Assembly (NCBI GenBank): GCA_965248755.1
Contig: OZ252149.1
Location: 2,944,001-3,008,000 of the forward strand
Source of the DNA: Candidatus Latescibacterota bacterium
Lineage (GTDB): Bacteria > Latescibacterota > CBDEFO01
Direction: 5' to 3'
Length of the DNA stretch: 64,000 nt
The notes under the pieces were generated by a model. It was not told the DNA's origin and ran no database searches. It was given only the letters and a program-made list of their open reading frames with translations. Shown here in pieces: positions 1 to 64,000 of the stretch (the first letter of the stretch is position 1; every line of letters starts with the position of its first letter). Both the position numbers and the translations under genes were made by a program.

Positions 1-281
1 TTCGTGTTATGCCCCGTCTCGGATTTACAGAATTGATCCCCATCGTCGCACCTCCGTGTTGGTCGAGGACATTACGTGCCACATGTTGTCCAACTGCACC
101 AACATCGCGTTCGGCGGGCCTGAATTTAAGACCTTGCTGATCACCAATCTGGGGCGCTGGCACGTTTCCCAGCTGCCGATGAATGTGAGGGGTCTGCCGC
201 TTTCCTGTCATGTCCAGCAATGATCTCACCGTGTAGCTCACAGTGTCTACGGCGAGGGTATTGAAATACTGAAAGGTTTAA

Positions 282-1046
282 TTGACGATGGCTGCATCCA
301 TGTTTGAGCTTGACGGGCGCGTGGCCTTGGTCACGGGAGGTGGCAGTGGCCTGGGCCAGGCAATTTCCTTCGGCCTCGCCGACGCTGGCGCCCGTGTGGC
401 TGTGACCGACAGAGATCTCAAGGGGGCGCGGCAGACCCTTGATATGATCCGGCAGAAGGGGGGGAAGGCCAGGGCCGACCACATGGATGTCAAGAATCGG
501 GGGGAGATCGAGCAGGTTGTGGCCGATGTTCTCTCCGAATGGCAGGCCATAGATATCCTGGTTAACTCCGCAGGTCTTGCAATCAGGGGAACGGCGCTCG
601 ACTACGCGGAATCCGACTGGGATGAGATTATGGCGATCAATCTGAAGGGAACCTTTTTAACCATGCAGATCGTGGGACGGCACATGGCCGAACGCAAACG
701 AGGTAAAATCATCAATCTGGCATCCATCGGAGCCTTTGTCGCCTATCCAGGCAGTATGGCTTATCTGGCCAGCAAGGGCGGGGTCGTTCAGCTGACCAAA
801 TCTTTCGCCGTGGAGCTGGCCTCCGTCAACGTGCAGGTTAATGCCATTGCACCGTCTCTCTTCGATACGCCTCAGATAAGGAGAGTCCGTTCTGACTCTT
901 TGGATTACTTTGTCGAGCGGACACCGGCGGGACGGCTGGGCCAACCTGAAGAGATTGTAGGCGCCGCCATTTTCCTGGCGTCGGATGCATCTCCCATGGT
1001 CACCGGCCATACACTGGCGGTTGATGGCGGTTACCTGTCGGTATAG
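282..1046 (+). CDS. SDR family NAD(P)-dependent oxidoreductase
   Basis: TGGGSGLG Rossmann motif, NSAG, YLASK catalytic motif, VDGG terminus. Confidence 0.92.
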   Translation: MTMAASMFELDGRVALVTGGGSGLGQAISFGLADAGARVAVTDRDLKGARQTLDMIRQKGGKARADHMDVKNRGEIEQVVADVLSEWQAIDILVNSAGLAIRGTALDYAESDWDEIMAINLKGTFLTMQIVGRHMAERKRGKIINLASIGAFVAYPGSMAYLASKGGVVQLTKSFAVELASVNVQVNAIAPSLFDTPQIRRVRSDSLDYFVERTPAGRLGQPEEIVGAAIFLASDASPMVTGHTLAVDGGYLSV

Positions 1047-1125
1047 GTCGGCTACCTGTCAGAATAGGTTATCGCCCCCGACTCGATTCATTCCACAGCC
1101 GCATCCATATCGGGAGGTAAGAGAG

Positions 1126-1908
1126 ATGGATCTAACAGGAAAAGTAGCCGTAGTGACCGGCGCCGGGGCTGGTATCGGCCGGGGCATCGCCCAGGCCTTT
1201 GCCGAACACGGCGCTGCTGTTGCCGCCGTGGACATCAACCTGGACGCCGCACGCGAAACCGCGGGTAAAATCGGCCAGGGAGAAGATAGAGTCCTGGCCG
1301 TTCAAGCCGACGTGGGGGAGGAAGAGAGCGTGGATGCGGCATTCAGCGCCATCGTCGAAAAATTCGGCCAGGTGGACCACTTGCTGAATGTGGCTGGCAT
1401 CGAGCTGTACAAGGAATTTCTGGACTATAGCAGTGGAGAGTGGGACCGACAGTTGGCAGTGAATCTAAAGAGTGTCTTTCTGTGCAGTAGACGAGCCGTA
1501 CCCCCCATGATTCAGGCTGGAGGCGGCAGCATCGTTAATACAGCTTCGGTACAGGCCCTGGCGACCACCGGCAAAATCGCACCGTATGCCGCAGCCAAGG
1601 GCGGGATTGTCGCCATGACCCGCGATATGGCGCGCGATCTTGGGAAATTCAATATCCGCGTCAACTCTATTTTGCCCGGTGTCATTCAAACACCCATGCT
1701 GGATCGATCTTTTGACGATACTGCGGATCGGGATGCCTACATGGAAAAGTTGAAGAAGGCGCTCCCCCTGGGTCGAATCGGCGCACCGGACGATATCGCC
1801 AATGTGGCCCTCTTTCTGACTTCTCCCCTGGCGGCATACGTAACCGGCATAGCTCTGATTGTAGATGGAGGCATGATGTGCAAACTCCCACTACCCGAAG
1901 GGGACTGA
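1126..1908 (+). CDS. SDR family NAD(P)-dependent oxidoreductase
   Basis: TGAGAGIG, YAAAK motifs; start moved to ATG 1126 after GGAGG. Confidence 0.92.
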   Translation: MDLTGKVAVVTGAGAGIGRGIAQAFAEHGAAVAAVDINLDAARETAGKIGQGEDRVLAVQADVGEEESVDAAFSAIVEKFGQVDHLLNVAGIELYKEFLDYSSGEWDRQLAVNLKSVFLCSRRAVPPMIQAGGGSIVNTASVQALATTGKIAPYAAAKGGIVAMTRDMARDLGKFNIRVNSILPGVIQTPMLDRSFDDTADRDAYMEKLKKALPLGRIGAPDDIANVALFLTSPLAAYVTGIALIVDGGMMCKLPLPEGD

Positions 1909-2006
1909 TTCAACCTTCTCTGGAGTAGCGGTCTGGTGGAGAAGAAAATAGTACAAATGGAATGCTGTAGCGTTACTTTCATTTAACATAAAGAGTGAGG
2001 CACATA

Positions 2007-2245
2007 GTGCCTACAGTATTGAGAAGAGATGGATTCCGGTTCTTTTTCTTCAGTAATTAATCTCTGGAACCGCCTCACATTCTCACGCAGAGAAAGCAGA
2101 AGGATATGCCAAATTCTGGTTAGAGCCCCTTTCTTTAGCAGTATCGTACAACTTCAATTCAAGTGAACTTCAAACCATACGAATACTAGTAGAAACACAT
2201 GTCGATTTATTTGGGGAGAAATGGGATGAATACTTTCAGCAATAG
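2007..2245 (+). pseudogene. DUF4160-family (putative TA toxin) pseudogene
   Basis: MPTVLRRDGFRFFFFSN, in-frame TAA at 2058, EPPHI, then a frameshift to HAEKAEGYAKFWLEP...KWDEYFQQ. Confidence 0.8.
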
Positions 2246-2507
2246 ACTCACACAAGTAGTAGCACGTGACGTCTGGTTCGATGAAGATAAGATGAAAGTC
2301 TTCTTAAACGATGGGAGAGAAATTTCGATTCCTCTGGAATGGTTCCCACGCCTTCGCAAGGCTAATGATAAAGAGCGCTCTAACTGGCGATTGATCGGTG
2401 GTGGAATTGGCATGCATTGGGAGAAATTAGATGAAGATATTTCCCTCGAAGGGCTGATTCAAGCTTCTATCTATCCGCTGCAACCAGAACGAAGAGTTCC
2501 CAAATAG
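2226..2507 (+). CDS. DUF2442-family protein (putative antitoxin)
   Basis: LNDGREISIPLEWFPRL...GIGMHWEKLDEDISLEGL; overlaps the DUF4160 relic as in the usual pair. Confidence 0.88.
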   Translation: MNTFSNRLTQVVARDVWFDEDKMKVFLNDGREISIPLEWFPRLRKANDKERSNWRLIGGGIGMHWEKLDEDISLEGLIQASIYPLQPERRVPK

Positions 2508-2525
2508 GATTCACAAGGAGGACAG

Positions 2526-4037
2526 ATGAAGTTCAGATATACTATAATCCTTGCGGTTGTCTTTGCAGGTCTTCTTGCATTTGCGCTCCGCGATAAACGA
2601 CAGCGCCAGGAGAAAGAAGAGACAAAAAAGGAGGCGGAGAAGTTACTTATATTTGACAGAGATCAGGTGAGACGACTGACTCTGATCCGGGAGGATGAGA
2701 CCATTGTGGCAGAAAAGGAGGAGCCGGGAGAATGGAAGATAGTTTCCCCTGTCCAGACAGACGCTGACAACGACGCTGTTGAAAGGCTCATAGACAACAT
2801 TGGAAACACCCGAACGGATAGAGTCCTCGTAAAGGAGGTGGATGTAGAGGACGCAGAAGAGACACTCGAAGGATACGGTCTGGATAAACCCACTGTCGTT
2901 CTGCACATGGAGCTGGAAGGTGATGCGACGAGTACGTACGGTCAACTGGATACGGTTTACTATGGGGGAGAAAGCCCTACCAGTTCCTTTGCATACGTAA
3001 GGAAAGGGCAGAGTCTGGATATACTTACTATCCCGCTTTGGAGGAGGGATAATGTGGACAAGCAGCTTTTCGATCTGAGAGATCAAAGGGTGCTGGCGTT
3101 TCAAAGCGATGAAGTGAGACAATTAGATATCAAAAGGGCTGGTATTCTAATGTCGGTCTCCAAGTCGGGAAGTATGTGGAACATAGATAAACCCCTCCAG
3201 GACAGAGGTGACGTAGACGAGATAGATGAGATCATACGAAAGCTGAATCAGGAGAAGGTCAAAGAGTTTGTCAGCGAATCGTCTGACACGGGTGAGCTTG
3301 AGGGATACGGGCTTACAGATCCGCATATAGAGGTCACACTCTGGCTGGGGGCGGACAGAGCTAAGAAGATGCTATATATTGGAGCCGAAAAGCGTAGTGA
3401 TCTCTATGCCCAGGATAAAGAGGGCGCCGATCGCTACGCCAAGGACGAATCGAAGGAAGCTGTCTTTCTGATATCTTCCGAATTGAAGGAGGCCCTGGAG
3501 GTAGACCCCTTTGCGCTTCGATACAAAAAGTTAGCTGATTTCGAAAGCGACGATATAGACAAGGTGGAGTTCGCATACAAAGAAGAGGCGCCCACTCCGT
3601 CTAACGCGATCTTATGTGTGAAGGACACGTCTGGTAACTGGAGCGTGGCATTCTCATCTCCGATAGATTCAATCGGGAAAAAGAAAGATGCCACAGGCTG
3701 GAAGATTCGCGGTGCTATGAGTGATATAGCTGATCTCAAAGCTGAGAAGTTCCTCCCAGAGGAGTCTTCCGACACGGAGTCGCCCTCCCCGATTGCTTCT
3801 ATCGGGGATCAATCGGGGGGCGACCTGTCTCAGTACGGTCTTGAGCGCCCGCGCATCACCGTCAGATTGTGGAAGGGAGAGAAGCTGGTGGTCCAAGTCT
3901 TAGTCGGCAAGGGGAAGGATGAGTTCGTCTACGCCAAGACATCCCAAAGCGATAGGGTCTACCTTGTTAGAAAGAGTATAGTGGAGGATCTGACCTTCAC
4001 TATAGACGACATAGCAGTATCAGAAGGAGAGGCTTAA
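2526..4037 (+). CDS. DUF4340-domain membrane-anchored protein
   Basis: N-terminal TM helix and three repeats containing L(E/S)xYGL; carries two in-frame palindromic elements. Confidence 0.8.
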   Translation: MKFRYTIILAVVFAGLLAFALRDKRQRQEKEETKKEAEKLLIFDRDQVRRLTLIREDETIVAEKEEPGEWKIVSPVQTDADNDAVERLIDNIGNTRTDRVLVKEVDVEDAEETLEGYGLDKPTVVLHMELEGDATSTYGQLDTVYYGGESPTSSFAYVRKGQSLDILTIPLWRRDNVDKQLFDLRDQRVLAFQSDEVRQLDIKRAGILMSVSKSGSMWNIDKPLQDRGDVDEIDEIIRKLNQEKVKEFVSESSDTGELEGYGLTDPHIEVTLWLGADRAKKMLYIGAEKRSDLYAQDKEGADRYAKDESKEAVFLISSELKEALEVDPFALRYKKLADFESDDIDKVEFAYKEEAPTPSNAILCVKDTSGNWSVAFSSPIDSIGKKKDATGWKIRGAMSDIADLKAEKFLPEESSDTESPSPIASIGDQSGGDLSQYGLERPRITVRLWKGEKLVVQVLVGKGKDEFVYAKTSQSDRVYLVRKSIVEDLTFTIDDIAVSEGEA

Positions 4038-4045
4038 GGGAAGAA

Positions 4046-5032
4046 ATGGGCAAGGTACAAGCCGTAGTCTTTACAGCCGCGGCGGTTATGTTTATCTGGC
4101 TTTACCCTTCCTCCTGTCAAAGCAGCGTTTCTGTCAGGTCAGAGGTCGACAGGTCCACTATTACCGTCGGCGACCCTATCAAGTATACTCTTATTATCAC
4201 TTACGAAGAAGACCATAGGGTCTATCCTCCTCCTCTGGCCTCCAACCTCGGCCAGTTTGAGATCAAGGACTTCAAATATCCCCGGACTATACGTACAGAT
4301 GAGGGACTCCTCGAGGAGAGGACGGAATATACAGTAACCTCCTTCAGGACAGGTGACTTTCAGATACCTCCCCTAATAATTGGATTTGTCACAGCGGAGG
4401 GGGACAGCGGTTGGGTCGAGTCCGAGCCTATAGCGATCAGGATCCAGAGCGTGAATGTGGAGGGGGCTAAGGATATCCGCGATATTAAAGGCCCCGTTGA
4501 AATCCCGCAGGGAGTAAGGTCGTGGATGATCTGGAGCGGCGTTGCCCTGCTTGTAGCTACAGCGGGCGTGATCCTGCATATCTTGGCAAGTAGGAAAAAA
4601 AGACTGCAAGAAGATATAGCCACAGAGCCGGATGTCCCCATAGACGAACTTGGGGAGTTCGACAAGATAGATGCTCTGGGTCTGATAGAAAAGGGTCAGT
4701 ACAAAGAACATTATATATTGATCTCAGAGGCCCTCAGAAGATATATAGAGAGACGCTACAAAATAGAGGCTATGGAGAGGACTACCTATGAGCTTCTGGA
4801 CGATATGAACGATGCCAGGGCAGAACGTCTGATAGCGATAGAAAAAGAGCACATAGAGTCAATAAATGAGTTTCTCTCAGGATGCGATCTGGTCAAATTC
4901 GCCAAGTATATGCCTCGTTTAGAAGAAGCAAAAGGCTCTACACAAAGAGCCAGGGCCATCGTGAAGGATACATACATAAAGGAGTCTAAAGAACCGGACG
5001 AAGTCTTAGAATCCGAGGCTTCACGAGGATAG
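4046..5032 (+). CDS. Bat-operon associated membrane protein (BatD-like N-terminus)
   Basis: Signal peptide, ITVGDPI, IRDIK, TM helix, ERTTYE and DLVKFAK motifs; directly upstream of batA. Confidence 0.75.
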   Translation: MGKVQAVVFTAAAVMFIWLYPSSCQSSVSVRSEVDRSTITVGDPIKYTLIITYEEDHRVYPPPLASNLGQFEIKDFKYPRTIRTDEGLLEERTEYTVTSFRTGDFQIPPLIIGFVTAEGDSGWVESEPIAIRIQSVNVEGAKDIRDIKGPVEIPQGVRSWMIWSGVALLVATAGVILHILASRKKRLQEDIATEPDVPIDELGEFDKIDALGLIEKGQYKEHYILISEALRRYIERRYKIEAMERTTYELLDDMNDARAERLIAIEKEHIESINEFLSGCDLVKFAKYMPRLEEAKGSTQRARAIVKDTYIKESKEPDEVLESEASRG

Positions 5033-5042
5033 AATCGCTCTG

Positions 5043-6062
5043 ATGCGCTTTCAGAATCCATATCTACTTCTCCTTTTGCTGGCCATCCCGGTCATAATCT
5101 ATCGCTACATTAAGAGCGAAAAGAGCGGGACGATACGGTTCTCCGATATCGGCTCTATCAAGAGCATCAGACCCTCCCTCAAACTCCGGCATAGTCTCAT
5201 AGTCCTGAGATCCCTGGGATTAGGACTCTTGATCGTAGCTTTTGCGCGTCCGCAGTCTGGAACGGAAGAAAGAGAGATGCTCACAGAAGGAATAGACATC
5301 ATCCTGACGCTGGACGCATCGGGCAGTATGCAGAGCAAAGACCTGGACAGCAACAAAAAGTCCAGACTTGATGTCTCAAAAGAGGTCGTATCTGAGTTCG
5401 TGAATGGGCGCACAAATGATCGTTTGGGCTTGGTGGTCTTTGCCGGAAGGAGCGCTACGTGGTGTCCCCTAACGCTCGATTACGGGACTTTCTTGAATTT
5501 TCTGGACAGTGTGAGCATAGAGCAGCTCCAGGACATAGTAATGTCAGACAGCACAGCTATAGGCACCGCTATTGCTAACTCTGTAGCCCAGCTTGGAGAG
5601 AGTGAGGCCAAAAGCAAGGTTATTATACTCCTTACGGACGGATCCAACACCAAAGTGGAGCGCATCCCGAACACGGGGATTGTAATGGATCCTTTAACGG
5701 CGGCTCGTATCGCCGCCTCCCTCGGGATCAGAATATACACTATCGGAGCCGGAAGCAAGGGGACGATAATGCGAGAAGTGCAGGATATGTTCGGTGTGCG
5801 CTTGCTGCCCTACCGGGTCGAAATAGATGAAGAGACGCTGCAGAAGATAGCCGACATCACAGATGGGAAGTACTACAGAGCTACGAGCCAGGAGAAGCTT
5901 TCAGAGATCTACGAGGAGATAAGCCAACTGGAAAAGACCGAGATCAAGACCAAGGAGCATGTGGAATACACGGAGATATTCTCAAAGTTTGCGCTGGCAG
6001 GGCTATTTATGTTGCTGTTGGAGATATTTCTGGTAAATACGAGATTCAGGAAAATACCTTAA
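5043..6062 (+). CDS. batA: BatA-like VWA domain protein
   Basis: MRFQNP..., ARPQ, DASGSM MIDAS motif, LLTDG, IYTIG. Confidence 0.88.
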   Translation: MRFQNPYLLLLLLAIPVIIYRYIKSEKSGTIRFSDIGSIKSIRPSLKLRHSLIVLRSLGLGLLIVAFARPQSGTEEREMLTEGIDIILTLDASGSMQSKDLDSNKKSRLDVSKEVVSEFVNGRTNDRLGLVVFAGRSATWCPLTLDYGTFLNFLDSVSIEQLQDIVMSDSTAIGTAIANSVAQLGESEAKSKVIILLTDGSNTKVERIPNTGIVMDPLTAARIAASLGIRIYTIGAGSKGTIMREVQDMFGVRLLPYRVEIDEETLQKIADITDGKYYRATSQEKLSEIYEEISQLEKTEIKTKEHVEYTEIFSKFALAGLFMLLLEIFLVNTRFRKIP

Positions 6063-6064
6063 GT

Positions 6065-6200
6065 GCGGTAGACAGTAGTCAGGGCAAGCAAGTAGACAGC
6101 AAACAGTAGACAGTAGACAGGGGCACCACCGCCCTTCCCACCAGATTGCTTTGCAGTCCCCGATATAAGCAATCGGGGACTGCCCCTACAGATAAATTTA
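6065..6200. repeat. AGTAGAC heptamer cluster plus REP-like and 21-bp palindrome
   Basis: Related sequence at 22663-22725 and 26130-26190; palindrome ccccgatataagcaatcgggg near 6158. Confidence 0.6.
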
Positions 6201-6282
6201 GGGATCAGACAGCGTAGTTTGTCGCCTCCACTGCCTGACAACGCACGCGGTGGCAGCGGGACAACGGACCCGACGAAAGCAC

Positions 6283-7302
6283 ATGAACATGCATTTCGGA
6301 GAACCTGCATATTTTAACTTCTTGTGGCTCATTCCTGCGCTGATCATCTTCTATGTCTGGGCGTTCAGGAGAAAGAAGCGGGCGCTTTTCCTCTTCGGGG
6401 GCACGGAGCTTATAGACAAATTGGCGGCGTCCAGGAGCAGAAAGAGCCAGATATGGAAGGTGATCCTATCCATATTGGGCATCTTTTTCCTTGTCCTGGC
6501 CTTGGTGCGGCCTCAACTGGGAGCGAAGCTGAAATTAGGTCAAAGCAGGGGCGTGGATGTGGTCATACTCCTGGACACGTCCTTGAGCATGCTGTCGGAG
6601 GACATCAAACCGAACAGGCTGGAAAGGGCAAAATACGGCATCAGAGATCTAATAGATAAGCTGGGTGGGAATCGCATCGGGATAGTTTCCTTTGCCGGAG
6701 AAAGTTACATAGAGTGTCCGCTGACTTTAGATTACAGCACCGCTCAGAGTATCGTTGACGGTCTGGATACGACCTCTGTTCAGGGGACTGCTGTCGGCGA
6801 CGCTATACGGATGGCATCGTCCCTTTTCAATAAGAAGGACCTCAAGTACAAGGTGATGGTAATCTTTTCGGATGGAGAGAGCCACGAAAGCGACATCACA
6901 AGCGCAGCCGAAATAGCCACGGATGAGGGCGTCGTCATACATACTGTGGGAGTCGGTACAAAGAAGGGGGACGTTATCTCCTTCCGCCGGAAAGATGGAA
7001 ACGTAGAATATAAGAAGGATAGGGCAGGAAACGTGGTGGTTACAAGGCTGATGGAGAGCAACCTGCAAAGAATGGCTTTCCACGCCGGAGGTATCTATCA
7101 GAGCATGCGGGAGTTTGAGCCGGAGGAGATATACGAAGAGATCTCAAAGATGGAAAAGAAAGAACTGCAATCGAGAAAGTACACTAAATATGAAGACAGA
7201 TTTCAGTACGTCATAGTCTTCTCCATAGCCGCTTTTATTATAGAATCTATTATCAGTGACAGAAGGAGGCGGAAGGCGGAGTGGAAGGGGCGGTTCCAAT
7301 GA
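6283..7302 (+). CDS. batB: BatB-like VWA domain protein
   Basis: RPQLG, DTSLSM MIDAS, PNRLERAK, FSDGESH. Confidence 0.88.
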   Translation: MNMHFGEPAYFNFLWLIPALIIFYVWAFRRKKRALFLFGGTELIDKLAASRSRKSQIWKVILSILGIFFLVLALVRPQLGAKLKLGQSRGVDVVILLDTSLSMLSEDIKPNRLERAKYGIRDLIDKLGGNRIGIVSFAGESYIECPLTLDYSTAQSIVDGLDTTSVQGTAVGDAIRMASSLFNKKDLKYKVMVIFSDGESHESDITSAAEIATDEGVVIHTVGVGTKKGDVISFRRKDGNVEYKKDRAGNVVVTRLMESNLQRMAFHAGGIYQSMREFEPEEIYEEISKMEKKELQSRKYTKYEDRFQYVIVFSIAAFIIESIISDRRRRKAEWKGRFQ

Positions 7303-9269
7303 TCTATCGGGCGACTCGTCAGGTATACAACGTAAGATTAAGTGGAAAGGCAAGCGGAGCGTTGCCCTGTCTCCCCCGATTGCGTCTTTCGGGGGCAGGC
7401 CCTCGATTGAACCCCCGATTGTATCCATCTGGGACTACTATCTACTGTCTGCTGATACCTGTCTGCTGTATACTGATTTTGTCTCTGTCGTTTCCTGCCT
7501 ACACTGCTGACGTTAGCTTTCAGGCCTACGTGGACAAGAACAAGATCGGAACTACCGACCGGCTTAAGCTGATCGTATCGGTCTCGGGATCTAAGCTGGG
7601 CAGCCTCCCCAATCCGGTTCTCCCCAGTCTGAACGATTTTGCGGTGTCCGTCCCAAGACGAAGCTCATCTTCCAGCTATCAGTTCTCCACAGGCGGTAGT
7701 GCGGTATCCGCACAGAAATTAGAGTTTACGTATCATCTGCGCCCTCGGAGGAGCGGGAACCTGGTTATAGGTCCCGTGAAAATGGAGGTTAAGGGCGTGG
7801 AGTATGAGACTCGTCCTATTCAGATCCAAGTAGTCGAGGGAACCACTGAAACTGTGAGGACGCCGAGAGGTAGTCAAATACCGATAGAGGGAAATCTCTA
7901 TATGGAGGTGACTGCAGATAGACAGAGGGCATACGTGGGCGAGCAGATAACGCTGATCTACGACCTTTACAACAGATTCAGTATTTCAGACTTAAGATAC
8001 AACGCCGCCCCTGCGTATCAGGACTTCTGGGTTGAGGATATATTCGATTTTAGAACAAAGAGTCACCTGGAGAGCAGACGAGAGGCGATAGATAACCGAC
8101 TCTTTGAAGTAGCTCTTCTGAAAAAGGTGGCCGTCTTTCCGAAGGCTCCGGGTACTTTCAGGATAGAGCCTCTTAAGATAGAATGCGACATCCAGGTGAG
8201 AGGTGGGAGTAGGAGCATCTTTGACTTTGGTGGATTCTCCACAAGGACGAAGACCTTTTTAGTTCAGTCCGATCCCATCAGTGTGGAGGTTCTGCCGCTG
8301 CCACAAAGGGGAAAGCCGGGGGATTTTGACGTGCCTGTCGGCGACTTTTCCATCTCGGCTTCGACCGATCTGAAGACCGCTACAAAGGGGGATGCGATAT
8401 CCTTAAGGGTGGTCATATCGGGTGCGGGAAATGTAACTTCCATAAGGGAACTGAAGCCTCCTCTCTTGGACTCGTTCAAGGTCTACGATCCTAAAATAGA
8501 GGCAGAATCGAAGGCCGTAGACGGTATCATTCAGGGCACAAAGACATTCGAATATGTTCTGATACCTGAGACTGACGGCGATCTTCTGATAGCTCCCTTT
8601 GAGTTTTCTTACTTCGATCCTGCAAAAGAAAGGTATATAACGACTCAGACTTCCCCTCTGTCCCTCAGGATATCTCCTGTGTTAGAGACTGAGAAGGTTT
8701 CGGCGGGATATGGCCTTTCCCGCGAGGAAATAAAGTTAGTAGGGGAGGATATACGCTATATCAAGCCCGATTATAGAGGGGCAGAACGCCAGCTTGAGGA
8801 TCAGGGCCGACCCTTATACAAGGATATGCGTTTCTTATTCCTTCAGATAGTTCCCGTCATAACCCTGATCGGGGCCTGGACATACAAAAGGCACCTTGTG
8901 AAGGTTCGTACCGATGCTGCCTACGTCCGCAGGAAGAGGGCCAAAACTCAGGCCGCCAGGAGGCTCAAAAGGGCAAGGCAACTTATGAAAGATGAGTCAT
9001 CAGCCGAGTTCTACGCTGAGATCAACAGCGCTCTTTCGGAGTTTTTGGCGGATAAGCTCAATATCCCGGCTGCAGGGCTCACCAAAGATTCTATGGAGGA
9101 GCATCTACTGCAAAGAGGCGTAGACCAGGCATTGGTAGATAACCTGAAAGATACTCTAATCCGGTGTGACTTTGCGAGGTTTGCCCCCTCCCAATCTATG
9201 TCCGATGATTTGGAAACGCTCCTGAATAAGACCGAAAAGTCCATTGATCGTTTGGAAAAGCGAATTTAA
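7299..9269 (+). CDS. batD: BatD-like protein
   Basis: AYVGEQI, ISGAGN, DIRYIK, CDFARFAP motifs; ATG overlaps the batB stop; start uncertain because repeats occupy the 5' end. Confidence 0.85.
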   Translation: MIYRATRQVYNVRLSGKASGALPCLPRLRLSGAGPRLNPRLYPSGTTIYCLLIPVCCILILSLSFPAYTADVSFQAYVDKNKIGTTDRLKLIVSVSGSKLGSLPNPVLPSLNDFAVSVPRRSSSSSYQFSTGGSAVSAQKLEFTYHLRPRRSGNLVIGPVKMEVKGVEYETRPIQIQVVEGTTETVRTPRGSQIPIEGNLYMEVTADRQRAYVGEQITLIYDLYNRFSISDLRYNAAPAYQDFWVEDIFDFRTKSHLESRREAIDNRLFEVALLKKVAVFPKAPGTFRIEPLKIECDIQVRGGSRSIFDFGGFSTRTKTFLVQSDPISVEVLPLPQRGKPGDFDVPVGDFSISASTDLKTATKGDAISLRVVISGAGNVTSIRELKPPLLDSFKVYDPKIEAESKAVDGIIQGTKTFEYVLIPETDGDLLIAPFEFSYFDPAKERYITTQTSPLSLRISPVLETEKVSAGYGLSREEIKLVGEDIRYIKPDYRGAERQLEDQGRPLYKDMRFLFLQIVPVITLIGAWTYKRHLVKVRTDAAYVRRKRAKTQAARRLKRARQLMKDESSAEFYAEINSALSEFLADKLNIPAAGLTKDSMEEHLLQRGVDQALVDNLKDTLIRCDFARFAPSQSMSDDLETLLNKTEKSIDRLEKRI

Positions 9270-9294
9270 TCTTTCCGATATCTCATAACCCGTG

Positions 9295-10101
9295 ATGAAA
9301 TTCTTGATCTTCAGCCAAAAAGACGCCAAATCACTTCTCTCCCTCGTTGTCCTCCTTACTCTATTTTTCTTAATTGTATTTTCCGGGGTCTCAAGTTATG
9401 CATCCTCGGCCGCAACGGCTCTCTACAACGAGGCTAACAGGCTCTACAGAGATGGGGAGTACCTGGAGGCGGCAAAACAGTACGAGGCAATACTAAAGAC
9501 GGGGATACAAAATGGGGATGTCTATTACAACCTGGGAAACGCCTACTTTAAAAGTGGACGGATCGGAAGGGCTATTCTCTGGTACGAACGGGCCTTGAGG
9601 CTACGCCCCCGCGATGAGGATGTAAAACGGAACCTGAGATTTGCAAACCTGCGAAAGGTGGATAAAGACCTTCCATCGGACGCAAACATAGTGACAAGGT
9701 TCATTCTCGGGGTTCACAATCTCCTGACAGTAGACGAGCAGACGATTCTTTGCAGCGCTCTTTTCTATTCTATAACAGCTGCCATTGTTGCTCTTTTGTT
9801 CGCAGGCACCACAGTTCGAACCGCGCTGATAACGCTTCTTATCTGCTTCGGCGTCCTGTGGCTGGTTGCGGGAGTCTCCACGGCCGCCAAAATATATCGC
9901 AGCGAGTCTGAAGAGGAGGCTGTGGTAATTTCCCCTGACGCAGACGCTTTCAGCGGGCCGGGAGAGGACAACACGAAGATATTTACGCTCCACGAGGGTA
10001 CTAAAGTCACGATAGAGCGCCGAAGCCTGGAGTGGTTTCTCGTCCGTCTGTCCGACAACACTGAGGGGTGGATACAAAAAGAGGTAGTTGAGAAGATATA
10101 G
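9295..10101 (+). CDS. batE: BatE-like TPR plus SH3 protein
   Basis: YYNLGNAYFK TPR, LWYERALRL, two TMs, LHEGTKV...EGWI SH3. Confidence 0.88.
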   Translation: MKFLIFSQKDAKSLLSLVVLLTLFFLIVFSGVSSYASSAATALYNEANRLYRDGEYLEAAKQYEAILKTGIQNGDVYYNLGNAYFKSGRIGRAILWYERALRLRPRDEDVKRNLRFANLRKVDKDLPSDANIVTRFILGVHNLLTVDEQTILCSALFYSITAAIVALLFAGTTVRTALITLLICFGVLWLVAGVSTAAKIYRSESEEEAVVISPDADAFSGPGEDNTKIFTLHEGTKVTIERRSLEWFLVRLSDNTEGWIQKEVVEKI

Positions 10102-10421
10102 ACAAGGTCGTGTAGAGTTTACTGAGAATTACACTCTAACGAGTGAATTCTTTACATAGATCTTTGTCATTTCTCAAGCAGATAGAATGCAGTGGGAACG
10201 CTGCCTTTGGATAGACTGTCTTTATCTATCTTTCTTTTTGTGTCTGTCCAGTCTCAGTCTCTTTTTCCTTTTATGCGTCGCTATTTTCTTGCGTTTCTTC
10301 TTTTTACCGCAGGGCAAGGACTCGCACCTCCTTTCGATAGCCAGAATGTAGGGCTGTCCCCAATACAAAAAACGATAGACGAAATCGGGGACCTGTCTTT
10401 AACATTGTCACAGTTTTGAGG

Positions 10422-10706
10422 CTACACCTGTGTTGTTAATAACCTGTTTTTCAACTCCTTGGACGGTTTGAAGACAGGCATGTATCTTTCCGGGATTTTG
10501 ACTTCTTCTCCAGTCCTGGGATTTCGTCCTGTCCTCTTCGCTCTCTTGACTACCTTGAACGTTCCGAATCCCCTGAGTTCGATAGTTTTATTTTGAGATA
10601 TCGCTTCAACAACGGAGTTCAAGAATCCATCTACAATGGCCGCTGTGTCGATCTTCGTTATTCCGGTAGCCGATGCCACCCTGTCCACAATATTCGCCTT
10701 TGTCAC
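10422..10706 (-). CDS. hup: HU/IHF family DNA-binding protein
   Basis: IELRGFGTF, GRNPRTGE, PVFKPSK; GTG start after GGAGG. Confidence 0.92.
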   Translation of the reverse strand: MTKANIVDRVASATGITKIDTAAIVDGFLNSVVEAISQNKTIELRGFGTFKVVKRAKRTGRNPRTGEEVKIPERYMPVFKPSKELKNRLLTTQV

Positions 10707-10749
10707 GTCGGTCCCTCCTTTTTCGGGCAAGAGGTCTTTGGTGAGAAAC

Positions 10750-11646
10750 CTAAAGGAGCATATATTTAAGTGAGATGTGAGATCCGCTTCCTCCCAGAAA
10801 GATCCTATCCATAGTTATGTCCAGAATTATGTCCAGCAGTTTCAATCCCCTTCGTTTTTCCACGACAGTCTTTGGGTCTTTCTCCAGGCCCGTCATCTGT
10901 GCCGCTATATCTATAGCGTCTTGATAGTTTCCCAAAACGTCCACGAATCCGTACTCCAGAGCCTGTCTGCCAGTAAATATTCGTCCGTCAGCCAGTTTGA
11001 TCACTTCTTCCTTGGAGAGTTTTCTTTGAGAAACTATAGCTTCTATGAACTGGTTATAGGTGTCATCTATGACGCCCTGTAGTAGTTCTCGCTCCTCCCT
11101 TGTGAGTTCTTTTGAAAATGCTCCCATGTCTTTATACTTGCCGCTCTTTACAACGTCAAATTCCAGCCCGATCTTTTTGAGAAGTTCCTTTGCATTGGCG
11201 AGTTGAGCGATGACTCCTATGCTTCCCGTAATCGTTGCCGGGCTTGCGACTATGGTATCCGCAGCGGCAGCTATGTAATAGCCGCCGGATGCCGCCACGC
11301 TTCCCATAGATACGATGACCTTTTTGCCCTTTGACCTTACCTTGAGCATCGTCTCATATATTTCTTGAGACGGAACAACTGCTCCTCCGGGGCTGTCTAT
11401 CCTTACGACTACGGCCGGCACAGAGTCGTCATCGCTGTATTTTTTCAGTTGCTTTATGACAGAACTGGAGCTGAAGATAGGCCCCTTTATCTCTATCAGG
11501 GCCACTTTCCTGGCCGAATCTCCGCTTATAGAAAGACCGGCGCTCTCCATTCCTATCAGTCCTATTGCGATCAGGACGATCATAAAGACGAATAGGAGGC
11601 TCGATCCAATAATGATTCCTATTATCCAATCCTGCTTCTTTGCCAC
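10750..11646 (-). CDS. sppA: Signal peptide peptidase SppA (S49)
   Basis: RIDSPGG, AASGGYY, TGSIGV, KSGKYKD. Confidence 0.95.
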   Translation of the reverse strand: MAKKQDWIIGIIIGSSLLFVFMIVLIAIGLIGMESAGLSISGDSARKVALIEIKGPIFSSSSVIKQLKKYSDDDSVPAVVVRIDSPGGAVVPSQEIYETMLKVRSKGKKVIVSMGSVAASGGYYIAAAADTIVASPATITGSIGVIAQLANAKELLKKIGLEFDVVKSGKYKDMGAFSKELTREERELLQGVIDDTYNQFIEAIVSQRKLSKEEVIKLADGRIFTGRQALEYGFVDVLGNYQDAIDIAAQMTGLEKDPKTVVEKRRGLKLLDIILDITMDRIFLGGSGSHISLKYMLL

Positions 11647-11990
11647 GTCTTATTCTCCTAACTTAACAGAACACTGCAAGATAAAAGGACAATATAATAA
11701 ATATAACGTAACTGGCCTATTTGTCAACAGATTTACATTTAGCTGTCAGGGTAATGCAGTTCTCAGTCTGGAGGTGAGGCAGTACCAATTGAAGACAGAG
11801 TGGTTGAGGCCATCTCGTGGCTAGTTGCCTCTGTTCTCCCTTTACTTCTCATCGGTTCGCCCGAACGTAGAACGGTTCATCTGTAGGGCAGACCTGTGTG
11901 TTTTCTCCTGGTCGAGTGGTCCCCGATTGAATCTGTCGGGGATCGCCCCTACATTTTGTCTATCCTATGATCGAATCTATTGCGGATTGC

Positions 11991-12225
11991 TAACCCGATT
12001 AATTCATAAACTTGGTGGAGTCATTGCGAGGAGCAAAGCGACGAAGCAATCTCAAGGTTTTATAGTGGTCTCCTATGAGAGCCGGAGAGTATTACATCTA
12101 CCACAGAATCGAGATTGCTTCGCCTTCGGCTCGCAATGACACCGAAGGTGGTTAAACAGCATAACTATAATATAATACAATCCCTTAATTAATACACGGA
12201 CTTTTCTTGTGAATTATTCGGGCTA
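11991..12225. mobile_element. MITE-like element, copy 1
   Basis: Terminal inverted repeats TAACCCGATTAATTCA / TGAATTATTCGGGCTA; internal GTCATTGCGAG...CTCGCAATGAC inverted repeat; similar copy at 40412-40643. Confidence 0.75.
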
Positions 12226-12273
12226 AAGGGTCTTTGCTATCGGCCATGGCATAAGTTTCGCTTGTTTGCTTAC

Positions 12274-12681
12274 CTACTGCAGCATCAGGAACCGAAATCT
12301 GGATCCTTCATATATTTCCCACAAGTATCTCTTGCCACATTCTTGACAGACGATGCTCTCTTCCCCGGGATCATGAGCGGGCATCAATTCGCTGCATACT
12401 TTACACCTGATTGAATTAGCATCCACCGACTTGTCCTGGCCACTGCTATCTTCAAGGACAGTATTACATTGCTTACAGACCCAGATTTCTCGTTCCTCGG
12501 GAGTTCGGCGTTCATAGTTGCGAAAATATCCCAGGATTTGCTGGCGATCATTGGATGACAGTTCCCCAAAGGGAGTCAATTTCGAGTCGCCACAAAGCTT
12601 GCAGCGGTAGCCGGTACGACTGACGAACCTCTTGAACGCAAAGGCAGCACCAATCAACACTACAACGAATCCGGCTATCAA
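12274..12681 (-). CDS. Hypothetical membrane-anchored protein with four CxxC pairs (zinc ribbons)
   Basis: N-terminal TM; CKLC, CKQC, CKVC, CQEC. Confidence 0.6.
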   Translation of the reverse strand: MIAGFVVVLIGAAFAFKRFVSRTGYRCKLCGDSKLTPFGELSSNDRQQILGYFRNYERRTPEEREIWVCKQCNTVLEDSSGQDKSVDANSIRCKVCSELMPAHDPGEESIVCQECGKRYLWEIYEGSRFRFLMLQ

Positions 12682-12735
12682 GTATAGAGACAGCTGGATA
12701 CCCCTCGGCAGTTAGCCAAGCCCCTGATGCTTGGT

Positions 12736-12787
12736 GTCCTCCGGAGAGGAAAACGTCCTCCGGAGAGGAAAACGTCCTCCGGAGAGG
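12736..12787. repeat. 19-bp tandem repeat GTCCTCCGGAGAGGAAAAC, about 2.7 copies
   Basis: Read directly; no spacers. Confidence 0.9.
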
Positions 12788-12887
12788 GTGAGCCTATCTA
12801 TTGCTCCGGAGCGTGAGCTATACGCTTAATGCTTATGAGCATGGATAGAGGTCGTATTGATTGTGGCGTGTCTCCTCAGAACTTGAC

Positions 12888-13838
12888 TCATCTGGTTCGT
12901 AGCTGCTCCCTGAAGGGAAAGCTTATTAGGGGTATGCCCGACGCTGTGAGCGGGTCTTTCGTAAGGTTTCGGGACCATTCGGAGTTCGGATGCCCCTGAG
13001 GTGCTTCGACTTCTCCACTGTAGAGTCTATCGGCTTCAACCCAATCTTCACAGTCGTCTTGACACAGGACAAAGACTTCCTCAAGCTGAGACAGATTCAC
13101 ACTTGAAACTATTTCGACTTTTCTAAACAGACCGCTCTTTCCGTCTCCAAGCTTGTTCACAACGCCCAATTTCAAGCCCTTTGGGAACACACCTCCCATT
13201 CCTGACGATACGACCACATCCCCTTTTTTAATATTACTCTTTAGAGGGACGTCAATGCGAAACAATTCTGTGCCTTCGGACTCCAGAAATCCGAAGATTC
13301 TCTCATCGTTCTGGACAACAGTGCTTACCACGCAATTCCTGTCAGATAAAAGCTGAACAACAGATGTTTTGGAATTGACCCCGAAGACCTTTCCTGCCAG
13401 CCCGCCTAAAGCCACGACCGGCATCTGTTCCCTTACTCCGTCATCGCTTCCGACATTGATTAAGATCGAGGTTACCATTCTGCTTCCCGATTTTGCGATG
13501 ACCTCAGCGGGAAGATACCGAAAGCCGGGCCTTTGCTTAAAGCCCATCTGCCTTCGGAGCCTGATATTTTCCAGTTCGGCTTCCCTGAGCCGCCAGTACT
13601 TAATTGACAGCTCAAGGTTCCAATCTCTCAGGAACTTGTTTTCTCTGGAAAGATCCGCCATCCTGGTAGCCCACGAAAACATTCTATTGCCCGAGCCGAG
13701 AACAGTTGTGGTCACCTGCCTGGCAAGATTTGCTCCTTTTCCTCTATCCCATGCCATCAGGATCAACGACAGTGCAACTGCTGCTGCTAAGGCTATGTAG
13801 TTTTTGTTCGACGATAGGAATTCTGATAGGTTTAGCAT
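12888..13838 (-). CDS. mreC: Rod shape-determining protein MreC
   Basis: ENIRLRR coiled coil, INVGSDDGV, SSGMGGVFPKG; follows mreB. Confidence 0.92.
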   Translation of the reverse strand: MLNLSEFLSSNKNYIALAAAVALSLILMAWDRGKGANLARQVTTTVLGSGNRMFSWATRMADLSRENKFLRDWNLELSIKYWRLREAELENIRLRRQMGFKQRPGFRYLPAEVIAKSGSRMVTSILINVGSDDGVREQMPVVALGGLAGKVFGVNSKTSVVQLLSDRNCVVSTVVQNDERIFGFLESEGTELFRIDVPLKSNIKKGDVVVSSGMGGVFPKGLKLGVVNKLGDGKSGLFRKVEIVSSVNLSQLEEVFVLCQDDCEDWVEADRLYSGEVEAPQGHPNSEWSRNLTKDPLTASGIPLISFPFREQLRTR

Positions 13839-13906
13839 ACAATCCTTCTGGAAGGCCAAGGCACAGGCCAGGTCACCATATATTAGCCTCAATCATCATC
13901 TTGCAT

Positions 13907-14926
13907 TTAAAAGAGTATATCCTGGTATGCGTTGATATTTTCGAGGACCTTTCTAGTCCCTCTGACGACGCATGTGAGCGGGTCTTCCGCCACCATCACC
14001 GGAAGCTTTGTCTCCTCAATAAGTCGATCGGCTAATCCCTTCAGAAGGGCTCCTCCTCCCACCATATTGATCCCTCGATCGAGTATATCCGATGCCAATT
14101 CGGGAGGAGTCTTCTCCAGGGCTTGAAGCACAGCGTTCACTATATCGTTTGTGGTATCGTTTAGGGCTTCTCTTATCTCCTCGGAATGAACCGTGATAGT
14201 TTTGGGGATTCCGCCCACCAGATCGCGGCCCTTTACCGTAGCCTCAATCTCATCATTCATAGGATATGCCGATCCGATCAGGCACTTTATATTCTCCGCC
14301 GTTCTGGGTCCTATGTAGACGTTGTGATTTTTTCTGATATACTGTATTATATCCTCATCCATCTCGTCCCCGGCGATCTTTATGGAGGTATTCATCACGA
14401 TCCCCGACAGGGCCATGACAGCTATCTCAGTGGTTCCGCCTCCTATGTCTATGACCATCGAACCTACCGCCTGCTCGACGGGGAGACCCATGCCGATAGC
14501 CGCCGACATAGGTTCTGTTATGAGATAGACCCCTCTTGCTCCTATGCGTTCGGCGGAATCTCTGACGGCTCTCTTTTCCACCTCCGTTATGCCCGACGGA
14601 ACGCAGATGACTATCCTTGGACGCACCAGGAACCTGTTTTTCTGAACTTTCCGTATAAACGCCCGCAGCAGCAGCTCTGTCACTTCAAAGTCCGCCACTA
14701 CGCCGTCTTTTAAAGGACGTATCGCTTCTATTCTTCCGGGCGTACGGCCCTCCATCTCCTTTGCCTCCAGGCCGATAGCCACCAGTTTTCTGGTGCTCGT
14801 TTCCAGTGCCGCTACCGAAGGCTCATCTACAACTATCCCCTTCCCTTTGACATAGATCAAGGTGTTTGCAGTCCCCAGATCTATTCCTATGTCGTTGACA
14901 ATCAGGTTTGACAGTGAAAATCGCAT
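13907..14926 (-). CDS. mreB: Rod shape-determining protein MreB
   Basis: IDLGTANT, DIGGGTTE, GGGALL. Confidence 0.97.
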   Translation of the reverse strand: MRFSLSNLIVNDIGIDLGTANTLIYVKGKGIVVDEPSVAALETSTRKLVAIGLEAKEMEGRTPGRIEAIRPLKDGVVADFEVTELLLRAFIRKVQKNRFLVRPRIVICVPSGITEVEKRAVRDSAERIGARGVYLITEPMSAAIGMGLPVEQAVGSMVIDIGGGTTEIAVMALSGIVMNTSIKIAGDEMDEDIIQYIRKNHNVYIGPRTAENIKCLIGSAYPMNDEIEATVKGRDLVGGIPKTITVHSEEIREALNDTTNDIVNAVLQALEKTPPELASDILDRGINMVGGGALLKGLADRLIEETKLPVMVAEDPLTCVVRGTRKVLENINAYQDILF

Positions 14927-14974
14927 TGTTTTTCCTCTTCTTTGTCTCCGATTGAATCTATCGGGGATCGGGAA

Positions 14975-16594
14975 TCAATGTAAAAAGTGCCTTGTGCCTG
15001 TAAAGACCATAGATACTCCCGCTTTTTCGCAGGCCTGGATGCACTCCTTGTCGCGGATAGAGCCTCCGGGCTGTACGATGTATCGGATGCCCTCTCTGGA
15101 GGCATACTCGACCGTATCCGGAAAGAAGAAGGAGTCTGATGCCATTACTGTCTCTTTCATCTTATCCACTATATAGTATCCAATATTCCCGGTTTTTCCC
15201 TCTTCCTTAAAGCGCGTCCGGAGATTCTCCTGTGCTTTTGCGGCAGCTAACTTTCTCAAAGAGTCAACGCGGTTGGGCTGTCCTGCCCCCATTCCGAGCA
15301 CCTGAAAGCCACCGGGCTGATATTCCTCGCATATTACGATTGCGTTGGATTTGGTATGCTTTACAGCCTTCAGAGCAAAGAGAGCCAACTCCTTCTTCTC
15401 TTCGGGAAAACCCTCCTCCGTGACGCATTCAAACTTCTGGAAGAGTTCCACATCCGACCCCTGTTCTAATATCCCGCCAGTCATGTGTCTGTACGATTTG
15501 GGAGAAGGTTGGGCATCAGAAAGGGGCGGGATATTCAGTAAAATAAGATTTTTCCTTCTGGATTTCAGAAGTCCCAGCGCTTCATCTTCATATCCCGGAG
15601 CGGCGATGATGTCTATGAATCTGCCCGCAAGGAACTCCGCTGTGTCCAGGTCCATAGCGCGGCTTACAGCCAAAATAGAACCGGCAGACAGACTCATCCT
15701 GTCTCCGTTCCAGGCGGCTTCCACAGCTTCTCTGAGAGTCTCTCCCGTAGCGTAGCCGCAGGGATTCGTATGCTTGACGAAGGCGGCAGCTGGTGTATCT
15801 TTGAGTTCCTTTACGGCCTCAAGCGCTGCGTCGGCGTCCATATAGTTGTTGTAGGACATCTCCTTGCCGTGCAGTTGGACTGCGTGGGCTATAGACGATT
15901 CCTCTGTAGTTTCATCTCTATAAAACGCTGCGCTTTGATGCCAGTTCTCTCCGTATCTTAATTGAACGCCCCCTGTGTATTTGAGCCTTAAGATCTTTTC
16001 GCCCCCAAGCTTTTCGCTCAGGTATCCCTCCACTGCAGAATCGTAGTCGGCTGTGGTTCTGAAGGCCTTAACTGAGAGCATCTCTCTTGTGGAATCGGAA
16101 AGTTCTCCTGTAGTCTTTAGTTCATCGAGTATAGGGCCGTAGTCCGCAGGATCTGTGAGAACACCCACGTGCCGGTAGTTCTTCGCCGCGCTCCTGATTA
16201 AGGTAGGCCCTCCGATGTCTATGTTCTCTATCGCATCTTCCAGAGATGCCTCAGGCCTTTGGATGGTCTCCTCAAAGGGATATAGATTTACGATCACAAG
16301 GTCTATCATCCCTATCCCCTGTTTCTCCGCCTCTCTCATATCCTGTGGATTATCCCGACGCGCTAATATCCCGCCGTGCACCTTCGGATGCAGAGTCTTG
16401 ACCCTTCCGTCCATCATCTCAGGAAAGCCTGTCACATCGGAGACAGATATGGCTTTGATCCCCGACTCCTCTAAGAGCTTGGCAGTCCCCCCAGTAGAGA
16501 CGATTTCAATGCCCAATTCGGAAAGGCCCCTTGCCAGTTCCACGATGCCCGTCTTATCGGATACGCTGATCAATGCGCGTGTTATATTTGTCAA
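14975..16594 (-). CDS. purH: Bifunctional AICAR transformylase / IMP cyclohydrolase
   Basis: ALISVSDKTG, GRVKTLHP, IDIGGP, QPGGSIRD, TGTRHF. Confidence 0.97.
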   Translation of the reverse strand: MTNITRALISVSDKTGIVELARGLSELGIEIVSTGGTAKLLEESGIKAISVSDVTGFPEMMDGRVKTLHPKVHGGILARRDNPQDMREAEKQGIGMIDLVIVNLYPFEETIQRPEASLEDAIENIDIGGPTLIRSAAKNYRHVGVLTDPADYGPILDELKTTGELSDSTREMLSVKAFRTTADYDSAVEGYLSEKLGGEKILRLKYTGGVQLRYGENWHQSAAFYRDETTEESSIAHAVQLHGKEMSYNNYMDADAALEAVKELKDTPAAAFVKHTNPCGYATGETLREAVEAAWNGDRMSLSAGSILAVSRAMDLDTAEFLAGRFIDIIAAPGYEDEALGLLKSRRKNLILLNIPPLSDAQPSPKSYRHMTGGILEQGSDVELFQKFECVTEEGFPEEKKELALFALKAVKHTKSNAIVICEEYQPGGFQVLGMGAGQPNRVDSLRKLAAAKAQENLRTRFKEEGKTGNIGYYIVDKMKETVMASDSFFFPDTVEYASREGIRYIVQPGGSIRDKECIQACEKAGVSMVFTGTRHFLH

Positions 16595-16818
16595 GGTTTG
16601 TCCTGTCAGTGTTCGTAGAAAAGATAGTCGTCAAAATGCAGCAATTATAGTGTAGGGGTTGGGTTAGCCAACCCTTGGGGCGAGTGATCCCCGATAGATT
16701 CAATCGGGGACGGCCCTACGAATACAGAACTACATATGTGCCTGACCCCTTCAGGGCTATTAGACGCCGATTTCTGACTACTTTGAGTCACAATGGAGCA
16801 CAGAAGAGGACTTCTCCT

Positions 16819-17010
16819 TTAGTTGGAGCAGGTTGACTTAATGCGGCCCCAGGTGACGGACTCAACAACATCTACATGGTCAATAGTTCCATCAAAAGGA
16901 AGCAGGCCGTAGTCAACGATGCGTCTTTAGTGAAGTTGAGATCTTAGTCACCACTGTTCGTATAATAGCCGTCGTAGCCCTCAACTTCGGGATCGGGATC
17001 GTCTTGACTT
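16819..17010 (-). pseudogene. 3' relic of a TWGRIK-tailed DOMON-like paralog
   Basis: DDPDPEVEGYDGYYTNSGD* then, after a frameshift, IVDYGLLPFD...VESVTWGRIKSTCSN*; resembles the ends of the genes at 45397-50320. Confidence 0.75.
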
Positions 17011-19239
17011 GAAAAAGTAGAGCGAAAGCAAGGACAAAGCCACAATCACCAAGATGACCAGAACAAACTTGCCCTTGTTAAAGTAAGCAAGCCCAAGGTG
17101 AACGTGAGCCAAAGCATAATCGGGATCAATTCTTAGAGCCTCCTTGTATTCGGCTATAGACTCGTCAAGTATACCCTTCTCAGCGTAAGCAATCCCAAGG
17201 TGAACGTGAGCCCAAGCATAATCGGGATCAATTCTTAGAGCCTCCTTGTATTCGGCTATAGACTCGTCAAGTATACCCTTCTCAGCGTAAGCAATCCCAA
17301 GGTGAACGTGAGCCCAAGCATAATCGGGATTGATCCTTATGGCCTCTTTGTATTCAGCTATGGCCTCGTCAAGCATGCCCTTATCAGCGTAAGCAATCCC
17401 AAGGTGAACGTGAGCCTTGGCATTGTCGGGGTTGATTCTCAGAGCCTCTTTGTTTTCGGCTATAGCCTCGTCAAGCATACCCTTCTCAGCGTAAGCAGTC
17501 CCAAGGTAAACGTGAGCCCAAGCATAATCGGGATCAATTCTTAGAGCCTCTTTGAATTTGGCTATAGCCTCGTCAAGCATACCCTTCTCAGCGTAAGCAA
17601 TCCCAAGGTTGTTGTGAGCCAGAGCATAATCAGGATCAATTCTTAGGGCCTCTTTGTATTCGGCTATAGCCTCGTCAAGCATACCCTTATTAGCGTAAGC
17701 AAGCCCAAGGTTGTTGTGAGCCAGAGCATAATCAGGATCAATTCTTAGGGCCTCTTTGTATTCAGCTATAGCCTCGTCAGATAGACCCTTTTTACCGTAA
17801 GCAATCCCAAGGTTGTTGTGAGCCCAAGAAAAGTCGGGGTCGATCCTTATGGCCTTTTTGTATTCAGCTATAGCCTCGTCAAGCATACCCTTGTTAAAGT
17901 AAGCATACCCAAGGTTGATGAGAGCCTTGGTATCGTCTGGATTGATTCTCAGAGCCTTTTTGTATTCAGCTATAGCCTCGTCAAGCATGCCCTGCTTACC
18001 ATAAGCCCAACCAAGGTTGTTGTGAGCCATGGCATTGTCGGGGTTGATCCTTATGGCCTCTTTGTATTCAGCTATGGCCTCGTCAAGCATGCCCTTATCA
18101 GCGTAATCAATCCCAAGGTGAACGTGAGCCTGGGCATCATCGGGATTGATTCGCAGAGCCTCTTTGTATTCGGCTATAGCCTCGTCAAGCATACCCTTCT
18201 CAGCGTAAGCAATCCCAAGGCGAACGTGAGCCTGGGCATCATCGGGATTGATTCGCAGAGCCTCTTTGTATTCGGCTATAGCCTCGTCAAGCATGGCCTT
18301 TTCAGCGTAGGAAAGCCCAAGGTTGTTGTGAGCCATGGCATTGTCGGGGTCGATCCTTATGGCCTTTTTGTATTCGGCCATAGCCTCGTCAAGCATGCCC
18401 TTATTAGCGTAAGCAATCCCAAGGTGAACGTGAACGTGAGCATCATCGGGATTGATCCTAAAAGCCTCTTTGTATTCAGCTATTTCCTCATCAAGCATAC
18501 CCTTATTAGCGTAAGCATCTCCAAGGTGAACGTGAGCCCAAGCATAATCGGGATTGATCCTAAGAGCCTCTTTGTATTCGGCTATTGCCTCATCAAGCAT
18601 GCCCTTTTCACTATAAGCCAAACCAAGGTTACCGTGAGCCCAAGCATAATCGGGATTGATCCTAAGAGCCTCTTTGTATTCGGCTATTGCCTCATCAAGC
18701 ATGCCCTTGTTAAAGTAAGGACGCCCAAGGTGAACGTGAACGTGAGCATCATCGGGATTGATCCTAAGAGCCTCTTTGTATTCGGCTATTGCCTCATCAA
18801 GCATGCCCTTCTTACCATAAGCCCAACCAAGACCATAGTGCCCCCAGAAATAATCTGGGTTAATCTCTATAGCTCTTTGAAACTCCTGCATTTTTTGATC
18901 GACATCCTCTAAAGCTCTACCATAGAGATAATGAAACACTTCGCTGTCGGGGTTCTCCTCGACCTTCTTCCTATACTCCGCTATTACCTCTTCCCCTTTG
19001 TCTCTATCCCTCAGGATGTCCATATACTCCCTGTGGGCTTCTGTATATTCAGGAGAAATCTCGATGGCCTTCTTGAACGCCTCCAACGCCTCGTCTAAAT
19101 CCTTCTCCTTTTTTTGCTCCATCCCACGCTCGAAATGTCCCTTTGCCCGCTCATCAATCCCTTCCTGGGATGTGGCTATCCCCACAAGGATTAAGGATAG
19201 CATCCCGACTATGGTAAGAATGTTGAATGAGCTTTTCAT
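16981..19239 (-). CDS. Exported TPR-repeat protein with C-terminal TM anchor
   Basis: Signal peptide, about 17 near-identical 34-aa TPRs, hydrophobic tail followed by KSRRSRSRS. Confidence 0.92.
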   Translation of the reverse strand: MKSSFNILTIVGMLSLILVGIATSQEGIDERAKGHFERGMEQKKEKDLDEALEAFKKAIEISPEYTEAHREYMDILRDRDKGEEVIAEYRKKVEENPDSEVFHYLYGRALEDVDQKMQEFQRAIEINPDYFWGHYGLGWAYGKKGMLDEAIAEYKEALRINPDDAHVHVHLGRPYFNKGMLDEAIAEYKEALRINPDYAWAHGNLGLAYSEKGMLDEAIAEYKEALRINPDYAWAHVHLGDAYANKGMLDEEIAEYKEAFRINPDDAHVHVHLGIAYANKGMLDEAMAEYKKAIRIDPDNAMAHNNLGLSYAEKAMLDEAIAEYKEALRINPDDAQAHVRLGIAYAEKGMLDEAIAEYKEALRINPDDAQAHVHLGIDYADKGMLDEAIAEYKEAIRINPDNAMAHNNLGWAYGKQGMLDEAIAEYKKALRINPDDTKALINLGYAYFNKGMLDEAIAEYKKAIRIDPDFSWAHNNLGIAYGKKGLSDEAIAEYKEALRIDPDYALAHNNLGLAYANKGMLDEAIAEYKEALRIDPDYALAHNNLGIAYAEKGMLDEAIAKFKEALRIDPDYAWAHVYLGTAYAEKGMLDEAIAENKEALRINPDNAKAHVHLGIAYADKGMLDEAIAEYKEAIRINPDYAWAHVHLGIAYAEKGILDESIAEYKEALRIDPDYAWAHVHLGIAYAEKGILDESIAEYKEALRIDPDYALAHVHLGLAYFNKGKFVLVILVIVALSLLSLYFFKSRRSRSRS
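17071..18852 (-). repeat. 102-bp tandem coding repeats (17 plus a half unit)
   Basis: The KGMLDEAIAEYKEALRINPD half is almost invariant at the DNA level. Confidence 0.92.
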
Positions 19240-19453
19240 AGCTTCAACCTGCCGAAAGGATAGCACCGCCTGACTTATGAAGTAAAGCTATAAATTCACA
19301 GTTTTAAAAGACTAAGTGCAGTGTCACAAGCTTGCCTATCACAGCAGGATGTTGGGAGCAAACCCGAAATCTGGAGGCCCTTGGGGCGAGTGATCCCCGA
19401 CCCCCAATTGAATCTATTGGGGGCTCAATCGGGGACGCCCCTACGAATACACA

Positions 19454-20344
19454 TTACGTAAATTCCCGCCCTACCAGTTGCCTGTAGGCTTCCTTGTACT
19501 TATCCAGAGTCCTCTGGACAATGTCCTCCGGAAGTTCGGGCGCAGGAGGAGTCTTGTCCCAATCCAGCGTATCCAGATAGTCTCTTACAAATTGCTTGTC
19601 GAAGCTGTCCTGCGGGCCTCCGGGAGTGTACCTGTCCTTTGGCCAGAATCTGGACGAATCGGGAGAGAGTATCTCGTCTATAAGGATAGTCTGACTGTCT
19701 GTTATGCCGAACTCGAACTTGGTGTCAGCTATGATAATGCCCTTTTCCTGCGCGTAATTGTGGGCTTTTCTATATATCGCTATGGTCAAATCTCTCAACT
19801 TTTCAAGGACTTCCATCTCTACTATATCCAACGCTTCCTCAAACGAGATGTTCTCATCGTGTCCGGAGTCGGCCTTAGTTGCCGGCGTAAAGATGATCTG
19901 GGGCAGCCTGTCTGATTCTCGCAAGCCATCGGGGAGCTGTATGCCGCAGACTGAGCCGGAGGATTTATATTCCCTCCATCCTGAGCCTGAAAGATAACCC
20001 CTTGCCACGCATTCCAGGTCGAGGCGATCTGCCTTTTTAACAAGCATCGACCTTCCATCCAGAACTTCTCGGAACTCCCGAAGTTCCGGAGGATAGTCGT
20101 CCACTTCCGAGGCTACGAGGTGATTTTGGACTATATCCTGCATCATATCGAACCAGAAGATGGACATAGCTGTAAGGATTTTGCCCTTACCTGGGATGCC
20201 GTTGGGCATAATACAATCGTAGGCAGAGATCCTGTCTGTGGCTACGATAAGAAGCTTATCGTCCAGATCATATACGTCTCTGACTTTGCCCCTTGTGAAG
20301 AGCTTCATCCCGTTCAAGTCTGTCTTTATTAGAGCGTCTTCCAT
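19454..20344 (-). CDS. purC: SAICAR synthase
   Basis: [48 protein letters not shown]. Confidence 0.97.
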
Positions 20345-20508
20345 TCTTCTCCACTTTTGAGTTTTGCAATCATTTAGGTAGTTAAATCGTACGAATCGCA
20401 TCTATTTAGAGATAGTAGAACTAACTAATATATAGAGCATAGGGCTCTATGTCAAGTGTTTTTGACGCTATCTTCCACTGAAATCACAAATTAGCCGAAT
20501 TTTGGGGC

Positions 20509-20537
20509 TTGACTTTCACAAAATATGGCTCTATCTT
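20509..20537 (+). promoter_or_regulatory. sigma70-type promoter
   Basis: TTGACT-17 bp-TATCTT upstream of the TPR lipoprotein. Confidence 0.6.
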
Positions 20538-20678
20538 TAGCATTATTAGGCGTGTTGAACGGATACGCCGCAACCAAGGGGAAAGAGTGAATGCGGTTGA
20601 CAACAGGTTTGTGCAAGGTGGCGCTGAAATAGGATGTCATAGATTTTCAGTAGAGATAGTGACGATAATAAGGATTTG

Positions 20679-21881
20679 ATAATGAGACGGATTCTGTTCC
20701 ATGTGCTGGGCATCTTGATTGTGGGGGTGGTAGTAACAGCGTGCGGCGGTAGTAAAAAGCTGGTCGAGGTTCTAGAAGGGTCGAAGGAAAAGAAAAGCTA
20801 TGCTGAGGCTGATGCTCACTACAATATAGGCTTCAACTTGTATAACGAAAGGGACTTGGAAGGAGCCATCATAGAATATCGTGAAGCCCTCCGGTTGGAT
20901 CCCGACTTTGCCCTTGCTCACAACGATCTCGGCAACGCCCTAGCTAAAAAAGGGGACTTGGAAGGGGCAATCCGGGAATACCATGAGGCAATCAGAATTA
21001 ACCCCCATTATTCTACTCCTCACAACAACATCGGCAATGTGTTAATTAAAAAGGGGGAATTGGAAGGGGCAATTAGAAAATTTCATGAGGCCATAAGGAT
21101 CGACCCCCACAGTGCTGGCGCTCACAACAACTTGGGCAACGCCCTGAAATCTAAGGGGGATTTGGAAGGGGCAATTAGAGAATATCATGAGGCTATCAGG
21201 AACGATTCCTACTATGCTACTCCCCATTACGGTCTCGGCAACACCCTGTATAGCAAAGGGGACTTGGAAGGAGCAATCAGAGAATTTCGTGAGGCCATAA
21301 GAATCGACCCCGATTATGGTAAGGCTCACTACAACCTCGGCATCGCCCTGCGTAAGAAAGGAGACCTGGAAGGAGCAACGAGAGAATTTCGTGAGACTAT
21401 AAGAATCAACCCCCATAATGCTAATGCTCACTATAACGTCGGAATCGCCCTGTATAAGAAAGGGGACTTGGAAGGAGCCATCAGAGAATATCGTGAGGTC
21501 ATAAGCATTTACCCCAATTATGTCAATGCGTATATCAACCTCGGCGTCGCTTTACGCGACGAAGGGGACTTGGAAGGAGCTATCAGAGAATATCGTGAAG
21601 CCATAAGCATCAACCCCAATGCCACGCTTGCACATTACAACCTTGGCAACGCCCTGAAATCCAGAGGGGATTTGGATGGAGCTATCAGAGAATATCGCAA
21701 AGCATTAAGTATCAATCCCAACTATGCCGCTGCGCACAATAACCTCGGCTACGCCTTGGATGCCAACGGGGATCAGGCAAGTGCTATCCGGGAGTGGGGT
21801 GTCTTCATTCAGCTGAGCAAGGATGAACATGCAAAAGAAGAGGCACGGGAAATGATCCGCAAACTCGGAGGCACACCGTAA
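20679..21881 (+). CDS. TPR-repeat lipoprotein
   Basis: Lipobox VVTAC; about 10 TPRs (GDLEGAIREYREA). Confidence 0.9.
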   Translation: MMRRILFHVLGILIVGVVVTACGGSKKLVEVLEGSKEKKSYAEADAHYNIGFNLYNERDLEGAIIEYREALRLDPDFALAHNDLGNALAKKGDLEGAIREYHEAIRINPHYSTPHNNIGNVLIKKGELEGAIRKFHEAIRIDPHSAGAHNNLGNALKSKGDLEGAIREYHEAIRNDSYYATPHYGLGNTLYSKGDLEGAIREFREAIRIDPDYGKAHYNLGIALRKKGDLEGATREFRETIRINPHNANAHYNVGIALYKKGDLEGAIREYREVISIYPNYVNAYINLGVALRDEGDLEGAIREYREAISINPNATLAHYNLGNALKSRGDLDGAIREYRKALSINPNYAAAHNNLGYALDANGDQASAIREWGVFIQLSKDEHAKEEAREMIRKLGGTP

Positions 21882-22026
21882 CATAAACCAAGATAGATGT
21901 ATATTCTAGTGGAATAGGCTTGATAGAACTATCAACTGGGGTTACAGCTACTTTCAAAGGCGTCCATCTAAGTGCTCCGGAGGCGGCTATATCTGAATCC
22001 CTGTCGCCTCTCACTCAAAAATCCAG

Positions 22027-22680
22027 ATGACGAGTCTAATCGGTTTAAAGGCGCAAATTATAAGACTACTCCTCCTTTTGATCGGAAGGACGCTCAGGAT
22101 CCGAACCTTGGGGGACGAACACTATAAGAAGGTCTCAGAAAACGGCAGGGGATTCATCTTTGCCGTATGGCATGGCAGGATGCTGCTGCCTATATATAGG
22201 CACAGAAGTATGGGAATAATCACTATGGCGAGCCTTCACAGCGACGGGGAGATGATAGCAAGGGTTCTGGACAGAATCGGATATGAGACGGTTCGAGGTT
22301 CCACAACCAGGGGAGGAAAGAAGGCTATGAGCCAGATGTTGAGAAGGGCACGAAAGAGCGGTGTATTCGCCCTGACGCCCGACGGCCCCAGAGGTCCGAG
22401 GGAAACTGTCCAGCCCGGAGTCGTATTCCTATCTCAGATGTCGGGGTTGCCTATACTGCCGGTCACAGGGAGCGCCAGAAGGTGCAAGAGGTTCAACAGT
22501 TGGGACAGATTTCTGATGCCCTTTCCGTTCTCCCAAAGTCTGATAGTCTATGGTGAGCCGCTCTTTGCTAACAGGGAAGAAGATATTTCGACAGAGCTTG
22601 AAAGGAGATTGAAAAGTATAACCTGTCAGGCTGATAAGCTGTGCGGAATTAAAGAAGTAGAAAGTAGACAAATGAAGTAG
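22027..22680 (+). CDS. DUF374 / lysophospholipid acyltransferase family protein
   Basis: WHGR, SLHSDGE, VRGSTTRGG, TPDGPRGP, SWDRFLMP. Confidence 0.88.
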   Translation: MTSLIGLKAQIIRLLLLLIGRTLRIRTLGDEHYKKVSENGRGFIFAVWHGRMLLPIYRHRSMGIITMASLHSDGEMIARVLDRIGYETVRGSTTRGGKKAMSQMLRRARKSGVFALTPDGPRGPRETVQPGVVFLSQMSGLPILPVTGSARRCKRFNSWDRFLMPFPFSQSLIVYGEPLFANREEDISTELERRLKSITCQADKLCGIKEVESRQMK

Positions 22681-22955
22681 ACAGTAGACAGGGCACCGCC
22701 TCCCATCCCGCCGGATTGCTTCGGGGTGAAGTCCCTCTTGAGCAAGAGGGCTGAATCTCCTGGCAATGACTACGAGTCGGGACAAGCAGGGCTATGTGCC
22801 CCTGAACTATCATTCTGAGCGATAGGCAAGCAATCTCGCAGTGATTAGTCAGGATGTAGGGGCGAGGCCTGCCCCCGAATGATTCTATCGGGGGTCCACT
22901 CGCCAAAAGGGGCCTGGGTAATACAGCCCCCCATCATCTATAAGGAGGTAGCCGA

Positions 22956-23726
22956 TTGGCGACAGGTATTGCCACAATAATATCATTTAGCTTTCTTGTC
23001 CTGGCGCTGCTGATCCTGCTTCCTCTGCGGATTCGCCTGGACGCCTCGAGCCTGGATGAGGAGAAAAATGTCTTCATATACTTGGGCGCATGGTATGGCC
23101 TTTCAGGTTTAGGAATTTCACTTTTGGGTGACGGCGTCAGGTTCTACATTATGCTCTTAGGGAGGAGATTGTACCAGTTCCGCCCCAGGAAAAAGAGAAG
23201 GGTGAAGGAACCTAAAGATGTCGAACCTGAAAAGGAGCGCCCTAAAGAGGAGCGTCCTAAAAAGGAGCGCCCTAAAAAGGAGCGTCCTAAAAAGGAGCGT
23301 CCTAAAAAGGAGCGTCCTGGGCCTGTTGAGAGATTGAAAACAATGTACGGATATTTACGCATATTCAAGGCTCCTGTCCTGCGCTTCCTCAGATCATCTT
23401 TGAGGAGTTTGAACTTAACGAGGATAGACTGCAACCTGGAGTATGGAGCGGGTGACCCTGCTTTCACAGGCAAGGCGTTCGGCATCTACCACTCCATTTG
23501 CCCGCTTTTGGGAGAGAAAGTAAATGTGAAGGTTATGCCTAATTTCACTGATGCCGTACTCCGCGGGGATATATCGGTCATTCTGGACCTGAAACTCTAT
23601 GTGCTCATAATCGCCTCTCTGAGACTTGGGATATCTGTTGGATATGCATGGCTCAAGGATTGGCTGGCGGATCGACTTCCCCGTAAAATGTGGAGACACA
23701 AGGATTTATCTCTGTCGGAAGGCTAA
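22956..23726 (+). CDS. DUF2953-like membrane protein
   Basis: YGAGDPAFTGKAFG and PNFT motifs; ERPKK repeats; precedes a YtfJ-family gene. Confidence 0.7.
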   Translation: MATGIATIISFSFLVLALLILLPLRIRLDASSLDEEKNVFIYLGAWYGLSGLGISLLGDGVRFYIMLLGRRLYQFRPRKKRRVKEPKDVEPEKERPKEERPKKERPKKERPKKERPKKERPGPVERLKTMYGYLRIFKAPVLRFLRSSLRSLNLTRIDCNLEYGAGDPAFTGKAFGIYHSICPLLGEKVNVKVMPNFTDAVLRGDISVILDLKLYVLIIASLRLGISVGYAWLKDWLADRLPRKMWRHKDLSLSEG

Positions 23727-23788
23727 CTTTATGCCCGATAAAATAATCGGGGCTGCCCGATAAAATCAATCGGGGAAAGGAGAAACCT

Positions 23789-24199
23789 ATGTCTGTCGAG
23801 GACCTGGTTAAGACGTTGATGGATGAACTGAAGCAGATTGTCAAGACCGAGACCGTTGTAGGGGAGGCGATTGAGGCGGGGGATTCGGTCATAATCCCGG
23901 TGTCCAAGATATCGTTCGGCTTCGGCGCGGGAGGCGGGGGAGGGGAGTCGGGAGGGGAGAAGGGAAAGGGCGGCGGCGCAGGCGGCGGCGCGTCCGTTGA
24001 GCCGGTGGCGTTCGTGGTGATAACTGATGGCAAAGTTCAGGTTATGTCCGTAAAGAAGGAGGCGACCTTCTCCAAGATCGTGGAACTGGTCCCCGAACTG
24101 GTCGGAAAGTTGAGGGACATCAAGAACATAGTGGAAAAGAGGAGAGAAAAGAAGGAGGATAGCTCCGAAGATCAGGAGGAGTCAGACGAAGAGTCATAG
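23789..24199 (+). CDS. GerW/YtfJ family protein
   Basis: TVVGEAI, IIPVSKISFGFGAGG, GGASVEPVAFVV. Confidence 0.88.
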   Translation: MSVEDLVKTLMDELKQIVKTETVVGEAIEAGDSVIIPVSKISFGFGAGGGGGESGGEKGKGGGAGGGASVEPVAFVVITDGKVQVMSVKKEATFSKIVELVPELVGKLRDIKNIVEKRREKKEDSSEDQEESDEES

Positions 24200-24214
24200 G
24201 GGATTGTCAACAAA

Positions 24215-24305
24215 ACAATGCTCACTTTAATAGAAGTGGGCAGTCTGCAATGGTTTTAGGCTGAGAAACTTTTTCTTGACGTCCAACATTATCTTTTGTA
24301 TCTTT
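24215..24305 (+). promoter_or_regulatory. Promoter-bearing repeat, copy 1
   Basis: TTGACG-17-TATCTT at 24276-24304; diverged direct repeat at 25875-25963. Confidence 0.65.
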
Positions 24306-24433
24306 TTACCTTAATTGATCCATATCCTAGGGGGGCTATGAATCAGCTTATACAGAAGTATACAGTCTGCTTTGCTAAAGCAGACTGTATAAACCCTGGT
24401 TAGTCGGACAGAAGCATAAATCTGGAGAGAAAC

Positions 24434-24823
24434 TTGAAAGAGGCCCTGATCAACGCGATTGTTGTCGGTTCGGGAGGTTTCCTTGGTGCTCTCGCCCGCT
24501 ACGGACTCAGTGGGCTCGTGCATCGGCAAGTGCCTCTTGCGACGTTCCCGTACGGCACGCTGGGGGTCAACCTCTTGGGCTGCCTCGTGATCGGAGTAAT
24601 CGCCGGACTTGTGGAGTCTCGGCAGCTATTCGGGCCGGAGGTCCGTATATTTGTTCTCATCGGTGTCCTCGGTGGGTTCACGACCTTCTCGACGTTTGGC
24701 TACGATACGTTCGCGATGATGCGCGACGACGAATACCTTCAGGCAGCCATCAACGTAGGACTGCATGTCATCCTCGGTCTGGCTTTGGTGTCGCTGGGTT
24801 ATGCACTCACAACATCAAGGTAG
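24434..24823 (+). CDS. crcB: Fluoride efflux channel CrcB/Fluc
   Basis: GGFLGALARY, FPYGTLGVN, GVLGGFTTFSTF. Confidence 0.95.
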   Translation: MKEALINAIVVGSGGFLGALARYGLSGLVHRQVPLATFPYGTLGVNLLGCLVIGVIAGLVESRQLFGPEVRIFVLIGVLGGFTTFSTFGYDTFAMMRDDEYLQAAINVGLHVILGLALVSLGYALTTSR

Positions 24824-24830
24824 GCTGACC

Positions 24831-24891
24831 ATGATTCTGCCGAAGGACGGGAAGCTCCTTCGCGTCTTTGTGGGAGAGAACGACAAGTACG
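24831..24891 (+). pseudogene. Truncated DUF190 gene
   Basis: MILPKDGKLLRVFVGENDKY, the usual partner of crcB, breaks off after 20 codons. Confidence 0.75.
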
Positions 24892-24949
24892 TGAGAACAA
24901 TTTTTAAGGGGTTTTTTTGGACACCTGTTTTTATGGGTGAGCATAGTCG

Positions 24950-25732
24950 TCAAGGATGCCAATGTAGAGGAATTTGAGGAACTGGAGCTGCAAATCTTAT
25001 CTTATTGATTTGAATGATAGATAGTTCGCTGTGATCACAGATTTCGTAGAATTTGTTGAGTTCTTCAGGAGTCAACGGTGGGAAAGGTGGGAGAGTAGGA
25101 CTGTCCCAGTCTTGAGCGAGCACCATGTTCACAAACAGATGTGCCCAGTCATATTCAGGAGGATTGGGCCAATGAGATAGATCAGACCAGAACTGAACCT
25201 TGTCTTCTGGCGGGAGGTCGTTGTAAAAGTCGCTTTGGGTTTCAAAGGTTCTTTCAAAGTGGGGCTTATAAGGCCTGTTTCCTCTCATCACCTGCCAGCG
25301 GAACGTTAAGAATAAACAGCGAGCGTTCTCCCGATCTGCTTCCATTATATCCAGGCCAATTTGGGTATAGGTCGATAGATACTTTCGGTAACGAAGTTCC
25401 TCTCCACCGTATCTCTCTGAGACGCTCCTGGGTTCGGGACTTTCTTTGGTAGGTTCAAGTCCGTTGGCGGCTATAAATTCCTCTACTACTTTTATTGCTT
25501 CATCTGGGGATTGAGTAAAGTAAGATAACCTTACACTCTTACCTGCTTCCCCAGAGTTGATATAGAATCCAGTGACACTTTCTAACCATGGTTTGCTTGT
25601 GACGAGTGGGTATATAGCGTCAAGAGAAGTATAGTATCCCTCAACTGCGTTTTTGTTTCCCGCGTTTAAGACAAATACTCCAAAAAGATCGGTTTCCTTC
25701 ACTTTGTTTGGTTTCAGATTAGGTGAGGCCAT
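24950..25732 (-). CDS. Hypothetical protein
   Basis: 260-aa ORF with GGAG RBS; VRLSYF and ERYGGEE weakly recall the lantibiotic dehydratase C-terminal family. Confidence 0.6.
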   Translation of the reverse strand: MASPNLKPNKVKETDLFGVFVLNAGNKNAVEGYYTSLDAIYPLVTSKPWLESVTGFYINSGEAGKSVRLSYFTQSPDEAIKVVEEFIAANGLEPTKESPEPRSVSERYGGEELRYRKYLSTYTQIGLDIMEADRENARCLFLTFRWQVMRGNRPYKPHFERTFETQSDFYNDLPPEDKVQFWSDLSHWPNPPEYDWAHLFVNMVLAQDWDSPTLPPFPPLTPEELNKFYEICDHSELSIIQINKIRFAAPVPQIPLHWHP

Positions 25733-25874
25733 AGATTAGCTCCTGTTTTTGAAGGTACACTATATCTTGCGTTGTAGCTACTATGCATACTACATATAGA
25801 ATTTAATAAGAACGGGATCGAAAAGCAAGGGAGAAATGGTTATTGTTCTGAAAATGCATATCTTACCAATAAAA

Positions 25875-25963
25875 AAATGCTCACTTTAGACAAAGTGGGC
25901 ACTCTACAATGGTTTGGCACTGAGAACTTTTCATTGACATCCACTATTTTCTTTTATATCTTT
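25875..25963 (+). promoter_or_regulatory. Promoter-bearing repeat, copy 2
   Basis: TTGACA-17-TATCTT at 25934-25962. Confidence 0.65.
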
Positions 25964-26029
25964 CTGTATTGATTAACGAACAGTTTCAGCTTACCGATAC
26001 AAATTTATTTAATAAGAGGAGGGTTAGCC

Positions 26030-26137
26030 ATGTTTCTAAATACCCTTAACTTTAAAAGGATACAACAAGAAAAGAATGGGTGTAAGTCCTTCCCGAAAGG
26101 TATACGAGCTCCCTTTTCTACAAAGCTAAGTAAGTAG
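26030..26137 (+). CDS. 35-aa ORF or truncated gene start
   Basis: Strong GAGGAGG RBS downstream of a promoter; ends at the AGTAGAC repeat cluster. Confidence 0.3.
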   Translation: MFLNTLNFKRIQQEKNGCKSFPKGIRAPFSTKLSK

Positions 26138-26529
26138 AGAGTAGTCAGTAGACACAGCACCGCCTGCCATCCCTATGTGCTGTCTACTATTTTGGATCTC
26201 TATAATTTGTCCGAACTATTTTGACCCGATACTTAAATGACTTGGTGGATCGCGACCAAGAAGAGGTACCTACTTCGTAGGCAAGAGGATATTCGTTATT
26301 GGGCCAAGCGAAAGAACGAAGATCCACTTCTTATCATCATAACGGGGGCAGCGCGTATTCATGGATTGCCAGAAGAGTTGGAGTTATGAGGGATAGAAAT
26401 CCAGTTCCAAAATGAAATTACACCCCTTTGGCTGAGGATGCCAGCTGGGACTTCAAAAGCTCGACAGCGGGCCTGAAGGAAATCCTCGAACAAGCCCTGG
26501 CCGCGGCCTAGACAAGAAAGGAGAACCCC

Positions 26530-27591
26530 ATGTCCTCAATTGAAATTCTCGGTACCGGCTGGGTGGACAGGCGCGATTCGGCCTTCCCCCAGACCGTGCA
26601 ACTGCCCAGCGGCGACCTCCTCTGTTCCTTTAATGTGGGCGGCGGTCCCTATGTCAATGGCGGCACGGACTGGGCCCTCTCCACAGACGGCGGCCAGACC
26701 TGGACCCTCGAAGGCACCATTGCCCCGCCCACGACCGATCCTCCCACCACCTATGCCCTCAAGCTGAGCCTTTCGGCTGACGGCCAGACCGTTTTCGCGT
26801 ACGGGGCGCATTCCTATGCCCGGGACGAGGAGAAATTCGGCGAAGGCCGCAACGAGCCGGTGCTATGCCGCTCCGCGGACAGAGGCCGCACCTGGTCGGA
26901 TCCCCAGGTGGTCCCCATGCCCGGCGATTGCCCACTGGAAATTTCCCACGGGGTACTGCCGCTCGAATCCGGCCGCCTCCTGGCGCCGGCCGCCACTCTC
27001 CCTGCCCAGGACCGCCTGGGCGAGCAGGTCCTGGTGGCCATCTCCGACGACGGCGGACTGACCTGGCCGCAGCACGCTGTGGTGTTCGAGGACCCCGACA
27101 AAAAATTCGGCTACTTTGAGCATAAGCTGGCCGTAATCTCCCCGGACCTGCTCATGGCCGTGTGCTGGACCGTGACCTTGGGCGATGTGGTGGACCAGCC
27201 GGACAGCTTTGTGCTCTCGCGCGACAATGGATCCACGTGGGGGGCGGCCCGATCCACCGGCATCCAGGGGCAGACCATGACCCCGATCCCCCTGGGCAGC
27301 GACCGGCTCCTGGTGCTTTACAACCGGCGCTACGGCGACCAGGGCATTATCATGAACCTGGTGACCTTTGCGGAAGAGTCCTGGACCCTTCACTACGAAG
27401 GCCTGATGTACGACGCCAGGGCAAAGCGCGAACGGCCGGACGACCTGGAAACAGGGGTGGAGGAATTGTACTCCTTTATGTTCGGCTTCCCCACGGCGAT
27501 CAAGCTGCAGGACGGGACCTATCTGGCGACCCACTGGTGCAAGGAAGGAGCCACCTTCGGCATCCGCTGGACCAAACTGCGGATCCAATAG
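26530..27591 (+). CDS. BNR-repeat sialidase-like glycosidase
   Basis: Asp-boxes STDGGQTW, SADRGRTW, SDDGGLTW, SRDNGSTW. Confidence 0.88.
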   Translation: MSSIEILGTGWVDRRDSAFPQTVQLPSGDLLCSFNVGGGPYVNGGTDWALSTDGGQTWTLEGTIAPPTTDPPTTYALKLSLSADGQTVFAYGAHSYARDEEKFGEGRNEPVLCRSADRGRTWSDPQVVPMPGDCPLEISHGVLPLESGRLLAPAATLPAQDRLGEQVLVAISDDGGLTWPQHAVVFEDPDKKFGYFEHKLAVISPDLLMAVCWTVTLGDVVDQPDSFVLSRDNGSTWGAARSTGIQGQTMTPIPLGSDRLLVLYNRRYGDQGIIMNLVTFAEESWTLHYEGLMYDARAKRERPDDLETGVEELYSFMFGFPTAIKLQDGTYLATHWCKEGATFGIRWTKLRIQ

Positions 27592-27594
27592 TCT

Positions 27595-27770
27595 AGTGAG
27601 ATTGCTTCGCCCACTTCGTGGCTTGCTGCCACTCCGCCTCGCAATGACGTTGCTTGGCTTCGTCCTTCGGTCATTGCCAGGGGCATTTGCCTCGAGTGCC
27701 CGATAGACTCAATCGGGGACCGCTTTGCTCCTCGCAATGACTCCACCAAGTTTATGCTTAATCGGGTTAG
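27595..27770 (-). mobile_element. Partial MITE-like element and GTCATTGCGAG-type repeats
   Basis: 27720-27770 is the reverse complement of the left end of 11991-12225; interrupted by a 21-bp palindrome near 27699. Confidence 0.65.
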
Positions 27771-27807
27771 TTCTGCTGGCTGAAGAAGACAAGAGCTTGA
27801 ATGTAGG

Positions 27808-28683
27808 ATGCCGCTGATGAGATTGGGCGCTACGATAGATGACTACATGGACACGCACGACCCGGACGCTCTGGTTGCCGAGTGCCGCAAGAAGGGCTAC
27901 CGGGCAGCTGCGATGCCGCTTTCGGCGCTGGATCAGCCCGATGTCGTCCGCGACATTGCCCGCGCCTTTGCCGACGCCGACATCCTGCTGGCCGAGATTG
28001 CTGCGTGGGTCAATCCGCTGGACTATGACCCGCAACAGCGACAGAGGAAAATCGCCGAGATCGCACGCTGTCTGGCGCTGTCCGACGAGGTAGGGGCGAC
28101 CTGCTGTGCAACCGTAGCGGGGTCGTACTCTCAGACAGATCGTTGGGACTCGCACGCAGGGCATCATCCGGACAACTTCTCTGCGCGAGCCTTCGAGGAG
28201 GTGGTGGACTGGGTGCGCGATGTGCTCGACCAGGTCCAGCCCACACGCGCCAAGCTGACGCTGGAGATCTGCCCGTGGACTCTGTTGGACAGCCCGCAGA
28301 TCTATCTGGACCTGATCAGGGCCGTGGATCGCCCTGGACTCGGTGTCCACGTGGACCCGGCCAATCTGGTGACGAACCCTCGCGCCTACTACGATACGAC
28401 AGGGATGATTCACCAGTGCTTCGATCTGCTCGGGGGACATATCCTCTCCTGTCACGCCAAGGACGTGCACTGGGCGCTTGATGCGCGGACGGTCGGAATC
28501 GAGGAGGTCGTTCCCGGACGGGGAGTCCTCGACTATGCCGCCTTCTTGCAGCACGGGGATGGAATTTCGCCTGATCTGCCGCTGATCATCGAACATATAC
28601 AGACCGAAGCCAACTTTGACGAGGCCGCCGCCTATATCGTGGGCGTTGGCGCCGAAGTCGGCGTGTCACTCCAAGAGAATTGA
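27808..28683 (+). CDS. Sugar phosphate isomerase/epimerase (xylose isomerase-like TIM barrel)
   Basis: LTLE, VHVDPAN, CHAKD, PGRGVLDY, LIIEH. Confidence 0.88.
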   Translation: MPLMRLGATIDDYMDTHDPDALVAECRKKGYRAAAMPLSALDQPDVVRDIARAFADADILLAEIAAWVNPLDYDPQQRQRKIAEIARCLALSDEVGATCCATVAGSYSQTDRWDSHAGHHPDNFSARAFEEVVDWVRDVLDQVQPTRAKLTLEICPWTLLDSPQIYLDLIRAVDRPGLGVHVDPANLVTNPRAYYDTTGMIHQCFDLLGGHILSCHAKDVHWALDARTVGIEEVVPGRGVLDYAAFLQHGDGISPDLPLIIEHIQTEANFDEAAAYIVGVGAEVGVSLQEN

Positions 28684-28694
28684 GGTAAATACTA

Positions 28695-29501
28695 ATGGAA
28701 CGAACACTGGAGGGCAAGGTTGCTCTGGTGACGGGCGCAAGCAAGGGGATCGGCCGGGCGCTGGCGATAGGTCTGGCCGAGGCTGGCGCCGCAGTCGCCG
28801 CCATCTATAAAAGCGATACAGCCGGCGCGGAAGGCGCCTGCGGGACTATCCGGCAATCCGGCGGGGTCGCAGAGCCGTATTCTGCCGATATCGGCTCCAA
28901 GGACGAATTCGAAGCAGTGATAGACCAGGTCTATGACCGGTTCGGCCGGCTGGATGTGCTGGTCAACAACGCAGCCCGCACGCGCTTCGGCCCGATCGAA
29001 CAGGTGACGGAAGAAGACTTCGACGATGTCGTGAACACCGTCCTGCGCGGCCCCTTCTTCGGCTCGATTGCGGCGGCCGGGAAGATGATCCGAGGCGGCG
29101 GCGGGTCCATCATCAATATCAGCTCCATCGCCGTGCGAGGCATCATGTTTTTCCACAGCTCTTACACCATGGCCAAAGGCGGGCTGGAGGCCATGACCCG
29201 GCAGATGGCGCTGGAACTGGCGCCGCATGTGCGGGTGAACGCTCTGGCACCCCGTGCAACCAGCAACGAACGCAACGCTGCCTACGATCCGGACTATGAC
29301 CAAAAGTGGGCATCTGTTACGCCGCTAGGTCGCGTCGGAAGTCCGGATGACTACGTGGGACCCGCAGTCTTTCTGGCCGGAGACCCTGCCCGGATGGTGA
29401 CGGGGCAGGTGTTGTATGTGGACGGCGGCTGGACTCTGCAGGGACGCTCACCCGACCAATCGGCATTTGACTTCTCCGCCGATCGCAAGCGCGACGATTG
29501 A
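28695..29501 (+). CDS. SDR family oxidoreductase
   Basis: TGASKGIG, NNAA, YTMAK. Confidence 0.92.
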   Translation: MERTLEGKVALVTGASKGIGRALAIGLAEAGAAVAAIYKSDTAGAEGACGTIRQSGGVAEPYSADIGSKDEFEAVIDQVYDRFGRLDVLVNNAARTRFGPIEQVTEEDFDDVVNTVLRGPFFGSIAAAGKMIRGGGGSIINISSIAVRGIMFFHSSYTMAKGGLEAMTRQMALELAPHVRVNALAPRATSNERNAAYDPDYDQKWASVTPLGRVGSPDDYVGPAVFLAGDPARMVTGQVLYVDGGWTLQGRSPDQSAFDFSADRKRDD

Positions 29502-29517
29502 AAGCGAGCAAGAGCAG

Positions 29518-30450
29518 ATGAAGAGACGCCTGAATGTCGTGGACTACAACATGGACTGGTGGCTCAAGGAGTACAATCTTAACGAGCGGGGGACCCCCGG
29601 AGGGGTGACGACGCCTGGCGTGCTGACGACCCCCGGAGGGGGGGTAACGCGAGAAGAAGCGATCGCCTACTGCGGCACGCTGGAAGTCGGCGGCATCGAA
29701 GTAATGCACGCCTACTGGCAGGACTGTGACCCTGAGTACGTCGTCGGGCTGGCGGAGGACGCCGGGATCCCTATCAGGACCTATATCTTCTCCTGTGACC
29801 TTGCCGTGCCGCCCGACGAGCGAGACCGTTCGGTGGATGAAGCAAAAGGGATGATAGATCGCGCTGTGGCGATGGGCGCCGGACTGGGAATGATCATACC
29901 AGGGTTCGCCAAGAGCCAGTTTCCCATCCAAGAGCAGGTTAAATGGATGGTTGAAGGCCTGTCGCTTTGCGCCGAATACGCCGGCAGATCGGGACTGACG
30001 CTGGCCTCGGAGAACGTAGACGCCCCGGCGTCCCGTCCTCTAATGGGCCGCAGCGACGAGTGTATTGCTATCTGCCAACAGGTCGGTTCGCCCCACTACC
30101 GCCTGATCTTTGACGCGGCGCCTGCCATTTACGTGGGGCAAGAGCCGGTTGAGGCGCTGCTGCAGATGCTTCCTTACGTGGTTCATGTCCATCTGAAGAA
30201 TATCATACGGGTTACAGACGGCCAAGAGTGGCAGCGCACCGTTCCGGACGAGCAGGGCTGCGTCTACCGCGGTGTGCTTCTGGATCAAGGCGTCGTAGAT
30301 CTCCCGGCGATTCTGAAGAAACTTCGGGAGCACGACTATCAAGGAGACTTTCTCATCGAATACCAGGGCGAAGAAGACCCGCGCAACGCGATGCTCCAGG
30401 ACGTCGCTTGTGCCAGGGATCTTCTCAAAGAGGCTGGATTTGCGGGCTGA
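29518..30450 (+). CDS. Sugar phosphate isomerase/epimerase (TIM barrel)
   Basis: LASEN, LIFD, HVHLKN, GVVDL, LIEYQG. Confidence 0.85.
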   Translation: MKRRLNVVDYNMDWWLKEYNLNERGTPGGVTTPGVLTTPGGGVTREEAIAYCGTLEVGGIEVMHAYWQDCDPEYVVGLAEDAGIPIRTYIFSCDLAVPPDERDRSVDEAKGMIDRAVAMGAGLGMIIPGFAKSQFPIQEQVKWMVEGLSLCAEYAGRSGLTLASENVDAPASRPLMGRSDECIAICQQVGSPHYRLIFDAAPAIYVGQEPVEALLQMLPYVVHVHLKNIIRVTDGQEWQRTVPDEQGCVYRGVLLDQGVVDLPAILKKLREHDYQGDFLIEYQGEEDPRNAMLQDVACARDLLKEAGFAG

Positions 30451-30832
30451 ATACGACCGCAAGCGGAGTCCTGAAGGGCCGAATCAGTGTGTCTTTTGCT
30501 CTTGAAGGGGTGGGAACGGTTGTTATCTAAAATAGCGGGATCAGGGATGGAGACAGATGAAGACAAGCCAGCGCAAGATGGCTTCGCAATAGCCTTTGCG
30601 TATAGGTACTTAAGGACATTTAGCAGAGGGGGACTGCCACATTGTTTTGTGAGTCGATGGAGAGGTGTCTCCGATTGGAGGATTTAAACACAAAGAAAGT
30701 GATAATTCAGAGGAAAATACTATTTTAATTGAAAACAGTACTTGTTGAAAAATGTAAAAGTGGTAATATTCATTCACAAACAAGATTGTATCGAAATATA
30801 ACCCCTCATGAATGTGATATGGGGAATGTCGG
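30217..30832 (+). repeat. About 615-bp direct repeat, copy 1
   Basis: Gene 3' end plus intergenic DNA plus IS right end; repeated with scattered differences at 31413-32030. Confidence 0.92.
30633..30832 (+). mobile_element. Solo IS1380 right end (no transposase)
   Basis: Matches the reverse complement of 36387-36586; ends ATGGGGAATGTCGG. Confidence 0.9.
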
Positions 30833-30862
30833 CTGAGTCCAACAGTTCACAGGATAAACCTT

Positions 30863-31339
30863 TTGACCTTCACAGTTGGTGCTTTCGCAATCATTTTCGA
30901 CACCTCTAGGCGCGTCTTACTGTGCCACCGCCGTGATATGGATGTATGGAACTTGCCTGGTGGCGCCCTCGAAAGCGGCGAGCTTCCATCAGAGGCAGTG
31001 GTGCGTGAAACGCAAGAGGAAACCGGACTGGTCGTGGAGATTGAGAAACTTGTCGGTGTCTACGGCAAGGAAGGCAAGGATGACATTGTATTTGCCTTCG
31101 CTTGCCGCATAGCTTCGGGAGACTTCTCCCCGACTGAAGAGGCCGATGACTGCACGTATTTCAACCTAGATGAGCTTCCTGTCAATACCATCCCCAGGCA
31201 AGTGGAGCGTATTCGCGATGCAGCTACCTCGCCTGCGGAACCGCTCTTCCGTCGTCAATCCGGTCCCTCAACAGCTGATCTTCTTAGGGCAATTGTTCCA
31301 GCGGGACCTGGGCGTCTTTCTTCGCCATCAGACGAATAG
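30863..31339 (+). CDS. NUDIX hydrolase
   Basis: Nudix box GGALESGELPSEAVVRETQEETG. Confidence 0.92.
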   Translation: MTFTVGAFAIIFDTSRRVLLCHRRDMDVWNLPGGALESGELPSEAVVRETQEETGLVVEIEKLVGVYGKEGKDDIVFAFACRIASGDFSPTEEADDCTYFNLDELPVNTIPRQVERIRDAATSPAEPLFRRQSGPSTADLLRAIVPAGPGRLSSPSDE

Positions 31340-31412
31340 TAGCGAGAGCCCCCAATTGCTGCTTGCGCGGACTGGACGCCTCGTTCTCCCATTTGTAGAC
31401 AGTCTGGCCTGT

Positions 31413-31646
31413 GACGCCGAAGAGTGGCAGCGCACCGTTCCGGACGAGGAGGGCTGCGTCTACCGCGGTGTGCTTCTGGATCAAGGCGTCGTAGATCTCC
31501 CCGCGATTCTGAAGAAACTTCGGGAGCACGACTATCAAGGAGACTTTCTCATCGAATACCAGGGCGAAGAAGACCCGCGCAACGCGATGCTCCAGGACGT
31601 CGCTTGTGCCAGGGATCTTCTCAAAGAGGCTGGGTTTGCGGGCTGA
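31413..31646 (+). pseudogene. Duplicated 3' fragment of the TIM-barrel gene
   Basis: EWQRTVPDE...LKEAGFAG nearly identical to 30217-30450. Confidence 0.9.
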
Positions 31647-31830
31647 ATACGACCGCAAGCGGAGTCTTTAAGGGCTGGTTCAGTGTGTTTCTTGCTCTTG
31701 AAGGGGCGGGAACGGTTATTATCTAAAATAGCGGGATCAGGGATGGAGAGACAGATGAAGACAAGCCAGCGCAAGATGTCTTCGCAAGAGCCTGTACGTA
31801 TAGGTACTCAAGGACATTTAGCAGAGGGGG

Positions 31831-32030
31831 ACTGCCACATTGTTTTGTGAGTCGATGGAGAGGTGTCTCCGATTGTAGGATTTAAACACAAAGAAAGTGA
31901 TAATTCAGAGGAAAATACTATTTTAATTGAAAACAGTACTTGTTGAAAAATGTAAAAGTGGTAATATTCATTCACAAACAAGATTGTATCGAAATATAAC
32001 CCCTCATGAATGTGATATGGGGAATGTCGG
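31831..32030 (+). mobile_element. Solo IS1380 right end
   Basis: Near-identical to 30633-30832. Confidence 0.9.
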
Positions 32031-32047
32031 ATCGAATCTTAACCTGG

Positions 32048-32073
32048 CATGAATCTGATATGGGGAACGTCGG
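32048..32073 (+). mobile_element. 26-bp variant IS1380 right terminus
   Basis: CATGAATCTGATATGGGGAACGTCGG versus CATGAATGTGATATGGGGAATGTCGG. Confidence 0.8.
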
Positions 32074-32273
32074 CTATAAGCCGTTCGACTTCGACCGTTA
32101 TGAACTAAACGTAGGACACTGGAAATTGAAAAAGAAGGAGAACCAATTCTTCATAGCTCATGCAATTAATGATGGTCGGAATTATACGTTGCCTATAGTT
32201 TTTATAGATAAAAACTGGTTGGCATTAGGCAATAGAGAGTTCCGGAGAGCGAGCCAGTGGGAATAAAAGAGAG

Positions 32274-33002
32274 ATGAATACAGAGAGAATAAAATATTTA
32301 ATGAATAGAGCAATAAAGTACCCTGCCTTTTTTGACGAACACAATATTAAATTAAATAATGTAGTTGATGTAGGTGCTCAGGCGGGACAAGTTTCTCTAC
32401 TCTGCCTTAAAAGGAACCCACAGGCCAGAGTATTGGCAATTGAGCCAGTTAGAGAACACTTTGAAGACGCTAAAGAAGTTATTGGGGGATATAAGAACGT
32501 CATCCTTGTAAAAAAGGCGGTGGCAAGATATAAGGGCACAAGACAGATAAGATTTAGAATGAACCCTTCTGGTTTTTTTTCAAGTGGACATCTAGTGGGG
32601 CTAGATCCTAAGTATGATGTATTGCAAGAGTCAGAAGAGGTGGAAACTGACACACTTTTAAACATACTTAATCAATTCGGCTTCCAACATGTAGATTTTA
32701 TGAAGATAGATATTGAAGGAGCGGAAGTTCTTCTTATAGATGATTTAAAAGAGATCGTTAAGTTTACAAATTGTTTCAATATAGAATTATTTGAGTATCC
32801 CAAAGAGGATCACTACGAAATATTGAAAATATTTTCGGATGAGCAATTTAGATGTTTTGATGAACTGAGGGGGATAGAATTATTCAGCCTTGAAGGTGTT
32901 AGAAACTATTTACGCCTTCGAGATAATGTACCAACATTATGGTATCTCAAGAACCGGGAGGATACAACTGAACATAGAGGATTGGATCAAAAGACAGGCT
33001 GA
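32274..33002 (+). CDS. FkbM family methyltransferase
   Basis: VVDVGAQAG, LAIEP, DFMKIDIEGAE; AT-rich relative to the flanks. Confidence 0.88.
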   Translation: MNTERIKYLMNRAIKYPAFFDEHNIKLNNVVDVGAQAGQVSLLCLKRNPQARVLAIEPVREHFEDAKEVIGGYKNVILVKKAVARYKGTRQIRFRMNPSGFFSSGHLVGLDPKYDVLQESEEVETDTLLNILNQFGFQHVDFMKIDIEGAEVLLIDDLKEIVKFTNCFNIELFEYPKEDHYEILKIFSDEQFRCFDELRGIELFSLEGVRNYLRLRDNVPTLWYLKNREDTTEHRGLDQKTG

Positions 33003-33035
33003 TTTCCATACGGGAAGCTGTCAGAATAGTGGTAG

Positions 33036-33118
33036 ATACATAAGCACGGACTCCGTAGATAGGGCACCCTGAAAGACATGACTGCTGTCTTCAGGCTTGT
33101 GAGTCCGTGCTTATGTAT
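33036..33118. repeat. 83-nt nested inverted repeat
   Basis: ATACATAAGCACGGACTC / GAGTCCGTGCTTATGTAT perfect 18-bp arms with an inner CCTGAAAGACA / TGTCTTCAGG stem. Confidence 0.8.
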
Positions 33119-33192
33119 ATGTCATGCAAGCTACAGGGTCGCCTTAACTGCATCTAGATCAATGTTGATCCCTTCATGATCAAAGACATTCA

Positions 33193-33460
33193 TTAGACCA
33201 GACCAGTGTGGTTCTTCTGCATCAATCTCCTCTCGAAATGGATTGAAAACTGGTGGATGGCCAAGCTCCAATCCCTGATGGGCTTCGTCCACTGCTTACT
33301 GATATTTCTTAACGTCATATACAATAATTTAATCGCTGCCACGTCATTTGGGAAGGTGTTTCTGTTCTTTATCACCTGCCGTAGAGAGTTTTTGAGCGAT
33401 TCGATGGCGTTTGTCGTGTAGATCACCTTTCGGATCTCTTCACAATAGGCGAAAAACGGG
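33193..33460 (-). pseudogene. IS256-family transposase C-terminal fragment
   Basis: IRKVIYTTNAIESL...FPND...KLLY...W motif. Confidence 0.88.
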
Positions 33461-33489
33461 TTTAAAGCCCTCACGCTCTGCGTGGGGGT

Positions 33490-33800
33490 TCTTTACTACA
33501 TCCGGTGGTGAAAACATCTCGACAATAGCAGTGGAACAGACGGTAGTCAAACACCCAGCCGTTCTGGAGTGTGCCGTTGTTGCTGTACCTGGGTTGTACC
33601 TGATGAAAAATGGGGTGAATGCCCCAAGGCTTTTGTCACCTTGAAAGATTCTGAGTATGCCACCGAAGCGGAGATCATCGCATTCTGCCGGGAACATCTG
33701 GCTCACTTCAATTGCCCGGATGCCGTGGCGGCGAACTGCCTAAAACCTCCACTGGCAAAGTACAGAAATACGTGTTACGCGATAAACGAATCAACTAATT
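33490..33800 (+). pseudogene. Acyl-CoA synthetase C-terminal fragment (frameshifted)
   Basis: SGGENIST..VEQ..HPAVLECAVV, then DEKWGECPKAFV in another frame. Confidence 0.82.
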
Positions 33801-33873
33801 CGGCTTGCGGAGTGCTCTCTGGCTGCCATTTCTATTGGCATTTATATTTTGCGAACCGACATTGGAGGACGTG

Positions 33874-35043
33874 ATGTATACAGGTTTTGATTTCTATAAA
33901 CTCGATAGCCAGCTAAGCGAAGAACAGCGCCATCTACGCAATCAGGTGCAGACCTACGTTGAGTATCACGTGCATCCCTATATCAATCCATATTGGGAGC
34001 GGGCTGAGTTTCCCTACGAAATCGTCATGGGTTTGAAAGACCTACGTATTATGGGTGGAACCCTAAAAGGGTACGGTTGCGCCGGACTCGATTCACTGGC
34101 AATGGGATTGGTCGCGTGTGAACTGGCCAGGGGAGATGGTTCAGTTTGTACTTTCTATATCGTCCACTCGGGGTTGGCCATGGGATCTATTGGGTTACTA
34201 GGTTCTGAGGAACAGCGTGAGCGCTGGCTACCCAAAATGGCGCTATTAGAAAAAATCGGTGCGTTCGGACTCACCGAGCCTGAGCGTGGCTCCGACGCTT
34301 CTCATGTGCTAACCTCCGCTCGCCGTGAGGGAAAGAACTATATCCTGAATGGGGCCAAGTCCTGGATTGGCAATGCTTCTATTGCTGACTTGATTATCAT
34401 CTGGGCCAGGGATCAGGAAGGCGGGTTCGGCGGTTTTGTCCTTGAGAATCCTCGTGAAGTTGACGGGGTAAAGATCGAGGATATTACCGGAAAGATCACC
34501 ATGCGTGCGGTTCCCACTTCCCACATCACACTTGAAAACGTCCGGATTCCCGAGGCCAATCGGTTGGCAGGGAGCCACTCCTTTCGCGACACAGCCAGGG
34601 TGCTCACTTACAATCGCTATGCGGTTGTCTGGGAAGCCCTTGGGTTAGCCGCAGCCGCTTTTGAACGGGCGTTAAAGTATACCAAAGAACGAGAGCAGTT
34701 CGGACGACCACTTGCCGGCTTCCAATTAATCCAGGAGAAGCTGGTAGAAATGGCCGCTGAACTAACTCAGATGCAATTACTGTGTTTTCAACTTGCACGG
34801 CTTATGGCAACCGATCAGATGAGCGAGGGCATGGTGTCTCTGGCTAAGTACAACAATGCCCGAAAAGCTCGCCACATTGTTGGGCTGGCTCGGGAAGCCA
34901 TGGGAGCAAGCGGCGTGCTGCTCGAAAATCACGTTGCTCGTTTCTTTACCGATGCCGAGGCTATTTACACCTACGAAGGCACCAATGAGATTAACCTGCT
35001 TATTGCTGGCCGCGAAATTACAGGCATAAATGCAATCGTCTGA
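33874..35043 (+). CDS. Acyl-CoA dehydrogenase (glutaryl-CoA dehydrogenase-like)
   Basis: FGLTEPERGSD, LNGAKSWIGN, REQFGRPL, TYEGTNEIN. Confidence 0.92.
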   Translation: MYTGFDFYKLDSQLSEEQRHLRNQVQTYVEYHVHPYINPYWERAEFPYEIVMGLKDLRIMGGTLKGYGCAGLDSLAMGLVACELARGDGSVCTFYIVHSGLAMGSIGLLGSEEQRERWLPKMALLEKIGAFGLTEPERGSDASHVLTSARREGKNYILNGAKSWIGNASIADLIIIWARDQEGGFGGFVLENPREVDGVKIEDITGKITMRAVPTSHITLENVRIPEANRLAGSHSFRDTARVLTYNRYAVVWEALGLAAAAFERALKYTKEREQFGRPLAGFQLIQEKLVEMAAELTQMQLLCFQLARLMATDQMSEGMVSLAKYNNARKARHIVGLAREAMGASGVLLENHVARFFTDAEAIYTYEGTNEINLLIAGREITGINAIV

Positions 35044-35171
35044 TCAGGCAAGTTATTATCGGTTAATACCCCCACGTTCTACATGGGGGTTCTTTACTTA
35101 GGTAAGGACATTTCAGGAGAGGGGAACTGCCGCATTTGCTAACTAGCAAGTAATAGGGTTTCATGGCATCC

Positions 35172-35198
35172 CTGGATTCCCGTTTCCACGGGAATGAC
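35172..35198. repeat. ATTCCC-N8-GGGAAT palindrome (dRS3-like pattern)
   Basis: ctggATTCCCgtttccacGGGAATgac. Confidence 0.6.
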
Positions 35199-35324
35199 AT
35201 TAATTCATGAAATTGTTGCGCTTCCTGAAATTGAGGGGACTTCTTTCTCATCTCCTCAAACATCTCCAGGTTTTCCACATCTTCTATCCGCTCTAACATC
35301 TCTCTGTGCTCACGTATATGACAC

Positions 35325-35718
35325 TTAAAATATGACAGCCCCCTGCCTGGGGACCGGTGTTATAAGCTGACCGCAGGCGGCGGAGATATCTCTGAGCCGA
35401 TCTATGCCGGGCACAAATCCTGCCGTGGAGACGGTTATCTTGCGAGCGCCGATCCCGAGTCCCATCTCCAGACCCATGAGCCTTATGGCCCTGACCACGT
35501 TTTTGTAGTTCAGGAGCGGCTCTCCCATACCCATCATCACCACGTTGGTGATGCCGTCGTCTATCTGCTTATGATGTCTCCTGACGGATATGAGCTGATC
35601 TATAATCTCTGCGGCAGAGAGGTTCCGTATCAGCCCCATCCTTGCGGTCGAACAGAAGGTGCATCCCAGAGCACACCCGACCTGAGAGGATACGCAGACC
35701 GTCCTGCGTTTCCCTTCG
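35325..35718 (-). pseudogene. rlmN: Partial rlmN duplicate with internal in-frame deletion
   Basis: [15 protein letters not shown]...RLRD fused to ISAACGQ; diverged copy of 40889-41658. Confidence 0.92.
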
Positions 35719-35826
35719 ACGTCCTCAAGTGCATATCGAAGGACTTTCACGTTAGGATGGTCTAGACCGAGGACCTTCTTACTGATTGTCAGTGCCCGCT
35801 TGAAGAGAGGCTGGATCTCACACCCC

Positions 35827-36386
35827 TTACCTCCCAGCAGTCCCTCTGGGCACGTTGAGGTCTAGACCAAGCTGTTTTGCCACCAAAAGTTGCATGGCCG
35901 AATTGAAATTTAGAGTGGATTGATCGGTGCCACTAGCACCGCCAGAACCACCCATAACCAGCTGCGGAACCTGACGTTTTGCATAAGCATCAGCCCAAAA
36001 CTTCATCACCTTTTCGTAAGTCTCAAGCTTTATCTTTAAGGAGCCGTCTGCCTTCATTATCAGCCTTTTGCGTTCGGCTTCGCCCTGGCCCAGCAGGATT
36101 TCGCGCTGCTTTTGGAGTTCTGCGGCCTGCCGCTGCAGCTTGGCTACCTCAAGCTCCTGTTGGGCTCGCAATTCGGCGACCTCTTTTTCCTGCAGGGCTT
36201 CAACCACAGCACGAATCTTCTCCTCCTCCTTTTCGTACTGGGCTTTAATGACATTGGCTTTACCTACGGCCTCTTTAGTCAGCTTTTCCTGCTCGGCCTG
36301 CTGCGCTTTGGCCCGAGCAGTAGCCACCGCCATTAATGCTTCCTGTTGAGCAGAAATCTGAGCTGAGACCTTTTTCTCGTACTTAT
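35827..36386 (-). pseudogene. SPFH/Band-7-like gene, C-terminal coiled-coil part (IS-disrupted)
   Basis: Ala/Glu/Gln-rich coiled coil; rejoins the N-terminal part in frame when the IS is removed. Confidence 0.8.
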
Positions 36387-38012
36387 CCGACATTCCCCAT
36401 ATCACATTCATGAGGGATTATATTTCGATACATTCTTGTTTCTGAATTAATATTACCACTTTTACATTTTTCAACAAGTACTTTTTTCAATTAAAATAGT
36501 ATTTTCCTCTGAATTATCACTTTCTTTGTGTTTAAATCCTCCAATTAGAGACACCTCTCCATCGACTCACAAAAAAATGTGGCAGTTTAAACAGAATAAC
36601 ATCGCAATCGTTCAATCCGGGATAATATTTCGGCAAATAACCTCTTGTCTATCCCAACCTCAGCCATTTGAAACGTAATATATCCGCTGTGTCTGACAAT
36701 CTTCGCTCCGATTTTGATAAATTTCACGAGGAGGCTGCGTAGTGACCAGTGTTTGATTTTCTTCGGAAGAACAAAACGTCGCAGGAAGTTGCCCAAGTTG
36801 TAAGCCAGAACAAACAGCCAGAGCCTCACCTGATTGGAGACGAAACGCTTGCATGAGAGTCGGGTCCAGTTCAGAGCATACTTGCCCTCCTTAATCCACT
36901 GCTCAGCTCTGCCACGGCCATTGTAGAAGTGTACCACGCCTTCTGGCTTGGCGCTCATGTTGGTCACGATAAATCCCACTCTTGGGAATAACTCCCCTTG
37001 GTGCCATTCAACCTTGGCGACCACTCGCCTCGATTGATCCCAACTGGCCGCTTTATATTGAAATTCATATAACGATACAATCGGTTTCCTCGGCGGTCGT
37101 CCAACTGGCCGAGTCAGCAGGTATCGTATCTTTTCATAGAGTATCTCATTTGCGGGAAGCCGAATGGCATACAAATAGCCGTTTCCCTCCAGATAATCAT
37201 AAATCTCAGGCTTTGCGAATGCAGCATCGCCTCGAAAGTATTTCCTATTCTTCTTGCTCTCGTATCTCTTGACGATCGGTTCCAGAACTTCCTTCCAACG
37301 ATCAGCACTGTGAACATTACCAGAGCGAAGTAGGACTCCTTCACAATCCCCGAACTGATTGAAGCAGAACACTGGATGAAAACAGGTACATCCGAAATGA
37401 CCGTTGTAAGCTGATCCTTCCTGCTGGCCATGTACCGGACTCTCCGAACTGTCCATGTCCAGAATGATTCGTTGATGCTGTGTTTTACTCATCGCTTTTT
37501 GAACCCACTTGCCATTGATATCTGACAAGTTTCTGAGATTGTCATGCTGAGTCAGTATATCAGTTTCAAAACGTCCTATCGTGTTGGAGCTGGCAGCTTG
37601 CCTGCCTTTGTCCTTCTTTCCGGTAATCGCTCGCATGACGGGATCAACGGATAATCGCTCGGCGTCATTTACATCTTCATATCCTGCAAGACGGCTGTAT
37701 ATCGATTGACGCAGGAGAGTAGATATATCATGTTGGATATTACGGCCTGTGCGTTTATCGGTAAAAACCGCTGATACCGAATCAAATAATCCCAGTGCGT
37801 AATCAAGGTCACGATACGCAAGAAGTCCACCGTTTGATGTCACCTTTGCACCATGAAATTCAAGCTTTATTCCTCCATCAAAACCTACTTTCATTCTTTC
37901 ACCCTCTGGATGATCAATATTTATCCGCCATTTATGAGTCTTATTTATTGTAATATAACATGTTCTGGCGACTTTGACAACCATTTTTCGGGTCTAATAT
38001 GGCGAATGGGGG
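36387..38012 (-). mobile_element. IS1380-family insertion sequence, copy 1
   Basis: Ends CCCCCATTCGCCAT and ATGGGGAATGTCGG; flanks CTTAT / ATTAT; appears identical to 60429-62054. Confidence 0.92.
36587..37984 (-). CDS. IS1380-family DDE transposase
   Basis: TSNGGLL, GYEDVND, LDMDS, RGDAAF, FYNGRGRAEQWIKEGK; true start probably near 37894. Confidence 0.92.
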   Translation of the reverse strand: MVVKVARTCYITINKTHKWRINIDHPEGERMKVGFDGGIKLEFHGAKVTSNGGLLAYRDLDYALGLFDSVSAVFTDKRTGRNIQHDISTLLRQSIYSRLAGYEDVNDAERLSVDPVMRAITGKKDKGRQAASSNTIGRFETDILTQHDNLRNLSDINGKWVQKAMSKTQHQRIILDMDSSESPVHGQQEGSAYNGHFGCTCFHPVFCFNQFGDCEGVLLRSGNVHSADRWKEVLEPIVKRYESKKNRKYFRGDAAFAKPEIYDYLEGNGYLYAIRLPANEILYEKIRYLLTRPVGRPPRKPIVSLYEFQYKAASWDQSRRVVAKVEWHQGELFPRVGFIVTNMSAKPEGVVHFYNGRGRAEQWIKEGKYALNWTRLSCKRFVSNQVRLWLFVLAYNLGNFLRRFVLPKKIKHWSLRSLLVKFIKIGAKIVRHSGYITFQMAEVGIDKRLFAEILSRIERLRCYSV

Positions 38013-38705
38013 ATTATACTCCTTAATCTCAAAGTTCGCTAACCTTATTCCAAGACCCTCAAACGGACTATGCTGGTAAGCAGTCTTACCAGAAGCATCA
38101 CGTTTAATGATCTTATAAGTTCGGGTAATCTCTTCGCCCGAGATTTGGTCAACCACTTTCTTGGTCTCTTCGGTTGTCTCGTAAAGGCCATTCTGGATCT
38201 GATCCCATGCCCAAAAGTTAAAGTCAGTACGCTTTTCCGAGTAGGACTCTCGGGCTGACATGAGGTTGGCCGTCAAACGGAGTGCATTTCGAATAGTGGG
38301 CAGAATCAGCTTTTGCTCAACGTCCCGGTAGCTTCTGTAACCTGCTACGACGACCAAATCCACAGCTTGAGATTCTGTCGTTGGTAAAACGATACGGCAC
38401 GTACCAGAGATTTTGCAAAGAGAACCATCGTTAAAGCGTACCTCAATGCTCTCGTCACGCCTTGCTCCTTCACGGTCGTCGGCCGTAAAATAAAAAGTTT
38501 CCGCTTTTGGCCAAGCTTCTATATCGCCAAAAAACTGCGACCAGAGACCTGGCTCCATCTTAGCTTTCATGGTGCCGGTGATGGCTGTCTGTTTTATTTG
38601 GTAGGTTCCCTTCTCAACTGTCTCAAATAGCTGACCAGCAATAGCCACCGCCACAATTATACAGGCTCCGATAACGGAGAGCATTACTATCCTACGGGTA
38701 TCCAT
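38013..38705 (-). pseudogene. SPFH/Band-7-like gene, N-terminal part (IS-disrupted)
   Basis: TM helix, IEVRFNDG, LILPTIRNAL; runs into the IS left end. Confidence 0.75.
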
Positions 38706-38764
38706 TGTATCCTCCGTTGGTGTAGAAATACGAGTACCCATTGCATCCCTTACTGACGTAGAAG

Positions 38765-39106
38765 TTACGACTCCTGATCCTCTTTGTTCTTCTGTTCCCT
38801 CTTAGAGTCTGAAATGGTCCGATCGAATTGACTCATTTCGTGCTCTATTTTTAACTCGTATGACCTCCTCTCTATCTCCTCAAGTTGCTCGTCAATATCG
38901 GCGATCTCTTCTTCAGTCTTTACCTCCTCTCTTAATAGTTCTAGTTCTCTTCGTTTCTGTTCTAACTCATCTTTTCTCCATTGGATTATAGCATCGGTAT
39001 CCTCCTCCTTTTTTTGGGGGGCAAGTCGGTCAATTAATGGCCTACCTACAAACCAAAAGAGAAGAAGAAATACCACAATAACGAGTAACCACGAAAAACT
39101 AAACAT
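38765..39106 (-). CDS. Membrane-anchored coiled-coil hypothetical protein
   Basis: N-terminal TM, charged coiled coil, AAAGGAG RBS; upstream of the SPFH-like gene. Confidence 0.75.
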   Translation of the reverse strand: MFSFSWLLVIVVFLLLFWFVGRPLIDRLAPQKKEEDTDAIIQWRKDELEQKRRELELLREEVKTEEEIADIDEQLEEIERRSYELKIEHEMSQFDRTISDSKREQKNKEDQES

Positions 39107-39420
39107 GGCCTACTCCTTTCTGGTATGAGATATTCTCTAATGTTGTGGATGGAGTTTGAGCGTATCCTTCCTTTCTCCCTATCTCGGGGATTTATGAGTT
39201 TGATCTCCTGGGGAAAGGCAGGTGAGGCAGTCCACAAATATAGAGATGCAATCATAAATGCTTTGGAACGTTGCTTTATTTTGGGAGTTCCTTTCAACTC
39301 AACTCACTAGCTGAGAAGAAAAAATCGAAAGCATCAAGAATCGCCAACATTCAATATGTTTAGAGATGAGCTGGTTCTTGCGTGCTATCACTGTTTTTGG
39401 GGGTGGTGGGTACAATTTCG

Positions 39421-39550
39421 GCTTAAGGGCCGTGCATAAAGCAAGGCGGAATTTTAAACCGCTTACCTGTCTTCCGAGACCGATGTTTATTTATAGTTTT
39501 TCATATTCATTTACCACACTCTGCCCGCTTTGCTTTATGCTATGTTGGGC
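39421..39550 (-). other. Integron attC-like site
   Basis: Minus strand GCCCAAC atagcataaagcaaagcggg ... ccgccttgctttatgc acggcc CTTAAGC; imperfect palindrome right after the kelch stop. Confidence 0.7.
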
Positions 39551-39555
39551 GCGGG

Positions 39556-40357
39556 TTATTTATTTTTCAGTTCACCAATTAAAGTGCTTTTAGGGTTATT
39601 ATCTCCTCCAATGATGTAAACCTTGTTGTCAAGTTGTGCAATACCAAACCGGTTTCTCCATCCTGGCATTGGATCTAACTGTGTCCACAGGTCATTTTCA
39701 AAGTCGTATCGCTCTATTGGTCCTTTGTCCTGTCGAACTCGTCCGGCTATGGCATAGGCATAATTGTCTATGGTTACAAGTCCGAAGAAGCCCCTTGGTG
39801 TCGGCATTTTTGATTTTGTTTTCCATTTGTCAGTATCGGTGTCATATTCCTCTACAATGCCTGTTGGCCCGGTATCTGTATAACCGCCCACAACCAGTAT
39901 TTTGTTCTTAATTACAACTGCCGAATGTCCGTGTTTTGGTGTGGGCATATCAGCCTTTCGTGTCCAGGAATCTTTTTTAGGGTCGTACTGCTCAACGGCA
40001 GTTGAATTCTTACAATCGTTGTCGTTTGTTCCTTCAAGGCCTCCTATTGCATAGATTTTTCCATCATACGCAACTGTTGCCAGTCTGCTCCTTGAAACCG
40101 TCAGGTCTTTACAGGATGTCCATTTTTTTTCAATTATGTCATACTTCTCTATTGTTGACGAATACTGCCTTGAATAGTCCATGCCTCCGGTAACGTAAAT
40201 CGAGTTTGCAAGAATTGTCCCGCCAATAAAAAGTCTTGGTGTCGGTAAGGAGTCTAATGTTGTCCAACTGTCGGCATTGGTGTCATGGACTTCAAAGGCA
40301 CCTCCATTGTCTCCGCGTGAATAAAAACAAGGTCAATATTGTCAAAGTCTTTGTCAT
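39556..40357 (-). pseudogene. Kelch-repeat protein gene cassette, 5' frameshifted
   Basis: IYAIGG...YD...W repeats; leader MTKTLTILTLFLFT at 40357 is out of frame with the kelch body. Confidence 0.8.
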
Positions 40358-40367
40358 TTTAACTTGC

Positions 40368-40660
40368 GCCCAACTTGTTTATATCCGAACTATTTCTCAT
40401 ATCTTTCTATTTAGCCTGATTAATTCATAAACTTGCTGGAGTCATTGCCAGGGGCAAAGCGACGAAGCAATCTCAAGGTTTTATAGTGGTCTCCTATGCG
40501 AGCCGGAGAGTATTACATTTACCAGAAAATCTAGATCGCTTCGCATTCGGCTCGCAATGACACCCAAGGTGGTAAACGGCATAACTAAATATAGTACAAT
40601 CCCTTAATTAATAGACGGCTTTTTTTGTGAATTATTCGGGTTAGGTGTGATATCCGAACT
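40368..40660 (-). other. attI-like region interrupted by a MITE
   Basis: GTTGGGC core at 40374-40368 preceded by two AGTTCGGATAT direct repeats. Confidence 0.45.
40412..40643. mobile_element. MITE-like element, copy 2
   Basis: Homologous over its full length to 11991-12225; TA at both boundaries. Confidence 0.75.
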
Positions 40661-40709
40661 TCAGATATACATTCCTTTGGGTAAAAGACCAACAGTGCTT
40701 TGTTTTCAC

Positions 40710-40891
40710 CCGACACTTCCCCTATCACATTCATGCGGGATTATGTTTCGACACAATCTTGTTTGTGAATGAATATTACCAGTTTTACATTTTTCAGCAA
40801 GTAATTTTTCAATCAAAATAGCATTTTCCTCTGAATTATCACTTTCTTTGTGTTTAAATCCTCCAATTAGAGACACATCTCCATCGACTCA
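40710..40891 (-). mobile_element. Solo IS1380 right end, diverged
   Basis: Matches 36387-36570; overlaps the rlmN stop codon. Confidence 0.88.
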
Positions 40892-41986
40892 TGAAAATAT
40901 AACAGCCCCCGGCTTGGGGACCGGCGTTATAAGCTGACCGCAGGCAGCGGAGATGTCTCTGCCCTTACTCTCTCTGAGTGTGGCTGTTATATGGCTGGCA
41001 ATCAATATCTCCCGAAAGCTCTCTATCCGCTCTCTGGAAGGGCGTTCGAACTCAGCTTCAGGGTCGGGGTTATAAGGTATGAGGTTCACTTTGGACGGAA
41101 GGCTCTTGACTAACTTTGCCAGCCTTCTGGCGTCGTCGTCAGAGTCCGTCTCTCCTTTTATAAGGACGTACTCAAATGTGATCCAGCGCCCAGTCTTGTG
41201 GGCAAACTCCCTCCCAGCGTCTATAAGCTCCTGGATAGGATATTTGCCGTTGATCGGCATCAGCCTTTCCCTGTTCTTATCCGTAGTCCCGTTCAGGGAT
41301 ATGGCGAGGCCTACTCTGAGCCCTTCGTCTCTGAGCCGTTCTATGCCGGGCACAAATCCGGCTGTGGAGACGGTTATCTTGCGGGCGCCGATCCCGAGTC
41401 CCATCTCCAGACCCATGAGCCTTATGGCCTTGACCACGTTCTTATAGTTCAAGAGCGGCTCTCCCATACCCATCATCACCACGTTGGTGATGCCGTCGTC
41501 TATCTCTTGCTGATGCCTCCTGACGGATATGAGCTGGTCTATAATCTCTGCAGCAGAGAGGTTCCGTATCATCCCCATCCTTGCGGTCGAACAGAATGTG
41601 CATCCCAGAGCACACCCGACCTGAGAGGATACGCAGACCGTCCTGCGTTTCCCTTCGATGATCAGGACGCTCTCTATCGTGAGTCCATCCTCAAGCTGGA
41701 AGAGGAACTTTACGGTCTTACCGTCGGACGATGTCTGCCTTTCGATCTCTTTCAGACTGCTCACAGTCGCAATCTCTCGCAACTTATGTCTGAACTCTTT
41801 GGAGAGGTCGGTCATCAGGTCGAAGTCAGCCGCGCCTTTGTCGTATATCCACGCAAGGAGCTGCTTGTGCCTGTACTCCTCCTTACCCAGCGGGGCAATA
41901 AAAGCCCTCAACTCATCGGGCAGCAGACCCTTGAGATCTACTCGTGTGTCAGAGTTGGTATTATGCTTCACGGGGGAAAGTTTCAT
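40889..41986 (-). CDS. rlmN: 23S rRNA/tRNA adenine C2-methyltransferase RlmN
   Basis: [42 protein letters not shown]. Confidence 0.96.
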   Translation of the reverse strand: MKLSPVKHNTNSDTRVDLKGLLPDELRAFIAPLGKEEYRHKQLLAWIYDKGAADFDLMTDLSKEFRHKLREIATVSSLKEIERQTSSDGKTVKFLFQLEDGLTIESVLIIEGKRRTVCVSSQVGCALGCTFCSTARMGMIRNLSAAEIIDQLISVRRHQQEIDDGITNVVMMGMGEPLLNYKNVVKAIRLMGLEMGLGIGARKITVSTAGFVPGIERLRDEGLRVGLAISLNGTTDKNRERLMPINGKYPIQELIDAGREFAHKTGRWITFEYVLIKGETDSDDDARRLAKLVKSLPSKVNLIPYNPDPEAEFERPSRERIESFREILIASHITATLRESKGRDISAACGQLITPVPKPGAVIFS

Positions 41987-42155
41987 TTGTATTACCTTTG
42001 TATTACCTTACCGAAAAAGTTAGCTTCAAATCTGCACTATATCTTACGCACTAACGATAGCAGGTGAAACCTGCAGATACTGACATACTATATTAACAGA
42101 TGGCACCAGAATCCAGCAATTGTTTCGGCCATTAAGGTCGCAAGGAATCGTTATC

Positions 42156-43322
42156 TCAGGGTCGAGTAGAAAGATTCAAGAACACTGACACGTTATCGCT
42201 TTCCACATTAGACACAGCCAGGTCATTGTCGCCGTCACCATCGAAATCTGCGATGAATACTGATGTAGGATTGACTCCAGCATTGTAGTCCACCTTAGGC
42301 GCAAATGTACCGTTTCCAGTATTCATCAGCACAGACACATTATGGCTGAACCGGTTAGCCACGGCCAGGTCATTATGTCCATCACCATCTAAATCTGCAA
42401 CGAATACTGAACTGGGACTCAGCCCGGCATCGTAGTCCACCTTGGGTGCGAATGTACCGTCTCCACTATTGATCAGCACCGAGACAGTATCATTTTTCTG
42501 GTCCACGCCAAAATTAGCCACAGTTAGGTCACTATGTCCATCTCCATCTAAATCTAATATGAACAACGACCAGGGACCATCCCCGACGGCGTGGTCAACC
42601 GCAGGCGCAAATGTACCGTCTCCATTATTCATCAGCACAGACACATTATCGCTTTGCAAATTAGATACGGCTACGTCGTTATCCCCATCTCCATCTAAAT
42701 CTGAAATGAATACAGAACTGGGACCATCCCCGACGGCGTAGTCCACCTTATGCTCAAATGTACCGTCTCCACTATTTAAGAGCACAGACACATTATCGCT
42801 TTCCGTATTAGCCACAGCCAGGTCATTATGTCCATCTCCATCCAGATCTTCGGCGAATACCGAATGGGGGGACTCCCCAACTTCATAGTCAATCTTGTCC
42901 GCAAACGTAGCGTCTCCATTATTCATCAGCACCGATACAGTAGGAGGAAAGCTGTAGACGTTAGGGACAGCCAGGTCATTATCTCCATCTCCATCCAGAT
43001 CTTCAGCAAATACGGAATTGGGGTAGTCCCCGACAGCATAGTCAACCTTGTCCGCAAATGTACCATCTCCATTGTTCAATAACACCGAAAGATTATCAGT
43101 ATTGCTTCCCCAGGTAACCAGAGCCAGGTCATTGTCCCCATCTCCATCTAAATCTGAGCTGAATACTGATACGGGCTGATACCCCACCGGATAGTTGGTC
43201 GGGGGTCCGAAAAGACTCTGTGTACTAGGTTGCGTTCCACTGTCTCCACCACAGCCTGCCATTAGCAAGAGCAGCGAAAGCATCAGCAGATGTGTGATAC
43301 GGGAGGTGAGTGGTGTTCTCAT
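42156..43322 (-). CDS. FG-GAP/VCBS repeat lipoprotein
   Basis: Lipobox LMAGC; seven DLDGDGDNDLAV repeats. Confidence 0.9.
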   Translation of the reverse strand: MRTPLTSRITHLLMLSLLLLMAGCGGDSGTQPSTQSLFGPPTNYPVGYQPVSVFSSDLDGDGDNDLALVTWGSNTDNLSVLLNNGDGTFADKVDYAVGDYPNSVFAEDLDGDGDNDLAVPNVYSFPPTVSVLMNNGDATFADKIDYEVGESPHSVFAEDLDGDGHNDLAVANTESDNVSVLLNSGDGTFEHKVDYAVGDGPSSVFISDLDGDGDNDVAVSNLQSDNVSVLMNNGDGTFAPAVDHAVGDGPWSLFILDLDGDGHSDLTVANFGVDQKNDTVSVLINSGDGTFAPKVDYDAGLSPSSVFVADLDGDGHNDLAVANRFSHNVSVLMNTGNGTFAPKVDYNAGVNPTSVFIADFDGDGDNDLAVSNVESDNVSVFLNLSTRP

Positions 43323-43462
43323 GGCGGCGTTCCTTCCTTTTTGATTCGGTTCAGTGTCTCAAAGCCCGGTCGTTGCGGAACTCCCTATGATGGATCGAAA
43401 GAGGAACAGTTCCGAAACTTTATTATCTTGAACCTTTTGCCTGTCCCCAAGTGGTTGGTTTG

Positions 43463-43477
43463 GCCAAAGTTGTGCCT
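43463..43477 (-). promoter_or_regulatory. Possible sigma54 -24/-12 element
   Basis: AGGCACAACTTTGGC (GG-N10-GC) about 140 bp upstream of the FG-GAP gene; imperfect. Confidence 0.25.
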
Positions 43478-43574
43478 CCGTTGTATTCCTAAAGGTATTG
43501 TTCCTTCCCGTTGGAGTGATTATAGTGCCTTATGATCGATCTGCGGCGCTCCTATTCATCCCTAAACTCACAGG

Positions 43575-44024
43575 TTACGTAAACAATCGGGAATTGCTTA
43601 TTCTGATCTTTTCAGAGAGATCGTTTATAACATTTCTTAATATCTTGACACCTATATCGTGGTATCTGCTGATCAATATGTCGAAGTCCGCGGTTTTTAA
43701 GCTCAGCGCTATTGACTTTTCTGAAGAAACTATCGTCACTGACCTTTTCCTTCCTGTGAGGGCGCTCATTTCCCCTACCAGTTGTCCAGGGTTAATTTCA
43801 GCTATGTTAAGGTCGATGTCGCCGTGAGGCGCACTTACGCGCAGTTTGCCCGACATGAGGATCAACATCTCCCTGCTGATTTCCCCGTATTTGAATATCA
43901 CCTCCTCGGGATCATAGTTCTTCTGCTCACATATTCTCAGCACGACTTGTGCCTCATCCACAGAGAGTTCGTGGAACATGGGTATTTTGTTTATGATGTT
44001 CAGCAGTTTTAAGTCGGTTGCCAT
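43575..44024 (-). CDS. Stand-alone cyclic nucleotide-binding domain protein
   Basis: IFKYGE, ILMSGKLRV, GQLVGEMSAL..RSVT. Confidence 0.88.
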   Translation of the reverse strand: MATDLKLLNIINKIPMFHELSVDEAQVVLRICEQKNYDPEEVIFKYGEISREMLILMSGKLRVSAPHGDIDLNIAEINPGQLVGEMSALTGRKRSVTIVSSEKSIALSLKTADFDILISRYHDIGVKILRNVINDLSEKIRISNSRLFT

Positions 44025-44359
44025 GTCGTGTTCTCCTTAACGCTGACGAACGGTGTGTCTATTCTGCTCTCCTTACTATAAAGGGTACATCTACCTCTCG
44101 ACCCAATATGGTCTTGTGTAGTTCCGTGCACTCCAGCCTGCACAGCAGGCACTCCGGCCTTCTCCACTCCACATGTTCAAACTCGTTTTGTGCTTCCATT
44201 CTTTTGACACTAATGGTATTATACCCCTACTGGAATGTATGAAGCGATTTCTGGGCTATTAAATGACGATTCTGACGCTTTGGGGACATCTACGAGGCTT
44301 TAGACTTCTCCCTTAGTTGGCGAATCCAGGGCCTGTGATGTCATAACCAATTCCCCTCT

Positions 44360-45325
44360 TTAAAAACCTTTCCAACTGGTAACTGCATAGTCCATAATTT
44401 CAATTATCCTGTCATCTGAGTAGTACCAATATTCCCACGGGCCGTCTTTCTGTATTCTAATAGGTTCACCCAAGAGCCGTCTTATTGTATCCTCAGGCAT
44501 CCCTTTTCTTAGCATCCGTGGAATAGCGTCAGGATACTGAAGACTGACAACTGTACCATCCTTATTAAACTGTTCTACCCGGTGAGAATAATACCCACCC
44601 GTCCTGGAAATCTTGGAGAAATGTCCGAATCTTATGGTCAGGTCATGATACTCCTCCGTGTCGTGTGGCGGAAATTTAGGACGCTGGACAGGCGGAATAT
44701 ACCCCAAGGGTACTATCTGGATCTTGTAATCACCTTCTGGAACTACAAAATATTTTGTTAATTCTACATCGTTCTGAAGATGCTGTGACTCATAAAGGGC
44801 TGACATCCCCTTCAAAAGGATCTTGCTCATCTCGTCATCCCAAAGCATGAAGCGCATCCTAACTGAGGGGCGGCTTGCACCCTCATTGCCATAGACAATT
44901 ACGCGAAATCTGCCGATGGGGATTTCGACATGCGTTAGCTGCCCGGCCGTTATAGTCACACGTTCGATTGCTACTGGGTCGTCCACATTTAAGTCGGTAT
45001 CAACTACTACCTTATATACTCCCGGTTCCAGAAATGCCTGAAGCCCTTTACCCTTGACAACCACCTCATCGGTGGCTTGGTCAACAACCCTGAAATCGAG
45101 CTCGGGAATACCTCCGCTGTACAAGATAAGGACCCCTTTTCCCTCCGGTATCGTTGCCAATTCATCCTTCTTGCTGTACTTCCCTGACGAAGCGCATCCC
45201 ATCAACCAGGCTGCGATGACCAGAACTAATATTATAGCCCGTCCAGGCCTGAATCTGATGTTCTGTCTCCCTACGCTCTCTGATCTCTCCACTACGGTCT
45301 GTAAGTCGGGTGTCTGTGATGTCAT
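44360..45325 (-). CDS. Hypothetical lipoprotein with C-terminal SmpA/BamE-like domain
   Basis: Lipobox WLMGC; LRKGMPEDTIRRLLGEP...EYWYY. Confidence 0.7.
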   Translation of the reverse strand: MTSQTPDLQTVVERSESVGRQNIRFRPGRAIILVLVIAAWLMGCASSGKYSKKDELATIPEGKGVLILYSGGIPELDFRVVDQATDEVVVKGKGLQAFLEPGVYKVVVDTDLNVDDPVAIERVTITAGQLTHVEIPIGRFRVIVYGNEGASRPSVRMRFMLWDDEMSKILLKGMSALYESQHLQNDVELTKYFVVPEGDYKIQIVPLGYIPPVQRPKFPPHDTEEYHDLTIRFGHFSKISRTGGYYSHRVEQFNKDGTVVSLQYPDAIPRMLRKGMPEDTIRRLLGEPIRIQKDGPWEYWYYSDDRIIEIMDYAVTSWKGF

Positions 45326-45396
45326 GGATGATTACCTCCGTTAGTTAGCTCTCTTAATGGAAAGGAGCCTATGAGGCCTGCAAGAGGAGTTCTCCC

Positions 45397-46320
45397 TCAG
45401 TTGGAAAACGTTGACTTGATGCGGCCCCAGGTGTCAGCCCCAACCTCCGAGCTGTCAGCCTCAACAACGCCATCGTTGTCATCAAAATGGTCAATGATAA
45501 TGATAACCGGCTCAAAATCAAGCAGGATGTAGTCAACAAACGTAGAGGCATCGAAGTTGGTCGCTGCGGCGTGACTGTTCGTCCACCAGCCTCCGTCGTA
45601 CCCAAGATCATCTGGATCGTCACTGTCCTTAACGGCGAAGACGAGTCCTATGATGTCTCCCGCTTTCAGGGTGTGTACTACGCTCTGATCAATACCTTCA
45701 GAATTAAGGTCGTCAAACGGAGTGACGGCTATCTCTACAGTCTGGACACCTTCCCCACCTACGGTGCCATGAAAACTCCAGCCGATGTCGGCATAAGGAG
45801 GCTTATCTGCCCACGTGGCCGATCCCCAAATAGAGAGCGGATTGTCTCTGTTCAGATAATACCGATAACTCTGTGCCTGAGCTGAGTTGTGCCTGTCCGG
45901 ATCCCTGTCCTGTGGAGGCATGCCCATGTACTGCCCTCCGCTGTGGTCAGCATCTATGCCAAATTCGATGTTTTCCTCACGGTCGTCAGCAGTTAACCGT
46001 GCATTAGAGTGGTCGTCACATCTCTCCTCCCAAAAATAGATCATGTTGGTCACGGGACTCCATCCTATGACTACCTTCACGGCGAGGCTGGCGGGGTTCG
46101 GATTATCAAACCCCCCTTTGACGGTCTCTTTCAGATCATCGTGCGTTAAATAGTACTGTCGAGGATACATCTGCCACTCGGAGCCATCACCGTCCACTTC
46201 AATATCGTCGGGAACCCTGGGAGCGACAAAGGTCTCATCTAACCTCAGGTGAGCGGACCCCATCGAAACAGTAAAAAGCACGAATCCCAGAGCTGTAAAT
46301 ATCGCAAATAGTGTTTTCAT
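45397..46320 (-). CDS. Secreted DOMON/CBM9-like protein with TWGRIK tail (array gene 5)
   Basis: Signal peptide, VDGDGSEW, EFGIDADHSGG, VEIAVTP, TWGRIKSTFSN. Confidence 0.8.
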   Translation of the reverse strand: MKTLFAIFTALGFVLFTVSMGSAHLRLDETFVAPRVPDDIEVDGDGSEWQMYPRQYYLTHDDLKETVKGGFDNPNPASLAVKVVIGWSPVTNMIYFWEERCDDHSNARLTADDREENIEFGIDADHSGGQYMGMPPQDRDPDRHNSAQAQSYRYYLNRDNPLSIWGSATWADKPPYADIGWSFHGTVGGEGVQTVEIAVTPFDDLNSEGIDQSVVHTLKAGDIIGLVFAVKDSDDPDDLGYDGGWWTNSHAAATNFDASTFVDYILLDFEPVIIIIDHFDDNDGVVEADSSEVGADTWGRIKSTFSN

Positions 46321-46336
46321 CGTCATATCCTTTAGT

Positions 46337-47281
46337 TCAGTTCGAGAAGGTTGACTTGATGCGGCCCCAGGTGTCAGACTCAACTGCTGTGCCGGGCACC
46401 CAGATACTCGGATCAAAATCAAGCAGGATGTAATCAATAAACGAATCCGCATTAATCCAAGGCGCAGTACTCGAACGATTAAAGGAGTCGGCATTGGCGA
46501 AACTGCTAGACCACCAGCCTCCGTCGTAGTTTCTTAAATCATCGGGATTGTCATCGTCCTTAACGGCAAAGACGAGACCTATGATCTCTCCCGCTGCAAG
46601 GATGTGTACTACGCTCTGATCAATACCTTCAGAATTCAGGTCGTCAAACGGAGTGACGGCTAATTCTACAGTCTGGACGCCTTCCCCACCTACGGTGCCG
46701 TGAAAACTCCAACCGAGGTCGGCATAAGGCGGCTTAACTGCCCACGTGGCCGATCCCCAATGCCAGAGCGGATCCTCTCTGTTCAGATAATAGCGATAGT
46801 TCTGAGCTTGAGATCCGTCCCACCTGTCCGGATCAATGTCTACATACGGGTGCATGTACAATCCTCCGCTGTGGTCAGCATCAATGCTAAATTCGAGGTG
46901 TTCCGAACTGTCGTCAGCAGTTAACCGTGCATTAGAGTGGTCGTCAAATCTCTCCTCCAAAAAATAGATCATGTTGGTCACGGGACTCCATCCTATGACT
47001 ACCTTCACGGCGAGGCTGGCGGGGTTCGGCTCATCAAACCCCTCCTTGATGATCTCTTTCAGATCATCGTGCGTTAAATAGTACTGTCGAGGAAGCAATT
47101 GCCACTCGGACCCATCACCGTCCAGTACAACGGTCCGCGTACCAGCGTGCATCCCCGGAGTCCCATCAATGGGCAACATGGGAGCGACAAAGGTCTCATC
47201 TAACCTCAGGTGAGCCGACCCCATCGAAATAATAAACAGGAGAACTCCCAGTACCGTAAATATCGCAAATAGTGTTTTCAT
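46337..47281 (-). CDS. Secreted DOMON/CBM9-like protein with TWGRIK tail (array gene 4)
   Basis: Paralog with the same motifs; start at MKTLF. Confidence 0.8.
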   Translation of the reverse strand: MKTLFAIFTVLGVLLFIISMGSAHLRLDETFVAPMLPIDGTPGMHAGTRTVVLDGDGSEWQLLPRQYYLTHDDLKEIIKEGFDEPNPASLAVKVVIGWSPVTNMIYFLEERFDDHSNARLTADDSSEHLEFSIDADHSGGLYMHPYVDIDPDRWDGSQAQNYRYYLNREDPLWHWGSATWAVKPPYADLGWSFHGTVGGEGVQTVELAVTPFDDLNSEGIDQSVVHILAAGEIIGLVFAVKDDDNPDDLRNYDGGWWSSSFANADSFNRSSTAPWINADSFIDYILLDFDPSIWVPGTAVESDTWGRIKSTFSN

Positions 47282-47297
47282 CGTGATAGTCTTTAGT

Positions 47298-48341
47298 TCA
47301 GTTCGAGAAGGTTGCTTTGATGCGTCCCCAGGTGTCAGACTTAACTGCTGTCCAGATCCCAGGCTCAAAATCAAGCAGGATGTAATCATTAAACTCATCC
47401 GCATGGTACTCGCCGCCGGCGAAACTGCTAGACCACCAACCTCCGTCGTAGCCTAATTCATCGGGATTGTCACTATCCTTAACGGCAAAGACGAGTCCTA
47501 CGATCTCTCCCGCTGCAAGGGTGTGTACTACGCTCTGATCAATACCTTCATAATTCAGGTCGTCAAACGGAGTGACGGCTATCTCTACAGTCTGGACGCC
47601 TTCCCCACCTACGGTGCCGTCAAGACTCCAGCCGATGTCGGCATAAGGAGGCTTAACTGCCCATGTGGCCGCCCCCCAATACCAGAGCGGATCCTCTCTG
47701 TTCAGAAAATAGCGATAGTTCTGAGCTAGAGATCCGTCCCACCTGTCTGCATCAATGTCTGACGTAGACATGGACATGTACCGTCCACCGCTGTGGTCAG
47801 TATCGATGCCAAATTCGAGGTGTTCGTTACGGTCGTCAGCAGTTAAGCGGGCGTTAGAGTGGTCGTTAGATCCGTCCCACCCGGCCGGATCCACGTCCTG
47901 TAAACCCGAGGACATGAACCGTCCACCGCTGTGGTCCGCATCGATGCCAAATTCGATGTTTTCCTGACGGTCGTCAGCAGTTAACCGTGCATTAGAGAAG
48001 TCGTCAAATCTCTCCTCCCACATATAGATCATGTTGGTCACGGGACTCCATCCTATGACTACCTTCACGGCGAGGCTGGCGGGGTTCGGCACAGGAAACC
48101 CCCCTTTGACGACCTCTTTCAGATCATCGTGCGTTAAATAGTACTGTCGAGGAAGCAATTGCCACTCGGAGCCATCACCGTCGAGTACAATCGTCCGCGT
48201 ACCAGCGTGCATCCCCGGAGTCCCATCAATGGGCAACATGGGAGCGACAAAGGTCTCATCTAACCTCAGGTGAGCCGACCCCATCGAAATAATAAACAGG
48301 AGAACTCCCAGTACCGTAAATATCGCAAATGGTGTTTTCAT
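47298..48341 (-). CDS. Secreted DOMON/CBM9-like protein with TWGRIK tail (array gene 3)
   Basis: Paralog with an internal duplication of the SNARLTADDR...WDGS module. Confidence 0.8.
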   Translation of the reverse strand: MKTPFAIFTVLGVLLFIISMGSAHLRLDETFVAPMLPIDGTPGMHAGTRTIVLDGDGSEWQLLPRQYYLTHDDLKEVVKGGFPVPNPASLAVKVVIGWSPVTNMIYMWEERFDDFSNARLTADDRQENIEFGIDADHSGGRFMSSGLQDVDPAGWDGSNDHSNARLTADDRNEHLEFGIDTDHSGGRYMSMSTSDIDADRWDGSLAQNYRYFLNREDPLWYWGAATWAVKPPYADIGWSLDGTVGGEGVQTVEIAVTPFDDLNYEGIDQSVVHTLAAGEIVGLVFAVKDSDNPDELGYDGGWWSSSFAGGEYHADEFNDYILLDFEPGIWTAVKSDTWGRIKATFSN

Positions 48342-48357
48342 CGTTATATCCTTTAGT

Positions 48358-49278
48358 TCAGTTCGAGAAGGTTGCTTTGATGCGGCCCCAGGTGTCAGAC
48401 TCAACTGATGACCCATCCAATGTCACCCATTGTTCCGGATCGAAAGGAAGTAGAGTGAAGTCATTGAAGGTATCCGCATTTTGGAACACATGCGCGCCTC
48501 CGACCGTATAGTAGCCACCGTTACCTTGTTGGATGCCAATTTGTTCCTCGTCCGGTCCAGCGAGATAGTCAGTGTCTTCAACGGTAAAGCCTATTCCGAT
48601 GATTTCTCCCTCTTTCAGGGTGTGTACTACGCTCTGGTCGATACCTTCAGGGTTCAGATCGTCAAACGGCGTCACGGCCATCTCCACAATCAGGTTGCCC
48701 GAGTCACCCAGCTCGCCATCAAAGCTCCAGCCGAACTCGGAATACGGAGACACGTTTACCCACGTAGCTGCTCCCCACAACCAGACCGGATCCTCTCCGA
48801 TCACAAAATATTGCCAATGCTGAGCATGAGATGAGCCGTGCCTGTCCGGATCCACATCCAACCCGAAGTTTTGGAACCGTCCTCCGCTGTGGTCAGCATC
48901 CACGCCAAACGCAACCGTCTCCTCAATGTAGTACATTTTCCAACCGACATAAACATCGTCAAATCTATCCTCAAACCAGTATATCTTGTTGGTCACCGGA
49001 CTCCATCCTATAATTATCCGCAAGGCGAGGTCAGAGGGGTCTATAGCCTCTGACCATTCCCCGATCATTATCAGATCCTCGTGCGTTATCCAGAACGACG
49101 GGTCAATATTTGCCCACTCGCTGGTATCACCGTCTGGTATAAACTCGCTGAACCCAGGCCTACCAATAGGCACCTGGACAGCGACAAAGGTCTTATCTGA
49201 CCGTAGGTGAGCAGAACTCTCCACGACAGCAAGAAATACAAATCCCAGTGCTGTAAATATACAAAACAGTGTTCTCAT
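48358..49278 (-). CDS. Secreted DOMON/CBM9-like protein with TWGRIK tail (array gene 2, most divergent)
   Basis: GWSPVTNKIY, DADHSGG, TPFDDLN, TWGRIKATFSN. Confidence 0.8.
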   Translation of the reverse strand: MRTLFCIFTALGFVFLAVVESSAHLRSDKTFVAVQVPIGRPGFSEFIPDGDTSEWANIDPSFWITHEDLIMIGEWSEAIDPSDLALRIIIGWSPVTNKIYWFEDRFDDVYVGWKMYYIEETVAFGVDADHSGGRFQNFGLDVDPDRHGSSHAQHWQYFVIGEDPVWLWGAATWVNVSPYSEFGWSFDGELGDSGNLIVEMAVTPFDDLNPEGIDQSVVHTLKEGEIIGIGFTVEDTDYLAGPDEEQIGIQQGNGGYYTVGGAHVFQNADTFNDFTLLPFDPEQWVTLDGSSVESDTWGRIKATFSN

Positions 49279-49294
49279 CGTTATATCCTTTCCC

Positions 49295-50320
49295 TCAGTT
49301 GGAAAACGTTGACTTGATGCGGCCCCAGGTGTCAGATTCAACCGCTGTGCCGGGCACCCAGATACTCGGATCAAAATCAAGCAGAATGTAATCAGTAAAC
49401 AAATCGGCATCGCCCTTGTACCCTGACGCTGAGTTGTGACTGATAGACCACCAGCCTCCGTCGTAACCAGGATCATCGGGATTGTCATTGTCCTTAACGG
49501 CAAAGACGATGCCTACGATCTCTCCCGCTGTAAGGGTGTGTACTACGCTCTGATCAATACCTTCAGAATTCAAGTCGTCAAACGGAGTGACGGCCAACTC
49601 TACAGTCTGGACGCCTTCCCCACCTACTTCGCCATCAAAACTCCAGCCGATGAAGGCATAAGGAGGCTTAACTGCCCACGTGGCCGAACCCCAATGCCAG
49701 ATGGGTTCCTCCCTGTTCAGATAATAGCGATAGTTCTGAGCATGAGATCCGTCCCATCTGGCTGGATCAATGTCCTCTGTATACAGCTTCATGTACACTC
49801 CTCCGCTGTGGTCAGCATCGATGCCAAATGCGAGGTGTTCATTACGGTCGTCAGCAGTTAAGCGGGCGTTAGAGTGGTCGTCAGATCCGTCCCACCTGGC
49901 CGGATCCACGTCCTGTGAATAAAACACGTACCTTCCTCCGCTGTGGTTAGCATCGATGCTAAATTCGAGGTGTTCATTACGGTCGTCAGCAGTTAAGCGG
50001 GCATTAGAGTGGTCGTCAAATCTCTCCTCTAAAAAATAGATCATGTTGGTCACCGGGCTCCATCCTATGGCAACTTTCACGGCGAGGCTGGCGGGGTTCG
50101 GCGTATCAAATCCCCCCTTGATGGTCTCTTTCAGATCATCGTGCGTTAAATAGTACTGTCGAGGAAGCAATTGCCACTCGGACCCATCACCGTCCACTTC
50201 AATATCGTCGGGAACCCTGGGAGCGACGAAGGTCTCATCTAACCTCAGGTGAGCCGACCCCATCGAAACAGTAAAAAGCACGAATCCCAGAGCTGTAAAT
50301 ATCGCAAATAGTGTTTTCAT
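49295..50320 (-). CDS. Secreted DOMON/CBM9-like protein with TWGRIK tail (array gene 1)
   Basis: Paralog with the internal module duplication. Confidence 0.8.
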   Translation of the reverse strand: MKTLFAIFTALGFVLFTVSMGSAHLRLDETFVAPRVPDDIEVDGDGSEWQLLPRQYYLTHDDLKETIKGGFDTPNPASLAVKVAIGWSPVTNMIYFLEERFDDHSNARLTADDRNEHLEFSIDANHSGGRYVFYSQDVDPARWDGSDDHSNARLTADDRNEHLAFGIDADHSGGVYMKLYTEDIDPARWDGSHAQNYRYYLNREEPIWHWGSATWAVKPPYAFIGWSFDGEVGGEGVQTVELAVTPFDDLNSEGIDQSVVHTLTAGEIVGIVFAVKDNDNPDDPGYDGGWWSISHNSASGYKGDADLFTDYILLDFDPSIWVPGTAVESDTWGRIKSTFSN

Positions 50321-50357
50321 TGTGATATCCTTTCGCTGGGAATAATTAACAGGGATC

Positions 50358-53132
50358 CTACTTCATCAAAACCAGCTTCTTCGACTGCCCAAATCCCTCC
50401 GTCTTCAAGCGATACAGATAGACCCCACTGGCAAGACTTTTACCATTGTCATCTTTGCCATTCCATATTACGGAGTAGCTACCGACTGATCTGTAACCAT
50501 CCACCAACGTTGCAACCTTATGTCCCATCAGATTGAACACAGATAGCTCAACGTGACTTTGGACAGGAAGGTCATAGTGGATCACTGTTTGGTGGTTGAA
50601 GGGATTGGGATAGTTCTGGGCTAGGGAGTAAGCTTCAGGAACGTTTAATGATGGTTCTTCATACTCTGTTACAGCAGTGATAGGTATATCAGAAAGATTC
50701 ATCAACACTGACACATTACCGCTGCTAAAATTACCTACGGCCAGATCATTATCTCCATCCCCGTCCAAATCTGCACTGAATACTGACCGCGGTTCGTCCC
50801 CAACTGCATAGTCCACTCTGGCTGCAAATTGCCCAGCTCCATTATTCAAAAACACTGATACAATGTTGCTGAACCTATTGGCCACAGCTAAGTCACTATC
50901 TCCATCTCCATCTAAATCTGCGCTGAATACTGATGTGGGAAAATCTCTTGTAGGACCAATATCAGTGGAGTAGTCCACATTAGTTGCAAATGAACCATCC
51001 CCATTGTTAAACAAAACCGATATATTATCGCTGAATACATTAGCCACAGCTAAGTCATTATCTCCATCCCCGTCTAAATCTGTACTTAATACTGATATGG
51101 GACCGTTCCCAGCGGCGTAGTCCACCTTGCCTGCAAATGTCCCATCTCCATTATTCATTAACACTGAAACATTATCGCTATACATATTAGCTACAGTTAG
51201 ATCATCATCTCCATCCCCATCTAAATCTGCACCAAATACTGCACTAGGAGAATACCCAGCGGTATAGTAAACCCCGTCTGCAAAAGTCCCATCTCCATTA
51301 TTCAATAACACCGAGACAGAACCGGGACCAAATCCCCTATTAGCCACAGCAAGATCATTATCTCCATCTCCATCTAAATCTGCACCGAACACTGAATTGG
51401 GACTAGCCCCGATACCGTACTCCACCTGAGGTGCAAATGTTCCGTCTCCATTATTCAATAACACCGAAAGAGTACTGGCTTGGTGACCAGAGCCCGCATT
51501 AGCTACAGCCAGGTCATTATCTCCATCACCGTCTAAATCCACGCTGAATACTGAATAGGGATCAAACCCAGCAGCATAGTCCACCTTAGGTGCAAACGTC
51601 CCATTTCCATTATTTAGCAGCACTGACACTCTAGCCGTAACTAGGTCATTGTCTCCATCCCCATCTAGATCCGCAATAAAGACTGAACCCCAAGCAGGAT
51701 AGGCAGTTGGGTGTCCAAAAAGGGGAGGAACAAAAGCAAATCTGTCAAAGAGCGTATCGGCCTGACTGTCGGGATTTGTGACTATTACATCCACAGTACC
51801 GACAGGAAGAGCAGGAGTCGTAGCAGTAATGCTCTGGGTGGTCACTGCGACTACATCTGTGGCTGTGCTATTTCCAAAAGTGACAGTTGTTCCTCTCTGG
51901 AAATCCCTCCCTGCTATTGTCACACGGGCACTTCTCAGTTCTACGCCAAGAGTGGGATTAATAGATGTGACAACAGGGGGAGCAGGAGGAGGCGCCACAG
52001 AGAGATTCAACAACACTGACACACTATCAGACACATAATCGAGGCCTCGACTAGCTACAGCCAAGTCATTATCCCCATCTCCATCTAAATCTGCAATGAA
52101 CACTGATCTGGGACTATACCCGACAACATAGTTTATCCTAAGTCCAAACGTCCCATCTCCATTATTTAACAACACGGATACGTCATTGCCGCCGAACCCT
52201 TTAGCTACAGCCAGGTCATTAGCTCCGTCCCCATCCAAATCCGCAATGAAGACTGATGTGGGACTATGCCCGACAAAATAGTCGACCTTTGTTGCGAATG
52301 TCCCATCTCCCTTGTTCATCAGCACCGATACATTATCGACAGCAATGTTAGCCACAGCCAGGTCATTATCCCCATCACCATCTAAATCCGCACTGAAAAC
52401 GGCTTCAGGGCGATACCCAGTCGGATAGTCCACCTTAGATGCAAATGTTCCATCCCCATTATTCATCAACACCGATACATTATCGTTGAGCCAATTCGTG
52501 ACCACTAGATCATTATCTCCATCACCATCTAAATCCGCGCTAAACACTGAAGAGGGAGCGTCTCCAGCGGTATAGTCCACTTTAGGTGCAAACGTCCCAT
52601 CCCCATTATTCGTTAACACTGATACATTACTGATATTCCCAGAGAGAGCTCTATTAGCCGTGATTAAGTCGTTATCCCCATCTCCATTTAGATCGGCAAT
52701 GAAAACCGATGAAGAACTATTCGAAGAACTATTCCCAGTGGCATAGTCCACCTTATGTGCAAATGTCCCATCCCCGTTATTCATTAACACTGAAACATTA
52801 TCGCTCCAAATATTAGCTACAGTTAGATCAATATCTTCATCCCCATCTAAATCTGCACTGAATACTGATATGGGAGCGGTCCCAGCGGCGTAGTCCACCT
52901 TGCCTGCAAATGTCCCATCTCCATTGTTTAACAACACTGATACAGTACGGCTGCCTTCATTAGCCGTGATTAAGTCGTTATCCCCATCTCCATTTAGATC
53001 GGCAATGAAAACCGATGAAGGACCGTTCCCAGTGGCATAGTCGACCTTAGGTGCGAAAAGACCTTGCGCATAGACAGGCGCATTCAAAGCGACTAACAGC
53101 ATCAGAGCTGTATACAAGATTCCCTGTCTCAT
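50358..53132 (-). CDS. Secreted protein with two FG-GAP propellers, IPT/TIG domain and FlgD/T9SS-like CTD
   Basis: Signal peptide, about 14 FG-GAP repeats, VTSINP..GTTVTFG..VTNPD, LAQNYPNPFN..WNGKD..SGVYLYRL. Confidence 0.92.
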   Translation of the reverse strand: MRQGILYTALMLLVALNAPVYAQGLFAPKVDYATGNGPSSVFIADLNGDGDNDLITANEGSRTVSVLLNNGDGTFAGKVDYAAGTAPISVFSADLDGDEDIDLTVANIWSDNVSVLMNNGDGTFAHKVDYATGNSSSNSSSSVFIADLNGDGDNDLITANRALSGNISNVSVLTNNGDGTFAPKVDYTAGDAPSSVFSADLDGDGDNDLVVTNWLNDNVSVLMNNGDGTFASKVDYPTGYRPEAVFSADLDGDGDNDLAVANIAVDNVSVLMNKGDGTFATKVDYFVGHSPTSVFIADLDGDGANDLAVAKGFGGNDVSVLLNNGDGTFGLRINYVVGYSPRSVFIADLDGDGDNDLAVASRGLDYVSDSVSVLLNLSVAPPPAPPVVTSINPTLGVELRSARVTIAGRDFQRGTTVTFGNSTATDVVAVTTQSITATTPALPVGTVDVIVTNPDSQADTLFDRFAFVPPLFGHPTAYPAWGSVFIADLDGDGDNDLVTARVSVLLNNGNGTFAPKVDYAAGFDPYSVFSVDLDGDGDNDLAVANAGSGHQASTLSVLLNNGDGTFAPQVEYGIGASPNSVFGADLDGDGDNDLAVANRGFGPGSVSVLLNNGDGTFADGVYYTAGYSPSAVFGADLDGDGDDDLTVANMYSDNVSVLMNNGDGTFAGKVDYAAGNGPISVLSTDLDGDGDNDLAVANVFSDNISVLFNNGDGSFATNVDYSTDIGPTRDFPTSVFSADLDGDGDSDLAVANRFSNIVSVFLNNGAGQFAARVDYAVGDEPRSVFSADLDGDGDNDLAVGNFSSGNVSVLMNLSDIPITAVTEYEEPSLNVPEAYSLAQNYPNPFNHQTVIHYDLPVQSHVELSVFNLMGHKVATLVDGYRSVGSYSVIWNGKDDNGKSLASGVYLYRLKTEGFGQSKKLVLMK

Positions 53133-53394
53133 TGATAGGTCTCCCTTTCTATACAGTCAGAGTTGTTGTCGGGCTCCTTCGTTACGACCAGAGTAAGAAT
53201 AAAACCTGATCGTGGCATCTTCTGTCACAGTCCTCCACGACTCTGCCCTCTATTCTTTGTATGTCCGTAATGCAGTATTTACGGACATACTTAAGCTCTC
53301 ATCTCCGGAGAGCTCAGTGCCGCAACTATCGCAAATATCATTTTCATAGTGATAATCCTTTCGCTCACAGGATTCAGAACTGTTACATTAGTCT

Positions 53395-54999
53395 CTACTG
53401 TTTTCCTGTCAGCCATTCGCGGACGATCTGCTTTTGTATCTTCCCCACGGAGGTGCGAGGCAGGGCGTCTATGAACTCCACTCTGCCGGGCACTTTGAAG
53501 GGTGAGAGACGTTCTGCACAGTGCGCCTGAACTGTCTCGGCGGTCAGGTCGGCTTCGGGCTTGGCGACTATCACCGCCACAACGGTCTCGTCTCGGAACT
53601 CATCGGACATGCTGACGACGCAGACATCCAGCACGCCGGGGCAGTCTGCAATTACAGCTTCCACCTCCACGCTGGAGACATTCTGCCCCGCTCGCTTGAT
53701 CAGGTCTTTGCCGCGATCTACAAAGTAGAGGAAGCCGTCTTCGTCTGCATAGGCCGTGTCACCTGAATATAGCCAGGTCCCATCGGGCATCTGGCGGAGC
53801 GTCTCCCCAGTCGCCTGCGGGTTCTTGAGATAACCGAGCATGATGGAGCGTCCCGGCGTCCCGCGCACTATCAGTTGGCCCTGCTGGCCCGGTTCAACTT
53901 CTTGTCCATCGTCATCTACGAGCTTTATCTGATAGCCCAATACAGGGCGCCCCATCGCCAGCAGATTCCGTTTCCCTGAGAGTGGACTCATAATCGGGAG
54001 GCCGCACGTCTCGGTCATCCCCCAGATTTGCTGGAGGGGGCAGGAGAATCTGCTGTGCCACTGGTCGTACTGCTCGGCCGTAAGATTCTGCGCAAAGGTC
54101 AAATTCCTGAGGGAATGGGCATTGTCCGCGGGGCGTTCGGGCTGATTCAGGAGCATCCTTAAGGGCGCGCCGAAGAGCGCCGCCAGCGTGCATTCGTACT
54201 TTTGGGCCTGCTCGAAGAAGCGGCTGGCGCTGAACCTGGGCATCACCGCGACGCTTGCGCCTGCTATCAAGGACGGCCAGAGGGCGTGACAGTGGGCGCC
54301 GCCGTGGAAGAAGGGGAGTGTGATCAGATGGCGGTCTTCCGCCCGAATGCCTGACCCCGCTCGAAAGACCTCAGCTCCATAAACAAGAGCCGCGTTGGTC
54401 TGCATGACGCCCTTAGGGCGCGCAGTCGTGCCTGAGGTGTACATCAAATTTACAGTCCTGTCAGACGCGCCCTCGCCCGGCGGTGGTTCTGGGGACTGAG
54501 CCGCAAGCTGGATTTCGTAGAGGGGGTGTTCTGAATTGCTTGCCGGCTGGCTGTCCGCGTCATCAGGGTTTGAAGTTCCCGTCTGGCAGAGCAGGACCTG
54601 ACGCACTGGCAGCCCGGCTGCAACTTCCCGAACCGCGTCCAGACTCCCCGCCTCGGTAAAGATGATCTCACTTGCGGAATGTGCGACTATATATGCCAGT
54701 TCGTCTGCGGTGGACTTTGGATTGGACGGCACGGCGATAGCGCCCAGATACGAGGCGGCCAGGAGAAGCTGAGGATAGGCCGGGTGATTGGGAAGATGCA
54801 GAATGAAGCCGTCTCCCGTTCCGATTCCCAGCTTATTCAAGAGGTTGGCGGCCCGATGGATGCTCTCCAGAAACTCTGCATACGTCCAGGAGAAGACCTG
54901 ACCGTCGGCGCGCTCATAGACGAGCCACGTCCGCTGCGGCTGATGCGCTGCATATGCCGCGAATATCGAATAGAGGGTCCGGTTTCCAGCAATGTCCAT
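53395..54999 (-). CDS. AMP-dependent CoA ligase (CaiC-like)
   Basis: YTSGTTARPKGV, WGMTET, SGD, DRGKDLIKRAGQNVS, LPRTSVGK. Confidence 0.9.
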   Translation of the reverse strand: MDIAGNRTLYSIFAAYAAHQPQRTWLVYERADGQVFSWTYAEFLESIHRAANLLNKLGIGTGDGFILHLPNHPAYPQLLLAASYLGAIAVPSNPKSTADELAYIVAHSASEIIFTEAGSLDAVREVAAGLPVRQVLLCQTGTSNPDDADSQPASNSEHPLYEIQLAAQSPEPPPGEGASDRTVNLMYTSGTTARPKGVMQTNAALVYGAEVFRAGSGIRAEDRHLITLPFFHGGAHCHALWPSLIAGASVAVMPRFSASRFFEQAQKYECTLAALFGAPLRMLLNQPERPADNAHSLRNLTFAQNLTAEQYDQWHSRFSCPLQQIWGMTETCGLPIMSPLSGKRNLLAMGRPVLGYQIKLVDDDGQEVEPGQQGQLIVRGTPGRSIMLGYLKNPQATGETLRQMPDGTWLYSGDTAYADEDGFLYFVDRGKDLIKRAGQNVSSVEVEAVIADCPGVLDVCVVSMSDEFRDETVVAVIVAKPEADLTAETVQAHCAERLSPFKVPGRVEFIDALPRTSVGKIQKQIVREWLTGKQ

Positions 55000-55094
55000 A
55001 TTTAGACCTCAGGAGACAGGGTATGGCCTTTCCTCCAAGCCGTTATTGCGAGGAGGCGTGCCCCCGAATGATTCAATCGGGGACTCCGCTATAC

Positions 55095-55853
55095 CTACAT
55101 TTTATCGTGATAATACTCCAATATCGTCTCTATTCCAGCAAGGTGGGCGTCCACCCTTGCTCTCAGAGGCAGACCTGTCGGACTTTCCAAGGCTATGGCG
55201 TGATCCGTGTGGTTTTCCCAGGTATGCGAGCGCATCGAGTGATAACGCGGATCGTCTGAGTACATCTCCTGAGTTATCATGCCGTCCGATGCAGCTACCT
55301 GGTCTATGACCGTATCTCTATTTATGGGACAGATGTCTTCCACTGTTTCGATGATCCTCCCGCCTATCAGTTCTCCCGATCTCCTCTGTTCATAGAGGTA
55401 GAACCCCACGCTGTCGTAATCCTCGTGCAGGTCTATGATCACGTGAAAGCGACGCCCCGACAGTGACTCCTTTATCATAACCGCCTCAGAAGTCTCGTCA
55501 GTCTTAAAGGTGCGGTTTATGTCCGCGCCGTCGCTGTTATCGCGCCTATTGTGCACGTAGCCGTGCGGGTTGTTGCAGGGGTAGATCAAAAAGTTGAAGC
55601 CATCTACAAGTTGGGTATTTCCCTGCTCCAGAAACTCAAGGAGGGCCTCGACTCCCGCGGGCTCGTCTCCGTGTATGCCGGCACAGATCAGGACAGACTT
55701 TGCCTCTGTTGTGGCGGATTCCAGCTCCCCGATAGAGTCATTCGGGGACAACTCCAGCGTGAGTATCGGATAGCCGCCTGCCGTCCCGATCACTTTCCTG
55801 TGCGCAGGGAGTTTGTCTATCCTGCTGAGGAGATCGTTGTAGTCTCGGAGCAT
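55095..55853 (-). CDS. M14-family zinc carboxypeptidase / desuccinylase-like protein
   Basis: AGIHGDE, NPHG, DINR, IDLHED; carries an in-frame palindromic element. Confidence 0.88.
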   Translation of the reverse strand: MLRDYNDLLSRIDKLPAHRKVIGTAGGYPILTLELSPNDSIGELESATTEAKSVLICAGIHGDEPAGVEALLEFLEQGNTQLVDGFNFLIYPCNNPHGYVHNRRDNSDGADINRTFKTDETSEAVMIKESLSGRRFHVIIDLHEDYDSVGFYLYEQRRSGELIGGRIIETVEDICPINRDTVIDQVAASDGMITQEMYSDDPRYHSMRSHTWENHTDHAIALESPTGLPLRARVDAHLAGIETILEYYHDKM

Positions 55854-55936
55854 ATTATTAAGTCAGTAGAGGGGTTGTAGGGGGCGAGTTGATCCCCGAT
55901 AGGTTCAATCGGGGACGCAATATGACAGACACGTTA

Positions 55937-55986
55937 TGCGCCTTCGGCAAGATGCGCCAAAGGCAAGATGCGCCTTCGTCAAGATA
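55937..55986. repeat. 16-bp tandem repeat, 3 copies (TGCGCCTTCGGCAAGA-like)
   Basis: Read directly. Confidence 0.75.
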
Positions 55987-56062
55987 CGAACAAAACGCAC
56001 GTTTGTCAAGTGCTTCAATAGCGCAGATTTAGGTTGACTTTATCCCCTGAGCAGGCTATCTT
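55981..56062. promoter_or_regulatory. Divergent sigma70-type promoters
   Basis: Minus TTGACA-17-TATCTT (56009-55981); plus TTGACT-17-TATCTT (56034-56062). Confidence 0.65.
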
Positions 56063-56145
56063 AGGCTCAATAATTCCTGAGTAGGCTCAGTATTTCCTGT
56101 CACCTATAGTGAAACTTGACACTACAGCATGGAGGATCTGTCAGA

Positions 56146-57060
56146 ATGAAAGAGAGGATAGCCTATCTAAATGGAGAGATGATGCCTTTCAGAGAAGCGG
56201 GGGTCTCCATCGTAGATTCGGGCGTAGTCTTGGGATGCACGGTCACCGAGATGACGCGCACGTTCAATCAAAAACCGTTCAGGCTGAAAGATCATATGGA
56301 GCGGCTCTACCGATCTTTGAGATACGTAAGGATAGACCCCGGGGTGGATCTTGAGGGTATGGAGCGGCTCTCCATGCGGGTTCTGGAGGCCAACCTGCCC
56401 ATGCTGGAGGCAGACCAGGACTGCGGTCTTATCCATTTTATCACGGGAGGTCAAATAGCCGCCTACGCCGACATAGATCCGGGCGCCGTAAGGCCCACTG
56501 TCTGCATCCATACGATTCCCTTAAAGACCGAGTCATGGGCCAGCTTCTACGCTGAGGGCGCAAGTGTGGTGACGCCTTCCATCAGGCACGTGCCGCCGCA
56601 GTGCTTAGATCCCAAGATGAAATACAGAAGCCGGATGCACTTCTATCTGGCGGAGCAGGAGGTCAAACATGCCGACAGCGAGGCGTTTACGCTGCTTCTG
56701 GACATAGACGGAAACGTCACGGAGGCGTCGGGTGCCAACTTCCTGATCGCAAAGGACGACGCCATCTACTCTCCCACGACGCGAAACATACTCCCCGGAG
56801 TAAGCCGGGCGACTGTTTTTGATCTTGCAGACGGAATGGGCATTACGTGTATTGAAAAAGACCTTCAGGTGCACGATGTGTGCAACGCAGATGAGGCATT
56901 CTTAGCCAGCACGCCTTACTGCATACTGCCTGTCGTAAAGATAAACGGCATACCCATTAAAGATGGGAAGCCAGGGCCGCTGGTTGCAAAACTGCTAGAG
57001 GAGTGGAGCAAGATGGTGGGCGTGGACATCGTAGCGCAGGCGGGGGTGCCTACTTTGTAG
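56146..57060 (+). CDS. Class IV PLP aminotransferase (IlvE/D-amino acid-like)
   Basis: AYLNG, HMERL, EASGANF, ILPGVSR, ADEAFLAST. Confidence 0.9.
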   Translation: MKERIAYLNGEMMPFREAGVSIVDSGVVLGCTVTEMTRTFNQKPFRLKDHMERLYRSLRYVRIDPGVDLEGMERLSMRVLEANLPMLEADQDCGLIHFITGGQIAAYADIDPGAVRPTVCIHTIPLKTESWASFYAEGASVVTPSIRHVPPQCLDPKMKYRSRMHFYLAEQEVKHADSEAFTLLLDIDGNVTEASGANFLIAKDDAIYSPTTRNILPGVSRATVFDLADGMGITCIEKDLQVHDVCNADEAFLASTPYCILPVVKINGIPIKDGKPGPLVAKLLEEWSKMVGVDIVAQAGVPTL

Positions 57061-57154
57061 GCGTCAGAGGGTCATACGTTGTAGGCGGGATAAGAGGCTT
57101 GATCAAGCAAGTAGAGTTGAGCGGAAGCTGGAGAAGGCAGGAGGGGAGTGGACT

Positions 57155-57532
57155 TCAACGATGCAATTTGAAGAATTCTTCTGGGCCATTTGCAGTCAGA
57201 ACAAGCTGATTAAGCAGGTCTCTGCCTATTAAGAAGTTTGCCAGGGGTATGGAAACAACTTCGAGTGGAAAGGAAAAAGAATGGTCGATAGATAGTCTAA
57301 CTTCATGTGTGGGAAGTGGACGTGACGGTCCACCTAATATCCCTCTCAGAGAAACAGCTCCTCTTACAGGCAGCTGTAATTTGCTTCGCAAACTCTCGGG
57401 AATGATGCTCCTGCTGGCACCGGTATCGATCTTCGCTGGAGCTTCTATTCCGTCTTCCGCATCCATCGGTGAGACCATGACGCTTAGGATTAGCGCAGGT
57501 CTAGATGTATCACGCGAGTAGTCAAATCTCAT
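57155..57532 (-). CDS. Retropepsin-like (clan AA) aspartyl protease
   Basis: KIDTGAS and LIGRDLL motifs. Confidence 0.85.
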   Translation of the reverse strand: MRFDYSRDTSRPALILSVMVSPMDAEDGIEAPAKIDTGASRSIIPESLRSKLQLPVRGAVSLRGILGGPSRPLPTHEVRLSIDHSFSFPLEVVSIPLANFLIGRDLLNQLVLTANGPEEFFKLHR

Positions 57533-57816
57533 CGCACTATTCTGGGTGACGGTATTGTGACGACAGGTATATGTTGTTCTACTTTCATAAGGAGGACATC
57601 TTCACTGGGATAGATCTTGTTTATCCGCTTAGCTAATTTGAACTTATCCCTGTCAGAATCGATCACTTCTTTGTTCTTAATGGCGACAAAGTTGCCTTTG
57701 TAAGCCTCATCCTCTAACAATTTACTTTTGCTAGTATTGAAGAACTCCGGTTCTTCCGCCCATTCCCTCAATTCCCTATCACTTTGGCTCTCTGGATCCA
57801 CTTTCTCTTTAACCAT
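57529..57816 (-). CDS. DUF5678-like small protein
   Basis: YKGNFVAIKNKEVIDSD; overlaps the protease start. Confidence 0.75.
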   Translation of the reverse strand: MVKEKVDPESQSDRELREWAEEPEFFNTSKSKLLEDEAYKGNFVAIKNKEVIDSDRDKFKLAKRINKIYPSEDVLLMKVEQHIPVVTIPSPRIVR

Positions 57817-57853
57817 TGCTTATACCTTTGTCAGTCAGTCTTGGCGAACAATC

Positions 57854-57913
57854 TGTGACACAGGTCACACTTCATCAAGAAGATACGAAAACGGCTGTGT
57901 GATGTCAATCACA
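57854..57913 (-). promoter_or_regulatory. Promoter with two perfect TGTGA-N6-TCACA (CRP-type) boxes
   Basis: Boxes at 57854-57869 and 57898-57913; TTGACA-17-TATCTT on minus at 57908-57880. Confidence 0.7.
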
Positions 57914-57954
57914 TTTGTTCTGCTCCCGATCGGGGACTCTGATCGCCGATACAT

Positions 57955-58140
57955 TCATTCGGGGGCAGGTTCAGGGCTTTCAGAAGCGAGATTTTCTTCG
58001 GTTGAAGATAGCCCGGACTTCAGGCGTCTCAGGTGTGGCTCGAGTTCTTCCCGTATCCTCTTAAAGTCCTCTTGGGCTTCACGAAAGTCCCTCTTGTGTT
58101 TTTCAGAACGATCTTCTTTCGGTGTCTGTTCCTCAGTCAT
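57955..58140 (-). CDS. 61-aa charged hypothetical protein
   Basis: GAGGAG RBS and its own upstream promoter. Confidence 0.55.
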   Translation of the reverse strand: MTEEQTPKEDRSEKHKRDFREAQEDFKRIREELEPHLRRLKSGLSSTEENLASESPEPAPE

Positions 58141-58235
58141 ATTGGCTTGCGCTCCTCAATATCAGGTCTGGGTTCGCTTTGTCTTTCTTAGCTGTTGGTA
58201 CTACCTTATATAAACCAGTTTTTTAGCAGATATTC

Positions 58236-58297
58236 TGTGATACAGGTCACCTCACTACGCTAAAAGATATACAATTTGCCATCAGATGTCAATCACA
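58236..58297 (-). promoter_or_regulatory. Second copy of the CRP-box promoter
   Basis: TGTGA-N6-TCACC at 58236-58251; TTGACA-17-TATCTT at 58292-58264. Confidence 0.65.
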
Positions 58298-58375
58298 TTT
58301 GTTGTGCTCCGGAGCTGAGGGCTTAAGCATACCTGTAAACGCTACATTACGGACATAGTCAAGGGAGATTCAAAG

Positions 58376-58984
58376 ATGGTACGAAAAATAGTTGTTGTCG
58401 TTTCACTCGTTATGCTGTGGCCTATCTTAGTCTTTGCTGAACGACAACTGGAAGATGTAGTGTATTTAAAGAACGGGAGCATTATCCAAGGGGTTATCAT
58501 TGAGCTGAGCCCTGGCGCAAGTCTCAAGCTTCGCACACGAGATGGAAGCATCTTCGTGTATCAAATGGATGAGATACTGAAGATTGCGAAGGAAGCTCCG
58601 ATAGCGCAGCTTACGGAAGTGAAGAGTCCCGGAAAAGCCTTGGGGCTTTCACTTGTTGGCGGATTGTATTTTGCAACTGGAGTAGGGCAATGGTATAATG
58701 GTGACATCGCAAAAGGCTTCGTCTTTTTCGGACTGAGCAACTTGGCCAACACCTCTATTGTTAAGGCTTTAGAAGACAATATCAATTCCTCTGGCGCTAT
58801 GTTACGCCTATCAAGTTATGCGATAGCGGCTATTGATGCTTACGAATCCGCTAAGAGGAAGAACGAGAGTCAATGGTATAGGGACGCACTGAAACAAGAT
58901 TCTCCTCGAGTGGCTCTGTCCATTATTCCTGTTGTAAGGAATCACCCAAGCGGGGTATTCATATTGGCAACGACTTCTTTCTAG
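58376..58984 (+). CDS. Exported hypothetical protein with TM2-like segment
   Basis: Signal peptide, DVVYLKNGSIIQG, KSPGKALGLS..GVGQWYNG. Confidence 0.75.
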   Translation: MVRKIVVVVSLVMLWPILVFAERQLEDVVYLKNGSIIQGVIIELSPGASLKLRTRDGSIFVYQMDEILKIAKEAPIAQLTEVKSPGKALGLSLVGGLYFATGVGQWYNGDIAKGFVFFGLSNLANTSIVKALEDNINSSGAMLRLSSYAIAAIDAYESAKRKNESQWYRDALKQDSPRVALSIIPVVRNHPSGVFILATTSF

Positions 58985-59099
58985 GTGATTTGGAATGTGA
59001 TTCGTAGAGCAGGGAGGACATACCGTCTGGCCAATCAGAGAGGAAGGGTTACAACAGAGCATTACCAAATGTAGAATAGCAAATGAGGAGTAAAAACAC

Positions 59100-60041
59100 A
59101 TGGTAAGAACCTTCGTTTTCCCCGGCGTTATAGTGTTAGCACTGGTACTATCAGGCGCAGGTCAGGCATACGGGTTTTTAGGTTTTGGGACGCACGCGAG
59201 GTCTGTGTCAATGGGGGGAGCCTTTGTGGCGGTGGCAGACGATCAGGATGCGGTCTTATTGAATCCGTCTGGTCTCGGTCAGATAAAGACTAGAATTGTA
59301 GCTTACACGAATCTGAGTTTAGGTTTGCCAGGAGTGGAGGGTGATGATTTGGGTAAGCGCTTATTAACATACGTTCATCCTTTTGGTGGGAATGTGGGTA
59401 CATTGGGTTTTGGTTATCAGCGCGTGGGGAGTGAGAATTTCAATGAGAACGGTATTACGGCAAGTTGGGGTAAGGAGCTTGGACGTGGGATCCATCTAGG
59501 ATTGGGTTTGAGTTATTTGTGGTGGAGTGTAGGTGATATACTGGATAATAAAGGGAGGGCAGATCCTTTGGGGGGGAGCAGTGGGAATATAGGAGTAGAC
59601 ATAGGTGGATTATGGAGGAGTCCTTGGGATTTTAGTTTGGGGTTATTTTTGAAGAACATAAATAAACCGGATTTATCCAAGGATAGAGGTAATATAGAGG
59701 TACAGGATGGTGCTGGCAAGTTGCCGTTTGACATACATTTTGGTGGTAGTTATCGTCTTGAGAGGGGTTTATTGAGTGTAGATTATGTAGTAATGGATGT
59801 AGGGGGGGAACGCGATACAGATACAAGGTTATTCTTCGGCGGAGAGGTAGATTTGGTGGCGGGGTTTAGTTTTCGGGTGGGCGGCAATCGGATATTTGAG
59901 GAGAGTAGCACGGGGGGATTCAGTTGGGGGGTGGGTTATGAGTTTAGCAACGGTATAGATTTAGATTATGCTTACAACAATCCCGTGCGTTCAGTGGGGT
60001 CTGGTGGCTTTGACAGATTCAGCTTCGCATATAAATTCTAA
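59100..60041 (+). CDS. PorV/PorQ (UPF0164)-like outer-membrane beta-barrel, copy 1
   Basis: ARSVSMGGAFVAVADD..NPSGL, LDYAY, terminal YKF. Confidence 0.8.
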   Translation: MVRTFVFPGVIVLALVLSGAGQAYGFLGFGTHARSVSMGGAFVAVADDQDAVLLNPSGLGQIKTRIVAYTNLSLGLPGVEGDDLGKRLLTYVHPFGGNVGTLGFGYQRVGSENFNENGITASWGKELGRGIHLGLGLSYLWWSVGDILDNKGRADPLGGSSGNIGVDIGGLWRSPWDFSLGLFLKNINKPDLSKDRGNIEVQDGAGKLPFDIHFGGSYRLERGLLSVDYVVMDVGGERDTDTRLFFGGEVDLVAGFSFRVGGNRIFEESSTGGFSWGVGYEFSNGIDLDYAYNNPVRSVGSGGFDRFSFAYKF

Positions 60042-60242
60042 ATGTCGGGTCAAAATAGTCTGGACAAGATTAAAAATATCCCAAAATAGTAGATCGTATA
60101 CAGCAGACGAAGCACTTCCAGTGAGATTGTTTAGCTTCATCCCTCGTTCATTGCGAGAGGCATTCTCCCAAACCGATCTCCCAGGAGATTCCTGTCTACT
60201 TAAGTCTGTAAATACTGCATTGCGGATATAGAAAGAATAGAG

Positions 60243-60428
60243 CCCGGATTTACCCGGCCAGGAGTAGGACAAAAATGCCTGCATCACCTCTGACGATACC
60301 CCCTTAACCCTTCCACCTAACTCCTGATTGTATTTCTCAATAAAGTAATCGACAAGGAAAAAGGGAAGGTCCTCGATATGCTCGCGTAGCGGCGGCAGGA
60401 CGATAGGAACGACGTTAAGGCATAAGAA
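60243..60428 (-). pseudogene. Captured fragment of a sigma54-activator (NtrC-type AAA+) gene
   Basis: LNVVPIVLPPLREHIEDLP...KGVSSEVMQAFLSYSWPG. Confidence 0.85.
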
Positions 60429-60628
60429 CCGACATTCCCCATATCACATTCATGAGGGATTATATTTCGATACATTCTTGTTTCTGAATTAATATTACCA
60501 CTTTTACATTTTTCAACAAGTACTTTTTTCAATTAAAATAGTATTTTCCTCTGAATTATCACTTTCTTTGTGTTTAAATCCTCCAATTAGAGACACCTCT
60601 CCATCGACTCACAAAAAAATGTGGCAGT

Positions 60629-62026
60629 TTAAACAGAATAACATCGCAATCGTTCAATCCGGGATAATATTTCGGCAAATAACCTCTTGTCTATCCCAAC
60701 CTCAGCCATTTGAAACGTAATATATCCGCTGTGTCTGACAATCTTCGCTCCGATTTTGATAAATTTCACGAGGAGGCTGCGTAGTGACCAGTGTTTGATT
60801 TTCTTCGGAAGAACAAAACGTCGCAGGAAGTTGCCCAAGTTGTAAGCCAGAACAAACAGCCAGAGCCTCACCTGATTGGAGACGAAACGCTTGCATGAGA
60901 GTCGGGTCCAGTTCAGAGCATACTTGCCCTCCTTAATCCACTGCTCAGCTCTGCCACGGCCATTGTAGAAGTGTACCACGCCTTCTGGCTTGGCGCTCAT
61001 GTTGGTCACGATAAATCCCACTCTTGGGAATAACTCCCCTTGGTGCCATTCAACCTTGGCGACCACTCGCCTCGATTGATCCCAACTGGCCGCTTTATAT
61101 TGAAATTCATATAACGATACAATCGGTTTCCTCGGCGGTCGTCCAACTGGCCGAGTCAGCAGGTATCGTATCTTTTCATAGAGTATCTCATTTGCGGGAA
61201 GCCGAATGGCATACAAATAGCCGTTTCCCTCCAGATAATCATAAATCTCAGGCTTTGCGAATGCAGCATCGCCTCGAAAGTATTTCCTATTCTTCTTGCT
61301 CTCGTATCTCTTGACGATCGGTTCCAGAACTTCCTTCCAACGATCAGCACTGTGAACATTACCAGAGCGAAGTAGGACTCCTTCACAATCCCCGAACTGA
61401 TTGAAGCAGAACACTGGATGAAAACAGGTACATCCGAAATGACCGTTGTAAGCTGATCCTTCCTGCTGGCCATGTACCGGACTCTCCGAACTGTCCATGT
61501 CCAGAATGATTCGTTGATGCTGTGTTTTACTCATCGCTTTTTGAACCCACTTGCCATTGATATCTGACAAGTTTCTGAGATTGTCATGCTGAGTCAGTAT
61601 ATCAGTTTCAAAACGTCCTATCGTGTTGGAGCTGGCAGCTTGCCTGCCTTTGTCCTTCTTTCCGGTAATCGCTCGCATGACGGGATCAACGGATAATCGC
61701 TCGGCGTCATTTACATCTTCATATCCTGCAAGACGGCTGTATATCGATTGACGCAGGAGAGTAGATATATCATGTTGGATATTACGGCCTGTGCGTTTAT
61801 CGGTAAAAACCGCTGATACCGAATCAAATAATCCCAGTGCGTAATCAAGGTCACGATACGCAAGAAGTCCACCGTTTGATGTCACCTTTGCACCATGAAA
61901 TTCAAGCTTTATTCCTCCATCAAAACCTACTTTCATTCTTTCACCCTCTGGATGATCAATATTTATCCGCCATTTATGAGTCTTATTTATTGTAATATAA
62001 CATGTTCTGGCGACTTTGACAACCAT
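60629..62026 (-). CDS. IS1380-family DDE transposase, copy 2
   Basis: Protein identical to 36587-37984. Confidence 0.92.
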   Translation of the reverse strand: MVVKVARTCYITINKTHKWRINIDHPEGERMKVGFDGGIKLEFHGAKVTSNGGLLAYRDLDYALGLFDSVSAVFTDKRTGRNIQHDISTLLRQSIYSRLAGYEDVNDAERLSVDPVMRAITGKKDKGRQAASSNTIGRFETDILTQHDNLRNLSDINGKWVQKAMSKTQHQRIILDMDSSESPVHGQQEGSAYNGHFGCTCFHPVFCFNQFGDCEGVLLRSGNVHSADRWKEVLEPIVKRYESKKNRKYFRGDAAFAKPEIYDYLEGNGYLYAIRLPANEILYEKIRYLLTRPVGRPPRKPIVSLYEFQYKAASWDQSRRVVAKVEWHQGELFPRVGFIVTNMSAKPEGVVHFYNGRGRAEQWIKEGKYALNWTRLSCKRFVSNQVRLWLFVLAYNLGNFLRRFVLPKKIKHWSLRSLLVKFIKIGAKIVRHSGYITFQMAEVGIDKRLFAEILSRIERLRCYSV

Positions 62027-62137
62027 TTTTCGGGTCTAATATGGCGAATGGGGGTAGAGTATAGTGTATTGGAGACTATGACAGAAGATGTCACAATGGG
62101 ATCGCGTTTTAATAGACTTTTTAAAAAGGGGTTAGCA

Positions 62138-62178
62138 TGAAGACCGAAGGTAGAATCTACTATTTTGCCGCGTTCATT
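62138..62178 (+). pseudogene. Truncated 5' end of the dockerin-like gene at the duplication junction
   Basis: MKTEGRIYYFAAFI matches the start at 63529. Confidence 0.75.
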
Positions 62179-62306
62179 GACTTCTTTCTAGGTGATTTGG
62201 AATGTGATTCGTAGAGCAGCGAGGACGTACCATCTTGTCTACCAGAGAGGAAGTGTTACAACAGAGCATTACCAAGTTTAGAATAATATATGAGGAGTGA
62301 AAAGAC

Positions 62307-63257
62307 ATGGTAAGAACCTTCGTTTTCTACGGAGTTGTGGTGTTAGCACTGGTACTATCGGGAGCAGGCCAGGCATACGGGTTTTTAGATGCGGGGACGC
62401 ACGCGAGGTCTATGTCAATGGGGGGGGCCTTTGTGGCGGTGGCAGACGATCAGGATGCGATCTTTTTGAATCCGTCTGGTCTCGGTCAGATAGAGACTAG
62501 GATTGTGTCGTATACGAATGTGAGTTTACTTTTGACGGGGGTTGAGGGAGATAATTTGGGTCAGCACATACTGACTTACGTTCATCCTTTTGGTGGGAAT
62601 GTGGGTACATTGGGTTTTGGTTATCAGCGGGTGGGGAGTGACAGTTTTAATGAGAATGGATTTACGGCAAGTTGGGGGAAGGAGTTGAGACATGGGATAC
62701 ATTTGGGGTTGGGGTTGAGTTATTTGTGGTGGAGTGTGGGGGACATACCATCTGATAGAGTCAGTGGTAAGAAAGATCCGTTGTCTGGGGATAGCAGTGG
62801 GAATATAGGAGTAGACATAGGTGGATTATGTAGGAGTCCTTGGGATTTTAGTTTGGGATTCTTTTTGAAGAACATAAATGAACCGGATATATCCAAGGAA
62901 GGAGGTAATATAGCTGGGCAATCTGATGCAGGCAAGTTGCCGTTTGACATACGTTTTGGTGGTAGTTATCGTGTTGCGAGGGGATTATTGAGTGTAGAAT
63001 ATGTAGTAATGGATGTAGGGGGGGAAGGCGATACAGATACGAGGTTATTCTTCGGCGGAGAGGTAGATTTGGTGGCGGGGTTTAGTTTTCGGGTGGGCGG
63101 CAATAGGATATTTGAGGAGGGTAGCACGGGGGGATTTAGTTGGGGGTTGGGTTATGAGTTTAACAACGGTATAGATTTAGATTATGGTTACAACATTCCC
63201 CTGGGTGCAGTGAAGACTAAAGGCAGTGGCCGATTCACCCCCGCATATAAATTCTAA
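62307..63257 (+). CDS. PorV/PorQ (UPF0164)-like outer-membrane beta-barrel, copy 2
   Basis: Diverged paralog of 59100-60041. Confidence 0.8.
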   Translation: MVRTFVFYGVVVLALVLSGAGQAYGFLDAGTHARSMSMGGAFVAVADDQDAIFLNPSGLGQIETRIVSYTNVSLLLTGVEGDNLGQHILTYVHPFGGNVGTLGFGYQRVGSDSFNENGFTASWGKELRHGIHLGLGLSYLWWSVGDIPSDRVSGKKDPLSGDSSGNIGVDIGGLCRSPWDFSLGFFLKNINEPDISKEGGNIAGQSDAGKLPFDIRFGGSYRVARGLLSVEYVVMDVGGEGDTDTRLFFGGEVDLVAGFSFRVGGNRIFEEGSTGGFSWGLGYEFNNGIDLDYGYNIPLGAVKTKGSGRFTPAYKF

Positions 63258-63528
63258 ATGTCGGGTCAAAATAGTCTGGACCAGATTGTAAAGATCCAAA
63301 AATAGTAGATCGTATACAGCAGACAAAGCAGTTCAAGTGAGATTGTTTAGCTTCATCTCTCGTTCATTGCGAGAGGCATTCTCCCAAACCAATCTCCCAG
63401 GAGATTCCTGTCTACTTAAGTCCGTAAACGCTACACTACCGACATAGATATTAGAGTATAGTGCAGACTATGACAGAAGATGTCACAATGGGATCGCGTT
63501 TTAATAGACTTTTTAAAAAGAGGTTAGC

Positions 63529-64000
63529 ATGAAGACCAAAGGTAGAATCTACTATTTTGCCGCTTTCATCAGTATGATTGTTTTTATATTGCTAACTTAC
63601 CCACAAATTGCATCTGCTTTAACTGGCGACTTTAATGGAGATGGCAAAGTTGACCTTAGTGATTTCGTATTATTCTTAGATGGGTTCGGCACATCAGATG
63701 CAAGATATGATTTAGATAATGATGGTACAGTTGGTCTTGGCGATTTCGTTATCTTTATTGACAATTTTGGCAGAACAGAAGCATTAAGCGGCCCCACTGA
63801 GAATGTATCTTTAAGTCTTGGAGTTCCTTTGCAAGTTCCAACCGTCTCTCCCAAAGTGGTGGGAGCACCAGGCACGAACCAGAGCATCGCTATTACCCGG
63901 GTGAGACTCCTTCTGGAAGAGGTAAAGCTTAAGACATCAGGGGAGGACGCGGGCAAGCCCGGGGCTGATTTCAAGATAGGACCGGTTGTTGTTGACTTAA
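63529..64000 (+). CDS. Secreted protein with dockerin/EF-hand-like duplex (partial, runs off the window)
   Basis: Signal peptide, GDFNGDGKVDLSDF, YDLDNDGTVGLGDF; frame is open to the window end. Confidence 0.8.
   Translation, partial: MKTKGRIYYFAAFISMIVFILLTYPQIASALTGDFNGDGKVDLSDFVLFLDGFGTSDARYDLDNDGTVGLGDFVIFIDNFGRTEALSGPTENVSLSLGVPLQVPTVSPKVVGAPGTNQSIAITRVRLLLEEVKLKTSGEDAGKPGADFKIGPVVVDL

Follow-up and report, generated by a model that had tools for sequence, protein, structure and literature searches.

A 23-base hairpin repeat, probably mobile, between and within genes of a Candidatus Latescibacterota bacterium

How does a hairpin of little more than 20 bases come to lie between genes and also in frame inside intact proteins? 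The question is raised by a stretch of 64,000 nucleotides of contig OZ252149.1 from Candidatus Latescibacterota bacterium (hereafter the window), in which three copies are read in frame, as SPIDSIG and SPIASIG in a DUF4340 gene and as SPNDSIG in an M14 peptidase gene. The preliminary description reported these three copies correctly and took the repeat for a frame-preserving mobile 21-mer that adds short loops to proteins. Our results point, with a probability of roughly 0.7, to a mobile hairpin of 23 bases that carries no gene and has made hundreds of insertions, usually either exchanged for about 4 target bases (+19) or gained as 27 bases (+27), the in-frame copies being likely survivors.

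Searching the window for CCCCGAT-N7-ATCGGGG with up to 2 mismatches returned 16 matches against 0.35 expected, and 0 of the 100 shuffles used as the null reached 16; the repeat first described is thus real. None of the Rfam RNA families matched the window at gathering score. In the source genome (G000, 4.54 Mb), arms at 7-base spacing make up 237 exact pairs and 200 pairs with one mismatch; the other spacings from 3 to 12 gave at most 16 exact and 24 one-mismatch pairs, both maxima at spacing 3. A genome-wide count, which the preliminary description had proposed, was run on places within 4 mismatches of CCCCGATAGATTCAATCGGGG and found 572 copies in G000. The base flanking CCCCGATAGATTCAATCGGGG on either side was also constrained and the outer pair covaried: among 540 unique copies, 241 have T-A there and 166 have C-G. 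Therefore, we conclude that the unit has 23 bases, Y-CCCCGATAGATTCAATCGGGG-R. It folds into a stem of 8 base pairs capped by a loop of 7 bases (z about -3), and at stem positions 6 and 18 a double change that keeps pairing was found in 31 copies, against 5.2 double changes expected. A CCTG or CTTG tag lies 5′ of 64 of 497 unique copies (13%), about sevenfold above background, and the hairpin was found in both orientations behind it. Most copies are singlets, with few within 120 bases of another copy. REPIN-type inverted doublets are not the moving unit; single hairpins were gained at single sites.

The copies in the window are listed in Table 1. Of 15 positions given in the preliminary description, 11 match exactly and a further two differ by one base (the copies start at 23755 and 27698); position 19395 marks the outer arm of an older copy, in which the new one is nested at 19402, 23733 is a copy one base short, and copies at 7413 and 57944 had been missed.

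Table 1. Hairpin copies and their host genes in the window
Feature	Positions	Strand	Remark
DUF4340 host gene, 503 aa	2526..4037	+	
Hairpin copy in DUF4340 gene, encodes SPIDSIG	3657..3679		Shared with G001; +7 residues versus homologues
Composite insert in DUF4340 gene (core 3787-3807 plus second arm)	3785..3821		Replaces 4 bases of G001 allele, net +33
Intergenic copy adjoining CCCCTAC (GTAGGGG-type) arm	6157..6179		Shared with G001
Two copies (7374, 7413) in likely BatD signal-peptide leader	7373..7434		Start codon inferred
Intergenic copy within GTAGGG...CCCCTAC repeat	11920..11942		
Intergenic copy between purH and mreB	14945..14967		G001 holds longer nested form
Consensus copy	16688..16710		Single state of context doubly filled at 19395
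Nested pair: new 23-mer (core 19402-19422) replaces 4 bases of older copy	19394..19435		
CCTG-tagged 27-base form	22868..22894	+	
Tandem pair, one copy one base short	23733..23776		Absent from G001, net +43
Copy within CTCCTCGCAAT-type repeat	27697..27719		Absent from G001, net +28
Intergenic copy	55061..55083		
M14/AstE-like host gene, 252 aa	55095..55853	-	
Copy in M14 gene with GTTG tag-like tetranucleotide, encodes SPNDSIG	55722..55748	-	Absent from G001, net +6
Intergenic copy upstream of M14 gene	55893..55915		
Decayed copy	57943..57965		

Placement was scored on gene models from our own hexamer gene caller (3545 genes in G000, 80% coding). By these models 469 of the 572 copies (82%) are intergenic, 24 lie across gene ends and 79 within genes, 53 of them mid-gene; under a stricter mid-gene rule, 42 of 437 copies fell mid-gene versus 3328 of 5000 random positions. 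Other repeats are a favoured neighbourhood: 45% of the 469 intergenic copies lie within 40 bases of three other repeat motifs, versus 9% of random intergenic sites, and 30 of 131 GTCATTGCGA...GCAATC units contain a hairpin insert. Nesting in an older copy was found for 79 of 497, and sites 16689 and 19395 present one context in single and nested state.

To follow individual insertions, G000 was compared with 2.79 Mb of G001, a genome of the same genus (about 4.6 Mb, 96% complete) in which the exact pattern occurs 215 times. Alignable between the two were 295 of 572 copies in G000 and 295 of 364 in G001; after 47 sites per genome had been excluded as multi-copy or below 70% identity, 248 comparable sites were left in each. 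Lineage-specific copies were found at 53 of 248 sites in G000 and 55 of 248 in G001 (about 21%). These filled and empty alleles, judged from sequence comparison, mark the hairpin as a mobile element, in line with the mobility first suggested.

The junctions were read by counting the longer allele as a gain, which with two genomes only is an assumption at most sites, and by setting the coding or non-coding context from gene calls on the empty allele. Among 66 non-coding gains, +18 was seen in 6, +19 in 14 (the mode), +20 in 7, +21 in 1 and +27 in 4; the remainder were mostly longer and composite in appearance. In the +19 class, 4 target bases are swapped for the 23-mer. In the +27 class, the 23-mer arrives with CCTG/CTTG or with a duplication of about 4 bases, and several clean +27 insertions show no duplication. 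Loss of target bases is more frequent than duplication, and at some junctions the stem is lengthened by an inverted copy of the flank. Twelve clean +19 events, picked by eye from 17, were inspected further: an NCGN word was replaced in 6, and in 11 the hairpin and the target have one or more end bases in common (p = 8e-4), a post hoc test which suggests short microhomology at +19 junctions.

As for the mechanism, we tentatively favour, at rather less than even odds, a single-strand transfer in which a GIY-YIG nuclease, acting in trans, nicks DNA in stem-loops and the hairpin enters there. Tagged with CCTG/CTTG or untagged, the hairpin would travel as single-stranded DNA, and host repair would join it, through one or two bases of microhomology, into a nick in an extruded stem-loop or in single-stranded DNA. 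The nick would likely be made in trans by a small GIY-YIG nuclease of the Ssn family, not necessarily retained in the genome. This proposal draws on the apparent identity of the hairpin with the stem-loop of a GTCA-tagged repeat, one that flanks a gene of this kind. Ssn cuts single-stranded DNA upstream of its motif and requires the GTCA leader for cleavage; what that study shows is cutting, not mobilisation (Chenal 2025, PMC11893778).

The GTCA-tagged form, GTCATCCCCGARTGNNTNTATCGGGG, occurs in 11 of 96 genomes of another class. At L283, GTCA-tagged hairpins stand on both sides of a frameshifted Ssn-like gene; compared by eye, they differ from the G000 consensus at 3 bases and from a common variant at 2. 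Flanks of this hairpin type were found at this one of five Ssn-like loci examined, and no Ssn gene lay within 1.5 kb of the other GTCA-tagged loci (0 of 30). Free 23-mers were present in the spacer of 4 of 30 GTCA-tagged dimers. Like the NTS/SRM repeats, the hairpin is rare inside genes; it differs in that the free hairpin lacks the GTCA leader, and neither the 572 copies nor the 30 GTCA-tagged relatives include a match to the published SRM pattern.

The exact pattern had 0 copies in 29 other genomes of the phylum. A species-genome scan found the hairpin at at least 93 loci; among the 80 matches listed, 64 belong to Ca. Latescibacterota (one assembly), 8 to Deltaproteobacteria, 5 to a PVC-group bacterium, 1 to Bacteroidales and 2 to unclassified bins. 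Five of the listed genomes hold 20-105 copies of CCCCGA-N9-TCGGGG, and copies lie in long open frames there too, for example at L128 and L236. Viral contigs gave no exact match to the hairpin and three to the GTCA-tagged form, and one 121-base query found no match in plasmids. A broader idea, that the bare hairpin was shed from Ssn-target repeats and is a minimal, transposase-free mobile DNA spread across phyla, moved by a GIY-YIG nuclease in trans and seeding loops, is possible, and we regard it as doubtful.

A cognate mobiliser shared by G000 and G001 and flanked by the hairpin was not found. The preliminary description had suggested looking for RAYT/IS200-like or GIY-YIG genes flanked by the motif, and neither genome yielded one. 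The only GIY-YIG protein of G000 has 608 aa; G001 has one 107-aa Ssn-like gene, whose flanks are canonical NTS-type hairpins and not the 23-mer. Five other genomes with the hairpin also have GIY-YIG genes, and at the four loci read these genes had no hairpin flanks. Reverse transcriptase, DUF559 and four-helix-bundle genes each occur in one of the two genomes only, and about 61 genes flanked by hairpins on both sides within 250 bases resemble, by eye, ordinary host genes. The lack of a small GIY-YIG gene in G000, the NTS flanks of the G001 gene and the frameshift in the L283 gene speak against an Ssn-family nuclease. Capture at an Ssn cut upstream of GTCATTGCGA was also considered and rejected: the cut falls upstream of the motif and the copies near GTCATTGCGA lie within that repeat, none of them 23 bases or less upstream, so that simple capture at an Ssn cut is unsupported.

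The main rivals to the GIY-YIG mechanism are enzyme-free template switching and an HUH transposase. Under the first, no dedicated enzyme is needed: extruded hairpins would be sites of template switching, or of microhomology-assisted illegitimate recombination, at which the repeat is copied from existing copies or incoming DNA. The want of a shared mobiliser in G000 and G001, the variable junctions, the nested copies (79 of 497), the preference for other stem-loops and the stems lengthened with an inverted copy of the flank all agree with this, but only particular hairpin sequences have been amplified, with fixed ends and a recurring tag, and the same sequence has been amplified in distant groups. 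Such selective amplification points to sequence-specific recognition, and we consider the enzyme-free explanation unlikely.

Less likely again is a REP-like element moved in trans by an HUH tyrosine transposase (RAYT or IS200/IS605), with CCTG/CTTG as its guide tetranucleotide. The tag on 64 of 497 unique copies and the several clean +27 insertions without duplication would fit such an enzyme. Against it, no Y1_Tnp gene scored above cut-off in G000 or G001, a decayed fragment without a hairpin nearby being all that G000 holds; target bases are lost in most events; and, by eye, no fixed tetranucleotide precedes the tagged insertions.

An RNA intermediate with target-primed reverse transcription could likewise leave variable junctions with target loss or duplication, and G000 has two reverse transcriptases. 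None was found in G001 (96% complete), yet G001 carries as many lineage-specific copies, and the hairpin stands in both orientations behind its tag; we consider this route improbable.

Turning to the copies inside genes, gains in multiples of three made up 10 of 11 coding cases but 21 of 66 outside coding sequence (Fisher p = 3e-4); at gene edges they were 8 of 12. The one coding gain that breaks this pattern, a +19 copy, throws the final 55 codons of a G001 gene out of frame. A sister hairpin of 19 bases, CCCCCGATTWAATCGGGGG, with a net gain of +15 in the two events seen, lies mid-gene in 13 of 40 copies versus 42 of 437 for the 23-mer (p = 2e-4), its set of 13 including a few weak matches and two duplicates. 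As frame is kept in genes but not outside, and as CCCCCGATTWAATCGGGGG behaves in this way, frame preservation looks like selection, and the in-frame protein copies are likely a selected minority. The 53 mid-gene copies encode PIESIG-like (17), PIDSIG-like (13), PRLNLSG-like (13) and PDRFNRG-like (9) peptides; 52 of them use the four stop-free frames and one is in a frame with a mutated stop. The three peptides of the window are indeed alike, as first noted, but the same frame described for them applies in a loose sense: the hairpin is read one way round for SPIDSIG and the other way round for SPIASIG and SPNDSIG, and they resemble each other because the hairpin is near-palindromic.

That the element itself is built for frame, as a 21-base unit adding seven residues, is accordingly very hard to maintain. 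Three window copies are in frame, the one at 3658 adds exactly 7 residues, and the +27 and +18 forms keep frame, but the mode is +19, +21 accounts for 1 of 66 non-coding gains, and 45 of these 66 are not multiples of three, which largely refutes the idea; one coding insertion shifts its frame, four frames are in use and 82% of copies are intergenic. The notion of a frame-preserving 21-mer is not supported. Least credible of all is that point mutation built up the repeat as a signal for the host, whether a protein-binding site, a terminator or an uptake sequence, for although the hairpin is a dyad whose GANTC core is unaltered in 403 of 540 copies, copies arrive as whole insertions with filled and empty alleles, are not enriched between convergent genes (59 of 469 versus 635 of 5000), and GANTC, considered also for a link with methylation, shows no bias in the genome (rho 1.02). 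Some copies may later have been put to use by the host.

Among known systems, the SDRs are very short dispersed mobile repeats without a known mobiliser. The SDRs of Nostocaceae, with which the name of Elhai et al. (2008) is associated, reportedly have about 20-30 bases and in-frame copies in genes. On the usual definition, the hairpin is alike in being very short, dispersed and present or absent at comparable sites; it has other hosts and probably another sequence. SDR5 of Nostocaceae targets HIP1 (PMC5861425), whereas the genome of the hairpin is depleted in CGATCG (rho 0.56). GTAG/CGTC REPs are outlined by Di Nocera (2013, PMC3733652) as palindromes of 20-40 bases with a tetranucleotide at one end and hundreds of copies, mostly intergenic with some wholly within ORFs. 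The hairpin agrees in its palindrome of that size, its many copies and its mostly intergenic, partly intragenic placement; it differs in having no GTAG/CGTC in the unit, CCTG/CTTG on 13% only, mostly singlets and no RAYT gene flanked by it in G000 or G001. GTAG was found on 32 of 1080 ends of the 540 copies, largely where an AGTAGAC repeat is the host, CGTC was not among their common flanks, and the term CCTG is absent from the main text of PMC3733652.

Rickettsia palindromic elements, of 105-146 bases, are translated in frame in conserved proteins with little apparent harm (as described in Delihas 2008, PMC2229807). The likeness lies in palindromic repeats translated inside conserved proteins; the Rickettsia elements are much longer, as the preliminary description had it, than the 23-27 bases here, and here the modal insertion breaks the frame. 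MITEs and RPEs run to about 100-200 bases (sizes from PMC2229807), with terminal repeats and a fixed target duplication, whereas the hairpin has 23-27 bases and loses target bases more often than it duplicates them. By analogy, then, the hairpin acts like SDRs (largely as these are generally characterised), like intragenic REPs and, on a smaller scale, like Rickettsia palindromic elements. A literature search, with subscription journals mostly outside its reach, found no description of this hairpin family. The family bears on how repeats of 20-30 bases without terminal repeats or an adjoining transposase multiply. From it come a rule for junctions (23 bases in place of about 4, or +27) and a quantified filter on insertions into genes, whose prediction CCCCCGATTWAATCGGGGG fits with its different length. 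It also points to a candidate nuclease family for which an assay already exists.

Insertion of the hairpin seeds short loops in a few dozen proteins, and homologue alignments and predicted structures bore out the loops proposed for the window. In the DUF4340 protein, SPIDSIG forms residues 378-384 and SPIASIG residues 421-427; in the M14/AstE protein, SPNDSIG forms residues 36-42. The 3658 copy brings its segment to 23 residues; of 14 homologues examined, the 12 others that could be aligned at this point all have 16. The M14 loop has 25 residues versus 14-17 in 65 of 66 homologues and 23 in G001, where its bases are unrelated to the hairpin. In view of this long and unrelated G001 loop, two histories were considered: the copy may have taken the place of 17 bases of a previous insert (net +6), or it may be a separate 27-base insertion at the same spot. 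In structure models, both DUF4340 inserts and the M14 insert are placed in loops between predicted secondary-structure elements; their low pLDDT partly reflects missing alignment support and is no demonstration of disorder. The BatD leader is 12 bases longer than the G001 allele and keeps its frame from an inferred ATG at 7299, from which the two copies would be translated. Peptides such as PIDSIG, PIESIG, PDRFNRG and PRLNLSG in predicted proteins are to be read as repeat-derived loops and not as functional motifs.

Public sequence runs gave two further observations. A contig of run X1, probably the source sample, is identical to positions 3000-5752 of the window. The composite at 3787, which adds 11 residues relative to G001, has its empty allele also in runs X4 and X5, which may represent the G001 species.

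A multi-copy insertion-sequence-like element in the genome containing the window carries one copy of the 23-base hairpin (for example at position 863046 of C1, the contig of the window, and in at least 14 other places), and therefore some of the hairpin copies spread by hitch-hiking. A hairpin-free form of the element is also present; the difference between filled and empty forms is a net +20. The degenerate AGTAGAC 7-mer arrays are frequent insertion targets of the hairpin, and at another locus, L295, the same arrays as in the window lie on both sides of a four-helix-bundle gene that has an internal stop.

A 19-base sister hairpin, CCCCCGATTWAATCGGGGG, is found in 40 copies across the same genome (e.g. 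C1:3931143). It has the insertion mode of the 23-base hairpin, with a net +15 in the two events seen, and is more commonly placed within genes.

The ~240-base repeat of the window resembles an element that lacks genes and has Ssn-type ends; it has dozens of matches in the same-genus genome G001, some of which contain the 23-base hairpin. A canonical NTS-like motif occurs six times in the window's genome. Each time, about 20 codons come next that match the Ssn-like ORF of G001 at its upstream end, and the remainder of the gene is absent. In a PVC-group genome, GTCATTGCGA...GAAGCAATC repeat arrays flank an Ssn-like gene, and several of these repeats hold different small hairpins as inserts.

Positions of the repeats, motifs and genes
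Feature	Location
Degenerate AGTAGAC 7-mer arrays	window 6062-6125 and 7430-7470
~240-base repeat, ends GTCATTGCGAG...GAAGCAATC	window 11991-12230
DDE_Tnp_1_4 (IS1380-type) transposase, with a PorP/SprF-like gene on each side	window 60629-62026
NTS-like motif copies (six)	C1:2714208, 2979198 (inside the window, near 35198), 3031451, 3547895, 1272113, 1852134
Intact Ssn-like GIY-YIG gene, 107 aa, inverted NTS-type hairpins on either side	L101:1410-1770 (G001)
Ssn-like gene, PVC-group genome	L243:1200-2100

Across the window's genome, strong depletion is seen for CTAG (rho 0.25) and also for GTCGAC, CTCGAG, CAGCTG and CGATCG (rho 0.46-0.56).
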